Shown: positions 1 through 32,000 of the stretch, piece after piece
Numbering within the stretch: the first letter of the stretch is position 1
Layout of the letters: every line of letters starts with the position of its first letter
DNA from: Rhodospirillales bacterium
GTDB taxonomy: Bacteria > Pseudomonadota > Alphaproteobacteria > Reyranellales > Reyranellaceae
Direction of reading: 5' to 3'
Assembly: GCA_016185145.1 (NCBI GenBank)
Contig: JACPOB010000091.1
Location: forward strand, 15,788-47,787
DNA length: 32,000 nucleotides
The notes under the pieces: model-generated
The model's input: the letters and a program-made list of their open reading frames with translations, nothing else
The model's database searches: none
What the model was told of the DNA's origin: nothing
Translations under genes and position numbers: made by a program

Positions 1-168
1 ACTGCCCCTTCTGGCCTCAATCTGGAGCTTGCCGTGATCGAGGAAGGCGAAGTTCACGCTCTCGCATTTCCCTGCCGCCGCACGGAGAATGGATGGGCAA
101 ACGCTGAAACTGGAGCAGTTGTCCATGTCGTCCCAACTCATTGGCGGAATTGGCTGCAATGACTGCAT
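1..168 (-). CDS. hypothetical protein, N-terminal part only (runs off the window edge)
   Basis: ATG at 168 lies 18 nt after the stop of the upstream small ORF. Frame is open to position 1 (MQSLQPIPPMSWDDMDNCSSFSVCPSILRAAAGKCESVNFAFLDHGKLQIEARRGS...). Hand-counted GC3 is about 70%, versus about 50% for the codon-aligned antisense frame. No family recognised. Confidence 0.3.
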   Translation of the reverse strand, partial: MQSLQPIPPMSWDDMDNCSSFSVCPSILRAAAGKCESVNFAFLDHGKLQIEARRGS

Positions 169-185
169 TGTGGTTCGGTTTCCCG

Positions 186-347
186 TCACTCTGGCTCCGT
201 CGCCGGAGGCAAGTTCCTGAGCTTTGCCTCCTCTTCTGCAAGCAACTTGGCGATGGTCTTCCGCTTCTCCTGCTCGGTCTCCGTCTTCAGGAGGCGGCGG
301 TAGTACTTAATGTTGAGCTCGACGATCGTGCGAACAGACGGACTCAT
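186..347 (-). CDS. small conserved hypothetical protein (53 aa, charged helical)
   Basis: Below the 60-aa track cutoff, found by manual translation: MSPSVRTIVELNIKYYRRLLKTETEQEKRKTIAKLLAEEEAKLRNLPPATEPE. It resembles short ...NI.HYR.LLK.E.D..KR..I..LLAEEEAKL proteins I recall from alpha-proteobacteria. An FNR-type box is centred about 94 nt upstream. Confidence 0.5.
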   Translation of the reverse strand: MSPSVRTIVELNIKYYRRLLKTETEQEKRKTIAKLLAEEEAKLRNLPPATEPE

Positions 348-434
348 ATCGTCCCGCGCTTCCCAATGTTGTTAACCCTACGCGAAAATAACCCCTTTCA
401 ATGTCAGCTTCGAGAGCCACCCGACTCACCAAGT

Positions 435-448
435 TTGACCCTGATCAA
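435..448. promoter_or_regulatory. FNR/FixK-type box TTGACCCTGATCAA
   Basis: Perfect TTGA-N6-TCAA palindrome in the divergent intergenic region. Its centre is about 46 nt from the crp/fnr ATG (488) and about 94 nt from the small-ORF ATG (347). Confidence 0.6.
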
Positions 449-487
449 ACTCTTGTTGTTTCGGCCGTGTGAGAATGGCCCGACAGG

Positions 488-1270
488 ATGAAGAAGATGA
501 TCGCGAGTACGTCCCTCGATCGAAAAGGCCCGTCGACGGTTGCCGTTGATCCTTGGGCGCCGACCAATCCATCGACAGGGAGATTGCCCCAGCTGCTGAC
601 CGACGAAGAGCGGGCGCAGTTGGCCATCATTGCGTCGGTGGTGCGCTTCAAGAAAGGCGATGAAATCTATCGAAGCGGCGGTCGCGCCGAGGCGATATTC
701 AACATCGTCAGCGGCGTGGTGAAATGTTATTGCGACAGCGACGCAAATCATATTGCGTCTTTTCTGTTCCCTAACGATGTGTTCGGCCTGTCCGCCGAAG
801 GCGTATATACGAATTCTGCCAGGGCGATAACGCCGGTTACGGCGTACAGACTCCCGACAGCCGCGCTGCGGGGCCGTCTGTCGAAAAGCGCCGTGTTGGG
901 CTATCACGTGATCTGCAAACTGTGCCAGGAACTACGTCAGGCGCAGCGCCACGCCTTCCTCCTCGCACAGCGTCATGCTGATGCGAAGATCGCCATGTTT
1001 ATCGAAATGCTGCGGCAGCTCCAGGTTGCCAAAGGTGGCTCCTCGACCGAGATCTACGTTCCGATGGATCGCTCGGATATCGGCGAGTACGTCGGACTGT
1101 CGCTCGCCGCAGTGAGTAGGACCTTTCGCAGTCTTGTCACGCACGGCATCATCCAAACTCGGGACCGTAGACATGTGAAGGTTGCCGATCGAGCGGCTTT
1201 CGAAAACATCGTGGCTGGCGGCTCGGCCCGGCGCGTTGGCCGAAGGGTGAAACGAACTTTGCGAACGTAA
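488..1270 (+). CDS. Crp/Fnr family transcriptional regulator (FixK-like, no N-terminal Cys cluster)
   Basis: cNMP-binding-type beta-roll (FKKGDEIYRSGGRAEAIFNIVSGVVK) followed by a C-terminal HTH (RSDIGEYVGLSLAAVSRTFRSLVTHGII). No FNR-type Fe-S cysteines. The recognition helix reads AAVSR rather than the E..SR of FNR/FixK. Confidence 0.9.
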   Translation: MKKMIASTSLDRKGPSTVAVDPWAPTNPSTGRLPQLLTDEERAQLAIIASVVRFKKGDEIYRSGGRAEAIFNIVSGVVKCYCDSDANHIASFLFPNDVFGLSAEGVYTNSARAITPVTAYRLPTAALRGRLSKSAVLGYHVICKLCQELRQAQRHAFLLAQRHADAKIAMFIEMLRQLQVAKGGSSTEIYVPMDRSDIGEYVGLSLAAVSRTFRSLVTHGIIQTRDRRHVKVADRAAFENIVAGGSARRVGRRVKRTLRT

Positions 1271-1509
1271 CATCCGTGCATCTTCCCTGCATTGGGCTAT
1301 CGCTCGGCCTGGTTCGAGGGTTGGAGCCTGGGGAACGCACTTGAATTCTCCTCTGACCGATGACGGCAACTCCAGGCAGCCAGCTCGTCGCATATCCAAC
1401 TTCCGCGCTTGCGACCCGACCAAGCTGTCCAAGCTATGAGCGGCAACGGACCTGTTTCTGCCCTTCCGTTTAGCTTCAGCAGCAGCTCGGTAGATGCGAG
1501 GGCCGACCA

Positions 1510-1704
1510 CAGGGACCCAATCGTGTATTCCGCGCGAGGGTGGGCATCTTCCCCAACAAGGCGGCCATCACTCAGCTCGTCGGCGCAATCCTGCTCGAAC
1601 AGAACGACGAATGGGCCGTCCAGCGCGGCCGTTACATCACTCTGGAAAGCATCGCGCCCGTCAGCGATGATCCTCTCGTCGGGTTGCCCGCTGCGGCTAC
1701 CTGA
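1510..1704 (+). pseudogene. IS256-family (Mutator-type) transposase, C-terminal remnant
   Basis: Manual translation 1540..1704 gives [54 protein letters not shown], the typical C-terminus of IS256-family transposases. An upstream stop and no N-terminal catalytic part mean this is a fragment only. Confidence 0.7.
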
Positions 1705-1922
1705 TCGATCCGGCTCTCGCTCGAGATCGTCATACTGACCAACGTCAGCTACGCCACGCTTCGGGAGTACGTCATGGGTCAAGCCAAAGGTCAAGGGCGG
1801 TTCTGCGGCGCGGCTCGACGGGGCTCGTCACAACCGCCCCGCTTGCAAGTGATAATCGCGTCCGCGGCTTCTCACACGCCAGCTTACCGCGCTGGACACT
1901 GTTTCAGCCAGGATTCCCTGAC

Positions 1923-3482
1923 ATGAAAGCCTATTTCATCGGCGGCGGGATCGGATCACTCGCCGGCGCCGCATTCCTGATCCGCGACGGCGGAATCCCA
2001 GGCAACAAAATCACGATCTATGAGAACCTCTCGACCTTTGGCGGGAGTCTGGATGGCGCTCAGCTTCCAGATGGCTCGTATTCGTTGCGCGGCGGCCGCA
2101 TGCTGACGACCGACCACTACGAATGCACTTGGGATCTGCTTTCGACCATTCCCTCGATTGCGCACGCAGGCCAAACCGTCCGCGACGAAACGGTCGCATT
2201 CAACCTCAAGCATCAAGCCCATTCCAAGGCGCGACTCGTCGACCGTAACCGCTCCAAGGTTGATGTGTCGACAATGGGCTTTACCATGCGCGATCGCGAG
2301 GAACTGGTGCGCCTGGCGATGGCCTCGGAAGAAGAGCTCGGCAACAGCCGCATCACGGATTGGCTGTCCCCGGCATTCTTTGAGACAAATTTCTGGTACA
2401 TGTGGCAAACGACGTTCGCCTTTCAGCCCTGGCACAGCGCGGTCGAGCTCAAACGCTATCTGCATCGGTTCATGAACGAGTTTTCGCGCATCGAGACGCT
2501 CGGCGGCGTCAAGCGAACCATCTACAACCAGTATGACGCCATCGTTCGTCCCGTGGAAGCATGGCTCAAAGATCATGGCGTTCGGTTCATCAGCGACGGG
2601 CGCGTGACCGACATGGACCTTGCCGACGAAGACGGACAGGTCCAGGTGAAAGGCCTTACGATCGACCGGAAAGGCGCCAAAGTCGTCGTGACGGTCGAAG
2701 CCCACGACCGCGTGTTCTTTCAGAACGGTTCAATGACCGATGCATCAAGCCTCGGATCTATGACGAGGCCTCCCGAACCACTGACGAAAGCCGACAGCGA
2801 AGGATGGGCTCTCTGGGAGAAGATCGCCGCCGGGCGACCGGAATTCGGCAACCCTGCCGTGTTCAACAGTTCGATTCCCGAGACCTATTGGGCATCGTTC
2901 ACGGTGACCTGTCGCGATCGGGGCTTTTTCCAACAGATGGAGGCGTTCTCCGGCAACGCTGCCGGCACTGGAGGGCTCGTCACGTTCAGGGATTCCAATT
3001 GGCTGATGTCGATCGTCCTGTACCATCAACCGCACTTCGTCGGCCAGCAAACCGACGTGGAGGTATTCTGGGGCTATGCCCTGCACCCCGATCGGATCGG
3101 CAATTTCGTGGCCAAGCCAATGTCGGAGTGTGGAGGAGCGGAGATCCTGCGTGAGCTTTGTGGTCATTTGAACTTCGATAATGGGGTCTTTCGACAAGCG
3201 ACCTGCATTCCCTGCCGAATGCCTTACATCACCAGCATGTTTATGCCGCGGCTCAGGTCCGATCGTCCGCTGCCTGTTCCGCCGACTTCCAAGAACCTGG
3301 CGTTCATCAGCCAATTCGTCGAAATTCCGGACGAGGTGGTCTTCACGGTGGAGCATTCGGTGCGCGCGGCTCAAATGGCGGTCTATCAGCTGCTCGGCAT
3401 CGAGCGCCCCGTCCCGCCGATCACACGCCACGACAGGTCGATTAGCGTTCTGATCCATTCGCTGGAGAAGGCGTTTGCCTGA
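1923..3482 (+). CDS. ohyA: oleate hydratase (MCRA family, FAD-dependent)
   Basis: 519-aa ORF. N-terminal FAD fold (KAYFIGGGIGSLAGAAFLIRDG), GGSLDG, and the RGGRML..HYECTWDLL block typical of myosin-cross-reactive-antigen/oleate hydratases. Confidence 0.85.
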   Translation: MKAYFIGGGIGSLAGAAFLIRDGGIPGNKITIYENLSTFGGSLDGAQLPDGSYSLRGGRMLTTDHYECTWDLLSTIPSIAHAGQTVRDETVAFNLKHQAHSKARLVDRNRSKVDVSTMGFTMRDREELVRLAMASEEELGNSRITDWLSPAFFETNFWYMWQTTFAFQPWHSAVELKRYLHRFMNEFSRIETLGGVKRTIYNQYDAIVRPVEAWLKDHGVRFISDGRVTDMDLADEDGQVQVKGLTIDRKGAKVVVTVEAHDRVFFQNGSMTDASSLGSMTRPPEPLTKADSEGWALWEKIAAGRPEFGNPAVFNSSIPETYWASFTVTCRDRGFFQQMEAFSGNAAGTGGLVTFRDSNWLMSIVLYHQPHFVGQQTDVEVFWGYALHPDRIGNFVAKPMSECGGAEILRELCGHLNFDNGVFRQATCIPCRMPYITSMFMPRLRSDRPLPVPPTSKNLAFISQFVEIPDEVVFTVEHSVRAAQMAVYQLLGIERPVPPITRHDRSISVLIHSLEKAFA

Positions 3483-3576
3483 CCGGCAGTAGCATCGACT
3501 TGATCACGCCGGAGTTCCTTGTTGCCGATCGCGCACGATCTCCAGTTCATTCGATCAGGCCACCGCCAGCGCTATT

Positions 3577-3815
3577 TCAGGCTGCCCGCCAGGAAGTCAT
3601 GCGCGGATTGGAACCCTGGTCGTGCTCGCCTGTAGTCACCAGAGTCGGGGCCTTGATCTCGGTTGGCCGGTCGGCGAGGTCGGTCGTAGCCAGCACGCGG
3701 TACGCCGCCGCATAGGATGCAGGATCGTTGGCCTGGTTGCGGGTCGCGTACTTCGGTCAGCTCGGGGTGAGCCTCGCGGAATTCATCGGTGAACCAGCGG
3801 TTCGAGCGAGCAGCG
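3577..3815 (-). pseudogene. alpha/beta-hydrolase (3-oxoadipate enol-lactonase-like) internal fragment, frameshifted
   Basis: One frame reads RWFTDEFREAHPELTEV. A second frame continues ANDPASYAAAYRVLATTDLADRPTEIKAPTLVTTGEHDQGSNPRM. There is no N-terminal nucleophile region and no C-terminal His region. Boundaries are approximate. Confidence 0.55.
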
Positions 3816-3835
3816 GAAGTGGTCGCCGGGAATGC

Positions 3836-4160
3836 CGCTGCCCAGCGCCACGCGCTGCTGCTGCCCGCCACTCAGCTCACGCGGCGCTGGGCCCGGTCGG
3901 GCCAGCCGGACCAGCATCAGCGCGCGCGACGCGCCGGTCGATATCCGCCCGTGCCACGCCGCGCATCTCGAGCGGGAAGGCGACGTTGCGCGCCGCCGTC
4001 AAGTGCGGGAAGAGCCGCATAGCTCTGGAACGCCACGCCAATGTCCCGCCGGGCTCGCGAACGGCCCGCCAGTCGATCAGTTCCGCGAACAGACCCGCGT
4101 CGCGGTTTTCCTGGGCGCGATCGAGCCGATACAGGGTGACGTACCGGTGCGGACAAGCGC
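3836..4160 (-). pseudogene. ABC transporter ATP-binding protein fragment, multiply frameshifted
   Basis: Pieces lie in different frames: RDIGVAFQSYA, LFPHLTAARNVAFPLEMRGVARADIDRRVARA, and the signature motif LSGGQQQRVALG (about 3840..3875). No Walker B follows; the reading instead runs into the hydrolase fragment. Boundaries are approximate. Confidence 0.6.
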
Positions 4161-4307
4161 CAACGGTCCTCGACGTTGGATGGAGCGATGACCCGCCTAT
4201 CCCCTGTTCAGCGACGACGGCACGCCGCAGCACGGCATCGTCAGCCGACGATCGCGAAGGCGGCGGCGACAGCCAACGTCGCTGTTTCGCGAGGCATGCC
4301 CGTTTGC

Positions 4308-5063
4308 TTAGAACCAAGTCCGCAGGCCGACCGTGAAGCGGACCTGCTGAGTCGGACCGCCGGCGGCACTGACGTAATCGGCGGTAGCGCCGTATTGGCC
4401 GAAATAGGTGATGCCGAGATAGGGCGCGAACTCTCGCGTTATTTCGTAGCGGAGACGCAGCCCCACATCGAGCTCCGAAAGCCCGGCGCCGACGTTCCGT
4501 GCCGGGTCGTCCTTGGTGTAGAAATTCATCTCGAACTGCGGCTGCAGGACCAGGCGCTGTGTGATGAAGAGATCGTAGCTGGCCTCCAGCCTGGCCGCGA
4601 GATGCCCCTCGCCGCTGACGTAGCCGAACGCGGAGACCTTGAAGAAGCCCGGCGCCAATCCCTGGATGCCGATGCCGCCCCAGCCGCGACTGGGCAACGA
4701 GTCCAAGTCCCATCGCACACCGACCAAAGCGTCGAAATAGGTCGTGATGGCACGGCCGTAAAACAGCTGCTGGATGCCGTCGTCCAGTTGGTTGTCGCTA
4801 TAACGGCCTTCGCTCAATAGCCAGATCTTGTTCTCGTCGGTGCCGACCCAGCCCGACGCCTCCCAGCGGAAAGTGTTGCCCTGGGCGAAGCCGAAGCGCC
4901 CTTCCAGCTGGTCGAACAGCAGATGGGCAAAGATCGCCTTGTCGAGCAACTGCGGCATGCCTTGTGGCTGGTCGGCGGTGGGCGTCTGTTGAGCGTGGGC
5001 ATTGCCCGCCAGCCCGGCGGCGAGCAGGACAACCGCGCAGAGCGCGGCGCGGAGCTTGGTCAT
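4308..5063 (-). CDS. copB: copper resistance protein B (outer-membrane CopB/PcoB family)
   Basis: Signal peptide (LLAAGLAGNAHAQQ) followed by a beta-barrel-type sequence ending in an aromatic residue (..GLRTWF). Its ATG overlaps the copA stop (ATGA). Confidence 0.85.
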   Translation of the reverse strand: MTKLRAALCAVVLLAAGLAGNAHAQQTPTADQPQGMPQLLDKAIFAHLLFDQLEGRFGFAQGNTFRWEASGWVGTDENKIWLLSEGRYSDNQLDDGIQQLFYGRAITTYFDALVGVRWDLDSLPSRGWGGIGIQGLAPGFFKVSAFGYVSGEGHLAARLEASYDLFITQRLVLQPQFEMNFYTKDDPARNVGAGLSELDVGLRLRYEITREFAPYLGITYFGQYGATADYVSAAGGPTQQVRFTVGLRTWF

Positions 5064-6910
5064 GATATGCGCACCTCGCGCATCATGCCCGTCTCCATGT
5101 GGTAGAGGAGATGGCAGTGGAAGGCCCAGCGGCCGGGCTCGTCGGCGCTCACCAGGAAGCTCAGCTTCTCACCGGGCTTGACCAGAATGGTATGCTTGTA
5201 CGGGCGGTATTCGCCTTGCCCGTTCTCCAGCTCGCTCCACACGCCATGCAGATGCATCGGGTGCTCCATCATGGTGTCGTTGATCAGGGTGAAGCGTACC
5301 CGCTCGCCGAGCCGAAGCGTGATCGGCGCGGCATCCGAGAATTTCGTGCCGTCGAAGCTCCACATGAAACGGTCCATGTTGCCCGTCAGGTGCAGCACGA
5401 TCTCACGCGTCGGCGGTCGCGGGTCGTTGCCGCGCTTGGCGTTCCGGAGGTCGGTCAAACGCAGCACTCGCCGGCCGTTGCCGTCGAGCCCGCCGCCCGC
5501 TTCGGCGAGACGGTTCCTTGGCGCCATGGCGACGTTGTCTACGCCGACACGGCCTTCGAGCCAGGTGGCAGCGTCTTGCCCGGACATGCCGGCCATCGCC
5601 CCTTGGCTCGGCGCCGCGCCACTCATGCCCGGCATGGCGGCATAATTGGGCGGCGTGGCCGTCGTCGGTCCATGCGTCATGCCGGGCATCGAACCGTGCT
5701 GCATTCCAGAACCCTGGTTCGTCCCCGGCACGGCGTGGCCCGTGTGGGCGTTGTTCGATGCGCCCCGCCCAGAGCTGCCGTGTCCCGAGCCTCCGTGTTC
5801 CATGCCCATGTCGACCATGGTGCGCATCGGCCGTGGATCCATCGGCGGGATCGCCGCTTGCATGCCGAGCTGCGGGGCCAGGGTGCCACGCGCGAACCCG
5901 GTGCGGTCCTGGGTCTGGGCGAAGATCGTGAAGGCGCGCGCCTGGCGCGGCTGGACGATCACGTCATAGGTCTCGCCCGGGCCGATTCGGAACTCATCGA
6001 CCGTGACCGGCACGACGTCGTTGCCGTCACTTTGCACCACGGTCATCGGCAAGTCGGGGATGCGCACATCGAAGATGCTCATGGTGCCGGCATCGATGAA
6101 GCGCAACCGCACCCGCTCACCAGGCCGAAACAGAGCCGTCCAGTTGGCCGCCGGCGGCTGGCCGTTCATGAGATAGGTGTAGGTCGCACCCGTCACGTCG
6201 AGAATGTCGGTCGGGCCCATACGCATCTTGGCCCACATCAGACGATCCTGGATCGTCGGGCCAAGGCCATCGCGCCTGACGTCGTTTATGAACGTGCCCA
6301 GCGTGCGCTGATTGTAGTTGTAATAGTCGGCGTCGAACTTGAGCTTACTGATGATGGTGAGAGGGCTCTCGTCGCTCCAGTCCGACAGCACGATCACATA
6401 GTCGCGATCGAAGGCCTGCGCAAAGCCGCCCTTGGGCTCGATGACCAGAGAACCGTAGACGCCGGTCTGCTCCTCGGCGCCATGCGCATGGTACCAGTAG
6501 GTGCCGCTCTGGCGTACGGGAAAGCGGTAGGTGAACGTCTGGCCCGGCGCGATGCCGTTGAAGCTGAAGCCCGGCACGCCGTCCATCGGCGAGGGCGTGC
6601 GGATGCCATGCCAATGGATCGACGTCGGGAAGGACAACCGGTTGGTGACCGCGAGCGTGACGGTCTCGCCTTCGCGCCACCGTAGGATCGGACCGGGGAC
6701 CTGGCCGTTGATTGCCGTTGCGGTCATGGTCCGGCCGGTGACGTTGAAGGGCAGTGGACCGATGTCGAGCTTGAACTCGGTGCCGCTCAAGACCTGTTGG
6801 GGCGCTCCGGCCAGGGCTGCGCGCCATGGCGGCACGGTAACCAGAGCACCCGCGGCAGCAGCTCCCTGGACGAAGCGTCGGCGGCCGACGCTCGGACGAC
6901 TCCCAGTCAT
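5060..6910 (-). CDS. copA: copper resistance multicopper oxidase CopA/PcoA, Tat-exported
   Basis: Tat motif GRRRFVQGAAAAG. Cu-site motifs HWHG, WYHAH, HPMHLHG and HCHLLYHMETGMM. Contains a Met/His-rich insert. I place the start at the ATG at 6910 (MTGSRPSV...) because it overlaps the stop of the upstream cusF-like frame (ATGA); the track ORF extends to 6964. Confidence 0.9.
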   Translation of the reverse strand: MTGSRPSVGRRRFVQGAAAAGALVTVPPWRAALAGAPQQVLSGTEFKLDIGPLPFNVTGRTMTATAINGQVPGPILRWREGETVTLAVTNRLSFPTSIHWHGIRTPSPMDGVPGFSFNGIAPGQTFTYRFPVRQSGTYWYHAHGAEEQTGVYGSLVIEPKGGFAQAFDRDYVIVLSDWSDESPLTIISKLKFDADYYNYNQRTLGTFINDVRRDGLGPTIQDRLMWAKMRMGPTDILDVTGATYTYLMNGQPPAANWTALFRPGERVRLRFIDAGTMSIFDVRIPDLPMTVVQSDGNDVVPVTVDEFRIGPGETYDVIVQPRQARAFTIFAQTQDRTGFARGTLAPQLGMQAAIPPMDPRPMRTMVDMGMEHGGSGHGSSGRGASNNAHTGHAVPGTNQGSGMQHGSMPGMTHGPTTATPPNYAAMPGMSGAAPSQGAMAGMSGQDAATWLEGRVGVDNVAMAPRNRLAEAGGGLDGNGRRVLRLTDLRNAKRGNDPRPPTREIVLHLTGNMDRFMWSFDGTKFSDAAPITLRLGERVRFTLINDTMMEHPMHLHGVWSELENGQGEYRPYKHTILVKPGEKLSFLVSADEPGRWAFHCHLLYHMETGMMREVRIS

Positions 6911-7397
6911 GAGTGACCTCCTGTGGCGGGCGCGATCGAGTCGATAAGGTATGCGCCGTCGCAAACCCGCTCCATCACGAAGCGCACGTGGGTGCCGGGC
7001 TTGATGGAGCCTGGGTCCACCGACGGTGCGACGGAAGGGTCCGTCATCATTGCCGGCCAGCCGATCCCTCGGGGGAGTGGTTCAGGGCCGGCATCGAGCC
7101 ATGGTCCATCGTGCTGTCGTCCATTCCACGCACTGTAGCCGGGGTCGCAGGGCTCGGTTGATGGCTCATCCCGCTCACGGATGCGGGGGCAGTTGGGCCG
7201 GCCTGCACGGTGCCATAGCCTTCACCCTCGCCGGCAAGGGCTGCGTTGCGCGGGATGCGTGAGGCATTCCCCAGATCGACCGCCAGCGGGGCAGAACCGG
7301 ACTGCGGCGGGACGACGACCAGAGCTTGGTCTGCGCAGGCGGCAAGGACAAGCAAGGACGAGCTCCAGAACAGCAGATGAAGTGAAGGAAGCTTCAT
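6907..7397 (-). pseudogene. CusF-like periplasmic copper-binding lipoprotein, interrupted by a frameshift at a homopolymer
   Basis: The N-terminal frame (start 7397) has a lipobox (LLVLAAC) and a Met/His-rich segment, and stops at 7047. The C-terminal frame reads IGWPAMMTDPSVAPSVDPGSIKPGTHVRFVMERVCDGAYLIDSIAPATGGHS* and ends in an ATGA overlap with copA. The two frames join if the G5 run at 7071..7075 (C5 on the coding strand) had one more base. Confidence 0.65.
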
Positions 7398-7458
7398 CGA
7401 AACTCTCGCAAAGAGATCAAACCAAAATTTACACAAGCCGCTTCTGCGCCGCCGCACA

Positions 7459-7472
7459 TTGATCCAGCTCAA
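7459..7472. promoter_or_regulatory. FNR/FixK-type box TTGATCCAGCTCAA
   Basis: Perfect TTGA-N6-TCAA. Its centre is about 68 nt upstream of the cusF-like start (7397, minus strand). That fits a class II site at about -41.5 with a short leader. Confidence 0.6.
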
Positions 7473-7569
7473 AGTGCCAGGGGGCGACCGTCGAAAATTC
7501 TAATCATGATCTAGGTGTCTCTGGGAGTCTCGGATGAGACAGACATTTGACGCCTCGGCAGTCTAGCCT

Positions 7570-7583
7570 TTGATCCAAGTCAA
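7570..7583. promoter_or_regulatory. FNR/FixK-type box TTGATCCAAGTCAA
   Basis: Perfect TTGA-N6-TCAA. Its centre is about 86 nt upstream of the ATG at 7663 (plus strand). The 16-mer TTGATCCAAGTCAAAG is nearly identical to the one at 7459. Confidence 0.6.
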
Positions 7584-7662
7584 AGCAGCGGCGGTCTTTG
7601 GCTGAAATGAAGGAGGGGTCCGACAACGGACGAGCTCAGACCAGTGAGACGGAGATATAGTC

Positions 7663-8382
7663 ATGATGATCGCCAGCAGAGCTATGCAGGCCGCGAGCTT
7701 GGCAATCGTGATTGGCGTGTGCGGCTTGGCGTTGCCGGCGTCGGGTCAACAGACGCCACCGGCAACCGGCACCCAACCCAAGCCCCCGATGCAGCCCGGC
7801 CCGAGCATGGGCGCGCAGATGCAGCAGCAAGGCATGGAACACGGTCGCATGGGCCAGGGCATGGGCATGGAGGGCAAAGGCATGGGCGGTGCCAACATGC
7901 AGAACATGCAGACGCCGGGCGCTTGCTCCGGCGGACAATGCGGTGGCATGGAAGGCTCAGCGATGCAGGGTCAAATGCCCGGCATGGGACCGAGCGGAGT
8001 GCCGGCGCAAAGCGTGGGCCCGCAGATGATGCAGATGATGATGCAGGGCCATATGGCCGATCTGCCATGGGACCACATCGAGGGACGGATTGCCTACTTG
8101 CATGCCGAGCTGCAGATCACCGAGGCCCAGATGCCGGCGTGGACGGAATTCGCCAATGTGCTGCGTGCCAACGCCAAGCGGATTGCGGAAGTACAAAAGG
8201 CGCCGCAGCGAACGACGACGACCGCAGCCGACAGGATGGATGATCAGGAGCGTTGGCTGACTGCGCGGTTGGAGAGCGTGCGGGCCTTGAAACCTGCCTA
8301 CGTCAAGCTCTACGCTGCGCTCGACGACAAGCAGAAGAAGATCGCTGACGAACTTCTCGCCCCTCACATGGGCATGAGGTAA
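7663..8382 (+). CDS. periplasmic Met-rich protein with C-terminal Spy/CpxP-like (LTXXQ-type) domain
   Basis: Signal peptide, then a Met/Gln/Gly-rich stretch (MQPGPSMGAQMQQQGMEHGRMGQGMGMEGKGMGG...MMQMMMQGHM). The C-terminus (LQITEAQMPAWTEF...ERWLTARLESVRALKPAYVKLYAALDDKQKKIADELL) resembles alpha-proteobacterial Spy/CpxP-family proteins. RBS GGAGA sits 7 nt upstream. Confidence 0.75.
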   Translation: MMIASRAMQAASLAIVIGVCGLALPASGQQTPPATGTQPKPPMQPGPSMGAQMQQQGMEHGRMGQGMGMEGKGMGGANMQNMQTPGACSGGQCGGMEGSAMQGQMPGMGPSGVPAQSVGPQMMQMMMQGHMADLPWDHIEGRIAYLHAELQITEAQMPAWTEFANVLRANAKRIAEVQKAPQRTTTTAADRMDDQERWLTARLESVRALKPAYVKLYAALDDKQKKIADELLAPHMGMR

Positions 8383-8425
8383 GAGCACATCACGTGCAAG
8401 CTTCATGGTGTACCGTGCCCCCCGG

Positions 8426-8489
8426 CGATATCGCGTCCTCGCCTGACGCAAATGAGCATTCTCCCCCGCCAGGCGGGGGCGCGATATCG
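8426..8489. repeat. nested inverted repeat between the Spy-like gene and hupS (possible terminator or attenuator)
   Basis: The outer 10-bp arms CGATATCGCG (8426..8435) and CGCGATATCG (8480..8489) are exact reverse complements. They enclose an inner GC hairpin, CCCCCGCC (8463..8470) with GGCGGGGG (8472..8479). No T-tract follows. Confidence 0.4.
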
Positions 8490-8557
8490 TTCCATTCCAG
8501 GCTTGTCTTCCGCGCGAGCGCAAACAAGCGGCGAAGCGCGTGAGGGAGGATGGCACC

Positions 8558-9526
8558 ATGCGAGCCCGTCCGTCGGTGTACGAGGAACTGCGAAACCAGG
8601 GCGTGTCGCGACGCGGCTTCCTGAAGTTCTGCGGCTACATGAGTTCGGTGTTGGCGTTGCCGGCGGGCAGCACCGAGGCGATCGCGCAAGCGCTTACTTC
8701 CAAGCCGCGTCCGAGCGTGATTTGGCTGTCGGTGCAAGAATGCACGGGCTGCAGCGAGTCTCTGCTTCGTTCGTTCGAGCCAACGCTCGAGAGCCTCATT
8801 CTCGATTCCATTTCGTTGGACTACCATCATGTGTTGCAAGCCGCCGCCGGCGAAGCCGCCGAAGCGGCTCGCGACCAGGCAATCGAGCAGAACTGGGGCA
8901 AGTACTTTCTGATCGTCGACGGCTCGATTCCGGGCAAGGACGCAGGCGCACGCTCGACCACCGGCGGCAAGGCCGGGCTTGCGCTGGTGCGCAATGCAGC
9001 CCAAGGAGCGGCGGTGATTGCGGCCGTGGGCACGTGCGCGACTTTTGGCGGCATCGGAGCCGCGGCGCCCAATCCGTCGGGAGCCTTCGGCGCCGCGGAC
9101 GCACTCGGCGACCTGGTCGCCGCCGGCAAGGTGAAAGCGCCGATCGTCAACGTTCCCGGCTGTCCGCCGGTACCCGAGGTGATCACTGGCCTCGTTACCT
9201 ACTACCTGACCTATGGGTCGATTCCTGCTCTCGACGATCTGCGGCGGCCCAAGGTCTTCTTCGGGAAGACCGTCCATGACGACTGCCCGCGGTTGCCGTT
9301 TTTCGAGCGTCAGCAGTTCGCCCGCAGCTTCGACGACGAAGGCGCGCGCAAGGGATGGTGCCTCAAGGAGCTTGGTTGCAAGGGCCCCCTCACCTTCAAC
9401 GCCTGCACCACCGTCAAGTGGAACCAAGGCAGCAGTTTTCCGATGTATTCCGGGCATGGCTGCCTGAGCTGCGCCCAGCCGAATTTCTGGGATCGGCCCG
9501 GCGGCTTTTACACCAAGCCGTTCTGA
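8558..9526 (+). CDS. hupS: [NiFe]-hydrogenase small subunit, Tat signal, no C-terminal membrane anchor
   Basis: Tat motif SRRGFLKF. Proximal cluster motifs ECTGCSES, GTCATFGG and PGCPP. Distal and medial cluster region HDDCPR...WCLKELGCKGP...NACTTVKWN...GHGCLSC. The protein ends about 17 aa after the last Cys (FYTKPF*). I place the start at the ATG at 8558, with RBS GGGAGGA 7 nt upstream; the track GTG is at 8540. Confidence 0.9.
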   Translation: MRARPSVYEELRNQGVSRRGFLKFCGYMSSVLALPAGSTEAIAQALTSKPRPSVIWLSVQECTGCSESLLRSFEPTLESLILDSISLDYHHVLQAAAGEAAEAARDQAIEQNWGKYFLIVDGSIPGKDAGARSTTGGKAGLALVRNAAQGAAVIAAVGTCATFGGIGAAAPNPSGAFGAADALGDLVAAGKVKAPIVNVPGCPPVPEVITGLVTYYLTYGSIPALDDLRRPKVFFGKTVHDDCPRLPFFERQQFARSFDDEGARKGWCLKELGCKGPLTFNACTTVKWNQGSSFPMYSGHGCLSCAQPNFWDRPGGFYTKPF

Positions 9527-9565
9527 AGAAACGAGAGGCCGGCCTTCTGACGGGGAGAACGTTCG

Positions 9566-11290
9566 ATGGCGCGAGTTGTTGTTGATCCGGTAACCCGCAT
9601 CGAGGGGCATCTCCGGATCGAAGCGGAAACCGACGCCAAAGGCGTCATCACCCGTGCCTCGAGCTCGGGGACCATGATGCGCGGCATTGAGCTCATCCTG
9701 AACGGACGCGACCCGCGTGATGCCTGGGCATTCACGCAGCGGTTCTGTGGGGTCTGCACGGTGGTCCACAGCATCGCGTCGGTGCGCGCGGTCGAGTTTG
9801 CGCTGGGCTACGAGATACCGCCGAACGCCCAGCTCATCCGCAACATCATGATCGCGACCCAGTTTGTCCACGATCACGTCGTGCACTTCTACCATCTTCA
9901 CGCACTCGACTGGGTCGACGTCATCTCGGCGGCCGGCGCCGATCCGGCCGCCACCTCGCGGCTCCAGCGCTCGCTCAGTCCTTGGCCCAACAACAGCGCC
10001 GACTACTTTTTGACCGTCCGTGAGCGGCTGCGGCGTTTCATTGACGGCGGTCAGCTTGGCATCTTCACCAACGGCTATTGGGGCCATCCCGAGTACAAGT
10101 TGCCGCCGGAGGTCAATCTCCTCGCATTCGCGCACTACCTCGAGGCACTGTCCTGGCAGCGGGAAGTCGTCAAGATCCATGCCATCTTCGGCGGCCGCAA
10201 TCCGCATCCCAACTTCGTGGTAGGGGGCGCTCCCTGCGCAATCAGCGAAGGCGAGCGCGTCACGGCGGTGTCGGCCGCGACCCTCAAGCAGGTGGGCGAC
10301 ATCATCGACAAGATGCGCGACTTCGTCGACCACGTCTACCTGCCCGACACCCTGGCCATCGCCAGCTACTACAAGGACTGGAGCCTGCGGGGCGAGGGCA
10401 TCGGAAACTTCCTGTGCTACGGTGATCTTCCACGCGGGACCGATACCTTCAACACATCCACTCTGCTCTTTCCCCGTGGCGCCATACTCGATCGCGACTT
10501 GTCCAAGGTGCTGCCCGTCGATCTCGAAGATCCGGCGCAGGTCCAGGAGTTCGTGAGCCATTCCTGGTACGATTACTCGGTGGGCAAGCATGCCCCACTC
10601 CACCCGTACGATGGCGAGACGCGGCCGAACTACACCGGTCCACAGCCTCCCTATCAACATCTCGACGTCGATCGCTCCTACTCCTGGATCAAGTCGCCGC
10701 GTTGGCGCGGCAAGCCCATGGAAGTGGGCCCGCTGGCCCGCATGTTGGTGCTCTATGCGACCGGCGACCGCAAAGCCCGGGAGCTGGTCGACAGCAGTCT
10801 GAAAACGTTGGATCTGCCGATCCAAGGTCTCTACTCCACGCTCGGCCGGGTCGCTGCGCGAACCCTCGAAACCAAGATACTGGCCGACGCGCTGGCCGAC
10901 ATGCATCGGTCCTTGCTGCGCAACATCGCGGCCGGTGATCGGTCGACGTTCAACGACAGCCTTTTCGATCCATCGACCTGGCCGGCTCAAGCCCGCGGGG
11001 CAGGGTTCATGGAGGCGCCCCGCGGTGCGCTGGCCCACTGGGTCACAATCGAGAAGGGCAAGATCACGAACTATCAAGCCGTCGTTCCCAGCACCTGGAA
11101 CGCGGGTCCTCGCGACGCGCAAGGGCAGGATGGACCTTACGAGGCCGCACTAACAGGGCATCGGCTCGCCGATCCGGCCCGCCCGTTGGAGATCTTGCGG
11201 ACCATACACAGCTTCGACCCTTGCCTGGCTTGTGCCGTTCATGTCGTCGATCCCAACGGCCGCGAGCTTGTCGAGGTCAAGGTTCTGTAA
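9566..11290 (+). CDS. hupL: [NiFe]-hydrogenase large subunit (group 1-like)
   Basis: N-terminal VVDPVTRIEGH and RFCGVCTVVH. C-terminal DPCLACAVH followed by a 15-aa extension (VVDPNGRELVEVKVL) of the kind removed by the maturation protease. Confidence 0.92.
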   Translation: MARVVVDPVTRIEGHLRIEAETDAKGVITRASSSGTMMRGIELILNGRDPRDAWAFTQRFCGVCTVVHSIASVRAVEFALGYEIPPNAQLIRNIMIATQFVHDHVVHFYHLHALDWVDVISAAGADPAATSRLQRSLSPWPNNSADYFLTVRERLRRFIDGGQLGIFTNGYWGHPEYKLPPEVNLLAFAHYLEALSWQREVVKIHAIFGGRNPHPNFVVGGAPCAISEGERVTAVSAATLKQVGDIIDKMRDFVDHVYLPDTLAIASYYKDWSLRGEGIGNFLCYGDLPRGTDTFNTSTLLFPRGAILDRDLSKVLPVDLEDPAQVQEFVSHSWYDYSVGKHAPLHPYDGETRPNYTGPQPPYQHLDVDRSYSWIKSPRWRGKPMEVGPLARMLVLYATGDRKARELVDSSLKTLDLPIQGLYSTLGRVAARTLETKILADALADMHRSLLRNIAAGDRSTFNDSLFDPSTWPAQARGAGFMEAPRGALAHWVTIEKGKITNYQAVVPSTWNAGPRDAQGQDGPYEAALTGHRLADPARPLEILRTIHSFDPCLACAVHVVDPNGRELVEVKVL

Positions 11291-11338
11291 AACGGATGAG
11301 CTCTCATGGCAGGCGAATCGGTTGTGTGGAACGAGAAA

Positions 11339-12100
11339 ATGTCTAATCGCAAGATTGCCGTTAAACGTGCCGCAGGGATGGCCTTGATCGGGGCGTTGGC
11401 AATTCCCGGCAGCGTGTCGACGCTGGCAAGGCCGACGCCGGGCTACGGTGATCTGATCGACCAGTACTGCATTTCGCAGGGGCGCCTGCGTGTGGCGGCT
11501 CATCAATCGCACTGTGCGATGTGCCATCAGACGGGAACATTCGACAGTCTGCCGGCTCATCGTGTTCAGCCCAATTGGACGGAGTTTGAAAACGCCAAGG
11601 CGACCGGCGACTTCAGCTTCTTCTGTCCCGGTGGAGGTGGGGCGGCGTTCCCCTCACTGCCTTCCGGCGGAACGGGGATCCAGCGGCCCGCAACGGGGGC
11701 TGGAGCGTCGCCGCATGCGATGCCGATGCCTCCGGCGAACGCGCCCCAGCCTCCTTCTGTGGCCGATCGGCAACCCGCGGTCGCCGCGGAAGTCGAAGAC
11801 CGCCTGAAGCGCTTTCGCGACGAGGTCGGGATCGGCCAGCCTGAGCCGGCGGCCTGGACCGCCTTTGCCGAGGCCGTGCGCGCTGCCGCAGCGGCCGACC
11901 GCCGCGCGTTCGCGGATCAGACATCGCGTGAGGCGCCAGATGCGCTCAGCCTCGCACGCCAGCAGGAGCGGCGCCTGTCGGCACGGATCGGCGCGCTGCG
12001 CTATGTTGCGACGGCCTTCACTCGCCTTCTGCCGGAATTGAACGATCAGCAGCGCAAGATCGCCAACGAGCGCTTTGCCCTGATTCTAGAGGTCCTCTAA
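11339..12100 (+). CDS. exported fusion protein: N-terminal CxxCH (haem-c motif) domain + Pro/Ala/Gly linker + C-terminal Spy/CpxP-like domain
   Basis: Signal peptide MSNRKIAVKRAAGMALIGALAIPGSVSTLA. Single CAMCH motif plus two further Cys (DQYC, FFCPGG). Linker contains HAMPMPP. The C-terminus is paralogous to the 7663..8382 protein (AWTAFAEAVRAAAAA...ERRLSARIGALRYVATAFTRLLPELNDQQRKIANE). An alternative upstream ATG is at 11306. Confidence 0.7.
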   Translation: MSNRKIAVKRAAGMALIGALAIPGSVSTLARPTPGYGDLIDQYCISQGRLRVAAHQSHCAMCHQTGTFDSLPAHRVQPNWTEFENAKATGDFSFFCPGGGGAAFPSLPSGGTGIQRPATGAGASPHAMPMPPANAPQPPSVADRQPAVAAEVEDRLKRFRDEVGIGQPEPAAWTAFAEAVRAAAAADRRAFADQTSREAPDALSLARQQERRLSARIGALRYVATAFTRLLPELNDQQRKIANERFALILEVL

Positions 12101-12114
12101 GGAAGGAGGATGTC

Positions 12115-12339
12115 GTGTGTCTCGCCGTTCCGATGCGAATCGATTCGATTGACCGATTTGTGGCGCAGTGTTCGGTCCGCGGGGTGTCGCGCGACGTCAG
12201 TCTTTTCATGCTGGAGGAGGGTTCGGTCTCGGTCGGCGACTATGTGCTTGTCCACGTGGGCTACGCCATCCAGGTGATCAGCGCTGCCGAGGCGGCGGCG
12301 ACGTGGGAAATCTTCGACGAAGCTCTTTCGACAGCGTAA
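12115..12339 (+). CDS. hypC: hydrogenase maturation chaperone HypC/HupF family
   Basis: Begins (GTG)MCLAVPMRI, the essential N-terminal Cys motif. 74 aa. RBS GGAAGGAGGA lies directly upstream. Confidence 0.9.
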   Translation: MCLAVPMRIDSIDRFVAQCSVRGVSRDVSLFMLEEGSVSVGDYVLVHVGYAIQVISAAEAAATWEIFDEALSTA

Positions 12340-12348
12340 GGGGGCGTC

Positions 12349-12714
12349 GTGCACGAACTTTCCATTTGCCAGGCTCTTCTCGACGAGGTGTCGCGAGTTG
12401 CTCGACAGCATGGGGCCGAGCGCGTCCTGTCCGTGACCGTCCGAGTAGGCCCCTTGTCTGGCGTCGACTCCGGCTTATTGACGCGAGCATTCAAGGTCGC
12501 GCGCCAGGGCACGGTGGCCAGCGGCGCGCGCCTGTGCATCGACAGGGCTGCCGTGATGCTCGAATGCCGGCAGTGCGGTCGATGCACGACTGGTCGAACC
12601 GGTCGCTTCCGATGCGGCTTCTGCGGCGCGCGCGACGTCGATGTCACCGCGGGCGAGGAGCTGGTTCTTCAGACCCTGGAGCTGGAAACGACGGAGGAAA
12701 GCCATGTGCAATGA
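12349..12714 (+). CDS. hypA: hydrogenase nickel insertion protein HypA
   Basis: N-terminal MHE motif (GTG start) and a zinc site CRQCG...CGFCG. 121 aa. Confidence 0.9.
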   Translation: MHELSICQALLDEVSRVARQHGAERVLSVTVRVGPLSGVDSGLLTRAFKVARQGTVASGARLCIDRAAVMLECRQCGRCTTGRTGRFRCGFCGARDVDVTAGEELVLQTLELETTEESHVQ

Positions 12715-13468
12715 TTGTGGCTGTGCGGTGCCGGACTCGGCGAAACATCACGATAGAATACGTACGCACACCGCGTCGGTCGCAGTGCTGAAGGACCTTC
12801 TTGCCGAGAACGACCGAACGGCCCGGCACAACCAGGTGCACTTCGACGCGGCGGGCGTCTTCGCGATCAACCTGATGTCGGCCCCAGGGTCCGGCAAGAC
12901 AGCGCTCCTCGAGGCAACGATCGAAGCTTTGAAAGGGAAGCGACGGGTGGCGGTCATCGAAGGTGATCTTGCTACCGAGAACGATGCCGAGCGGATTCGA
13001 CGGCATGGCGTCCCCGCGGTCCAGATCACAACGGGAACGGCCTGCCATCTCGACGCGCACATGATCCACGAGGTCTTGCACGACATGCCGCTTCAGGATC
13101 TCGACATCCTGTTCATCGAGAACGTGGGCAACCTGGTGTGCCCCGCATCGTTCGATCTCGGGCAACACCGAAATGTGACCCTGCTGTCGGTCCCCGAAGG
13201 CGACGACAAGCCGGCCAAGTACCCGGTAATGTTCAGGGGCAGCGACGCCATCCTCGTCAGCAAGACCGACCTTCTGCCCCACTTCGACGATTTTCGGCTC
13301 GAACGGGCGCAGGCGGCGGTGCGGAGCATCGCCTGCGATTCGCCCATTATCAGCGTCTCCGTACGCACCAGCAACGGCCTCCGCCATTGGATCGACTGGC
13401 TGGACCGACAACTGGCCCAGTATCGAGGTGGCGAGCGGCCGGCCGTCGCCGTGGAAGCGGCCTCATGA
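12704..13468 (+). CDS. hypB: hydrogenase nickel incorporation GTPase HypB
   Basis: Starts MCNDCGC (high-affinity Ni motif). P-loop GSGKT, then ENVGNLVCP. No poly-His tract. The start at 12704 overlaps the hypA end by 11 nt. The track ORF begins earlier at 12641. Confidence 0.9.
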   Translation: MCNDCGCAVPDSAKHHDRIRTHTASVAVLKDLLAENDRTARHNQVHFDAAGVFAINLMSAPGSGKTALLEATIEALKGKRRVAVIEGDLATENDAERIRRHGVPAVQITTGTACHLDAHMIHEVLHDMPLQDLDILFIENVGNLVCPASFDLGQHRNVTLLSVPEGDDKPAKYPVMFRGSDAILVSKTDLLPHFDDFRLERAQAAVRSIACDSPIISVSVRTSNGLRHWIDWLDRQLAQYRGGERPAVAVEAAS

Positions 13469-14592
13469 GGGGCTCAGCCAAGGCGTGGCTGGAGCGCATT
13501 CGTGGACTGCCCTTGGAGCGACCGCTCAGCATTCTCAACGTCTGCGGCGGGCACGAGCGGACGCTGGCGCAGGCCGGCCTGCGGGCCGCTCTGCCCGAGA
13601 CAATTCGGATCATTCCGGGCCCCGGTTGTCCGGTTTGCGTCTGTCCGGAGGAAGACGTCTACGAGGCGATTCGCTTGGCACTGGAGGACAACACCATCCT
13701 CGTGGCCTTCGGTGACATGTTGCGCGTGCCTGTCAACGTCGCCAAGGGGGAGGTTCGCTCCCTCAGCGAAGCGCGTGCCAAGGGCGCCGACGTGCGGCCG
13801 ATTGCAAGCCCGCGTGAGGCGGTAGCCATTGCCCAAACTTACCCGACCAAGCGTACCGTCTTCTTTGCGGCCGGCTTCGAAACTACGATGGCCCCCGTGG
13901 CGTCCATGCTCTGCGAAGGGGTGCCGGAGAACCTGCTCTTGCTTTTGTCGGGGCGGCTCACCTGGCCGGCGGTCGACATGTTGCTGGCGTCGGAAGCGCC
14001 CGGGTTCGAGGCTTTGATCGCGCCCGGCCACGTGGCGACCGTCATGGGGCCTGAGGAGTGGTCTTTCGTGGCCGACCAGTACGGCATGCCGGCGGCCGTG
14101 GCGGGCTTCACGGCGGAGAGCCTGTTGGCCGCCATCCACTCTGTGCTGACGCAACTTCTTGCCGGCACCGCGGTCTTGGAGAATTGCTATCCAGCCAGCG
14201 TCCGCCGGGGTGGCAATCGGATCGCCAAGCAGTACCTGTCGCGCGCCATGCGAGTCGTCGACGCAAACTGGCGCGCCATCGGCACGATTGCCCGTTCCGG
14301 CTTTGCCCTTGTCGAGGCTTTCGCAAGCCACGACGCACGTAGCCTGTTGGCGCTGTCGGAGACCGCGCAGCGTCGGCGGGCGGGAGAGATGCCGCCCGGC
14401 TGCGATTGCGCCCGCGTCGTGCTGGGCAAGGTTCTGCCGACGGACTGCAAGCTCTATGGTAAAGCCTGCACTCCTCGAAGCCCCATCGGACCGTGCATGG
14501 TGTCGGATGAGGGTGCCTGTCACATCTGGTGGACGTCGGGCATTCGAGACTCTCGAAGTGGCCGTCAGGGACGTCCCACTTACGCGGCTTGA
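13465..14592 (+). CDS. hypD: hydrogenase maturation protein HypD
   Basis: Motifs CGGHE, GPGCPVCVCP, GFETT and PGHV. ATGA overlap with the hypB stop. The track ORF (13138) has a spurious Arg-rich 5' extension. Confidence 0.9.
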   Translation: MRGSAKAWLERIRGLPLERPLSILNVCGGHERTLAQAGLRAALPETIRIIPGPGCPVCVCPEEDVYEAIRLALEDNTILVAFGDMLRVPVNVAKGEVRSLSEARAKGADVRPIASPREAVAIAQTYPTKRTVFFAAGFETTMAPVASMLCEGVPENLLLLLSGRLTWPAVDMLLASEAPGFEALIAPGHVATVMGPEEWSFVADQYGMPAAVAGFTAESLLAAIHSVLTQLLAGTAVLENCYPASVRRGGNRIAKQYLSRAMRVVDANWRAIGTIARSGFALVEAFASHDARSLLALSETAQRRRAGEMPPGCDCARVVLGKVLPTDCKLYGKACTPRSPIGPCMVSDEGACHIWWTSGIRDSRSGRQGRPTYAA

Positions 14593-14598
14593 AGGGCA

Positions 14599-15084
14599 AT
14601 GCCAGCCCCGCCACTCACGCTCGTTCTAGGGTATGGCAACTCGTCGTATGCCGACGATGGCCTCGGAACGAATGCCATTGCCTATCTGAAGGCGCAGGAG
14701 TCGGCGGCAGACCTGCCTGCTGATCTGTTGCTGCTCGACGGCGGAACGGCCGTTTTCGAGCTGGTGGATCATATAGAGCGGTGCGACCGTCTGGTCGTGA
14801 TCGATGCGGCAGAGATGGCCGCAGCGCCGGGCACGGTGCGCTGCTTTGTCGGTGTCGATATGGACCGGCAGCTCGGGCAAGCACGGCGCACGGCGCATGA
14901 GGTTGCGTTACGTGATGTCTTGGACATCGCCCGACTCGAGGAAAGGTTACCTGGGCGGCGAGCACTCATCGGCGTGCAACCCAAGAGCCTCGACTTCAAG
15001 GTTGGGTTGTCGACGGAAGTGGAGCGATCGCTGCCGATTGTTCGCGAGCGGCTCCTTCACGTGATTTTCCATGAATGGAAGTAG
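14599..15084 (+). CDS. hupD: hydrogenase maturation endopeptidase (HupD/HyaD/HybD family)
   Basis: LVLGYGNSSYADDGLG motif, the conserved Asp/His pattern, 161 aa. It matches the cleavable C-terminal extension on the large subunit. Confidence 0.85.
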   Translation: MPAPPLTLVLGYGNSSYADDGLGTNAIAYLKAQESAADLPADLLLLDGGTAVFELVDHIERCDRLVVIDAAEMAAAPGTVRCFVGVDMDRQLGQARRTAHEVALRDVLDIARLEERLPGRRALIGVQPKSLDFKVGLSTEVERSLPIVRERLLHVIFHEWK

Positions 15085-17380
15085 CGTGACGGTCGGCTCT
15101 CTCGCTTCCGTCCTCCTGCTGGTCGAAGGGCGCGTTCAAGGCGTCGGCTTTCGCCCCTTCATCTGGCGATTGGCGCGAGATCACCGTCTGGCCGGCTGGG
15201 TGCGCAATGACGGCGCCCATGTGCTGATACGCCTGGAAGGAACCGAACAGGAGATCGCTGTATTTTCCCGGCAGCTGGTCGACGGATCGCCTCCCCTGGC
15301 GCGGCCTCAGCTGACCTCGATCAAGCCGCTCGCCTGGGAGGGCTATGCCGACTTCTCGATTGAGCCCAGTGTCGTTGGCGAATCCGCCGCCGCGTCAATT
15401 CCACCGGATCACTTTGCCTGTCCCGAGTGTCTGGCGGAGCTGCGTGATCCGTCGATGCGGCGATATCGTTATCCCTTCATCAACTGCACGCAGTGCGGTC
15501 CCCGATACACGATCATCGACTCCCTTCCTTACGACAGGCCCAACACGGCCATGGCTCCGTTTCGGATGTGCGCCGCCTGCCAAGCCGAATATGAGCGTCC
15601 CGAAGATCGCCGCTATCACGCCCAACCGCTGGCCTGCGCCGAATGCGGGCCCAGGCTGCAGTTCGTCACAAACGATGCCTTATTGTCCGACAGTTCTCTC
15701 GACGGCGAGGCGGCCCTCGGCGCAGCGATCTCGTGTCTGCGTCAAGGCCTCATCGTCGCCGTCAAGGGCATCGGCGGATTTCATCTCTTGTGCGACGCGA
15801 AGGCGGAGGCGACCGTCCAGCGCCTTCGGCAGCGCAAGCGGCGGCCACAAAAGCCGTTGGCAGTAATGGTGAAACAGAGCGGGCCGGACGGCTTGCAATA
15901 TGCGCGAGCGGTGGCACGGCTGTCAGAGGTGGAGGCGGCGGCTCTGGTCGATCCTATGCGACCTGTAGTCATCGCGACAAAGGGACAAGAGGTACTCGCG
16001 CCATCCATAGCGCCGGGGCTTGGCGAAATTGGCCTACTGTTACCCTACAGCCCTTTGCACGCGCTGCTGCTTGACGAATTCGGCGGCCCGCTTGTTGCCA
16101 CCAGCGGCAACTGTTCAGGCGATCCGGTGGAGATCGACGAGGGCTCGGCCGTCAAGCGGTTGGGCGACGTCGCGGACGCCTTTCTCATCCACAACCGACC
16201 GATCCGGCGGCCGGCTGACGATCCGGTGTGCCGGGAGATTGCCGGGCAGGTCCGGCCCTTGCGTTTGGGACGTGGCAATGCGCCCTTGCAGCTTGGACTG
16301 CCGGCACGGCTCGAGCGCCCGCTCTTGGCGGTCGGTGGTCACATGAAGAGCACGATTGCGCTGGCATGGGCCGACCGGGCCGTCGTGTCGCCCCATATTG
16401 GTGACCTCGGATCACCGCGAAGTCAGTCACTGTTTGTGGACGTTGTGCAGGGCGTGCAGAAGCTGTTTGGCATTCGGGCGCAAGCGATGGTCTGCGATCT
16501 CCATCCTGGCTACAGCTCCACGCGCTGGGCTCGCCGCAGTGGGCTGCCGGTGATCGCCGTCCAGCATCACCGCGCACATGCCTCGGCCTTGGCAGGCGAG
16601 CACGCGCGCGCCTCCGACATGCTGGTGTTCACGTGGGATGGCTTAGGCATAGGAGACGACCATACGCTGTGGGGTGGTGAGGCATTCTTCGGCACGCCTG
16701 GTCACTGGCGCCGAGTCGCCTCGTTCCGACCGTTCCGACTGCCGGGTGGAGAACGAGCCGCACGCGAGCCGTGGCGCTGCGCCTTGGGTCTCTGCTGGGA
16801 GGCAGGCATGGATTGGGGCGACGCATCCGCAGAGAGCCGGCTGTTGCGGAGAGCTTGGGAGGCCAACATCAACTGTCCGGCCACGACTTCAGTTGGACGG
16901 CTGTTCGACGCTGCGGCTGCGCTTCTGGGCTTCGCCGGCCGTGCGAGCTACGAGGCGCAGGCAGCGATGTGGCTGGAGGCGCAGGCGAGCCATGCCGAGG
17001 CGACAGCAATGCCCCTGCGAACAGAGGCTGGACTTACAGTCGCCGATTGGGAGCCGCTGATGCGGAGCCTAGCCGATGCCTCCCTTTCGGTCGGTGAGCG
17101 TAGCGCCATCTTCCACGAATCGTTGGCGAGCACCCTCCTGGACCAGGCAACACTGGTCCGTACGACGACCTCGATCCATACCGTTGGGCTGGTCGGTGGT
17201 GTGTTCCAGAACAGGCGGCTGACCGAGCGGGCAGTGCACTTGCTCACGGCAGCCGGTTTCGAAGTATTGCTGCCAACGGCCGTGCCGATGAACGACGCCG
17301 GCCTCAGCTACGGGCAGATCGTCGAGGCGGCAGCCTTGCAAGCAACAGCACCGCGAAGGCAAAGCGCACATGCACGCTGA
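15071..17380 (+). CDS. hypF: carbamoyltransferase HypF
   Basis: Acylphosphatase-like N-terminus (VEGRVQGVGFRPF). Two zinc-finger pairs (CPECLAEL...CTQCGPRYT and CAACQAEY...CAECGP). YrdC-like and Kae1-like regions follow. The start could alternatively be the GTG at 15086. Confidence 0.9.
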   Translation: MNGSSVTVGSLASVLLLVEGRVQGVGFRPFIWRLARDHRLAGWVRNDGAHVLIRLEGTEQEIAVFSRQLVDGSPPLARPQLTSIKPLAWEGYADFSIEPSVVGESAAASIPPDHFACPECLAELRDPSMRRYRYPFINCTQCGPRYTIIDSLPYDRPNTAMAPFRMCAACQAEYERPEDRRYHAQPLACAECGPRLQFVTNDALLSDSSLDGEAALGAAISCLRQGLIVAVKGIGGFHLLCDAKAEATVQRLRQRKRRPQKPLAVMVKQSGPDGLQYARAVARLSEVEAAALVDPMRPVVIATKGQEVLAPSIAPGLGEIGLLLPYSPLHALLLDEFGGPLVATSGNCSGDPVEIDEGSAVKRLGDVADAFLIHNRPIRRPADDPVCREIAGQVRPLRLGRGNAPLQLGLPARLERPLLAVGGHMKSTIALAWADRAVVSPHIGDLGSPRSQSLFVDVVQGVQKLFGIRAQAMVCDLHPGYSSTRWARRSGLPVIAVQHHRAHASALAGEHARASDMLVFTWDGLGIGDDHTLWGGEAFFGTPGHWRRVASFRPFRLPGGERAAREPWRCALGLCWEAGMDWGDASAESRLLRRAWEANINCPATTSVGRLFDAAAALLGFAGRASYEAQAAMWLEAQASHAEATAMPLRTEAGLTVADWEPLMRSLADASLSVGERSAIFHESLASTLLDQATLVRTTTSIHTVGLVGGVFQNRRLTERAVHLLTAAGFEVLLPTAVPMNDAGLSYGQIVEAAALQATAPRRQSAHAR

Positions 17381-18389
17381 ACTCGACAAGCTGAGGCGCG
17401 ACCTGCTCGAACAGTCGGTGACGTTGGCGCATGGCAACGGCGGGCGCCTCACCCGCGAGCTGGTGGACGGAATCTTCGCCTTCCACCTACGTGGCGACAC
17501 ATCAGTCGATGCGGCCCCGCTCAAGCCGGTCGATGGAGAGCTCGTCATGACGACAGACGGCTTCATCGTCGAGCCGCTGGAATTCCCCGGGGGAAGCATC
17601 GGGAGCCTCGCTGTCAACGGCACTGTAAACGATCTGGCGGTCATGGGTGCCAGGCCCCTGTACCTCACGCTTAACGCGTTCATTGAAGAAGGGCTCGAGG
17701 TCCGTCTCTTGGATCGATTGATCGCCGATGCCGCACAGGCGGCCGGCGCAGCCGGCGCGGCCGTGATCGCTGGCGACACGAAGGTGCTCCGTCAGGGTGA
17801 AGGCAGCGGGCTGTATCTCGGCATGGCCGGGGTCGGCGTGCGTCGGCCAAGCTTGAGGCTCGGCCTAGAACACATTCGAGCTGGAGACAGAGTGCTCGTC
17901 AGCGGAACCGTAGGCGATCATGGCGCGGCCGTGCTGCTTGCCCGGCAGGATTTTGGGTTGGCCGGCCATTTGCGCTCCGATTGCGCGAGCGTCCTCGAAG
18001 TGGCGATGGCGCTTCTCGGCATTCGAGGTCTTCGGTTCATGCGCGATCCTACACGCGGAGGCCTTGCGACTGTCGCCCACGATATTCTTCGCGGAACTGG
18101 CTGTGGCGTTCAGCTCTACGAGGCGGGAATTCCCGTAAGCGAGGCGGCCAGGGGCATCTGCGAGATGCTCGGTTTTGACCCGCTGATCTTGCCAAGCGAA
18201 GGACGTCTGATCGCCGTCGTGGCGGCTGATACCGCAGCGAGCGCGTTGATGGCGATGCGACGGCATGGGTGTCCGGACGCTGCCATTGTCGGCACCGTCA
18301 CAAGCGATCCCTACGTTGCGCTCAAGACCGAACTGGGCGAACGCCTTATCGAGGAGTTGGAGCACGACCCCTTGCCGAGGATCTGCTGA
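17370..18389 (+). CDS. hypE: hydrogenase maturation protein HypE
   Basis: LAHGNGG near the N-terminus, a PurM-like fold, and a C-terminus ending PRIC. Overlaps hypF by 11 nt. Confidence 0.9.
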   Translation: MHAELDKLRRDLLEQSVTLAHGNGGRLTRELVDGIFAFHLRGDTSVDAAPLKPVDGELVMTTDGFIVEPLEFPGGSIGSLAVNGTVNDLAVMGARPLYLTLNAFIEEGLEVRLLDRLIADAAQAAGAAGAAVIAGDTKVLRQGEGSGLYLGMAGVGVRRPSLRLGLEHIRAGDRVLVSGTVGDHGAAVLLARQDFGLAGHLRSDCASVLEVAMALLGIRGLRFMRDPTRGGLATVAHDILRGTGCGVQLYEAGIPVSEAARGICEMLGFDPLILPSEGRLIAVVAADTAASALMAMRRHGCPDAAIVGTVTSDPYVALKTELGERLIEELEHDPLPRIC

Positions 18390-18392
18390 GCG

Positions 18393-18800
18393 TCATCGAG
18401 GCGACTGTCCCAGCGACTCCAACTTGGCCTGTAGCGTATCGGCTGCTTCCGCCGCTTCCGCGATGGTGGCCGCAAGAAGCGTCGGCACCAAAGCCACCTC
18501 GATTGCGGAACCGAGATGATTGCCGCCGTCGTTCGCATGGTCGAGCCACCAGACGGCGGAGAACGCCGTCTCCTCAATCCTCGTTAAGCCGAGCGCATGC
18601 ACTTCGATTGACACTTCGCCCTTCCCAAGGCCGCCGCGGAGGGCCGTCAAGTCGTCCGCCGTGAGCGGCAGGCGTCGCAGATCGACCGTCACCGCTTGGC
18701 CAGTGGCAGCCAGGGCGCGCAAACCGGCGACGACTTCGTTCAGGATCGCAGCCACCATGGGGGAAACCCCACCGTTTCCAAATGGCGAGGTTGTGCTCAC
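18393..18800 (-). CDS. hydrogenase accessory protein, single HupH_C-like (HyaF/HoxQ C-terminal) domain
   Basis: LPLTADDLTALRGGLGKGEVSIEV...RIEETAFSAVWWL resembles the HupH/HyaF pattern L..LG.GEVS....I.ET.F.GVW. GTG start with RBS GGGAGGG. Its stop is only 3 nt from the hypE stop (convergent). Family assignment is from memory. Confidence 0.6.
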   Translation of the reverse strand: MSTTSPFGNGGVSPMVAAILNEVVAGLRALAATGQAVTVDLRRLPLTADDLTALRGGLGKGEVSIEVHALGLTRIEETAFSAVWWLDHANDGGNHLGSAIEVALVPTLLAATIAEAAEAADTLQAKLESLGQSPR

Positions 18801-18860
18801 CTTAGCCCTCCCTGAAACTCCAACCGGAAAACGCTGAAGAACTCATCGCCCGCCGGACAT

Positions 18861-18874
18861 TTGAGGTACATCAA
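18861..18874. promoter_or_regulatory. FNR/FixK-type box TTGAGGTACATCAA
   Basis: Perfect TTGA-N6-TCAA. Its centre is about 67 nt upstream of the GTG start of the HupH_C-like gene (18800, minus strand). Confidence 0.6.
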
Positions 18875-18973
18875 GGCCGCTGCCGGGTCTCCATGGCGTG
18901 TTTCCTTATAGCACGGTGTGGCTGTGGCAGTACGCCAAACCATGTTGAGCTAGACAAGGAAGGGAATCTCAAA

Positions 18974-19300
18974 GTGCTGATCCCCCACCTGCTGCAATGG
19001 ACGTTAACTCTGATCGAGTTGCTGGGTGTCGGCGTGATCGTTGCGGCTGTAGTCATGTCTACAGTCTTCTTCGGGAAGCAGGGATTGGCCGTCGGATGGG
19101 AGACAGCCTTCCAAAATACCGCGCCGACCTTGGGCGCGGAATCCGCTGGGCCTTGAGTTTTTGGTTGCCGCCGACATCATCGGAACCGTTGCCGTGACAC
19201 CCAGCTTCCAGAGCCTCGGGGTTCTGTGCTTGATCATTGGCATCTGAACACTGCTGAGCTTCTCACTCGAAGTGGAAATTGAGGGACGGTGGCCGTGGCG
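18974..19300 (+). pseudogene. DUF1622-family membrane protein, decayed (two frameshifts and an in-frame TGA)
   Basis: The reading is spread over three frames: LIPHLLQWTLTLIELLGVGVIVAAVVMS.., then KYRADLGRGI, then LGLEFLVAADIIGTVAVTPSFQSLGVLCLIIGI-TGA(19245..19247)-TLLSFSLEVEIEGRWPW. It matches the DUF1622 pattern as I recall it. The 3' boundary is approximate. Confidence 0.6.
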
Positions 19301-19624
19301 ACGGCACCGTAGCGGAGGCGCAACGGCGCGGTCGATGGACGGTGTTGGTCTACCACACGCACCGACAAGCAGGTGTAACGGTTGCTGCCTGCCGAAATAC
19401 ACAGGGCTTCGCATTTCATCAGCGACCAGAGTAATAGTGCCAGGGCCAGCATCGACCGCCTGAACATGCCCTTCGGCGTGGGCATGTCCTTGCTGGGAGA
19501 CAAGGTGCCGATGGTGGCGGTCCAGCCTATCCAACCAATGGGCGGGACTTGCAGTCTCTTGGCCACTTGCCGGGGCGGAGGCCAGCGCCAGAAGCAGCGC
19601 GAGTGCCGTGCAACGAACTGTCAA
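19004..19624 (-). CDS. putative secreted His-rich protein; only the N-terminal ~100 codons look plausible
   Basis: TTG start and a good signal peptide (MTVRCTALALLLALASAPASGQ). This is followed by HWLDRLDRHHRHLVSQQGHAHAEGHVQAVDAGPGTITL, reminiscent of the start of CusF-like proteins. The expected WPAMTM core is absent. The 3' half of the ORF is antisense to the DUF1622 remnant. Confidence 0.3.
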   Translation of the reverse strand: MTVRCTALALLLALASAPASGQETASPAHWLDRLDRHHRHLVSQQGHAHAEGHVQAVDAGPGTITLVADEMRSPVYFGRQQPLHLLVGACGRPTPSIDRAVAPPLRCRRHGHRPSISTSSEKLSSVQMPMIKHRTPRLWKLGVTATVPMMSAATKNSRPSGFRAQGRRGILEGCLPSDGQSLLPEEDCRHDYSRNDHADTQQLDQS

Positions 19625-19709
19625 TCGCTACCCCCTGCTCACCACCGGGCGCCTCCTTCGACGCTCAGGGCAGTCAGGCACATGGCCGCTAGTTCTTCGG
19701 GCCTGACGA

Positions 19710-20105
19710 ATGGCTCGGCGTCGCAGGCATGTTGTGCTGCTTCTGCTGAATGTCCTTTGTCTCGCCTGGCTTCGGGGACGAGGAGTGGCCATGCGTCCCC
19801 GGACCAGGAACCGTTCCCCCTTGCATATGCTGCTGCTGGCGATTGTCCTTGTCCCCGGGCGCTGCCTGCTGCGCAGATGCTCCTTGGATGGCAGTGAGCA
19901 GACCGACAGCCGCAACGGCTGCGGAGATGCAGCCGCCATCGAGAGCAAGGTGCGTGAGATCGAAAATCTGAGATCGGACCAGCGACTCACGTTCATCCGT
20001 GCGGTCGGCGACGCCGGGAAACTCCTGACCTCGGATCAGCAAAAGATGGTGCACGGCCTGATGCCAATGCCATCGAACGCCCCGATGTCGAAGCCGATGA
20101 AATAG
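19710..20105 (+). CDS. putative periplasmic LTXXQ-like protein; N-terminal extent uncertain
   Basis: The C-terminus AAIESKVREIENLRSDQRLTFIRAVGDAGKLLTSDQQKMVHGLMPMPSNAPMSKPMK carries an LTXXQ-type motif and a Met-rich tail. The 5' two-thirds is codon-aligned antisense to another plausible ORF (19689..20054, minus strand). Confidence 0.35.
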   Translation: MARRRRHVVLLLLNVLCLAWLRGRGVAMRPRTRNRSPLHMLLLAIVLVPGRCLLRRCSLDGSEQTDSRNGCGDAAAIESKVREIENLRSDQRLTFIRAVGDAGKLLTSDQQKMVHGLMPMPSNAPMSKPMK

Positions 20106-20355
20106 ATATCGCTTGAGGGACGACTGCCGCGGCCTACAGCTCGAGGCGATAGCGGCAACGCCAGGCGGAAAGCCGCATCCGTTGATTGCTCATCCAAATC
20201 CGGTGGTTGCAAACTCATCCGGATGGCCGCAAAGGATTCAGATTTTCGCAAATGGCCCCGGGCGCGAAGCCCATGGAATTCGGAAGCGACGGTCTTGGTC
20301 GATCGCTTCCAAGAATGTGCACTTGTGGGGGCGACTATGCGAGCTGGTCGGTAGC

Positions 20356-20727
20356 TTACGTCTTGCTGTCCGGGGGATGCTTCTCGCCATGCGGACCGAT
20401 CGTGCACTTCGACCCGGTCGCTGTCGCATCGTCGATGATGCCGTTTCGATCAACGGTGAAGTTGATCATGCAGTTCCTCGCCTGGAAAAAGACCTGAGAC
20501 TTCGGGCCCGTCACCGCTTGGTTGGTGATCATGTAGCCGATTGCCCTGCCGCCATCGGCTGTAGGGTAGTCGTGATGCGGTTTACCCCAGGATTGGATGA
20601 GATGAGCCGAACTGTGTCCCACCCAGTCGTGGACGTTGAGATCCTTGACGGTTCCCGTCGACATTGGCCCACACGCAGCTAGCGCCATGGTGGCGATCGC
20701 AATGATCAAGGAATTGCTAACTTTCAT
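20356..20727 (-). CDS. hypothetical lipoprotein
   Basis: MKVSNSLIIAIATMALAAC lipobox. RBS GGGAGA 7 nt upstream of the ATG at 20727. No family recognised. Confidence 0.6.
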   Translation of the reverse strand: MKVSNSLIIAIATMALAACGPMSTGTVKDLNVHDWVGHSSAHLIQSWGKPHHDYPTADGGRAIGYMITNQAVTGPKSQVFFQARNCMINFTVDRNGIIDDATATGSKCTIGPHGEKHPPDSKT

Positions 20728-20814
20728 GACTGGGTCTCCCACTTATGCCTCAAGATCGATTGATCAAAAGCAACCAACGATTGCCTAAACATATGCGCCA
20801 CGACAGCCGATGCT

Positions 20815-20828
20815 TTGAGATGGATCAA
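20815..20828. promoter_or_regulatory. FNR/FixK-type box TTGAGATGGATCAA
   Basis: Perfect TTGA-N6-TCAA. Its centre is about 94 nt upstream of the lipoprotein ATG (20727, minus strand). A relaxed match TTGATCAAAAGCAA lies at 20760..20773. Confidence 0.55.
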
Positions 20829-21038
20829 TTCTGTGGCCATAATAATCGGCAGCAATCTGCGCTATGTTGCCAAACGCAACACTACTAGCGGGGGCAAAAA
20901 ACATGCCATTGAGGCATCGTTGTTTCAGTCACAACTCTCATGTCCCAGCTCGCCGTCGGGTCACGATCAGAGTGAAGCGAGTGATGAGAATAGAGATGCC
21001 CTGTGGCAATCAGGGTTTAGGCTTCCTGCATGCGCTCG

Positions 21039-22097
21039 TTAAGCGTCGTCCGGCATGCCTGACCGCGTAGCCCTTAACTGATCATGGGACAGACGAAAGT
21101 AGCTGACGAGTTCTTTCCCGGATTCGTCGCAGCGGGAAAAGGGTGTGCCATGAAATAGGTCGGCAAGGGTTCGATCTCGCAACAACGCGGCGGTGTCGGC
21201 GCTTACCGGGACAATGACCTTATCTTCGGCAGCCATAAGATCCTTGCCAGCCTGCTCGAGGCGATGAGCGATGTTCACGGCATCTCCTACAACCGTGTAA
21301 TTTACACGTCCTGGCGAGCCGATGTTGTCGACGAGAACGGGCCCGGTGTGGATGCCGATCCGGATCCTGATCGAGTGCTTGCCTGCACGCCGTCGTGTAG
21401 CGTTGTCAGCTTTCAAAGCGGAAACGATGGCGAGAGCGGCGCGCACTGCGGAATCAGCCTGATCGTCACTTCCTGAGAGGCTGCCCCACGTCGCCATGAC
21501 GGCATCACCGATGAACTTGTCGATGAGGCCGCCTTCTCGCTCGATGCAGGCTCCGAGGATTGCAAAATGCTGATTGAGCATGTTGGACACTTCGCCCACA
21601 GGCGAACCGCGAGTGATCTGCGAGAAGTGGACGATATCGGTGAACAGCACGGTTACCAGCTGCTTTCGCGAAACCAACGCCGCCTCACCTGCCTGCATGA
21701 TCCGGACAATGAGGCCTTTCGGCACGTATGCGCCAAACGATTTGAGGGCCGCTCGCGCCCGGTCCAGGCTGTAGCCTGCGTGGTCTATCTCGCGGACCCG
21801 CGATGATTGATAGTGGACTTGGTCGAGATCCAGGCGCCCCATCGAGTTTGCAGCTGAGGTGATTGTGCCGATAAGCCTGCTCACGCGGAAACTGATGACC
21901 GCTACCAGCAGGAACGCGAAAGTCAAGGTTGCAGCGCCGACCAGAGCGCCTGTTCCGAGGTTTTGAAAGGGGCCGGTGAACTCATCGACCGGCAGGTATC
22001 GACCGATGAACCCAGGATTCAGGGCCGTAGCCGGAGACGAGGCGATGCACGAACAACCATCGCCGGCCGGAAACCTTGGCAACATGCCCGAGGTCAT
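21039..22097 (-). CDS. class III adenylate/guanylate cyclase with TM and HAMP-like linker
   Basis: A hydrophobic segment (ALVGAATLTFAFLLVAVISF) is followed by a cyclase core (VTVLFTDIVHFS...FIGDAVMATWG...IRIGIHTGPV..GSPGRVNYTVVGDAVNIAHRLE). Only about 60 aa precede the TM segment, so the usual sensor module appears to be missing. Confidence 0.8.
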   Translation of the reverse strand: MTSGMLPRFPAGDGCSCIASSPATALNPGFIGRYLPVDEFTGPFQNLGTGALVGAATLTFAFLLVAVISFRVSRLIGTITSAANSMGRLDLDQVHYQSSRVREIDHAGYSLDRARAALKSFGAYVPKGLIVRIMQAGEAALVSRKQLVTVLFTDIVHFSQITRGSPVGEVSNMLNQHFAILGACIEREGGLIDKFIGDAVMATWGSLSGSDDQADSAVRAALAIVSALKADNATRRRAGKHSIRIRIGIHTGPVLVDNIGSPGRVNYTVVGDAVNIAHRLEQAGKDLMAAEDKVIVPVSADTAALLRDRTLADLFHGTPFSRCDESGKELVSYFRLSHDQLRATRSGMPDDA

Positions 22098-22355
22098 GAA
22101 TATCCCGGTCGAACCACATGCTTGTCGCCGGCTTGTTCCAGATCGCCCGAGGAAACTTCTTGCAAATCAGCGATTGTCGAGACCCTGCAACAGTCGGTGA
22201 TGCTCGGACTTACGCTCATGAAGGGCATCGCCGCTCGGCTCAAACGACGAATTTCGAGCGTTGATCCACCGCCGAGAGCAGGGCCAGTCCCTGCACAGGC
22301 TCCACGCCTCAACCGATAGCTACAACCGAGCCTGGCACCAGGGGCAAAGGCGTGG

Positions 22356-22610
22356 ATGACTGAGTTCTATCCAGAAATCGGGCTCTTCCACATTGTTGCG
22401 GCGATTGCGAGCGGCTGCCTGTTCTTCGTGCACGGGCTTGCGTTCTTTGGAGGCCTACGGTGGGCCATGGCTGCGCGCGCCGAGTGCGTAATGCTCAACA
22501 AGGGTCCCTATCTGTTCGAGGCAATCGATGAACTCCACCGGCTGCACGAGTGCATGGAGGAGCATCAGCACAAGAAGACGCCGCAGCTGCGTCGACTCAA
22601 GAGCTGGTAG
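22356..22610 (+). pseudogene. chimeric ORF: SirB-like membrane protein N-terminus joined to the C-terminal tail of a pyruvate-kinase-like protein
   Basis: MTEFYPEIGLFHIVAAIASGCLFFVHGLAFFGG resembles the first helix of SirB-family proteins. AECVMLNKGPYLFEAIDELHRLHECMEEHQHKKTPQLRRLKSW resembles the extreme C-terminus of a pyruvate-kinase-like family. Both assignments are from memory. Confidence 0.4.
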
Positions 22611-22708
22611 GCGCGCCGATGCTGGGCATGCTGGAACGCTTCCGGGCATGCGTCGCCGGTCAACCCTACCAGACCAAGGTTCGCTTTCGAGTGATCTCAA
22701 CGCCAGGT

Positions 22709-23737
22709 TCACCGACTGAGATCGAGAACAACGCGCCCCTCGATCGCGCCGGCATGCATGCGGGAGAACACATCGTTGATGTTTTCGAGCCGCGCGGCGG
22801 CGACCGTAGCGTGGACCTTGCCAGCGCCGGCAAAAGCGAGCGCCTCCTGGAGATCGAGGCGAGTGCCGACGATCGAGCCCCGCACCGTAACTCCGTTCAG
22901 CACCATGTCGAAGATCGGCAGCGGAAAGCTTCCCGGCGGCAGGCCGGTGAGCGACACCGTGCCGCCGCGCCGGACCATGCCGAGCGCCTGTTCGAAGGCC
23001 TTCGGGGACACCGCTGTGACTAGGACGCCATGCGCGCCGCCGATCTCTTTCTTCAGGAAGGCCGCGGGATCGGTGGTCCTGGCGTTGACCGTCACCGTCG
23101 CGCCAACCCGCTCGGCCAACGCGAGCTTGTCGTCATCGATGTCGACGGCAGCCACGTTGAGGCCCATCTCGCGCGCATATTGAACAGCCATGTGGCCGAG
23201 ACCGCCGATACCAGAGATCACCGTCCAATCGCCAGGCTTGGTATCGGCAACCTTGAGGCCCTTATAGACTGTCAGGCCGGCGCACAGCACCGGCGCGATC
23301 TCAACGAACCCGATGTTGGCGGGGAGATGGCCAACATAGTTGGGGTCGGCGACCACATACTCGGCAAAGCCGCCGTTGACCGAATAGCCGGTGTTGAGCT
23401 GGGATTCACACAAGGTCTCCCAGCCGCCGAGGCAATGCTCGCAATGACCGCAGGCGGTGTAGAGCCATGGCACGCCGACCCGGTCGCCCTCCTTCACATG
23501 CCTGACGCCCGAACCGACGCCTGAGACGAAGCCGACGCCTTCATGGCCGGGAATGAATGGCGGCTTGGGCTTCACCGGCCAGTCGCCCTCGGCGGCATGC
23601 AGGTCGGTGTGGCAGACGCCGCAGGCTTCGATCTTGACCTGGATCTGACCGGGACCGGGCTCCGGCACCGACGCATCTTCGATGGCGAGGGGCTTGCGGA
23701 ACTCACGAACAACCGCGGCTTTCATGGTTCTTGGCAT
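22709..23737 (-). CDS. adhP: zinc-dependent alcohol dehydrogenase (AdhP-like, propanol-preferring type)
   Basis: [14 protein letters not shown], structural zinc site [15 protein letters not shown], and NAD fold ISGIGGLGH. 342 aa. Confidence 0.9.
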
Positions 23738-23923
23738 CGTGGCTTTCCCTTTCGGATCGTGGTTCGGATGACGCTAGCCGCTGACACACCGGATCGTGCG
23801 CCGTCGAGGAAGAGCTGATCGACTCCTAGCCGGCGTCACCGCAGGCGCCGCACGCGCTGGTGCAGGACGTACGGCAGCGCGAGATCGCTACGGCCCATAT
23901 CGCCTCGGCGCGCGTCTGGCGCT

Positions 23924-23937
23924 TTGAGCCACATCAA
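23924..23937. promoter_or_regulatory. FNR/FixK-type box TTGAGCCACATCAA
   Basis: Perfect TTGA-N6-TCAA. Its centre is about 193 nt upstream of the adhP ATG, and no convincing gene lies closer. Confidence 0.45.
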
Positions 23938-24219
23938 TGCAAGTCGCTCCCTCCGGCGCGGAGAAGACCATCGACTTCACGGGCTTCTCCCGCCTCTTCG
24001 TGTCGCTCTGCAGGCAAGTTCGTGCGTCACACGCCCATGACGACCGAGGCCGGCATCACCCGCAGATGGCTTTTCACCCGCCTGACACCAGGCACGTTCT
24101 CGCATAAGCCCGCTTTTCAATGTGCCTTGGCGGCGCTTCCCTGACGCAGGGCGCTGCATTTTGTGGCATCTGGCACCTCTCTAAGTTAACAGGATCGCGC
24201 CAAATGCCATTGCCGATCT

Positions 24220-24233
24220 TTGATGTATGTCAA
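24220..24233. promoter_or_regulatory. FNR/FixK-type box TTGATGTATGTCAA (orphan)
   Basis: Perfect TTGA-N6-TCAA, 16 nt beyond the stop of the 24249..24590 ORF. Only weak small ORFs lie downstream on the minus strand (starts at 24169, 24159 and 24105). Confidence 0.4.
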
Positions 24234-24248
24234 ATTCAATCCGAGAGC

Positions 24249-24590
24249 CTAGTTCGGATCAGATCGTGTTCTGCTATCGCTCGCGCTGATTTCGATCGCA
24301 CGCACGCCTCCGCTGCGCACGGAATCGCAGGTCGTTCCACCCCGATTGTTTCGCTGACTGGTCTGTGCACTGAAAGATGATCTCTTTGGCATAACAGGCA
24401 CGACTTCGGCGAAGTCTGCGTGAAGGTTCCAATGAGCAATACCTCTCAAGGACGCGAATCGGCTTCGCGCGCGCTTTTCGGCTTCCTCGACGCTTGCAGC
24501 CCTTACGACGATTACCTCCTGCGGCGCCTTGAACGGGTGGCCGTCGGAGCTGAGGAGACATTTGAAAAAGGTTACCTTGTAGCGAGCCAT
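24249..24590 (-). CDS. small conserved hypothetical protein
   Basis: The N-terminus MARYKVTFFKCLLSSDGHPFKAPQEVIVVRAASVEEAEKRARSRFASLRGIAHWNLHADFAEV resembles a roughly 70-aa family I recall from Bradyrhizobium and Rhodopseudomonas-type genomes (..YK..LSSDGH.F....R.I.......A......W.LHAD..E). The C-terminal approximately 45 aa are low-complexity. Confidence 0.5.
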   Translation of the reverse strand: MARYKVTFFKCLLSSDGHPFKAPQEVIVVRAASVEEAEKRARSRFASLRGIAHWNLHADFAEVVPVMPKRSSFSAQTSQRNNRGGTTCDSVRSGGVRAIEISASDSRTRSDPN

Positions 24591-24644
24591 TGCTTTTTCA
24601 CACGTCCGTTGCCTGAAACAATGAAGCCTTCCGCTGACCGTGCT

Positions 24645-24658
24645 TTGATCTTGGTCAA
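24645..24658. promoter_or_regulatory. FNR/FixK-type box TTGATCTTGGTCAA
   Basis: Perfect TTGA-N6-TCAA. Its centre is about 61 nt upstream of the ATG at 24590 (minus strand). Confidence 0.6.
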
Positions 24659-24761
24659 ACCGCTGCCCCCGCGCACCGCCGCGCTTGAGCTATCGACGCC
24701 TGGCCAAGGCATCCCGCAGCCCGGTCGCATGGGCCAACGCGAGAATTGCGATTCGCACCTA

Positions 24762-25947
24762 GTCGTCTGGAACTGAAGTTCATTACATTATAGGAGAGCG
24801 CTCTGGGCCTTGTAAGGAGAGCGCTGATGGCAAATGGACGTGCGAGGGGTCGGCCGATCGCGCCGTTGGAGTTGAGTGCTGAGGAGCGGGCCTATCTGGA
24901 GCGGCAAGTGCGTCGCCATCGCGTCGCCCGGTCGCTGTCCGAGCGGTGCCGCATCATTCTACGGTGTGCGGACGGATCGCCCAGCAAGTCCATCGCGACC
25001 GAGCTCGGCCGTGCACGAACACACGGTTGGCAAATGGCGGCGCCGCTTCTTGAAGGATCGCTGCGATGGCCTGTTTGACGAGGCTCGTCCAGGCCGGCCG
25101 CGCACTATCGACGATGATCAGGTTGCGGCCGTGATCGAGCAGACGTTGCGCACCACGCCGGCCGACGCGACGCACTGGTCGATCCGTTCGATGGCGGCGG
25201 AGACCGGCTTTTCCCACACCACGATCCGCCGGATGTGGGCGGCGTTCGGCTTGCAGCCGCACCGCAGCCAGACGTTCAAGCTGTCGGACGATCCGCTGTT
25301 CGTCGACAAGGTGCGCGATATCGTCGGCCTTTACCTCTCGCCGCCCAACCGCGCGCTTGTTCTCAGCATTGACGAGAAAAGCCAGATCCAGGCCCTGGAT
25401 GCGAACAGCCGGTCTTGCCGATGATGCCCGGTGTCCCTGAACGGCGGACGCACAACTACGTGCGACACGGGACGACCTCGCTGTTCGCCGCCCTCGATGT
25501 TGCCTCAGGCTTCGTCATCGGCAAGTGCTACAGGCGCCACCGGGCGGCTGAGTTCTTGAACTTCCTCAGAGAGATCGACGCTCAGGTCCCTGAAGGGCTC
25601 GACGTCCATATCGTCTTGGACAACTATGCCACCCACAAGACGCCCAAGATCAAGGCGTGGCTCGCCCGCCGGCCGCACTATCACGTACACTTCACGCCGA
25701 CTTCGGCATCATGGATCAATCAGGTCGAGCGCTGGTTTGCAGAGCTCACCAGGAAGCGGCTCCGACGCGGCGTTCATACCTCGGTCAGGCAACTGCAAGC
25801 CGACATCCGCGCCTTCATCGACCGGCACAACCAAAACCCCAAGCCCTTCAAATGGACCAAGTCCGCCGACCAAATCCTCGCCTCGGTCAAGCGCTTCTGC
25901 CAGAAGACACAGAAGACTTTATGCAGCGAACTTTAGATTCAGAGGAC
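24762..25947 (+). mobile_element. IS630-family insertion sequence (about 1.19 kb), TA target-site duplication, transposase inactivated
   Basis: Imperfect terminal inverted repeats. 24759..24788 (CTAGTCGTCTGGAACTGAAGTTCATTACAT) against the reverse complement of 25921..25950 (CTAGTCCTCTGAATCTAAAGTTCGCTGCAT) matches 23/30 positions. TA is present at 24760..24761 and at 25948..25949. Confidence 0.75.
24827..25936 (+). pseudogene. IS630-family DDE transposase, split over three frames by two single-base indels
   Basis: Frame 1 gives the HTH part (..RCRIILRCADGSPSKSIATELG). Frame 2 gives VHEHTVGKWRRRFLKDRCDGLFDEARPGRPRTI...[11 protein letters not shown]. Frame 3 gives [31 protein letters not shown]...VLDNYATHK...[12 protein letters not shown]. 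The shifts lie near 25009..25010 and 25400..25401. Confidence 0.8.
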
Positions 25948-26145
25948 TAGATTGAACTGTCCAATTCGGAACTGAGACGCAAGGATAAGAACATTAGGCT
26001 CTAGCCGAAGCCGCAACGAGTCTCGCAGGGGACACCCGCGACAAAAACGAGACCGCGGGGGCGGTTGGTGCTGGCGGGCAAAGAGCGAGGCCTCGTCGGT
26101 TCGCTCGGCCAATCGGCAGCAGGACCTCGGCTGAAGGAGATGGCA

Positions 26146-28477
26146 ATGGAAGCCCCCGGCGCCCCCGGCATCCCACCGACTTGGACGAGCAGCGACAAGG
26201 ACATGATTGGCACCAGCCTTGGGCCGGCCCGCTTGTGGTTCACGATCGGGCACGGCATCGTCAATGAGGTCTACTGGCCGCGGGTGGACTTGCCGCAGAT
26301 TCGCGATCTCGGCTTCATCGTCGCCGATGGCCGCGGCTTCTGGAGCGAAGTCAAGCGCGGGGCCGACTACGCGGTCTCGACGCCTTCTCCCGGCGTTCCC
26401 GCCGTCCAGATTCTGCACCGCTACGACCGCTTCGAGCTTGCACTGCGCATCGTGCCCGACTCGGAACGGGACGTGCTGCTGGTGGAGATCGAGCTCACCG
26501 GCGGCGACGACTTGGCACCCTATGCGCTGCTGGCGCCGCACCTTGGCGGCACCGGCTGGGACAACCGGGCCGACGGTTTCACCAACCGCGGCCGCGTCGT
26601 GCTGTGCGCCGATCAAGGCCCGTTTGCCCTGGCCCTGGCAGCCGCCGATCTCGACCAACGCGATGGCTGGCAGGGCGCGAGCGCCGGCTATGTTGGAACG
26701 AGCGACGGTTGGCAGGACTTCGCCCGCAATGGCGCCATGACCTGGTTCCATGGCAAGGCCGGGCCCGGCAATGTCGCGCTGATGGGTCGGTTGCCGAGGC
26801 GCGCCGTGCTGGCGCTCGGATTCGGCAGCGGCAAGGAGGCGGCCGCGACCCTCGCCATTTCGGCCCTGAGCCAGCCCTTCGAGACAGCATGGCACCAGCA
26901 AGTCCGCGAGTGGCAGGCCTGGCACGCCGACAAGGCTCATACCCGCGGCATGCCGCGCAAGCATGCCGAGCAGATCCATCTCTCGGCGATGGTGCTCAAG
27001 GCGCATCAGGACAAGACCTATCCAGGCGCCATGGTCGCCAGCCTCAGCGTCCCCTGGGGCAACAGCACGGACGACATCGGCGGTTACCATCTCGTCTGGC
27101 CGCGCGACCTGGTGCAGAGCGCAGGTGCGCTGCTCGAATTGCGCGCGATCAAGGAGGCGCAAGACGTGCTGCGCTACCTGATCGCGACGCAGCTCGATGA
27201 CGGCCGCTGGGCGCAGAACCAGTGGCTGGGCGGCACGCCCCGCTGGGGCGGCGTCCAGCTCGACGAGGTCGCCTTTCCTGTCCTGCTCGCCGCGGCGCTC
27301 GGCGAGCGCGACGCCCTCGGCGGCATCGGGGCACGGGATATGGTCCGCCGGGCGCTGACCTACCTGGTGCGGCAGGGGCCGGCGACGGAGCAGGATCGCT
27401 GGGAAGAGACGGCGGGCATCAACACCTTCACGCTTGCGGTCGTCATCGCGGCGCTGGTTGCCGGGGCCGAGTTCCTCGATGAGGCCGAACGGGGCGACGT
27501 CCTGGCACTTGCCGACGACTGGAACGCGCACATCGAAGAGTGGTGCGTCGCCTCGGAAACGGCGCTCAGCGCGGCGCACGGCGTCGGGCCGTACTACATC
27601 CGGGTCGCCCCCGCGCGCGTCATCGCCGACCGCGCGGCGCTTCAGGACATCGTGCCCCTCAAGAACCGCGAGCGTGACCCGGGGCTGCCGGCGGCAGAGC
27701 AAGTTTCGACCGACTTCCTGCAGCTGGTGCGGTTCGGGCTGCGCAGCCCGGAAGACCCGCAGGTGCGTAACACGGTCCGCCTGGTGGACGCATTGCTCCG
27801 GACAGAAACGCCGAGCGGGCCGGTCTGGCGCCGCTACGGTGGAGATGGTTACGGGGAGCACCCGGACGGGCGGCCCTACGACGGAACGGGCCAGGGTCGG
27901 CCCTGGCCGCTGCTGGCCGGAGAGCGGGGCCACTATGCCCTGCTGTCAGGAGAGGATGCCGAGCCCTATCTGCGGATCATGGCCGCCACCAGCGGTCGGT
28001 TGGGCTTGATCCCCGAGCAAGTGTGGGACGGCGATCCGCTGCCGCGGGTTGGCCTCCAGCCCGGCCGACCGTCGGGTTCGGCGATGCCTCTGGTCTGGGC
28101 GCACGCCGAGTTCGTCAAGCTGGCGGCGAGTGTCGCCAAGGGGGTGCCGGTGGACCGGCCCGAGGCGGTGTGGCTGCGCTACGCTGGCCGCCGGCCCAGC
28201 CCCAGCCGCGCCCACTGGTCCTCGCAGATGCCCGTGGCGAAAATCCGGCCGGGGGCAGACTCTGCGTGTGCTCTGTACCGTACCGACGGTCGCGCGTTGG
28301 AGGATCGATGGCCAGCAGGAGGTGTTCGAGACTCCGACGAGATCAGGCGCTTTCGGATTACATGTCGCCGACCTGGCAACCGAAGCCCTGGAGACCGGCC
28401 GGAGCGTCCGTGTTGCGCCCTACGCTTGGCCTAAGCAGGAATGGATCATCACCGTCGGACCGCCGGAGGAAAGCTGA
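26146..28477 (+). pseudogene. glycoside hydrolase family 15 glucoamylase/glucodextranase-like, single +1 frameshift in a G5 run (possibly a sequencing error)
   Basis: N-terminal beta-sandwich region plus an (alpha/alpha)6 catalytic region (YHLVWPRDL, QLDEVAFPVLL, DRWEE, GRPWPLLAGERGHY, MPLVWAHAEF). After 28251..28255 the conserved C-terminus (QTLRVLCTVPTVARWRIDGQQEVFETPTRSGAFGLHVADL...) continues in the next frame to 28477. I place the start at the ATG at 26146, 6 nt after AAGGAG. Confidence 0.8.
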
Positions 28478-28501
28478 AACGAGCGAGTTGCCGCCGGCAA
28501 A

Positions 28502-28515
28502 TTGATGCACATCAA
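28502..28515. promoter_or_regulatory. FNR/FixK-type box TTGATGCACATCAA
   Basis: Perfect TTGA-N6-TCAA. Its centre is about 97 nt upstream of the ATG at 28606 (plus strand). Confidence 0.55.
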
Positions 28516-28605
28516 GGAGTAAACGCCAGTCGAGTCCACGATGGGGAGCGTGCGCGGTGTCGCTCGCGACGCAGGCGGCAGGAACAGGAGATTGAGAGGG
28601 GCTCG

Positions 28606-28836
28606 ATGAAGTTGGCGATGATGACGGTGATGCTTCTCGCCATCAGCGTGGGAGGCTGCGCCAGTCCTGGCAATGATGGTGCAACGGGGGCGGCGCCTCA
28701 ACGCTATATGGGGGTATCGCCAAATGTGAACGGCACCTGGAACGGCGCGACGACCTCCTCAACCATGGTGATGCAACGGATCAAGCAGGATAACGCCAGG
28801 CGCGCGATCAGCGGTGGCGCTAACATCCAGTACTGA
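28606..28836 (+). CDS. small hypothetical lipoprotein (76 aa)
   Basis: MKLAMMTVMLLAISVGGC lipobox, with RBS GAGAGGGG upstream. The track ORF (28441) has a 5' extension overlapping the GH15 3' end. Confidence 0.55.
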   Translation: MKLAMMTVMLLAISVGGCASPGNDGATGAAPQRYMGVSPNVNGTWNGATTSSTMVMQRIKQDNARRAISGGANIQY

Positions 28837-29165
28837 CTGATCGCTGCCGACCCCAGAGCAATAGGAGAGGGGCGATAGGCAGGTGAAGCTTTGGCCTTCT
28901 AAACCGAACGTTGCTCGTTTTGGCTCGCCGGCAATGACTACAATGGCCTCTACCTGAGTTTTTTGCGGCTAGCAGCGCATCAAGAGGCTCAATCGTGGGT
29001 TTGAACCTTTCCGCTGTTGAGCGGGCCGCATTTTAAAGAGCGCGCCAATCGGCCGAGGTCTCACGGGCTCAGGCCAGCGACACTGATGGTGGTTTGCGCT
29101 GTGCCATTCTTGGGAACAAGCGGGCGTGAACGGTGTAAGGTTCGGATGACTTGAGGGAGTTCGGC

Positions 29166-29918
29166 ATGAAGCGTGCGAGATTCGCAGCGTGCGCGCTGGC
29201 GATATCCGTTTTTGGCCTTGCGGCCGCGGAGTCGGCGACGGCGGCCGACCCCACGGTGGAACGCGGCAAGTACCTGGTAACGGTCGGCGGCTGCCACGCC
29301 TGCCACACGCCGGGATACTTCTTTGGCCAGGTTGACATGACCCGCGCGCTCGGCGGTTCAGAAGTTGGGTTCGAGGTTCCGGCGATGGGCGTGTTCTATG
29401 GTTCCAATCTGACGATGGATAAGGCGACAGGCCTCGGCGACTGGAGCGACGCACAGATCGCGGCCGCGATGACGACGGGCCGGCGCCCGGATGGACGAAA
29501 GCTCGCCCCCGTCATGCCGTGGCAATCCTTGGCGGCCCTCAGCCGGAGCGACGTCAGCGCGATCATCGCCTATCTGCGGAGCCTGCCCCCGGTTCAGAAC
29601 AAGGTGCCCGGCCCGTTTGGCCCTGCGGCAATCCCCGGCTCGTGGGTCCTCAAGCTCGTGCCGCCCCAGGCGCAAAGTGCCGCCGTTGGTGCCACGCTCG
29701 CCGAACGCTGGTGTACCAGATGCCATGACATTGAGCGTACGGCGCAACCTCGATCCGCCGAAGGCGTGCCGAGCTTCAAAGCCATCGTGGCTAAGCCGCA
29801 GATGACGCCGGCAGAACTCGACAGCCACCTGTCCTCGACACACACGGGCATGCCGGACTTCCAGCTCAGCCTTTACGAACGCAGCTTGCTCATCGCCTAT
29901 ATCCAAAGCCTGCGCTAG
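29166..29918 (+). CDS. di-haem c-type cytochrome
   Basis: Signal peptide and two CxxCH motifs (GGCHACH, WCTRCH). The first domain has the GKYL....C..CHT...G....N.T.D..TG.G.W......A...G pattern of dehydrogenase-associated cytochromes c. The start at 29166 has GAGGGAG 6 nt upstream. Confidence 0.85.
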   Translation: MKRARFAACALAISVFGLAAAESATAADPTVERGKYLVTVGGCHACHTPGYFFGQVDMTRALGGSEVGFEVPAMGVFYGSNLTMDKATGLGDWSDAQIAAAMTTGRRPDGRKLAPVMPWQSLAALSRSDVSAIIAYLRSLPPVQNKVPGPFGPAAIPGSWVLKLVPPQAQSAAVGATLAERWCTRCHDIERTAQPRSAEGVPSFKAIVAKPQMTPAELDSHLSSTHTGMPDFQLSLYERSLLIAYIQSLR

Positions 29919-30010
29919 CCCCTTATCGCAATTGCCGCGCAGCGTTCGCCCTCTCTGGAGCGGGCCGCCCGCAGAGCACCCTGCGACGCCAAATCATAGC
30001 TCTGGCCACT

Positions 30011-30024
30011 TTGAGGTAGATCAA
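30011..30024. promoter_or_regulatory. FNR/FixK-type box TTGAGGTAGATCAA
   Basis: Perfect TTGA-N6-TCAA. Its centre is about 250 nt upstream of the ppk2 ATG (30268), with no closer convincing gene. It differs from the box at 18861 at one spacer position. Confidence 0.45.
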
Positions 30025-30267
30025 TGCAGCCTGTCCCGAGGGACAATAGCCGAACAGGGCTACAAATCGCGCCTTCGCGACGTCCGTGCACATCCGCCTG
30101 CCCGAGGAGATTTTGCAATATGATGTCCGTGGGGTTGAGCGTGATCGTCCGGGCCGTTTTCTCGGCCAGGCGCGACAAGCCAATCGGTTACGGCGCCTGG
30201 CAGATTGGCGCCAAGTGCCGCCGCCCATCCAACGGCGAGGAGAGAGGCACCGGCACGGAGCGATAGT

Positions 30268-31077
30268 ATGAGTAAGAAGTCCGGAAAAATACGAGACCAA
30301 CCACAGCAGTCCGCGGGCATCAGCAAGCGGGACTACGGAGAAACGCTTCACATCCTGCAAATCGAGCTCGTCAAGCTGCAGAAGCATTTCATCCGGTGCA
30401 ACGACAAGATCCTCGTGCTGCTCGAGGGGCGCGACGCCGCGGGCAAGGACGGCGTCATCAAGCGCATCGTTGAGCATTTGAGCCCGCGCGAGACCCGCGT
30501 CGTGGCTCTCGGCAAGCCCTCCGATCATGACCGCGGCAGCTGGTACTTTCAGCGTTACGCCCCGCACCTCCCGGCGCCGCAAGAGTTCGTCCTCTTCAAT
30601 CGAAGCTGGTACAACCGCGCTGGTGTCGAACGCGTCATGGGCTTCTGCACGGACGACGAATACGAGGAGTTCATGCAAACGGTGCTCGCGTTCGAGCACA
30701 TGCTGGTGAGGTCCGGGATCAAGCTGCTCAAGTACTATCTCGACATCAGCCAAGACGAACAAAGAAGGCGCCTTAAGGACCGGCGCAAGGATCCGCTGAA
30801 ACAGTGGAAGATCAGCCCCATCGACGCTCAGGCCGTCAAGCGCTGGGCGGACTACAGTTTGGCACGCAACGAGATGTTGGCCCGCACCCATAACCAGGTG
30901 ACGCCCTGGACGATCGTGCGCGCCGACGACAAGCGGTTGGCCCGTCTCAATCTTATCATGCATCTGCTGTCGCGCCTGCACTACGGCGACAAGGACGAGG
31001 CCGCGCTCCTTGTCGATCCGGATATCATCTTCGAATACCAGGACACATACATAAAGAAGGGTCTGATCGCCCCATGA
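30268..31077 (+). CDS. ppk2: polyphosphate kinase 2
   Basis: EGRDAAGKDG Walker A-like motif, and the blocks FQRY..HLP..GE...FNRSWYNRAGVERVMGF and KISPID typical of PPK2. 269 aa from the ATG at 30268. Confidence 0.9.
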   Translation: MSKKSGKIRDQPQQSAGISKRDYGETLHILQIELVKLQKHFIRCNDKILVLLEGRDAAGKDGVIKRIVEHLSPRETRVVALGKPSDHDRGSWYFQRYAPHLPAPQEFVLFNRSWYNRAGVERVMGFCTDDEYEEFMQTVLAFEHMLVRSGIKLLKYYLDISQDEQRRRLKDRRKDPLKQWKISPIDAQAVKRWADYSLARNEMLARTHNQVTPWTIVRADDKRLARLNLIMHLLSRLHYGDKDEAALLVDPDIIFEYQDTYIKKGLIAP

Positions 31078-31111
31078 GCGCCGACATCTTTCGGACAAGG
31101 AGGATGACGTG

Positions 31112-32000
31112 ATGAGGACAGCCGCGATCGAGGTCGCCGGTTTGCTCTCCACGCTGAGCGCGGTTGGCGTCCAGAAGCAGCTCGCCCGCTTGCCCGGCGT
31201 CGGGAAGGCCGAAGTCAACTACGTCGCGGGCAGCGCAACCGTCACCTTTGACGAGACGATCACCGACGTCAGGGCGATCAAGGCCCAGGTGCGCGAGTGC
31301 GGCTATCACTGCGCCGGCGAGCAGCTGCCGAGGCATGTCTGCACCCTGGCCGACCCACCGGACGAAGCGGTCGCTGTGCCGGCACCGGGCCACGAAGACC
31401 GTCCGCACGCCGGCCACGACGTGCATCGGGCAGCGGCCAACTCAAGCGAACACGCGGCGGTAGCCGGAAAGGCCGGCGGGATGGCCCACGAGATGGGTCA
31501 CGGCGCGAGTATGGACATGCAAGCGATGGTGCGCGACATGCGCAATCGCTTCTGGGTCGCGCTGGTCTTCAGCATACCGATCTTCGTCTACTCGCCGATG
31601 GGTGGCATGTTCACGCCGCCGGCACCGCCTTTGGGGCTTCGCCTCGATCTGTGGCTATTCCTCCTCGCCACCGTCGCGGTCGTCTACCCGAGCTGGCCGT
31701 TCCTCGTTGCCGCCTGGCGAGCGCTGAAGAACGGCGTGCTTAACATGGCCGTGCTCGTGGTGCTCTCGGTCGGCACCGGCTATCTGTTTAGCGTGGGCGC
31801 CACCCTTTTCTTCCCCGGGGTGCAGTTCTACGAGGCGGTGGCGGTCCTCCTAGTCTTCATCCTGCTCGGCCATTGGCTGGAGATGCGGGCGCGCGCCGGG
31901 GCCTCCGATGCAATCCGTGCCCTCATGGACCTTGCCCCGCCGGTGGCCATGGTGCTGCGGGACGGGCGGGAGCTCGAGGTGCCGACAGCCGAGGTGCTGG
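31112..32000 (+). CDS. heavy-metal P1B-type ATPase, N-terminal part (runs off the window), His-rich, HMA-like domain without CxxC
   Basis: Not in the ORF track because there is no stop in the window. Manual translation from the ATG at 31112 (RBS AAGGAGGA 7 nt upstream): MRTAAIEVAGLLSTLSAVGVQKQLARLPGVGKAEVNYVAGSATVTFDE..., then HEDRPHAGHDVH, then the TM region RNRFWVALVFSIPIFVYSPMGG...LLGHWLEMRARAGASDAIRALMDLAP. The CPx and DKTG motifs lie beyond the window. Confidence 0.85.
   Translation, partial: MRTAAIEVAGLLSTLSAVGVQKQLARLPGVGKAEVNYVAGSATVTFDETITDVRAIKAQVRECGYHCAGEQLPRHVCTLADPPDEAVAVPAPGHEDRPHAGHDVHRAAANSSEHAAVAGKAGGMAHEMGHGASMDMQAMVRDMRNRFWVALVFSIPIFVYSPMGGMFTPPAPPLGLRLDLWLFLLATVAVVYPSWPFLVAAWRALKNGVLNMAVLVVLSVGTGYLFSVGATLFFPGVQFYEAVAVLLVFILLGHWLEMRARAGASDAIRALMDLAPPVAMVLRDGRELEVPTAEVL

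Follow-up and report, generated by a model that had tools for sequence, protein, structure and literature searches.

The 32,000-nt window, by which we mean the whole stretch of DNA analysed, was mapped using Pfam and NCBIfam hits, gene calls on identical contigs and homologue conservation, and 5,753 nt of it (18%) proved to be non-coding. At its left edge lies the gene for a FixK-like Crp/Fnr-family regulator (497..1270, plus strand; 257 aa from 497, or 260 aa from 488), whose place in the Crp/Fnr family had been given in an earlier sequence-only reading of this DNA and is borne out by the Pfam domains. A divergent gene (186..347, minus strand) encodes a conserved 53-aa helical protein (ELNIKYYRRLLKTETE..KRKTIAKLLAEEEAKL), for which Pfam and NCBIfam gave no hit. 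A copper cluster recognized by Pfam (4308..7397, minus strand) consists of a 116-aa secreted ORF (7047-7397), the multicopper oxidase CopA (5060-6964) and CopB (4308-5063). The 116-aa ORF had been called "cusF-like", a name that does not hold, since neither Pfam nor NCBIfam found a CusF domain in what is simply a Met/His-rich protein.

To the right of the copper genes is a run of same-strand hydrogenase genes identified with Pfam and NCBIfam (7663..18389, plus strand). It begins with a Met-rich LTXXQ protein, followed by a Tat-exported [NiFe] hydrogenase small subunit (8555-9526), the large subunit (9566-11290) and a haem-c (CAMCH)-LTXXQ protein (11306-12100), and continues with HypC, HypA, HypB, HypD, a HycI-type protease, HypF and HypE. 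No terminator-like site was found between 8382 and 8555. The small subunit carries the standard ECTGCSE proximal-cluster motif, which we take to be the mark of the O2-sensitive type of [NiFe] hydrogenase, and expression of such an enzyme at low oxygen makes functional sense. Two further genes had been missing from the earlier gene list, namely a nucleotide cyclase with a Guanylate_cyc domain in Pfam (21039-22097) and a GH15 glucoamylase (26065-28434).

A motif scan of the window found ten exact matches to TTGA-N6-TCAA, at 435, 7459, 7570, 18861, 20815, 23924, 24220, 24645, 28502 and 30011, the same number, positions and sequences as had been read by eye. In dinucleotide shuffles of the window the motif occurred 0.25 times on average and twice at most, and none of 100 shuffles reached ten; with one mismatch allowed there were 20 sites compared with 7.0 expected. 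All ten boxes fall in the non-coding DNA of the gene map and none in coding DNA (P = 3.5e-8 under uniform placement), as the sequence-only reading had maintained, and 0.068 boxes are predicted there by a first-order Markov model built on the intergenic sequence. The enrichment is about 40-fold in the whole window and about 150-fold in intergenic DNA. A T directly precedes the box in 8 of the 10 cases, in keeping with the earlier remark that most have one, while the description "perfect palindromes" is correct for the 4-nt arms, to which the symmetry is confined. The ten exact intergenic sites have the form of a FixK/FNR box (TTGA-N6-TCAA, or TTG(A/C)-N6-(T/G)CAA for FixK2, in promoter regions), and their half-site profile, T-T-G-A-(T>C>G)-C, is like that of published boxes. 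The FixK2 boxes of nap (TTGATCCAGATCAA) and nosR (TTGATCCAGCGCAA) are near-identical to those of the window (PMC5582078).

Box 1 (435..448; TTGACCCTGATCAA, in extended form AAGTTTGA-N6-TCAAACT) is common to the divergent small ORF starting at 347, 94.5 nt from the box centre, and the regulator gene, at 46.5 or 55.5 nt. Box 2 (7459..7472; TTGATCCAGCTCAA) is centred 68.5 nt 5' of the 116-aa ORF that heads copA-copB, and box 3 (7570..7583; TTGATCCAAGTCAA) 86.5 nt 5' of the Met-rich Spy/LTXXQ gene that heads the hydrogenase cluster. Beyond the other end of that cluster, box 4 (18861..18874; TTGAGGTACATCAA) lies 67.5 nt 5' of a HupH_C gene (18393-18800, minus strand), with a frameshifted membrane-protein pseudogene (about 18938-19289) on its other side; the hydrogenase cassette is boxed at both ends. 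Box 5 (20815..20828; TTGAGATGGATCAA), which has a one-mismatch site nearby at 20760, is 94.5 nt 5' of a 123-aa lipoprotein gene (20356-20727, minus strand), and box 6 (23924..23937; TTGAGCCACATCAA) is 193.5 nt 5' of adhP (22709-23737, minus strand). Box 7 (24220..24233; TTGATGTATGTCAA) is inside a 510-nt stretch without genes; no convincing gene was seen downstream of it and no Rfam family matched its region. Box 8 (24645..24658; TTGATCTTGGTCAA) precedes by 61.5 nt a small gene (24249-24590, minus strand; MARYKVTFFKCLL...) whose homologue shares an operon with genes for a Crp/Fnr protein and a cytochrome c. Box 9 (28502..28515; TTGATGCACATCAA) is 97.5 nt 5' of a 76-aa lipoprotein gene (28606-28836), which is followed by a di-haem cytochrome c gene (29166-29918). 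Box 10 (30011..30024; TTGAGGTAGATCAA) is 102.5 nt 5' of a 48-aa ORF (30120-30266) and 250.5 nt from the PPK2 gene that comes after it (30268-31077); an HMA-domain metal ATPase (31067 onward) is cut by the window end. The gene calls downstream of box 9 were confirmed on L093.

Measured from the centre of the box to the start codon, the distances fall into a near group of 61.5-68.5 nt (the 116-aa ORF, HupH_C and the ORF at 24590) and a far group of 86.5-97.5 nt (the Spy-like gene, the two lipoproteins and the ORF at 347), and these recomputed values agree with the clusters given before. Seven or eight of the ten boxes are 61-98 nt 5' of a start codon. The same groups recur in related loci, with values of 61.5, 61.5, 65.5 and 72.5 nt in L006. 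This spacing fits class II Crp/Fnr promoters with predicted transcription starts; at a FixK2 promoter the start is 40.5 bp from the box's symmetry axis (PMC5582078). Where a -10 element would be expected, the hexamers resemble one weakly, and for boxes 6, 7 and 10 there is no convincing gene to which they stand in clean class II geometry. Both the enrichment and the promoter-type placement of the boxes are confirmed.

The island runs on leftwards beyond the window with a second cop/CusF cluster, itself preceded by two more boxes, which brings the count to at least 12 over about 41 kb. Copper genes are box-linked three separate times (at 7459 in the window and at 5647 and 7607 in L010). The link is weaker for adhP, the cytochrome c, ppk2 and the metal ATPase, whose leaders are long or which come second in what may be an operon. 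The hydrogenase cassette is conserved in L013-L021 and L041 and accompanies copper genes in other genomes. No box was found at the matching promoters of the two closest cassettes (L013 and L014, with 93% and 87% small-subunit identity), which have only a two-mismatch relic at one position. The box wiring of the cassette is thus specific to the present lineage.

The regulator, the box and the small ORF form a module that was present in all nine homologue loci (L001-L009) and also in L094. By tblastn, a homologue of the small protein, 53-64 aa in length, adjoins every regulator homologue fetched, making it the regulator's constant partner; the 42 homologues found are all named hypothetical. In every homologue fetched, a box of the form (A)GTTTGA-N6-TCAAACT lies between the regulator gene and the divergent small gene, and the sharing of this conserved box implies that the regulator itself is under box control. 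Most of the homologue loci have further boxes ahead of genes characteristic of hypoxia, and box density in them is high (L002, 6 boxes over 20.7 kb; L006, 5 over 11.9 kb; L009, 8 over 20.8 kb). Usp and CBS-BON genes are box-preceded in them, HemN follows a box-linked Usp gene, and phasin, PhaC, P-type ATPase and PEPCK genes are near boxes. In the sister island L094, which is 92-96% identical, all shared boxes are kept and substitutions are confined to the N6 spacers; box 2 is identical, and box 3 has intact arms with both of its substitutions in the spacer.

The regulator has the domain order of the Crp/Fnr superfamily, an N-terminal cNMP-binding-like beta-roll (PF00027 cNMP_binding, E 1.4e-11) followed by a C-terminal Crp-type helix-turn-helix (PF13545 HTH_Crp_2, E 4.5e-11), with both hits above the gathering scores. 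Its closest solved relative, found by phmmer against the PDB, is FixK2 (4I2O), a distant match with E 5.5e-22. FixK is also the best NCBIfam model (NF050806), at 97.5 bits compared with an equivalog cut-off of 300, so that the regulator would not be counted as a FixK orthologue. The FixK subgroup is defined as being without the Fe-S cysteine motif (PMC5582078), and the regulator both lacks that motif and is most similar to FixK proteins. We found no FNR-type N-terminal Cys-X2-Cys-X5-Cys cluster, which in FNR proteins holds a [4Fe-4S] cluster jointly with a fourth Cys, there being no Cys in residues 1-79, and the NCBIfam Fnr model for the direct O2 sensors scored 76 bits against a cut-off of 228. 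No known oxygen-sensing cofactor site was seen in the regulator. Its own oxygen sensing cannot be assumed from a protein without the FNR-type Fe-S cysteines, and the suggestion that the local regulator is oxygen-responsive is not supported. The phosphate-binding cassette, FGLSAEGVYTNSARA, resembles that of FixK2 and lacks the Glu and Arg that we take to be the cAMP-binding residues.

Among 120 homologues, S210 and R211 of the recognition helix are invariant. Of the residues corresponding to L195, E196 and R200 of FixK2 (compare E--SR in FNR), Leu, Ser and Arg are kept, while the E196 position is Ala in the regulator and in most of the homologues, with Glu or Ser in some. Recognition-helix residues including Glu196 reportedly contact DNA in the 4I2O structure, and with Ala in its place the regulator may have a specificity other than for the canonical box. 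In the clade, C146 of the dimerisation helix shows conservation of at least 90%, and an N-terminal GPxIxAVDPW motif is also conserved. The regulator belongs to a clade that is separate from the FixK orthologues and uncharacterised.

Taken together, these results support the view that the motifs are FixK/FNR-type sites grouped around an island-encoded Crp/Fnr-family regulator, and they support in part the low-oxygen regulon of the sequence-only reading. We infer binding, activation geometry and an oxygen signal as follows. The boxes are probably working operators of a FixK-type activator in a compact island with its own regulator, for which oxygen limitation is the most likely signal. A dimeric activator of this type would occupy the ten boxes and at least two more to the left of the window, and at most cargo promoters it would be centred near -41 with a leader of 20-55 nt, as in class II promoters. 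The regulator gene, controlled through the box that it shares, would be subject to autoregulation or to an upstream FixK. The cargo would then comprise the Tat-exported, standard-type and presumably O2-sensitive [NiFe] hydrogenase with its maturation genes, two cop clusters, CusF and AdhP, as well as the two lipoproteins, the di-haem cytochrome c, PPK2 and the metal ATPase. Oxygen limitation could be relayed by a FixLJ-FixK-like cascade, such as is found beside homologous regulators, or by the oxidation of cysteine in the regulator, and would not act through an FNR-type iron-sulfur cluster. It is tempting to speculate, tentatively, that the clade is soil-wide, with the small protein as an obligate partner, and that the module is a portable hypoxia/redox switch that moves with IS and conjugative elements and gives acquired cassettes, here the hydrogenase and the copper defences, FixK-box promoters, with the partner protein or the helix cysteine as its input in place of an Fe-S cluster.

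The closest known analogue of the island is the lxa locus of Burkholderia cenocepacia. In strain J2315 this locus has 50 genes in 50.7 kb and 17 intergenic inverted repeats with 4-bp arms and 6-bp spacing (TGA-N6-TCA), and low oxygen raises its expression by as much as 240-fold (PMC3721108). Like lxa, the island is a contiguous, compact cluster in which FNR/Anr-type motifs are numerous between genes and a regulator is embedded, of the Crp family here and CRP/Anr-related in lxa. A Zn alcohol dehydrogenase, a cytochrome c and a cation ATPase are part of both, and homologue loci add USPs, PhaC, acetoacetyl-CoA reductase, AckA, Pta, nitroreductase and PEPCK. The island differs in its host, an alphaproteobacterium (a Rhodospirillales MAG) rather than a betaproteobacterium, in its FixK-like regulator, whose clade is uncharacterised and has a small protein as constant partner, and in a cargo made up mainly of a periplasmic [NiFe] hydrogenase with a full maturation set, two cop clusters, PPK2 and GH15 glucoamylase; the text of the lxa paper makes no mention of a hydrogenase (PMC3721108). 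Islands of the lxa type are characterised by strong and specific low-oxygen induction and by a part in survival under anoxia; the induction, shown for lxa, is predicted for the island.

Three other systems offer comparisons. With the FixK2 regulon of Bradyrhizobium diazoefficiens the island shares the box consensus, and with the FixLJ-FixK2 cascade the FixLJ-FixK set that adjoins the homologous regulator in L003-L005. The island clade differs from FixK2 in having mostly Ala for Glu196, the GPxIxAVDPW motif, and the dimerisation-helix Cys instead of Cys183, and its targets are packed in one block whereas those of FixK2 are genome-wide. An alphaproteobacterial precedent for anaerobox-controlled hydrogenase maturation genes is the Fnr-type (FnrN) promoter of hypBFCDEX in Rhizobium leguminosarum, which places [NiFe] hydrogenase accessory genes under micro-aerobic control (PMC3534401). 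FnrN is an Fe-S cluster sensor of the FNR type, unlike the island regulator, and the R. leguminosarum enzyme is a membrane-bound HupSL with the cytochrome b HupC, whereas the island cassette has the haem-c/LTXXQ protein and no cytochrome b gene. Finally, the class II FNR promoters of Escherichia coli have a two-fold symmetric site of the TTGAT-N4-ATCAA type and a geometry, centred near -41.5, with which that of the island is compatible. Direct O2 sensing by E. coli FNR depends on Cys20, Cys23, Cys29 and Cys122, four cysteines that the island regulator lacks.

The alternative that survives best, and which we regard as a possible but doubtful one, is that a canonical FixK or FNR from elsewhere in the genome binds the boxes, the island regulator being one more target with another specificity or a second-tier position, as exemplified by the FixK2-to-FixK1 cascade of Bradyrhizobium. 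The Ala at the Glu196 position in most of the clade would agree with this, as would the box at every homologue's own promoter, which is expected of a cascade target. In L003-L005 the homologous regulator has a FixL/FixJ-like pair and a canonical FixK (LTIETISR) 8 kb away, L009 has a second canonical FixK, and similar boxes occur in L018-L020 without a clade regulator within 10 kb. A single regulator for all of the boxes, as first envisaged, is not supported. Against a canonical FixK, several unrelated genomes have their highest box density around the clade regulator, Ser-Arg is invariant in the recognition helix, and no canonical FixK or FNR was found in the 41 kb of this genome examined.

It is unlikely, in our judgement, that the island activator answers to a signal other than oxygen, such as nitric oxide, copper/redox stress, or energy starvation or stationary phase. 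NnrR/Dnr-type nitric-oxide regulators recognise the same box, but the island has no denitrification genes and the families that the regulator matches best are FixK, FNR and FnrL, not NnrR or Dnr. A copper or redox signal would agree with the three box-linked copper promoters, with the association of hydrogenase cassette and copper genes elsewhere and with the conserved C146, in a regulator that is without an O2-sensing cluster, while PPK2, the glucoamylase and genes for storage polymers point to a programme for starvation or dormancy. The HemN, Usp, AckA-Pta and Xfp genes and the FixLJ neighbour of homologue islands are nevertheless hallmarks of hypoxia and match the lxa locus, whose low-oxygen induction is experimental.

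We consider very improbable a regulon of the cAMP-CRP type using a cyclic nucleotide made by the island's own cyclase; the regulator does have a cNMP_binding domain in Pfam and the island does encode a Guanylate_cyc-domain protein, but the phosphate-binding cassette is without the cAMP-binding Glu and Arg, the boxes are TTGA-type and not TGTGA-type, and the cyclase gene has no box. An origin of the motifs by chance, or as a dispersed repeat or mobile promoter cassette without a regulatory role, is effectively refuted by the shuffles, by flanks that have only 1-3 nt in common and by intergenic placement at promoter distances, and the one 14-mer that recurs in the window, L015, L018-L020 and L094 (TTGAGCTGGATCAA and its complement) is close to published functional FixK2 boxes.

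The FixK-type island is the counterpart, in a soil bacterium, of low-oxygen gene islands that are already known, and not a new kind of system or regulatory principle. It provides a concrete candidate regulon for an uncultured soil lineage of the Rhodospirillales, in which H2 oxidation, copper defence, fermentation-type alcohol metabolism and the use of polyphosphate and glycogen are placed in one block under one apparent FixK-type switch. If this reading is true, the concept of a low-oxygen persistence island would reach beyond the Burkholderia lxa locus to soil alphaproteobacteria, trace-gas (H2) scavenging and copper tolerance would be tied to hypoxia, and an uncharacterised FixK-like clade with its conserved small partner protein would be flagged for experiment.

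A pattern search for the exact palindrome TTGA-N6-TCAA, the FNR/FixK-type site, returned ten boxes in the window, with the coordinates and sequences quoted in the sequence-only reading. Dinucleotide-preserving shuffles of the window gave a mean of 0.25 exact sites and a maximum of 2, and with up to one mismatch allowed 20 sites were observed where 7 were expected. To place the boxes we used a gene map drawn from Pfam and NCBIfam hits, translations, gene calls on identical public contigs and the conservation of small ORFs in related loci; it leaves 18% of the window non-coding. All ten boxes were found within this non-coding DNA, as had been claimed, an outcome with a chance probability of 3.5e-8, and a Markov model fitted to the intergenic DNA predicts 0.07 sites. 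The best-supported reading is that of a FixK-type regulon island, in which a dimeric activator of the Crp/Fnr family would bind the boxes and activate class II-like promoters; the regulator gene of the island would be under this control as well.

The distances below run from box centre to start codon. Box 1 (435) lies 94.5 nt before a small conserved ORF on the minus strand and 46.5 or 55.5 nt before the regulator gene on the plus strand. Box 2 (7459) is 68.5 nt from a secreted, Met/His-rich ORF of 116 aa at the head of copA-copB, earlier labeled cusF-like, a label that does not hold because the ORF has no CusF domain. Box 3 (7570), 86.5 nt before a Met-rich LTXXQ/Spy-like gene that is the first of the hydrogenase genes, heads a same-strand run of 11 kb, and the terminator scan found no terminator-like site between this first gene and the hydrogenase small subunit. 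Boxes 4 (18861), 5 (20815) and 6 (23924) precede the HupH_C gene, a lipoprotein gene and adhP by 67.5, 94.5 and 193.5 nt, respectively. Box 8 (24645) is 61.5 nt from a small gene at 24249-24590, box 9 (28502) is 97.5 nt from a lipoprotein gene with a di-haem cytochrome c gene behind it, and box 10 (30011) is 102.5 nt from a 48-aa ORF, after which come PPK2 and, overlapping it, an HMA-domain ATPase. Box 7 (24220) has no convincing target gene. It shares with box 6 a 510-nt stretch (23738-24248) in which we found no convincing gene and no Rfam family; it may control a small RNA or peptide that is not annotated, or may be a relic. Rfam, tRNA and terminator scans returned nothing relevant. No consistent orientation of TTGAG versus TTGAT half-sites relative to the downstream gene was seen, and the -10-like hexamers at the offset fitting a -41.5 site are weak (GAGAAT, GTAAAT, TGAAAT and CGATAT) and by themselves prove nothing. 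A one-mismatch site, TTGATCAAAAGCAA (20760-20773), is centred 39.5 nt upstream of the lipoprotein start codon, with box 5 at a distance of 55 bp; the two may form a tandem-site promoter.

The regulator (497-1270) consists of a cNMP-binding-like domain and a Crp-type HTH. Among proteins of solved structure it is closest to Bradyrhizobium FixK2 (4I2O, E 5.5e-22), with FNR next, and its score for the top NCBIfam model, FixK, is 97 bits, below the cut-off of 300. There is no N-terminal cysteine cluster, so the protein is predicted not to sense oxygen directly in the manner of FNR. The Glu and Arg on which cAMP binding depends are missing from its phosphate-binding cassette. A membrane-anchored class III nucleotide cyclase is encoded inside the island on the minus strand (21039-22097), without a box, and a functional link between it and the regulator is unlikely because the cNMP pocket of the latter is without cAMP-binding residues. 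The earlier gene list had left out this cyclase and a GH15 glucoamylase (26065-28434). Conserved marks of the regulator clade are an N-terminal GPxIxAVDPW motif and a cysteine of the dimerisation helix, the latter at least 90% conserved. An AlphaFold2 model built on a 120-sequence alignment had a mean pLDDT of 59.5 and was confident in the DNA-binding domain only, too poor for a fold search or for placing the conserved cysteine. The protein is 100% identical to one from a Rhodospirillales MAG; its homologues come nearly all from soil metagenomes and MAGs (Xanthobacteraceae, for example), none carries a specific name, and none was found in the plasmid collection at E<1e-30. The FixK subgroup is defined by an absent Fe-S cysteine motif, and FixK2 is under post-translational control through oxidation of a cysteine (PMC5582078).

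The boxes could be bound by this local regulator, by a canonical FixK encoded elsewhere, or by both in a cascade. The recognition helix reads LSLAAVSR in the regulator versus LTLETVSR in FixK2, and among 120 homologues its Ser-Arg pair is invariant and Ala mostly stands where FixK2 has Glu196, a change that is a reason for caution over the local regulator as binder. The published FixK2 boxes of nap, TTGATCCAGATCAA, and nosR, TTGATCCAGCGCAA, are near-identical to the island boxes, and a transcription start is described at 40.5 bp from their axis of symmetry (PMC5582078).

The loci of nine homologous regulators of 62-78% identity (L001-L009) were compared, together with L094, a sister island, and L095. 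A module of regulator, box and small protein is present in every one of them. The module box has the extended form (A)GTTTGA-N6-TCAAACT and lies 58-70 nt before the regulator gene and 81-95 nt before the small-protein gene, which encodes a helical protein of 53-64 aa and is divergent from the regulator in all compared loci but L009. In the window the small protein is encoded at 186-347 on the minus strand (consensus ELNIK[HY]Y..LLKTETD..KR.TIA.LLAEEE.KL); beside every regulator homologue it is found behind a box. It has 42 homologues, all named hypothetical, and matches no Pfam or NCBIfam family. The relatives hold 6 boxes in 20.7 kb (L002), 5 in 11.9 kb (L006) and 8 in 20.8 kb (L009). The genes next to these boxes are of the classic hypoxia or persistence type, those for universal stress proteins, CBS-BON proteins and phasin among them; HemN comes after a Usp gene that is box-linked, and PhaC, an acetoacetyl-CoA reductase-like gene, a P-type ATPase and PEPCK are close by. 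At 8 kb from the regulator, L003-L005 have a FixL/FixJ-like pair together with a canonical FixK (LTIETISR); AckA, Pta, nitroreductase and phosphoketolase are encoded in these loci too. Conjugative transfer genes adjoin L006. The IS630-family transposase of the window (24827-25936, HTH_32 and DDE_3 in two frames), for which no clean inverted-repeat ends were found, lies between box 8 and the glucoamylase gene. IS630 transposases with 48-53% amino acid identity to it adjoin the regulator in L003-L005, and HTH_32/DDE_3 transposase genes are called in L002 and L094 too.

The island extends beyond the window. A left-flank contig (L010), 100% identical to positions 1-2105, continues 9.3 kb leftward, where another copB-copA cluster and a CusF gene have boxes 82.5 and 54.5 nt ahead of them, so that copper genes are box-linked three times across the window and this contig. 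The sister island, at 92-96% nucleotide identity, has kept boxes 1, 2 and 3 and the CusF box, with substitutions in the N6 spacers only and the arms spared, an intergenic identity of ~93% being too close for discriminating footprinting. It has two extra boxes beside a DUF3141 gene. An indel of ~107 nt separates the two islands at window 3598/3599 (L094 6555-6663), inside a DUF2939-like gene downstream of copB that appears disrupted in the window.

The hydrogenase cassette runs in the order small subunit, large subunit, haem-c/LTXXQ protein, HypC, HypA, HypB, HypD, protease, HypF and HypE, with HupH on the opposite strand, and is conserved in many metagenomic contigs. Its small-subunit motif is ECTGCSE, not CTCC; the former is the standard type and the latter that of O2-tolerant enzymes. 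The haem-c/LTXXQ protein (11306-12100), encoded directly after the large subunit, is secreted and has a CxxCH motif (CAMCH) and a C-terminal LTXXQ/Spy-like domain; homologues are encoded in L013 (12750-13586), L014 (5349-6221), L016 (8732-9460), L017 (2894-3682), L018 (12866-13579) and L041 (12758-13591). The cassette contains no cytochrome b gene, the Tat-exported small subunit has no C-terminal anchor, and the fusion protein may be the periplasmic redox partner of the hydrogenase. Copper-handling genes (among them CopA/CopB, a Cu-ATPase, Met-rich Spy-like proteins and a Tat-signal Cys-rich protein) adjoin the cassette in the window (4308-8382), L013 (2498-9841), L014 (3-2039), L021 (3910-6515) and L018 (9166-9618), a neighborhood that recurs in several unrelated contigs; an MCRA oleate hydratase is also near the cassette in L018-L020.

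By small-subunit identity the closest cassettes are those of L013 (93%) and L014 (87%). Neither has a box before its Spy-like or small-subunit genes, even with one mismatch. Box control of the hydrogenase genes is therefore particular to this island lineage and does not belong to the cassette as such. A two-mismatch relic, TTGATCGAGATGCA (L013 20351-20364), stands 66.5 nt before the HupH start, where box 4 stands at 67.5 nt in the window, a hint that the site was gained or has decayed as the lineages diverged. Arrival of the boxes with adhP, which has 78% nucleotide identity to the adhP of Sphingobium plasmids, is ruled out because the adhP-copA-copB operon of those plasmids has no box, even with one mismatch. 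Nor are the boxes copies of a dispersed repeat, since no extended similarity was found among their flanks.

Two further genes beside boxes deserve mention. On the plus side of box 4 a membrane-protein gene (~18938-19289) is frameshifted, split over three frames and interrupted by an internal stop; its counterpart is intact in L013 (4868-5245, 125 aa), and the split gene is either a pseudogene or an assembly error. The protein encoded on the minus strand behind box 8 (24249-24590) is conserved only in its N-terminal ~63 aa. It has eight homologues, none of them in the plasmid collection, and one, of 67 aa, is encoded in an apparent operon between DUF302 and cytochrome c genes, after a Crp/Fnr regulator.

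Of the systems described so far, the lxa locus of Burkholderia cenocepacia comes closest. It has 50 genes in 50.7 kb and 17 intergenic TGA-N6-TCA motifs, and a CRP/Anr-like regulator is encoded within it; its cargo includes a Zn-ADH, cytochrome c, a cation ATPase, AckA/Pta, PhaC and USPs, and low oxygen induces the locus up to 240-fold (PMC3721108). The two are the same kind of object, the low-oxygen response being measured for lxa whereas we infer it for the island. Oxygen limitation is most likely the signal, because the homologue islands hold hallmark hypoxia genes and a FixLJ neighbor, because the hydrogenase small subunit has the standard motif, and because the lxa response is experimental. 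Fnr-type control of hydrogenase maturation genes is known from Rhizobium leguminosarum (PMC3534401). The novelty lies in the host lineage, in the regulator clade and its small partner, and in the cargo, which combines a periplasmic hydrogenase that has no cytochrome b with two cop clusters, PPK2 and GH15.

Follow-up and report, generated by a model that had tools for sequence, protein, structure and literature searches.

Genes around the copper–hydrogenase spacer

We analyzed a window of 32,000 nucleotides from a Rhodospirillales bacterium (contig JACPOB010000091.1, positions 15,788 to 47,787), in which a 265-bp spacer (7398–7662) lies between a minus-strand copper operon and plus-strand genes that run into a [NiFe]-hydrogenase cluster. 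The copper operon begins with a split gene that an earlier first-pass annotation of this stretch had called cusF-like, correctly as to its ancestry: a 116-aa ORF with a lipoprotein signal (7047–7397, minus strand) and a 47-aa ORF in a different frame (6907–7050, minus strand) are, by comparison with the CusF proteins of relatives, the N- and C-terminal ends of a CusF_Ec-domain lipoprotein. The 116-aa piece was 47–50% identical to the N-terminal halves of full-length CusF proteins from the L169 and L171 loci and by itself matched no Pfam or NCBIfam model; an intact CusF_Ec domain (PF11604) is absent, as the gene is split and lacks the initial half of the domain. The same split is present in L162. 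The next gene, copA (5060–6910, minus strand; start as in the gene call of L081), encodes a copper-resistance-type multicopper oxidase (TIGR01480, 807.6 bits compared to a cut-off of 479) with three Cu-oxidase Pfam domains, and is followed by copB (4308–5063, minus strand; PF05275, E = 5e-75). The window therefore contains both the CopA multicopper oxidase and the CopB protein by which a Cop/Pco-type operon is recognized.

On the plus strand, the first gene after the spacer encodes LTXXQ1, a Met-rich periplasmic protein of the LTXXQ (Spy/CpxP) family (7663–8382; PF07813, E = 1.6e-17, with a score above the cut-off), whose translation shows a signal-like N-terminus. LTXXQ1 and its LTXXQ counterpart in the L162 copper island were 77% identical, and an exact-protein look-up returned one contig identical to the window as its sole match. 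Downstream lie hupS (8558–9526, plus strand; Pfam), encoding the [NiFe]-hydrogenase small subunit with the twin-arginine signal SRRGFLKF, and hupL (9566–11290, plus strand), encoding the large subunit. These are followed by a second LTXXQ gene (11306–12100) and then hypC, hypA, hypB, hypD, a maturation-protease gene, hypF, and hypE, all within 11306–18389 on the plus strand, and by a hydrogenase accessory gene with a HupH_C domain (18393–18800, minus strand; PF04809, E = 1.7e-25). Although the closest solved structure for HupL is the membrane-bound hydrogenase of Allochromatium vinosum (3MYR), an Isp-type group 1e enzyme, the gene order in the window is not that of the Isp type: neither isp1 nor isp2 lies between hupS and hupL in the window, where these genes are 39 bp apart compared to ~2.2 kb in L013–L015, L017, and L029–L030.

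The 175-nt spacer between LTXXQ1 and hupS has a predicted RNA folding energy of −79 kcal/mol (z = −3.5), and RNA folding together with conservation defined a hairpin with a 22-bp stem within it (8424–8491, plus strand). This stem is kept in Enhydrobacter and L162, with two compensatory pairs, and the hairpin was seen only behind LTXXQ1 orthologues. Two GCGATATCG(C/T) palindromes before hupS were also considered as twin operators; one long hairpin is favored instead, because the changes in L162 break each palindrome yet keep the arm-to-arm pairing. With a 24-nt loop and no U-run, the hairpin is not a canonical terminator, and the single terminator-like match from the promoter scan fell within the LTXXQ coding sequence, on the opposite strand. 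Comparison of the window with Enhydrobacter revealed no promoter-like or conserved motif in the 67 bp that separate the hairpin from hupS. A search of the whole window returned no Rfam family, and the plasmid collection contained no near-identical DNA.

Boxes in the spacer and across the window

The first-pass annotation had singled out two near-identical 16-mers in the spacer, interpreted them as FNR-type sites, and proposed that this pair links copper resistance to the hydrogenase side. Their coordinates, 111-bp spacing, and two-position difference were all verified: TTGATCCAGCTCAAAG (7459–7474) and TTGATCCAAGTCAAAG (7570–7585) both read on the plus strand, start 111 bp apart, and are mismatched at positions 9–10 only (GC compared to AG). 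The FNR-type assignment also stands, as both are exact matches to TTGA-N6-TCAA and fit the FixK2 box, a 14-bp imperfect palindrome (TTGA/C-N6-T/GCAA) that is found 22–287 bp, and mostly 37–150 bp, before start codons (PMC9104804). The center of box 1 (TTGATCCAGCTCAA; 7459–7474, core 7459–7472, center 7465.5) lies 68.5 bp before the first start codon (ATG, 7397) of the minus-strand cusF-like–copA–copB operon, and the center of box 2 (TTGATCCAAGTCAA; 7570–7585, core 7570–7583, center 7576.5) lies 86.5 bp before the start codon (ATG, 7663) of the LTXXQ gene. Both boxes are intergenic, and both distances fall inside the published FixK2 range.

The core motif TTGA-N6-TCAA occurs 10 times in the window compared to an expectation of 0.25, a count reached in 0 of 100 shuffles, and all ten copies lie between supported genes (P ~2e-7 under random placement). 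The extended pattern TTGATCCANNTCAAAG, for which no copy is expected by chance, is present three times, with the third copy on the minus strand at 20813–20828. For seven of the ten boxes, a start codon follows 46.5–94.5 bp downstream of the box center, and for two more the distance is 187.5–193.5 bp. Besides boxes 1 and 2, the set comprises a box 46.5 bp upstream of a Crp/Fnr-family regulator gene (TTGACCCTGATCAA, 435–448), one 67.5 bp in front of the hupH-like gene (TTGAGGTACATCAA, 18861–18874), the box of the third 16-mer copy (20815–20828) 79.5 bp upstream of a small lipoprotein gene (20356–20742, minus strand), and one (24645–24658) 61.5 bp upstream of an ORF at 24249–24590 on the minus strand. 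The others are an intergenic box (23924–23937) upstream of a zinc alcohol dehydrogenase gene (22709–23737, minus strand), a box at 24220–24233 to which no target gene was assigned, a box (28502–28515) that follows a glucoamylase gene and precedes a small ORF (about 28603–28836), and one (30011–30024) upstream of a polyphosphate kinase 2 gene (30205–31077).

The two 16-mers are thus real but not unique, being two among ten such boxes. Boxes 1 and 2 are alike at seven of the ten non-core positions of the corresponding 18-mers; another seven of the box pairs are alike to the same extent, and two pairs agree at eight positions. Because other pairs in the window are equally or more alike, the near-identity of boxes 1 and 2 is unexceptional and reflects a common extended consensus, cTTTGAT(C/G)(T/C), rather than a private relationship. 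Tandem duplication of a 111-bp unit was rejected, as shuffled sequences aligned equally well or better in 717 of 1000 trials, and the surroundings of the two boxes showed no similarity outside the 16-mers.

A consensus scan of 7000–8800 found no sigma-70 promoter, and the −10-like hexamers picked out by eye were weak and 3–5 bp away from ideal class II spacing, so that no confident assignment was made. No sigma-54-type promoter (TGG-N9-TGC) was present in the spacer or before hupS, and a repeat scan of the spacer detected no short-range dyad. The first-pass annotation had also reported neither a CopR-type site nor a nearby cop two-component regulator, in agreement with our searches: the CopR/CusR-type site TGACA-N4-TGTCA (PMC12428095) has no match with two or fewer mismatches in 7398–7662, and no response-regulator or kinase domain was found among the window ORFs scanned against Pfam.

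Conservation in relatives and comparison with known systems

In six lineages whose CopA proteins are 72–89% identical (the window, L162, L169, L171, L173, and Reyranella aquatilis L174), the cusF-copA-copB operon is preceded by a box 65.5–73.5 bp before the first start codon, and conservation within these promoters is limited to the box, the ribosome-binding site, and the opening bases of the gene, the remainder having diverged. On the other side, the box lies 86.5 bp from the LTXXQ gene in the window and 87.5 bp from it in L162, a related copper island of 21.8 kb with five exact boxes and no hydrogenase, and the sequence between box and gene has diverged. The originally proposed placement, with one box facing cusF-like–copA–copB and the other facing the Met-rich LTXXQ gene, is therefore kept in relatives. 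L175 has no box and carries response-regulator and histidine-kinase (CopRS-type) genes after copB.

Exact boxes also lie 81.5–93.5 bp before the first gene of the orthologous hupSL operon in Bradyrhizobium (L005, L007, and L012) and Nevskia (L008), with the same boxes in Bradyrhizobium-like metagenome contigs (L087–L089), and Nevskia has a further box 57.5 bp before copA. No box precedes the LTXXQ gene or hupS in Enhydrobacter (L001, L002, and L082; 93% HupS identity) or in L083 (87%), the closest hydrogenase relatives, or cusF in Enhydrobacter/Reyranella sp., indicating that control is variable among lineages. At least seven arrangements place a cop operon next to this hydrogenase clade (the window, L083, L004, L008, L090, the Enhydrobacter/Reyranella loci L164–168, and L173), and no copA was found in loci with more distant hydrogenases.

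The boxes share their 14-bp palindrome and range of start-codon distances with those of the FixLJ-FixK2 system of Bradyrhizobium diazoefficiens, in which FixK2 boxes also occur in divergent intergenic regions (bll6073/blr6074, bll4634/blr4635, and hemN2/bsr7087; PMC9104804). In those regions, however, one box serves both directions, whereas the window has two separate boxes, and the organism is Reyranella/Enhydrobacter-like rather than a rhizobium. The window also contains an oleate hydratase gene homologous to blr1289, an experimentally defined FixK2 target whose box, TTGATCCAGCGCAA, is one base off box 1, and one member of the FixK2 regulon, the PCu(A)C chaperone blr7088, is a copper protein (PMC9104804). 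Neither a CopA/CopB operon nor an LTXXQ protein is among the listed FixK2 targets or emerged from a limited literature search, which likewise found no report of FixK or FNR control of a multicopper oxidase or of copper resistance.

For rhizobial hydrogenases, FnrN anaeroboxes precede hypBFCDE in Rhizobium leguminosarum, and FixK2 is involved in hup expression in B. japonicum. The window resembles these cases in having boxes of the FNR type in front of [NiFe]-hydrogenase genes, structural or maturation, but differs in that its hydrogenase genes lack isp1/isp2 and a cytochrome b gene and are flanked by LTXXQ genes; moreover, box 2 precedes an LTXXQ gene and does not lie directly in front of hup or hyp. 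Copper sensors are the usual regulators of the other module, with CopRS/CusRS acting on copAB (for example, in Pseudomonas putida) and CueR acting on cueO in E. coli. The effectors in the window are the same (a CopA-type multicopper oxidase of TIGR01480, CopB, and a CusF-domain protein), but the promoter contains an FNR/FixK-type box, no CopR/CusR site was found in the spacer, and no two-component genes were found among the window ORFs scanned against Pfam.

A predicted FNR/FixK-type switch and its alternatives

We think it likely that the spacer contains two back-to-back promoters, each activated through its own box by an FNR/FixK-type regulator. The spacer would then present two independent sites for a dimeric activator of the CRP/FNR family, with box 1 serving the minus-strand operon of the split cusF-like gene, copA, and copB, and box 2 serving the plus-strand Met-rich LTXXQ gene; part of the transcription may continue past the LTXXQ 3′ hairpin into hupSL and the hyp genes. 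Class II placement, with the box center at −41.5, would put the starts near 7424 (minus strand) and 7618 (plus strand), giving leaders of ~27 and ~45 nt and non-overlapping polymerase footprints. We favor this arrangement because of the FixK2 consensus match, the enrichment, intergenic placement, and start-codon distances of the boxes, and their retention before cusF-copA-copB, LTXXQ, and orthologous hydrogenase operons. Further support comes from the two-component genes of box-free L175, the lack of a CopR/CusR site or sigma-54-like promoter in the spacer, and the presence in the window of a FixK2-target homologue (oleate hydratase) and of a FixK2-like regulator gene that is itself preceded by a box. 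The case is weakened by the missing sigma-70 match and weak −10 hexamers, by the lack of a box before the LTXXQ gene or hupS in the closest hydrogenase relatives, by the atypical local regulator, and by the fact that NO-responsive and other regulators use sites of this type too.

Because the window holds at least ten boxes, including those before the hupH-like and FixK2-like regulator genes, it would form part of a low-oxygen-type regulon that, in this lineage, has taken over periplasmic copper detoxification from the usual copper sensors. The periplasmic copper-detoxification genes, and possibly also the hydrogenase, are probably switched on by an oxygen-type signal and not by copper. We regard the boxes as conserved predicted FNR/FixK-type sites, a switch of a familiar kind whose target genes here are new. 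The sequences establish the sites, their enrichment and intergenic position, and their conservation at a set distance in orthologous promoters; from these we infer which protein type binds, that it activates and does not repress, and where transcription starts.

Box 2 might instead control the LTXXQ gene alone, as part of the copper module, with hupSL transcribed separately or after processing, a reading that we consider quite plausible although we lean against it. The copper and hydrogenase genes would then be mere neighbors on a mosaic and probably mobile island, as suggested by transposase fragments and IS elements in the window and by Trb conjugation genes that adjoin the Enhydrobacter cop operon. 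In L162 the LTXXQ gene and its hairpin are kept as a unit with no hydrogenase behind them, and in L083 the LTXXQ gene lies within the copA operon and is transcribed away from hupS. The non-canonical hairpin and the featureless 67 bp before hupS argue against separate transcription, however, as do the boxes before the whole hydrogenase operon of Bradyrhizobium and Nevskia and before the hupH-like gene of the window. The first-pass annotation had assigned the Spy-like gene to the hydrogenase side; the box in front of it stands, but L162 and L083 place the gene in the copper module. Box 2 may be linked transcriptionally to hupSL, but the case for this is weaker than first proposed, because LTXXQ1 has its own conserved 3′ hairpin and sits in the copper module of relatives.

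The candidate regulator encoded in the window (488–1270, plus strand) is a Crp/Fnr-family protein by Pfam, with FixK2 as its best solved relative (4I2O, E = 5.5e-22). It scored 97.5 bits compared to the 300-bit NCBIfam cut-off for FixK, fell under the Fnr cut-off as well, has no N-terminal Cys cluster, and carries AAVSR in place of ETVSR in the recognition helix, with loss of the conserved Glu of the E--SR motif. Because of this atypical motif and the sub-cut-off FixK and Fnr scores, the protein that binds these boxes may be a different one. The TTGA-N6-TCAA motif is common to FNR, FixK, FnrN, Anr, Dnr, and NnrR-type proteins, some of which answer NO or other signals, and we infer oxygen limitation as the signal from the site type alone. 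The boxes could therefore be bound by a paralogue of the CRP/FNR family that does not sense oxygen, such as an NO sensor of the NnrR/Dnr type, a family member that responds to redox state or nucleotides, or the product of 488–1270 itself, which would tie the regulon to another signal. The same kind of motif appears in the NnrR regulon table of B. diazoefficiens, and an adenylate/guanylate cyclase gene is present in the window and beside the cop operons of L169, L171, and L173. We nevertheless judge a non-oxygen signal unlikely: the oleate hydratase gene has a counterpart in the microoxic FixK2 regulon, which also has a cytochrome c and a copper chaperone, and hydrogenase genes are classic FNR/FixK targets, as with FnrN in R. 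leguminosarum.

It is very unlikely, in our estimation, that one or both boxes are repressor or auxiliary sites rather than activator sites for the nearest operon, with a box acting ~150 bp upstream of the opposite promoter, for example, or both boxes serving one promoter. Two-site repression by FNR is known at the ndh promoter; second boxes lie 207 bp (Reyranella aquatilis) and 112 bp (Nevskia) upstream of the proximal one; and the box at 435, just 46.5 bp from the regulator ATG, could be autoregulatory. The distance from box to nearest gene is fixed, however, in relatives that carry the two modules apart from each other, and the center-to-center spacing of 111 bp, or ~10.6 helical turns, would put the dimers on different faces. 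That the boxes are chance similarities or functionless relics of a duplication or mobile element has nothing in its favor beyond the shortness of the motif and is refuted as far as sequence analysis reaches, given the chance expectations (no copy of the 16-mer pattern, 0.25 copies of the core motif), the wholly intergenic placement, the conservation across lineages, and the lack of flanking similarity.

Periplasmic multicopper oxidases are usually described as copper-induced, oxygen-dependent detoxifiers, and the first-pass annotation had found an FNR-type site before such an enzyme counter-intuitive. The paradox is a recognized one and had already been stated for CueO, whose substrate Cu+ predominates without oxygen and which was recently shown to contribute to anaerobic copper resistance (PMC12510620). 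The box before cusF-copA-copB in six lineages, together with copper-sensor genes in a box-free relative, provides independent genomic evidence and suggests that some bacteria may deploy a multicopper oxidase within a low-oxygen program. Because linkage of the cop operon to one hydrogenase clade recurs, it is conceivable, although we think it rather improbable, that the CopA/CopB/CusF/LTXXQ set is a dedicated partner of the Isp-less periplasmic hydrogenase, co-induced by an FNR/FixK-type regulator and shielding its exposed Fe-S and Ni-Fe centers from periplasmic Cu(I) at low oxygen; more speculatively still, the multicopper oxidase might provide an electron route from H2 towards O2. Apart from any such partnership, copper-handling genes are repeatedly associated with this clade, and Reyranella aquatilis is a culturable carrier of the arrangement, with Enhydrobacter aerosaccus as a natural control without the boxes.

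The two 16-mers among the boxes of the window

The 265-bp spacer between a minus-strand gene starting at 7397 and a plus-strand gene starting at 7663 contains two 16-mers, box 1 (TTGATCCAGCTCAAAG; 7459–7474, +), which precedes a split cusF-like–copA–copB operon, and box 2 (TTGATCCAAGTCAAAG; 7570–7585, +), which precedes LTXXQ1 (7663–8382, +), a gene for a Met-rich LTXXQ protein of the Spy/CpxP family. As described in the first-pass annotation, they are near-identical and 111 bp apart, with mismatches confined to positions 9–10, and this observation is far beyond chance. Their core, TTGA-N6-TCAA, is the target recognised by FNR/FixK-branch members of the CRP/FNR family. It occurred 10 times in 32 kb compared to 0.25 expected, the looser FixK2 consensus gave 12 matches in the window compared to 2.0 expected, and the extended pattern TTGATCCANNTCAAAG, of which chance predicts no copy in the window, had a third copy at 20813–20828 (−). 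All ten exact boxes were intergenic (random-placement P ~2e-7) with respect to genes supported by Pfam hits or third-position GC, which cover 79% of the window. The assigned start codon lay 46.5–94.5 bp downstream of the box centre for seven of the ten and 187.5–193.5 bp downstream for two more; a hupH-like gene has a box 67.5 bp ahead. The intergenic region of the third 16-mer copy also holds TGGCATGTTTTTTGC (20894–20908, −), a good match to a sigma-54 −24/−12 element.

The same annotation had treated boxes 1 and 2 as linking copper resistance to the Spy-like/hydrogenase side. Two look-alike sites do exist, but seven other pairs among the ten boxes equal their likeness at non-core positions and two pairs exceed it, and alignment of their flanks found nothing matching beyond the 16-mers. 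Thus, boxes 1 and 2 are not a private pair; within the FNR/FixK box family they are unexceptional. FixK2 boxes follow the published consensus TTGA/C-N6-T/GCAA, and those of B. diazoefficiens lie 22–287 bp, mostly 37–150 bp, ahead of start codons (PMC9104804). That list includes the oleate hydratase gene blr1289 (box TTGATCCAGCGCAA), of a kind also encoded in our window, as well as a cytochrome c and the copper chaperone PCu(A)C, and several of its divergent gene pairs share one box (PMC9104804).

Conservation of the boxes with their genes

The operon behind box 1 ends with copA (5060–6910, −; three Cu-oxidase domains), whose product scored 807.6 bits against TIGR01480, 'copper resistance system multicopper oxidase' (cut-off 479), and copB (4308–5063, −; PF05275). 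It begins with a 116-aa lipoprotein-like ORF (7047–7397, −) and a 47-aa ORF (6907–7050, −), neither of which matched any family alone. In relatives, copA is preceded by a gene for a CusF_Ec-domain lipoprotein of ~200 aa, and these ORFs match its N- and C-terminal parts, respectively; they are therefore a split cusF (6907–7397), which lacks the first half of the CusF domain. The gene is divided in the same way in L162 (9455–10001), the nearest relative, and the split may thus be a tolerated or functional state, not a recent accident.

Metagenome contigs L162/L163 encode the nearest CopA (89% identity). They represent a copper island that lacks a hydrogenase but carries genes for a Cu-ATPase, Met-rich proteins, an RND adaptor, and a Crp-family regulator, plus two LTXXQ genes. 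L162 has five exact boxes, one of them ahead of the same split cusF–copA–copB operon. Measured from its centre, the box lay 68.5 bp ahead of the operon's first start codon in the window, 73.5 bp in L162, 72.5 bp in both L169 and L173, 65.5 bp in L171, and 71.5 bp in Reyranella aquatilis (L174). Alignment of the window, L162, L169, and L171, four of the six box-bearing lineages, showed that nothing but the box, the ribosome-binding site, and the opening bases of the gene is conserved. In Nevskia (L008), a box lies 57.5 bp before copA. No box was found ahead of the operon in Enhydrobacter/Reyranella sp. (L164, L167), L176, or L175; in box-less L175, response-regulator and histidine-kinase genes immediately follow copB. 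A literature search found no FNR/FixK control of a copA/copB operon, which is not proof that none exists. What is new here is the target set of cusF–copA–copB plus a Met-rich LTXXQ gene, the inferred conservation of its control across six lineages, and an apparent swap of this control for the CopRS type in one relative. We also observed a second box 112 bp upstream of the proximal one in Nevskia (L008 4272–4285 and 4384–4397) and 207 bp upstream in R. aquatilis (L174 2658–2671 and 2865–2878); both pairs precede cop-linked genes and face the same direction of transcription.

On the other side of the spacer, the box centre lies 87.5 bp before the ATG of the L162 orthologue of LTXXQ1 (77% identity) and 86.5 bp before that of LTXXQ1 itself, with unrelated sequence in the interval. 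Bradyrhizobium loci L005, L007, and L012 (HupS 71%) carry an exact box upstream of a four-gene operon in which hupS is last, 81.5–87.5 bp from the first gene, Bradyrhizobium-like metagenome contigs L087–L089 have the same boxes, and in Nevskia a box lies ~93.5 bp before the first gene of the hydrogenase operon. In rhizobia, hydrogenase genes are known targets of FNR-type control (FnrN), and FixK2 is linked to hup control there. The closest hydrogenase relatives, Enhydrobacter L001/L002/L082 (93% HupS identity) and L083 (87%), had no box even with one mismatch allowed; thus, box control on the hydrogenase side appears recurrent yet lineage-variable. In Enhydrobacter, the spacer upstream of LTXXQ1 has no box but does hold TTGATCAAAG (L001 8590–8599), which reads as the 16-mer minus its central six bases; this may be what remains of a lost box, or coincidental.

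LTXXQ1 precedes hupSL, as the first-pass annotation noted. The 175-bp gap before hupS (8558–9526, +; twin-arginine signal) holds a hairpin with a 22-bp stem (8424–8491), and the whole gap folds at −79 kcal/mol (z = −3.5). The hairpin is kept after the LTXXQ1 orthologues of Enhydrobacter (L001 9866–9935) and L162 (7399–7475), with two pairs changed on both sides and four on one side and pairing retained, and was found in none of the other sequences compared. Because L162 keeps it without a hydrogenase, the hairpin belongs to the LTXXQ gene rather than to hupS. In L083, the LTXXQ gene is a member of the copA operon and is transcribed away from hupS. LTXXQ1 is therefore most plausibly a component of the copper module. 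A loop of ~24 nt and the lack of a U-run set the hairpin apart from canonical terminators; its role may be in RNA processing, stabilisation, or attenuation. In the 67 bp between hairpin and hupS, we saw neither a promoter-like nor a conserved motif. On this evidence, hupSL is about as likely to be reached by read-through transcription, perhaps processed at the long stem, as to be controlled separately.

Proposed promoters, the local regulator, and probable low-oxygen control

Our best reading of the spacer is two back-to-back promoters, each with its own box for an FNR/FixK-type activator, a dimer of which would bind each box and activate that box's promoter. With class II geometry assumed, the start sites would lie near 7424 (−) and 7618 (+), leaving leaders of ~27 and ~45 nt, in both of which a ribosome-binding site can be recognised, and the polymerase footprints would not overlap. 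The centre distance of 111 bp, ~10.6 helical turns, would argue against a need for face-to-face cooperation, and retention of each box with its own gene where the modules are not adjacent supports independent action of boxes 1 and 2.

The window encodes a Crp/Fnr-family regulator (488–1270), whose best solved relative is FixK2 (4I2O, E = 5.5e-22). It scores under NCBIfam cut-offs, has no N-terminal Cys cluster, and carries AAVSR rather than ETVSR in its recognition helix, with Ala replacing the base-contacting Glu of FNR/FixK2. A box at 435–448 sits just 46.5 bp before its ATG and may therefore indicate autoregulation or a regulatory cascade.

The site type, the FixK2-like gene content, and the hydrogenase targets point to low oxygen as the probable signal. 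The annotation had called low-oxygen control of an O2-consuming oxidase counter-intuitive, but sensible if Cu(I) stress is highest under microoxia. The same paradox has been stated for E. coli CueO: Cu+, its substrate, is the dominant form when oxygen is absent, copper builds up more in anaerobic cells, and a catalytic contribution of CueO to anaerobic copper resistance was demonstrated in 2025 (PMC12510620). FixK-type systems switch on at microoxic conditions (0.5% O2), not strictly anoxic ones (PMC9104804). A multicopper oxidase could then reasonably be expected to keep using what oxygen is left. The rationale is thus a reasonable one, and conservation of the boxes lends genomic support to the use of a multicopper oxidase at low oxygen.

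Association of the cop and hydrogenase genes

Uptake hydrogenases usually carry a cytochrome b gene after the large-subunit gene. In the window, hupL (9566–11290, +) is followed by a second LTXXQ gene (11306–12100, +; a 264-aa LTXXQ-domain periplasmic protein), then hypC, hypA, hypB, hypD, a maturation protease gene, hypF, and hypE (+, ending at 18389), and a HupH_C-domain gene (18393–18800, −). The closest solved hydrogenase is that of Allochromatium vinosum (3MYR). Unlike Isp-type loci, in which isp genes separate S and L, the window has no isp genes between hupS and hupL. An LTXXQ gene also directly follows hupL throughout the clade with HupS ≥66% identical (checked in L001, L003–L005, L007, L008, L012, L083, L085–L089, and L110).

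At least seven gene orders (window, 4308–7397 / 8558–18800; L083, L004, L008, L090, L164–L168, and L173) place the cusF/copA/copB operon beside this [NiFe]-hydrogenase clade, which lacks isp genes and is flanked by LTXXQ genes. Loci with more distant hydrogenases yielded no copA, and copAB is absent from the Bradyrhizobium loci, which instead have a Met-rich DUF326 protein with a twin-arginine signal encoded right before hupS. The association could reflect shared carriage on mobile DNA, given the Trb conjugation genes that adjoin the Enhydrobacter cop operon (L164 14448–21887) and the IS elements in the window. A functional partnership, for example shielding of the periplasmic Fe-S enzyme from Cu(I), seems improbable.

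The region is a mosaic. IS and pseudogene fragments in the window include a transposase fragment (1540–1704), an ABC-ATPase fragment (3783–3917), and an IS630-type transposase pair (HTH plus DDE_3; 24876–25936), and the window also encodes oleate hydratase, adenylate cyclase, alcohol dehydrogenase, glucoamylase, a di-haem cytochrome c, and PPK2. An adenylate/guanylate cyclase gene (21039–22097, −, in the window; L169 4244–5314; L171 9183–10442; L173 2244–3314) recurs beside the cusF–copAB operon or the hydrogenase cluster in several lineages.

Follow-up and report, generated by a model that had tools for sequence, protein, structure and literature searches.

The locus described here raises the question of how an uptake [NiFe]-hydrogenase passes on its electrons when neither a membrane anchor nor a membrane partner is encoded along with it. 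In aerobic proteobacteria, the group 1 uptake hydrogenases are generally taken as membrane-bound and quinone-linked via a cytochrome b or Isp, and the initial annotation of the window (the whole stretch of 32 kb analysed here) had proposed an apparently soluble periplasmic enzyme with no cytochrome b, Isp or HybAB partner. With moderate confidence, our analysis favours a hydrogenase that is soluble in the periplasm, passes its electrons to a c-type cytochrome of its own and is encoded in an Isp-less sister lineage of group 1e. The features concerned are collected in Table 1.

Table 1. Features of the hydrogenase locus, with positions counted from the first letter of the window.
Feature	Position	Strand	Remarks
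Second FNR/CRP-like box	7459-7472		Consensus match only
FNR/CRP-like box TTGATCCAAGTCAA	7570-7583		Some 80 bp before the LTXXQ/hyn genes; consensus match only
Met/His-rich periplasmic LTXXQ-family protein	7663-8382	+	Pfam LTXXQ, E 1.6e-17
hynS, [NiFe]-hydrogenase small subunit	8558-9526	+	Tat signal, standard proximal cluster, 17-residue anchorless C-terminal tail
hynL, [NiFe]-hydrogenase large subunit	9566-11290	+	Pfam NiFeSe_Hases, 757 bits
Candidate redox partner ORF	11306-12100	+	Signal peptide, C...CxxCH...C module, Pro/Ala-rich linker, LTXXQ helical domain
C...CxxCH...C module, about 70 residues	11429-11638	+	Within the candidate partner ORF
LTXXQ domain	about 11843-12070	+	C-terminal in the candidate partner ORF
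hypC	12115-12339	+	Pfam HupF_HypC
hypA	12349-12714	+	Pfam HypA
hypB	12704-13468	+	Pfam cobW; ORF opens at 12641
hypD	13459-14592	+	Pfam HypD, E 9e-117
hynD, HyaD/HybD-type maturation endopeptidase	14599-15084	+	Pfam HycI; NCBIfam TIGR00072
hypF	15071-17380	+	Five HypF domains
hypE	17370-18389	+	Pfam AIRS and AIRS_C
hupH-like accessory gene, convergent with hypE	18393-18800	-	Pfam HupH_C, E 1.7e-25
Third FNR/CRP-like box	18861-18874		Upstream of hupH; consensus match only

The small subunit merits attention first. Its ORF opens with a GTG at 8540, and the ATG at 8558 is preceded by a GGGAGGA ribosome-binding site and gives a protein of 322 aa, equal in length to the Enhydrobacter homologue. HynS matches the Pfam families NiFe_hyd_SSU_C and Oxidored_q6 and carries the Tat motif SRRGFLKF; its proximal-cluster motifs ECTGCSES, GTCATFGG and PGCPP are those of the standard 4-Cys type, and the ligands of the proximal, medial and distal Fe-S clusters all align with the references. 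In the group 1d proteins HyaA of E. coli and HupS of Bradyrhizobium, by comparison, the first two motifs read ECTCC and GTCASWGC. The C-terminus, AQPNFWDRPGGFYTKPF, ends 17 residues past the last CxxC, and because the spacing between hynS and hynL is only 39 nt, there is no space for an anchor. The initial annotation was therefore right as regards the Tat signal, the tail of about 17 residues and the standard proximal signature distinct from 1d.

As for the membrane partners, tblastn of the 32 kb window, out of a contig of 73.9 kb, with HyaC, HupC, HybA, HybB and two Isp1/Isp2 pairs returned chance-length matches only (E >= 0.009); as a control, the same queries match across species at E 1e-34 to 1e-92. 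The enzyme would thus be exported by Tat and, given the anchorless small subunit and the lack of a co-encoded Isp1/Isp2 or cytochrome b, is expected to stay soluble in the periplasm. Moreover, the same architecture is found elsewhere. A 17-residue tail together with a hynS-hynL gap of 34-64 nt is common to 14 genome or plasmid loci, and the short tail and gene order recur in Enhydrobacter aerosaccus (whose HynL is 93% identical), in several Bradyrhizobium including plasmid pBBta01 of Bradyrhizobium BTAi1, in Nevskia and in metagenomes; while in the Isp-type relatives (n=54), the gap is 1.9-2.8 kb and holds Isp1 (NarI-like) and Isp2 (Fer4_8 plus CCG), and the small-subunit tails are 55-69 aa long with a maximum 19-mer hydropathy of 1.4-2.4. 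Judged by this recurrence, the loss of the anchor and of the membrane partner is a trait of the lineage. The sequence comes from a metagenome-assembled genome, and the short HynS might be attributed to an assembly or sequencing error, an alternative raised in the initial annotation itself, or to a decaying pseudogene cluster. However, hynS stops at an identical position in no fewer than 25 independent loci, which excludes truncation by sequencing error; the tail motif GGFYxKxF and the stop are identical in independent metagenomes and in isolates, namely Enhydrobacter ATCC 27094, Bradyrhizobium BTAi1, B. denitrificans and B. diazoefficiens, and the cluster ligands, the Tat motif and the complete maturation gene set are intact. 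The probability of such an artefact is thus practically negligible.

The descent of the enzyme was examined with the large subunit, to which a deposited protein from a Rhodospirillales MAG is 100% identical. HynL has the motifs RFCGVC and DPCLACAVH and, at its C-terminus, 15 additional residues for cleavage by the protease, and with RxCGxC and DPCxxCxxH in the large subunit and a twin-arginine, three-cluster small subunit, the enzyme bears the marks of a group 1 [NiFe]-hydrogenase. Among the PDB entries, HynL scores highest against 3MYR of Allochromatium vinosum (856 bits), followed by the Hydrogenase-1 enzymes 4C3O (722 bits) and 3UQY (698 bits), the membrane-bound 1d enzymes 3RGW and 3AYX (621-641 bits), Hyd-2 (564 bits) and the D. 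vulgaris enzyme (542 bits). In a neighbour-joining tree (200 bootstraps, 1d and 1c as outgroups), the clade of loci that bear a CxxCH-module gene after hynL is recovered at 99%, the Isp clade at 87% and the sisterhood of both at 82%, the module-bearing clade being sister to the Isp-type clade and not nested within it. Group 1d or 1c membership was considered and rejected, for in the window the CTCC / G.C...GC six-cysteine cluster and the HyaC/HupC cytochrome b of group 1d are lacking, as are HybA and HybB of group 1c, to whose HybC HynL is 48% identical. The Isp-type (1e) gene content and hydrophobic tail are likewise missing, though the nearest PDB entry is still 3MYR, and the 542 bits against 856 for 3MYR speak against a Desulfovibrio affiliation (1a/1b). 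By the tree and these scores, the enzyme is by descent a sister of Isp-type group 1e, not of Desulfovibrio type.

If no membrane partner is encoded in the window, what accepts the electrons? The initial annotation is correct that no cytochrome b, Isp or HybAB gene is present, but it overlooked a candidate: an ORF with a CxxCH motif follows the hynL stop (11290) and precedes the hypC start (12115), separated from either by at most 15 nt. This ORF has an alternative start at 11339, and the N-terminus of its product combines a basic and a hydrophobic stretch with a conserved A|RP boundary, in keeping with Sec export. An HMM of its module matches only the ORF directly after hynL in 22/22 Isp-less loci, and gives no match in about 60 Isp-type loci, A. 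macleodii, E. coli hya/hyb or Bradyrhizobium hup; conversely, 13 metagenome loci were found via the module protein, and hynL is directly upstream in all 11 having upstream DNA. The homologues came from an exhaustive HMMER search and a full-length-protein query, a word-indexed search with the 70-aa module alone giving no match. In the 22 aligned sequences, which cover both sub-lineages, the residues C14, C29, C32, H33, F65 and C66 are invariant, and with them the CxxCH. When a proteobacterium with a Ccm system exports a protein by Sec, CxxCH is the canonical site at which haem c is attached. Moreover in Thiocystis violacea, the module gene is followed by a PF01292 cytochrome b561 gene, which fits an electron-transfer role. 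Searched against Pfam and NCBIfam, the module has no family match and no detectable similarity to known cytochromes; its AlphaFold2 model (mean pLDDT 62, below 50 around CxxCH) found no match with Foldseek; the alignment contains no sixth haem ligand conserved family-wide, the His of HRVxPNW missing from the long forms. A literature search found no description of the Isp-less module-bearing clade or of its partner gene. From the conserved residues and the gene order we infer that the module binds haem and takes electrons from HynSL, the product of this ORF being probably the electron acceptor.

Changes in HynS itself are consistent with such a role. Beside its distal cluster stands HDDCPRLPFF; following the distal-cluster His..Cys, the module clade reads C[PTS]R[LRI], against CYRR in 54/54 Isp-type sequences, in A. 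macleodii and in 1d. When 49 residues around this cluster are compared with the PDB, the top scores of 72.9 and 71.2 bits go to Desulfovibrio enzymes that reduce cytochrome c3, and 3MYR comes behind them with 65.3 bits; with the whole HynS, 3MYR (357 bits) is far ahead of the other PDB entries. By these residues, HynS is altered at the electron exit relative to its Isp-type relatives.

The C-terminal part of the candidate partner, however, may point another way. Its LTXXQ domain was detected as PF07813 (E 2.5e-5) with 25.4 bits, just above the gathering score of 24.3, the helical hairpin is modelled with pLDDT above 90, and Foldseek returned weak matches to CpxP, Spy and CnrX; the known members of the LTXXQ family act in the periplasm as chaperones or metal sensors and have no redox function. 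An alternative reading is that the product, like Spy, CpxP, ZraP or CnrX, serves in the periplasm as an LTXXQ-type chaperone, sensor or metal-handling factor connected with the flanking copper-resistance genes, and that its Cys/His motif binds metal or forms disulfides. A second, Met-rich LTXXQ protein encoded upstream, the copper genes adjoining many clusters of the module-bearing lineage, and a stretch at 19926-20087 weakly matching a protein of locus L001 that has itself a weak Pfam Metal_resist match are in keeping with it. However, the CxxCH module is invariant while LTXXQ, the fusion part in Alphaproteobacteria and Nevskia, is absent from the Chromatiaceae and the long forms, PKD/MopE-motif domains forming the C-terminal part in Chromatiaceae; moreover 4/6 long forms carry two extra CxxCH, and both the haem c motif in an exported protein and the cytochrome b561 gene mentioned above tell against this reading. 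We regard this explanation as quite improbable. A more far-reaching idea, to which we give equally little credence, is that of an unrecognised group 1 subgroup, in which the dedicated acceptor is a haem domain of new fold, joined to domains of metal-binding or chaperone type (LTXXQ in Alphaproteobacteria, MopE-motif/PKD in Chromatiaceae), and the reducing power that the cassette draws from H2 is spent in the periplasm on the redox homeostasis of metals or the envelope, either in place of respiration or besides it. Haem ligation could then be unusual, given that the invariant residues include no more than four Cys and one His, and the cassette travels with the copper-resistance genes copAB, Csp, CusF and P-type ATPases.

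It could also be supposed that HynSL is still coupled to membrane and quinone via a partner encoded elsewhere, be it Isp1/Isp2 or a cytochrome b at another place in the genome, or a trio of genes known from relatives, the CxxCH-LTXXQ protein serving as a bridge or accessory. Indeed a trio of multihaem cytochrome c, membrane protein and FAD/NAD/2Fe-2S protein adjoins the clusters of Enhydrobacter, L001, L102 and A. macleodii, the b561 gene of T. violacea can be read in the same sense, and our view covers 32 kb of the contig. Yet the module gene is kept where the trio is absent within 8-10 kb, namely in the window, in all Bradyrhizobium loci and in Nevskia; HynS has lost the anchor kept by the Isp-type relatives, and the window is free of cytochrome b or Isp homologues. 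Such a coupling is therefore rather unlikely in our opinion.

Returning to the soluble hydrogenase with its own cytochrome, we propose the following scheme. In the cytoplasm, the HypCABDFE, protease and HupH of the locus would mature HynSL, which would then be exported by Tat and remain soluble in the periplasm, where H2 would be oxidised at the Ni-Fe site and the electrons would pass from the standard proximal [4Fe-4S] through the medial [3Fe-4S] to the distal [4Fe-4S] cluster. From there they would enter the Sec-exported module protein, whose N-terminal C...CxxCH...C module would bind one c-type haem, and proceed to the periplasmic cytochrome c pool and on to terminal oxidases or other periplasmic reductases. 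In evolution, the anchor and Isp1/Isp2 may have been exchanged for the cytochrome module in the sister lineage of group 1e. We predict the soluble location and the reduction of a c-type cytochrome from the missing anchor and the neighbouring CxxCH gene; the final acceptor is likewise inferred.

As a whole, the locus would form a self-contained and probably mobile cassette for H2 uptake. The hupH-like gene has identical position and strand across all loci of the LTXXQ subclade, and MCNDCGC at 12704 is the probable start of HypB, the homologue in locus L001 also beginning with MCNDCGC. The upstream LTXXQ gene lies directly before hynS, is 72% conserved at the same position in Enhydrobacter, and belongs probably to the same transcription unit or island. 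FNR/CRP-like consensus matches number 16 in the window against 6.0 +/- 2.5 expected, and a scan for sigma-70 promoters and terminators was no better than in shuffled sequence. A CusF homologue considered at 19004-19624 was rejected, having no Pfam or tblastn support.

To sum up, a conserved, horizontally mobile and apparently soluble lineage would provide a new route by which H2 feeds the electron-transport chains of aerobes, with hosts such as Bradyrhizobium, Enhydrobacter, Nevskia and purple sulfur bacteria and with a haem-motif partner of its own. The module is a domain without coverage in the family databases that now has a testable function, and cultured carriers exist in E. aerosaccus ATCC 27094, Bradyrhizobium sp. 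BTAi1 and B. denitrificans LMG 8443. The recurrent association with copper resistance is a separate lead, a parallel case of Isp-less hydrogenase and metal resistance being documented in Alteromonas.

Among the known systems, the Isp-type 1e HynSL of Allochromatium vinosum (3MYR) and Thiocapsa roseopersicina is the closest, giving the best PDB match of both subunits and a HynL identity of 64-68% to Isp-type loci, with the Tat signal, the standard 4-Cys proximal cluster and the hupH/hynD/hyp accessory genes in common. Unlike it, the present locus has no isp1/isp2 between hynS and hynL, a tail of 17 aa rather than 55-69 aa, CPRL instead of CYRR at the distal cluster, eight extra residues between Cys3 and Cys4 of the proximal cluster, and the module gene after hynL. 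Alteromonas macleodii 'Deep ecotype' HynSL (PMC3102683; plasmid/island setting in PMC4781885) is likewise Hyn-type, with hynS and hynL adjacent, no isp, no hydrophobic tail and its own hyp set, and its place on mobile DNA adjoining heavy-metal resistance genes is similar to that presumed for the locus here. However, its HynL is 57.5% identical and branches outside the Isp and module clades, it keeps CYRRP and has no CxxCH-module gene after hynL, and its neighbours orf1/cyt/orf2 (multihaem cytochrome c3 family, FAD/NAD/2Fe-2S protein) are absent from the window.

With the O2-tolerant HupSLC/HyaABC of group 1d from rhizobia and E. coli, the enzyme shares the status of a group 1 uptake enzyme, the Tat signal and the occurrence in Bradyrhizobium, at a HynL identity of 54-56%, but it has neither a cytochrome b gene nor an anchor; the statement of the initial annotation that it is no usual rhizobial uptake hydrogenase agrees with its difference from rhizobial HupSLC (locus L090). 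The Desulfovibrio 1b/1a enzymes resemble it as predicted Tat-exported soluble heterodimers with a c-type cytochrome as presumed acceptor and a small subunit that ends about 15-17 residues after the last cysteine, and CPRLP(H/F)F beside the distal cluster is common to Desulfovibrio (HEQCPRLPHF, HDNCPRLPHF) and HynS. They differ in that the candidate cytochrome of the present locus bears a single haem motif, shares no sequence relationship with tetrahaem c3 and is encoded inside the operon, and that the hosts are aerobic Alpha- and Gammaproteobacteria. The Desulfovibrio likeness seen in the initial annotation is thus upheld by the distal CPRLP motif and the in-operon gene for a candidate c-type cytochrome, but not by descent, which leads to the sister group of Isp-type 1e.

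All the sequence statements of the initial annotation were borne out. HynS, the ATG of which (8558) is preceded by the ribosome-binding site GGGAGGA, carries a Tat signal with the twin-arginine motif SRRGFLKF; its proximal signature is the standard four-cysteine one (ECTGCSES, GTCATFGG, PGCPP) and not that of group 1d, where the same columns read ECTCC and GTCASWGC in E. coli HyaA and Bradyrhizobium HupS; and it ends 17 residues beyond the last CxxC without a long tail, only 39 nt before hynL. A tblastn search of the window with HyaC, HupC, HybA, HybB and two Isp1/Isp2 pairs revealed no homologue (best E 0.009), although these queries recover one another between genera with E values of 1e-34 to 1e-92. 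The interpretation then given, an apparently soluble periplasmic [NiFe]-hydrogenase with no cytochrome b, Isp or HybAB partner, is partly supported: the predicted soluble-type architecture stands, but the conserved ORF 11306-12100 after hynL had been overlooked, and the discovery of this candidate partner gene sharpens the interpretation. The HynL is 100% identical to a deposited protein of a metagenome-assembled Rhodospirillales bacterium, and among isolates Enhydrobacter aerosaccus ATCC 27094 comes nearest (93%). The 910-aa antisense ORF covering hynS and hynL was rejected as a gene, such an artefact being expected at high G+C content.

Two classes were distinguished among 80 genome loci with HynL relatives. 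In the Isp-type, measured in 54 loci, hynS and hynL are separated by 1.9-2.8 kb holding the genes of a NarI-like Isp1 and an HdrD-like Isp2 (Fer4_8 + CCG), and the small-subunit tail has 55-69 residues with a hydrophobic Ala/Gly/Val-rich stretch; while in the Isp-less class the gap is 34-192 nt with no gene inside, and the tail has 17 residues, or 28-34 non-hydrophobic ones in Chromatiaceae. Members of the latter class include the window, Enhydrobacter, six Bradyrhizobium loci, Nevskia, pBBta01 of Bradyrhizobium sp. BTAi1, one Chromatiales MAG and five Chromatiaceae. A truncation of HynS by error is excluded because the same stop position is found in isolates and unrelated metagenomes. The Isp-less anchorless hydrogenase is a lineage, not an accident.

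Both subunits score highest with the Isp-type enzyme of A. vinosum, 3MYR (856 bits for HynL, 357 for HynS), and at the HynL level the Isp-type loci share 64-68% identity with the window, A. macleodii 57.5%, group 1d 54-56% and HybC 48%. In a neighbour-joining tree of HynL (a simple distance method, 200 bootstraps), the module-bearing Isp-less enzymes form one clade (99%), sister (82%) to the Isp-type clade (87%), with A. macleodii just outside both (96%) and 1d and 1c as outgroups. As judged from these sequences, the window enzyme is by descent the sister of HydDB group 1e, which has a one-line definition in PMC5037454.

The ORF 11306-12100 lies 15 nt 3' of hynL and 14 nt 5' of hypC. Its product has a basic-hydrophobic N-terminus ending at a conserved boundary between A and RP, a module of about 70 residues (GYG.LID.YC ... 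HC.MCH..GTFD..P.HRV.PNW.EF ... FFCP), a Pro/Ala/Met-rich linker and an LTXXQ domain (Pfam E 2.5e-5); databases list this protein as hypothetical or as 'LTXXQ motif family protein'. Searches of the module against Pfam and NCBIfam gave no match, and an exhaustive HMMER search found only 20 clusters among 1.84 billion representative proteins. Invariant in 22 module sequences of both sub-lineages are C14, C29, C32, H33, F65 and C66, namely a CxxCH motif with one further cysteine on each side; no sixth haem ligand is conserved in the alignment, and the fold is poorly modelled by structure prediction. The C-terminal part is LTXXQ in Alphaproteobacteria and Nevskia, a fusion with no obvious redox role; in the Chromatiaceae-type long forms it is made up of PKD, MopE-motif and cadherin-like repeats, and 4/6 of these forms bear two extra CxxCH.

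When run on six-frame translations of all loci in hand, the module HMM matches solely the ORF directly 3' of hynL; it finds this ORF in 22/22 Isp-less loci and nothing in some 60 Isp-type loci, A. macleodii, Methylovirgula, E. coli hya/hyb or Bradyrhizobium hup. The reverse search with the module protein gave 13 metagenome loci: hynL is immediately upstream in all 11 that reach so far, and hypC downstream in 12, the remaining contig stopping at the module gene. The candidate partner domain is undescribed, and no description of this Isp-less clade or its partner gene was found in the literature searched.

At the electron exit, the distal-cluster His-x-x-Cys is followed in the module clade by C[PTS]R[LRI] (CPRLP in the window, as in the soluble, cytochrome-c3-reducing Desulfovibrio enzymes); CYRR stands there in 54/54 Isp-type enzymes, A. 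macleodii, HyaA and HupS. The best PDB matches of the 49-residue distal segment are those Desulfovibrio enzymes (72.9 and 71.2 bits; 3MYR 65.3), the reverse of the whole-protein ranking. Moreover, the module clade has an insertion of 5-11 residues between proximal Cys3 and Cys4. We infer that both changes reflect cytochrome docking, and they would fit a change of partner. In the mechanism put forward here, HynSL would mature in the cytoplasm, be exported by Tat and oxidise H2 as a soluble enzyme in the periplasm, the electrons leaving via the distal cluster to the predicted haem of the co-encoded module protein and onward to periplasmic c-type carriers, then to terminal oxidases or reductases. 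In T. violacea, and at no other locus, a PF01292 (Ni_hydr_CYTB/b561) cytochrome b gene follows that of a module-bearing multihaem protein, which points to a chain that leads back to the membrane in some hosts. The physiological route may instead be a conserved trio, namely a multihaem cytochrome c3/c7-like protein, a membrane protein of ~225 aa and a 570-650-aa FAD/NAD/2Fe-2S protein, encoded beside the hydrogenase in some close relatives (Enhydrobacter, loci L001 and L102) and also in A. macleodii; the trio is absent from the window, where copAB takes its position.

Coordinates of features in the window and in loci of relatives
Feature	Position	Strand	Content
FNR/CRP-like boxes	435-448, 7459-7472, 7570-7583, 18861-18874, 12 others
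crp/fnr-family gene	488-1270
MCRA gene	1923-3482	+	oleate hydratase family
Copper/metal genes	4308-7472; 7663-8382; 31127-32000	-; +; +	copB, copA (MCO), Met/His-rich lipoprotein, Met-rich LTXXQ protein, start of HMA-domain P-type ATPase
copA (multicopper oxidase), copB	5' of cluster	divergent
Hydrogenase cluster	7663-18389	+	LTXXQ (Met-rich), hynS, hynL, 264-aa ORF, hypC, hypA, hypB, hypD, HyaD-type protease, hypF, hypE
Antisense ORF	8390-11122	-	910 aa
hupH-like gene	after hypE	-
Small ORF	19710-20105	+	C-terminal part 19926-20087
IS630-like transposase	24876-25936	+	HTH_32 + DDE_3
Trio	Enhydrobacter L005 2039-5410; L001 2145-5330; L102 2-1320; A. macleodii L087 2240-5723		L087: region with orf1/cyt/orf2
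Chromatiaceae-type module ORFs	L041 9782-11899; L072 3797-5314; L063 7844-10435		module heads large secreted proteins, PKD/cadherin-like/'Cu-binding_MopE' motifs
Second module ORF	L072 5458-6909
Cytochrome b gene	T. violacea L060 11319-11942

Copper and heavy-metal genes recur near Isp-less Hyn clusters (the window and loci L086, L012, L007, L003, L041, L087 and L093-L103). The BTAi1 plasmid carries MCO, CopB and CusF, copAB stands beside the clusters of Nevskia and one Bradyrhizobium MAG, Csp (copper storage protein) is found in many Bradyrhizobium loci, a P-type ATPase gene adjoins hynS in A. palmeri, and the A. macleodii locus has MerR, ATPase and cupredoxin; copA, copB and Csp queries gave 0 matches in ~60 Isp-type loci. 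The small ORF 19710-20105 has no Pfam match of its own; its C-terminal part is 70% identical over 54 aa to an L001 protein with a weak Pfam Metal_resist match. The ORF might be a third LTXXQ-like gene near the cluster.

Matches to the FNR/CRP-like consensus TTGAT-N4-ATCAA (<=2 mismatches) are enriched in the window, 16 against 6.0 +/- 2.5 in shuffles. Boxes precede the crp/fnr-family gene and hupH, and others lie in the interval that separates the cop and hyn operons; the enrichment and the positions hint at low-oxygen control. The MCRA gene, with 74-76% identity to a copy near Bradyrhizobium clusters, the IS630-like transposase downstream and the plasmid location in BTAi1 suggest a mobile island.

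The hosts of the module clade include cultured strains, and direct tests are feasible. As for known systems, the likeness to the Desulfovibrio periplasmic enzymes is one of predicted architecture; the nearest characterised Isp-less enzyme, A. macleodii HynSL (PMC3102683), differs from that of the window in having no module and retaining CYRRP.

Follow-up and report, generated by a model that had tools for sequence, protein, structure and literature searches.

It is not settled how the anchorless periplasmic hydrogenases of aerobes reach the respiratory chain in lineages that have neither cytochrome b nor Isp partners, although hydrogenases of the periplasm that work with c-type cytochromes are already known. 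We took up this question in a 32,000-nucleotide stretch of Rhodospirillales DNA (the window) in which a [NiFe]-hydrogenase operon carries, as its third gene, an ORF here called gene X (its product X). A sequence-only reading of this DNA had described X as a secreted protein in which a domain with a CxxCH motif is joined through a linker to a Spy/LTXXQ-like domain, a combination that it did not recognise as a described hydrogenase subunit. X is the single strictly linked candidate for the missing connection, and we examined its gene, relatives, domains and genomic setting (Table 1).

Table 1 Features of the hydrogenase locus and of gene X, in positions of the window
Feature	Position	Strand	Description or evidence
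copB	4308..5063	-	
copA, multicopper oxidase	5060..6964	-	
Met/His-rich lipoprotein-like ORF	7047..7472	-	
Met-rich LTXXQ protein	7663..8382	+	PF07813 E 1.6e-17; immediately 5' of hydS
hydS, [NiFe]-hydrogenase small subunit	8540..9526	+	328 aa; Pfam Oxidored_q6 + NiFe_hyd_SSU_C, NCBIfam hydA
hydL, [NiFe]-hydrogenase large subunit	9566..11290	+	574 aa; Pfam NiFeSe_Hases E 1.4e-227
gene X	11306..12100	+	264 aa, predicted exported CxxCH–linker–LTXXQ fusion protein
X, Sec-type signal peptide (residues 1-41)	11306..11428	+	hydropathy peak residues 19-37; predicted cleavage after STLA (residue 41)
X, N-domain (residues 42-110)	11429..11635	+	CxxCH domain with C55, C70-x-x-C73-H74, C107
X, CAMCH, putative haem c attachment site (residues 70-74)	11513..11527	+	invariant C-x-x-C-H
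X, Pro/Ala/Gly-rich linker, variable length	11636..11785	+	AF2 pLDDT <50; includes HAMPMPP
X, C-terminal LTXXQ (CpxP/Spy-like) helical domain (residues ~160-264)	11786..12097	+	PF07813 + AF2 helices
hypC, hypA, hypB, hypD, endopeptidase, hypF, hypE	12115..18389	+	Pfam; maturation genes directly 3' of X
HupH C-terminal-domain protein, convergent	18393..18800	-	PF04809 E 1.7e-25

The catalytic subunits indicate what kind of enzyme X accompanies. HydS carries a Tat signal (SRRGFLKF) and the standard CTGC proximal-cluster motif, which distinguishes it from the six-cysteine O2-tolerant type, and its chain ends right after the conserved fold with no C-terminal membrane anchor. In the PDB, HydS matched 3myr_A from A. 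vinosum (357 bits), 1h2a_S, labelled 'HYDROGENASE' and which we take to be the Desulfovibrio vulgaris Miyazaki enzyme (316 bits), and 1h2r_S, labelled 'periplasmic [NiFe] hydrogenase small subunit' (286 bits). The best match of HydL was 3myr_B, with 856 bits and approximately 70% identity, and the best chain of the Hyd-1/Hyd-5 type scored 722 bits. The closest solved relative of both subunits, by PDB match and not by formal group classification, is the Allochromatium vinosum enzyme. We take this enzyme (3myr) to be of the Isp type (group 1e), and the present enzyme shares with the group 1e hydrogenases of A. vinosum and Thiocapsa roseopersicina the standard proximal motif and an anchorless small subunit. 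The A. vinosum and Thiocapsa enzymes have isp1 (encoding a membrane dihaem b protein) and isp2 (encoding an HdrD-like protein) between the small- and large-subunit genes, in the order hynS-isp1-isp2-hynL. In contrast, hydS and hydL are adjacent here, with X after hydL, and genes for Isp1 and Isp2 were found nowhere in the window, nor in 12 loci related to it; the hydrogenase clusters also contain no cytochrome b gene. Judged by PDB match and gene order, we therefore regard the enzyme as an Isp-type-like catalytic dimer whose membrane module has been lost.

Gene X is a real ORF with exactly the boundaries first read from the sequence, and its product is identical to the NCBI entry 'MAG: hypothetical protein HYX38_20950 [Rhodospirillales bacterium]'. 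Its GC3 of 0.72 is similar to that of the adjacent genes. The gene is tightly packed between its neighbours, starting 15 bases after the hydL stop and ending 14 bases before hypC, and a promoter and terminator scan, otherwise uninformative, found no terminator-like site between hydL, X and hypC. The three-part architecture proposed for X was borne out, and every element described in the sequence-only reading could be located. Public annotation labels X and its homologues as hypothetical or as 'LTXXQ motif family protein'. We found neither a description of X nor a described equivalent of its domain combination in the searchable literature, a scope that leaves out most subscription journals.

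We then considered whether X and the hydrogenase belong together. A word-indexed search returned 27 relatives of X among 5.8 billion proteins, the best named being an 'LTXXQ motif family protein' of Enhydrobacter aerosaccus with 65% identity. The survey of gene neighbourhoods showed that the LTXXQ-tailed homologues are linked to hydrogenase genes: a homologue of X lies between hydL and hypC in 14 of the 14 loci examined, approximately 12 of them independent. These comprise eight genome loci, three metagenome loci, two loci of a divergent second clade and one on a Bradyrhizobium sp. BTAi1 plasmid. All eight genome loci have the homologue in this position, in the order hydS-hydL-X-hypC-hypA-hypB-hypD-(endopeptidase)-hypF, which also holds in the three metagenome loci. 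The genome loci are those of Enhydrobacter aerosaccus ATCC 27094, a Rhodospirillaceae MAG near-identical to the Enhydrobacter locus, Bradyrhizobium denitrificans LMG 8443, B. diazoefficiens SZCCT0138, a Xanthobacteraceae MAG and three further Bradyrhizobium or Bradyrhizobiaceae assemblies. The same block is borne by the conjugative 229-kb BTAi1 plasmid pBBta01, where X is WP_011931026.1 (BBTA_RS37530), a 'hypothetical protein'. The second clade consists of CxxCH-LTXXQ proteins approximately 31% identical to X (P0030-P0033), for which the two loci are flanked by hydL and hypC-hypA. The cluster has a conserved end in the HupH C-domain gene, present in loci L001-L011 and L018, and X is the sole non-maturation gene that always travels with this hydrogenase. 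Strict synteny across approximately 60% sequence divergence suggests that the function of X is tied to the enzyme.

The N-terminus of X has the features of a signal peptide, with a basic stretch and a hydrophobic core at approximately residues 19-37 followed by STLA|RP; M12 (11339) is a possible alternative start. The pattern A-x-A-R-P is kept throughout the X family but twin arginines occur inconsistently, so the signal is of the Sec type, and a Tat substrate was rejected on the same grounds. By sequence inspection, X is predicted to be exported to the periplasm and cleaved after STLA, in agreement with its earlier description as a secreted protein, which the hydrophobic N-terminal segment and conserved AxA-RP site uphold. 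Hydropathy analysis showed no transmembrane segment after the signal peptide, and a role for X as a membrane anchor was rejected for this reason.

The mature N-domain is approximately 68 residues long, shorter than the roughly 90 residues first proposed, and it contains the single CAMCH motif and the two further cysteines expected from that proposal (DQYC at residues 52-55, HQSHCAMCH at 66-74, FFCPGG at 105-110). In the hydrogenase-linked clade the domain aligns without gaps at 78% mean column identity and is the most conserved part of X. Across the N-domain superfamily, which includes relatives down to 27% identity, the sole invariant residues are C55, C70, C73, H74 and C107, and several aromatic positions are also kept. 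Since these five residues alone are invariant at such divergence, the motif is more than a chance occurrence. H66 and H69 are invariant only in the clade of the window, being absent in clade 2 and in the Ig-repeat proteins described below, and the N-domain alignments contain no sixth (distal) haem ligand that is conserved superfamily-wide.

Invariance of CxxCH in a Sec-exported protein of proteobacteria classically marks covalent haem c, and the proteobacterial Ccm system requires little beyond an exported CxxCH; Bradyrhizobium possesses this system. Because the motif of X is invariant and X appears to be a Sec-exported alphaproteobacterial protein, we favour a haem c domain and consider it likely, from these sequence features, that X carries covalent haem. 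For the two extra invariant cysteines, C55 and C107, a disulfide is the interpretation that we prefer. That all four cysteines build an Fe-S or zinc site is unlikely, and we rejected this reading, given Sec export and a spacing (C-x14-C-x2-C-H-x32-C) unlike cluster or zinc-knuckle motifs.

The N-domain did not belong to any catalogued family. Neither Pfam nor NCBIfam matched it in X or in 10 relatives, and no likeness to a cytochrome c family, in sequence or in fold, was found in Pfam, NCBIfam, PDB and Foldseek searches. Known non-haem families, which had been raised as an alternative identity for the domain, likewise went unmatched in Pfam, NCBIfam and the PDB. An N-domain profile gave weak, motif-level PDB matches of approximately 15 residues, nearly all of them to haem c sites of c-type cytochromes, and a profile of full-length X gave noise only. 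AF2 modelled the domain with low confidence from the family alignment (pLDDT 37-75), and a broader N-domain-only alignment did no better (mean pLDDT 62; both models together span 37-79), an outcome not out of the ordinary when a small domain depends on a cofactor and its alignment is shallow. Foldseek returned no match for the low-confidence model. An exhaustive HMMER search with the N-domain profile found 23 proteins among 1.84 billion representatives, and a word-indexed search with the N-domain profile found one protein and nothing beyond the exhaustive set. Besides the two hydrogenase-linked clades, the exhaustive set includes proteins without LTXXQ, which are large (487 to 1526 aa) and secreted, and in which a signal peptide and the N-domain are followed by arrays of Big_9, He_PIG or cadherin-like repeats. 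The neighbours of one of these Ig-repeat relatives (P0035) are a cytochrome b and two multihaem cytochromes, of 149 aa with five CxxCH motifs and of 291 aa with four, and the relative P0039 has a second CxxCH region. Like the motif-level PDB matches, both observations point towards haem.

Between the two domains lies the linker, which has the Pro/Ala/Gly character and the HAMPMPP motif that had been read from the sequence. Its 52 residues from 109 to 160 include 11 Ala, 11 Pro and 9 Gly, with HAMPMPP at residues 137-143 (11714..11734). A Met motif is present in 30 of 30 family linkers, as HAMPMP, MGMG, PMG[MKIT]PP or MAWMALG[FY]PxGH, and Met accounts for 5.5% of the 2,676 residues in these linkers; the Bradyrhizobium clade retains just one Met of the motif. 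Possible roles of the linker Met are distal haem ligation, docking and Cu(I) binding.

The C-domain could be assigned to a family. Residues 180-255 of X matched the Pfam LTXXQ family PF07813 with E 2.5e-5 and 25.4 bits (cut-off 24.3), most X homologues bear a precomputed PF07813 label, and the first LTXXQ motif is degenerate in the X of the window (IGQPE). AF2 placed helices at residues 160-174, 182-204, 213-244 and 247-263 with pLDDT mostly >90, making this the best-modelled part of X. The best Foldseek matches were CpxP, Spy and CnrX; they were weak (E 0.6-4) because the query was the whole X model, including its disordered parts. A relative is also encoded within the locus itself: as the sequence-only reading had held, the C-domain is paralogous to the Met-rich LTXXQ protein upstream of hydS (33% identity over 99 residues, E 2e-13), and an LTXXQ paralogue occupies the same place directly upstream of hydS in Enhydrobacter. 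The near-invariant residues of the C-domain are I176, W184, S225, R232, A237, L245, Q249 and R250, and the X family alignment contains no conserved His, Met or Cys in this domain, suggesting a structural or binding module and not a metal site. A metal-binding role for the Spy-like module, one of the functions first suggested for it, is thus not favoured, the Met motifs being located in the linker, and a metal site in the LTXXQ domain was rejected. The C-domain resembles CpxP, Spy, ZraP and CnrX in family membership and, going by its AF2 helices, may share their long helical hairpins, but none of these proteins has a CxxCH domain or is encoded in a hydrogenase operon, and the metal ligands of CnrX and ZraP are missing from X.

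Because an anchorless periplasmic enzyme needs an acceptor and X is the only encoded candidate, we favour a tethered mono-haem acceptor. X is probably a new kind of electron-accepting subunit; we judge an electron-transfer role slightly more probable than its absence, and we regard as evenly balanced the fuller reading in which a new mono-haem c domain, tethered to a Spy-like module for dimerisation or docking, accepts the electrons of a hydrogenase that is soluble in the periplasm. X would then be a periplasmic subunit or dedicated redox partner of the soluble, Tat-exported [NiFe]-hydrogenase. Sec would export X unfolded, with the signal peptide cut after STLA, and the Ccm system would attach one haem to C70-A-M-C73-H74, with H74 as the proximal ligand and C55 and C107 joined in a disulfide. 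On its flexible Pro/Ala/Gly tether the haem domain could be reduced by the distal Fe-S cluster of HydS and in turn reduce a terminal oxidase or the pool of periplasmic c-type cytochromes, but not quinone, so that X would stand in for the module that is Isp1/Isp2 or cytochrome b in related enzymes. The Spy/CpxP-like C-domain may dimerise and/or dock, and so keep the haem domain close to the enzyme; Spy, CpxP and CnrX each form dimers. To our knowledge a Spy-like domain is without precedent among electron-transfer subunits, and this counts against the favoured reading, as do the failure of the N-domain to match any cytochrome c family or fold in the searches above, the low confidence of its AF2 models and the absence of a sixth haem ligand conserved across the superfamily. 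The Met-rich linkers and the frequent copper-resistance neighbours would fit a metal-related role equally well.

X could alternatively be a periplasmic protection or assembly factor, with its Spy-like domain chaperoning or stabilising the exported hydrogenase and its CxxCH domain, haem-bearing or not, sensing or scavenging oxidants rather than conducting respiratory electrons. A chaperone function would be in keeping with the LTXXQ family, home of Spy and CpxP, with the confident fold of the C-domain, with the LTXXQ paralogue just upstream of hydS in the window and in Enhydrobacter, and with the location of X at the border of the structural and maturation genes. However, conservation is highest in the CxxCH domain and not in the LTXXQ domain, and the N-domain occurs in other secreted proteins that have no LTXXQ, once amid multihaem cytochromes. 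Moreover, if X were such a factor, the operon would be left without any candidate electron acceptor. We consider this explanation unlikely.

More doubtful still is that X is a copper or soft-metal binder allied with copper-resistance genes, its linker Met and/or its Cys and His residues binding Cu(I), for example to shield an Fe-S enzyme. Of the 12 full-size loci, 8 have genes of the cop/cus type no more than 10 kb from the hydrogenase cluster, among them the BTAi1 plasmid and the window, where copA, copB, the Met/His lipoprotein and the Met-rich LTXXQ protein are found. This setting, the Met motifs in every family linker and the presence of the metal binders CnrX and ZraP in the LTXXQ superfamily all suggest a connection with copper. 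Yet X remains part of the operon at four chromosomal loci of Bradyrhizobium that lack copper genes in their vicinity, and X was never found beside cop genes without the hydrogenase. Within the protein, the reduction of the Bradyrhizobium linker motif to one Met and the lack of conserved metal ligands in the LTXXQ domain also argue against copper binding, as does the haem c signature of the invariant CxxCH in a Sec-exported protein; we know of no copper site that uses CxxCH. We find it improbable, to an even greater degree, that the four cysteines pair up as two disulfides, or provide a redox-active CxxC, within a structural domain devoid of cofactors and that X is a non-redox tether or accessory merely travelling with the operon: the N-domain has no fold or family support as a cytochrome and no conserved distal ligand, and is fused elsewhere to adhesin-like Ig/cadherin repeats, but a disulfide-only domain gives no reason for the His that directly follows the second Cys in every relative, and the strict synteny over approximately 60% divergence points to a function tied to the enzyme.

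We compared the tethered mono-haem acceptor with known electron-transfer partners. In its position X is like HupC, HyaC and HoxZ, which are encoded directly after the large-subunit gene and share the presumed job of accepting electrons from the distal cluster. The earlier proposal that X takes the position of the cytochrome b subunit holds for operons of the hupSLC type, but fits less well with the closest solved relative, which we take to be Isp-type and whose partners, encoded between the small and large subunits, are absent here. HupC is embedded in the membrane, binds two b haems and reduces quinone, whereas X has a c-type motif, no similarity to HupC and no hydrophobic segment beyond the signal peptide; neither four transmembrane helices nor a match to the Ni_hydr_CYTB profile was found in X by hydropathy and Pfam analysis.

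The arrangement of the enzyme resembles that of Desulfovibrio HynAB and cytochrome c3, a Tat-exported heterodimer with an anchorless small subunit and a periplasmic haem c acceptor, the role that we propose for X. Cytochrome c3 is a tetrahaem, bis-His protein of known fold that is encoded elsewhere and has no extra domain. In contrast, X has a single CxxCH, located in an unclassified domain that a long tether connects to a Spy-like domain, and its gene is part of the operon, in aerobic Alphaproteobacteria. For the tether itself the nearest comparison is cytochrome c_y, in which a class I haem domain is connected by a long Ala/Pro-rich linker to an N-terminal transmembrane helix that anchors it, allowing 'fishing-line' shuttling. 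X similarly joins a small, putatively haem-binding domain to an anchoring module through a long flexible linker, but in the reverse order, with a soluble helical domain as the anchor and an unclassified domain in place of the class I haem domain.

Three aspects of this locus appear to be new, namely an in-operon, single-CxxCH, tethered and Spy-fused partner, an unclassified N-domain family, and an Isp-less version of this enzyme lineage. A wider interpretation, which we think quite unlikely as a whole, is that X marks a new hydrogenase subtype that conjugative plasmids have spread, along with copper-resistance genes, among aerobic Alphaproteobacteria of soil, and whose periplasmic H2-oxidising enzyme would bypass the quinone pool and feed a tethered haem (possibly copper-binding) module. 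H2 would then serve as a periplasmic reductant for a cytochrome c/oxidase branch or for metal-stress defence, and the N-domain would be the founder of a haem c family that also heads large Ig-repeat surface proteins. That copper-resistance genes recur beside the operon poses a question of its own, on how H2 metabolism relates to metal stress. The operon is present in the cultured strains Enhydrobacter aerosaccus ATCC 27094, Bradyrhizobium sp. BTAi1 (on pBBta01) and B. denitrificans LMG 8443. If X is a haem protein, its N-domain would represent a new family of small cytochrome c domains now invisible to Pfam-based annotation, and its C-domain the first Spy-like domain used in a redox subunit. 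H2 oxidation in these bacteria would then be coupled at the level of cytochrome c, altering the energy yield expected from it.

Copper or heavy-metal resistance genes were found to surround the hydrogenase island in eight of the 12 full-size loci, among them the one on pBBta01, a conjugative plasmid from Bradyrhizobium sp. BTAi1 (locus L018), and were absent from the four Bradyrhizobium chromosomal loci in this set. The metal genes near the island included copA/copB, genes for CusF-like 'copper-binding proteins', a Met/His lipoprotein and Met-rich LTXXQ proteins, and CzcB. Coordinates and identities were almost identical for every gene in loci L001 (Rhodospirillaceae MAG X2_MaxBin.011) and L002 (Enhydrobacter aerosaccus ATCC 27094), and this pair should not be treated as two independent observations.

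Features within and around the hydrogenase island
Feature	Position	Strand	Remarks
Metal-resistance surroundings	4308..8382; 19004..20105		Also in L001/L002, L005, L006, L009-L011, L018
141-aa ORF	7047..7472	-	Lipoprotein-like signal (LLVLAAC); Met/His-rich tail (MDDSTMDHGSMPALNH)
Hydrogenase small subunit, HydS	8540..9526	+	
Linker of the CxxCH-LTXXQ fusion protein	11636..11785		
Short ORF downstream of HupH gene	19004..19624	-	Signal peptide; His-rich stretch; CusF-like 'GxVxxVDxxxGxITL' start
Second short ORF downstream of HupH gene, 131 aa	19710..20105	+	LTSDQQ motif; Met-rich end (MPMPSNAPMSKPMK)
Two neighbouring ORFs	24876..25936	+	First with transposase-type helix-turn-helix domains (HTH_32, HTH_29)

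The product of the 141-aa ORF is predicted to be a small copper-binding lipoprotein, probably, and homologues of this ORF are adjoined by CusF-like genes in Enhydrobacter and in locus L011. The C-terminal half of the first short ORF downstream of the HupH gene looks unrelated to its CusF-like start, possibly as the result of a frameshift, and locus L006 contains a homologue of the second. Because the first of the two neighbouring ORFs farther downstream encodes transposase-type domains, the pair suggests an insertion sequence, which would agree with the region's mobile, plasmid-like character; on pBBta01, IS66 elements lie beside the hydrogenase cluster. The association of the hydrogenase island with metal-resistance genes may reflect either a functional tie or simply a common mobile island.

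At residues ~190-200, HydS carries eight extra residues (LVAAGKVK region) compared to the Allochromatium vinosum small subunit (3myr_A).

The Pro/Ala/Gly linker of the exported CxxCH-LTXXQ fusion protein is variable between the window's protein and 30 homologues except for a short Met-containing motif kept in every one. Its versions are HAMPMP, MGMG and PMG[MKIT]PP; the divergent hydrogenase-linked proteins of clade 2 instead share M-x-W-M-x-L-G-[FY]-P-x-G-H, which is invariant among them. Of the linker residues, 5.5% are Met. Possible roles of this motif are distal ligation of a haem, Cu(I) binding and docking.

The N-terminal CxxCH domain of the fusion protein also heads large secreted proteins of 487-1526 aa (P0027, P0035-P0044; loci L013-L016) that consist of repeats of the Big_9, He_PIG, cadherin-like or PKD type. 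The gene for one of these is flanked by those for five-haem and four-haem cytochromes and a cytochrome b, and that for another adjoins a SCO1/SenC-like gene. The CxxCH domain represents a domain family without annotation that probably has a wider role.
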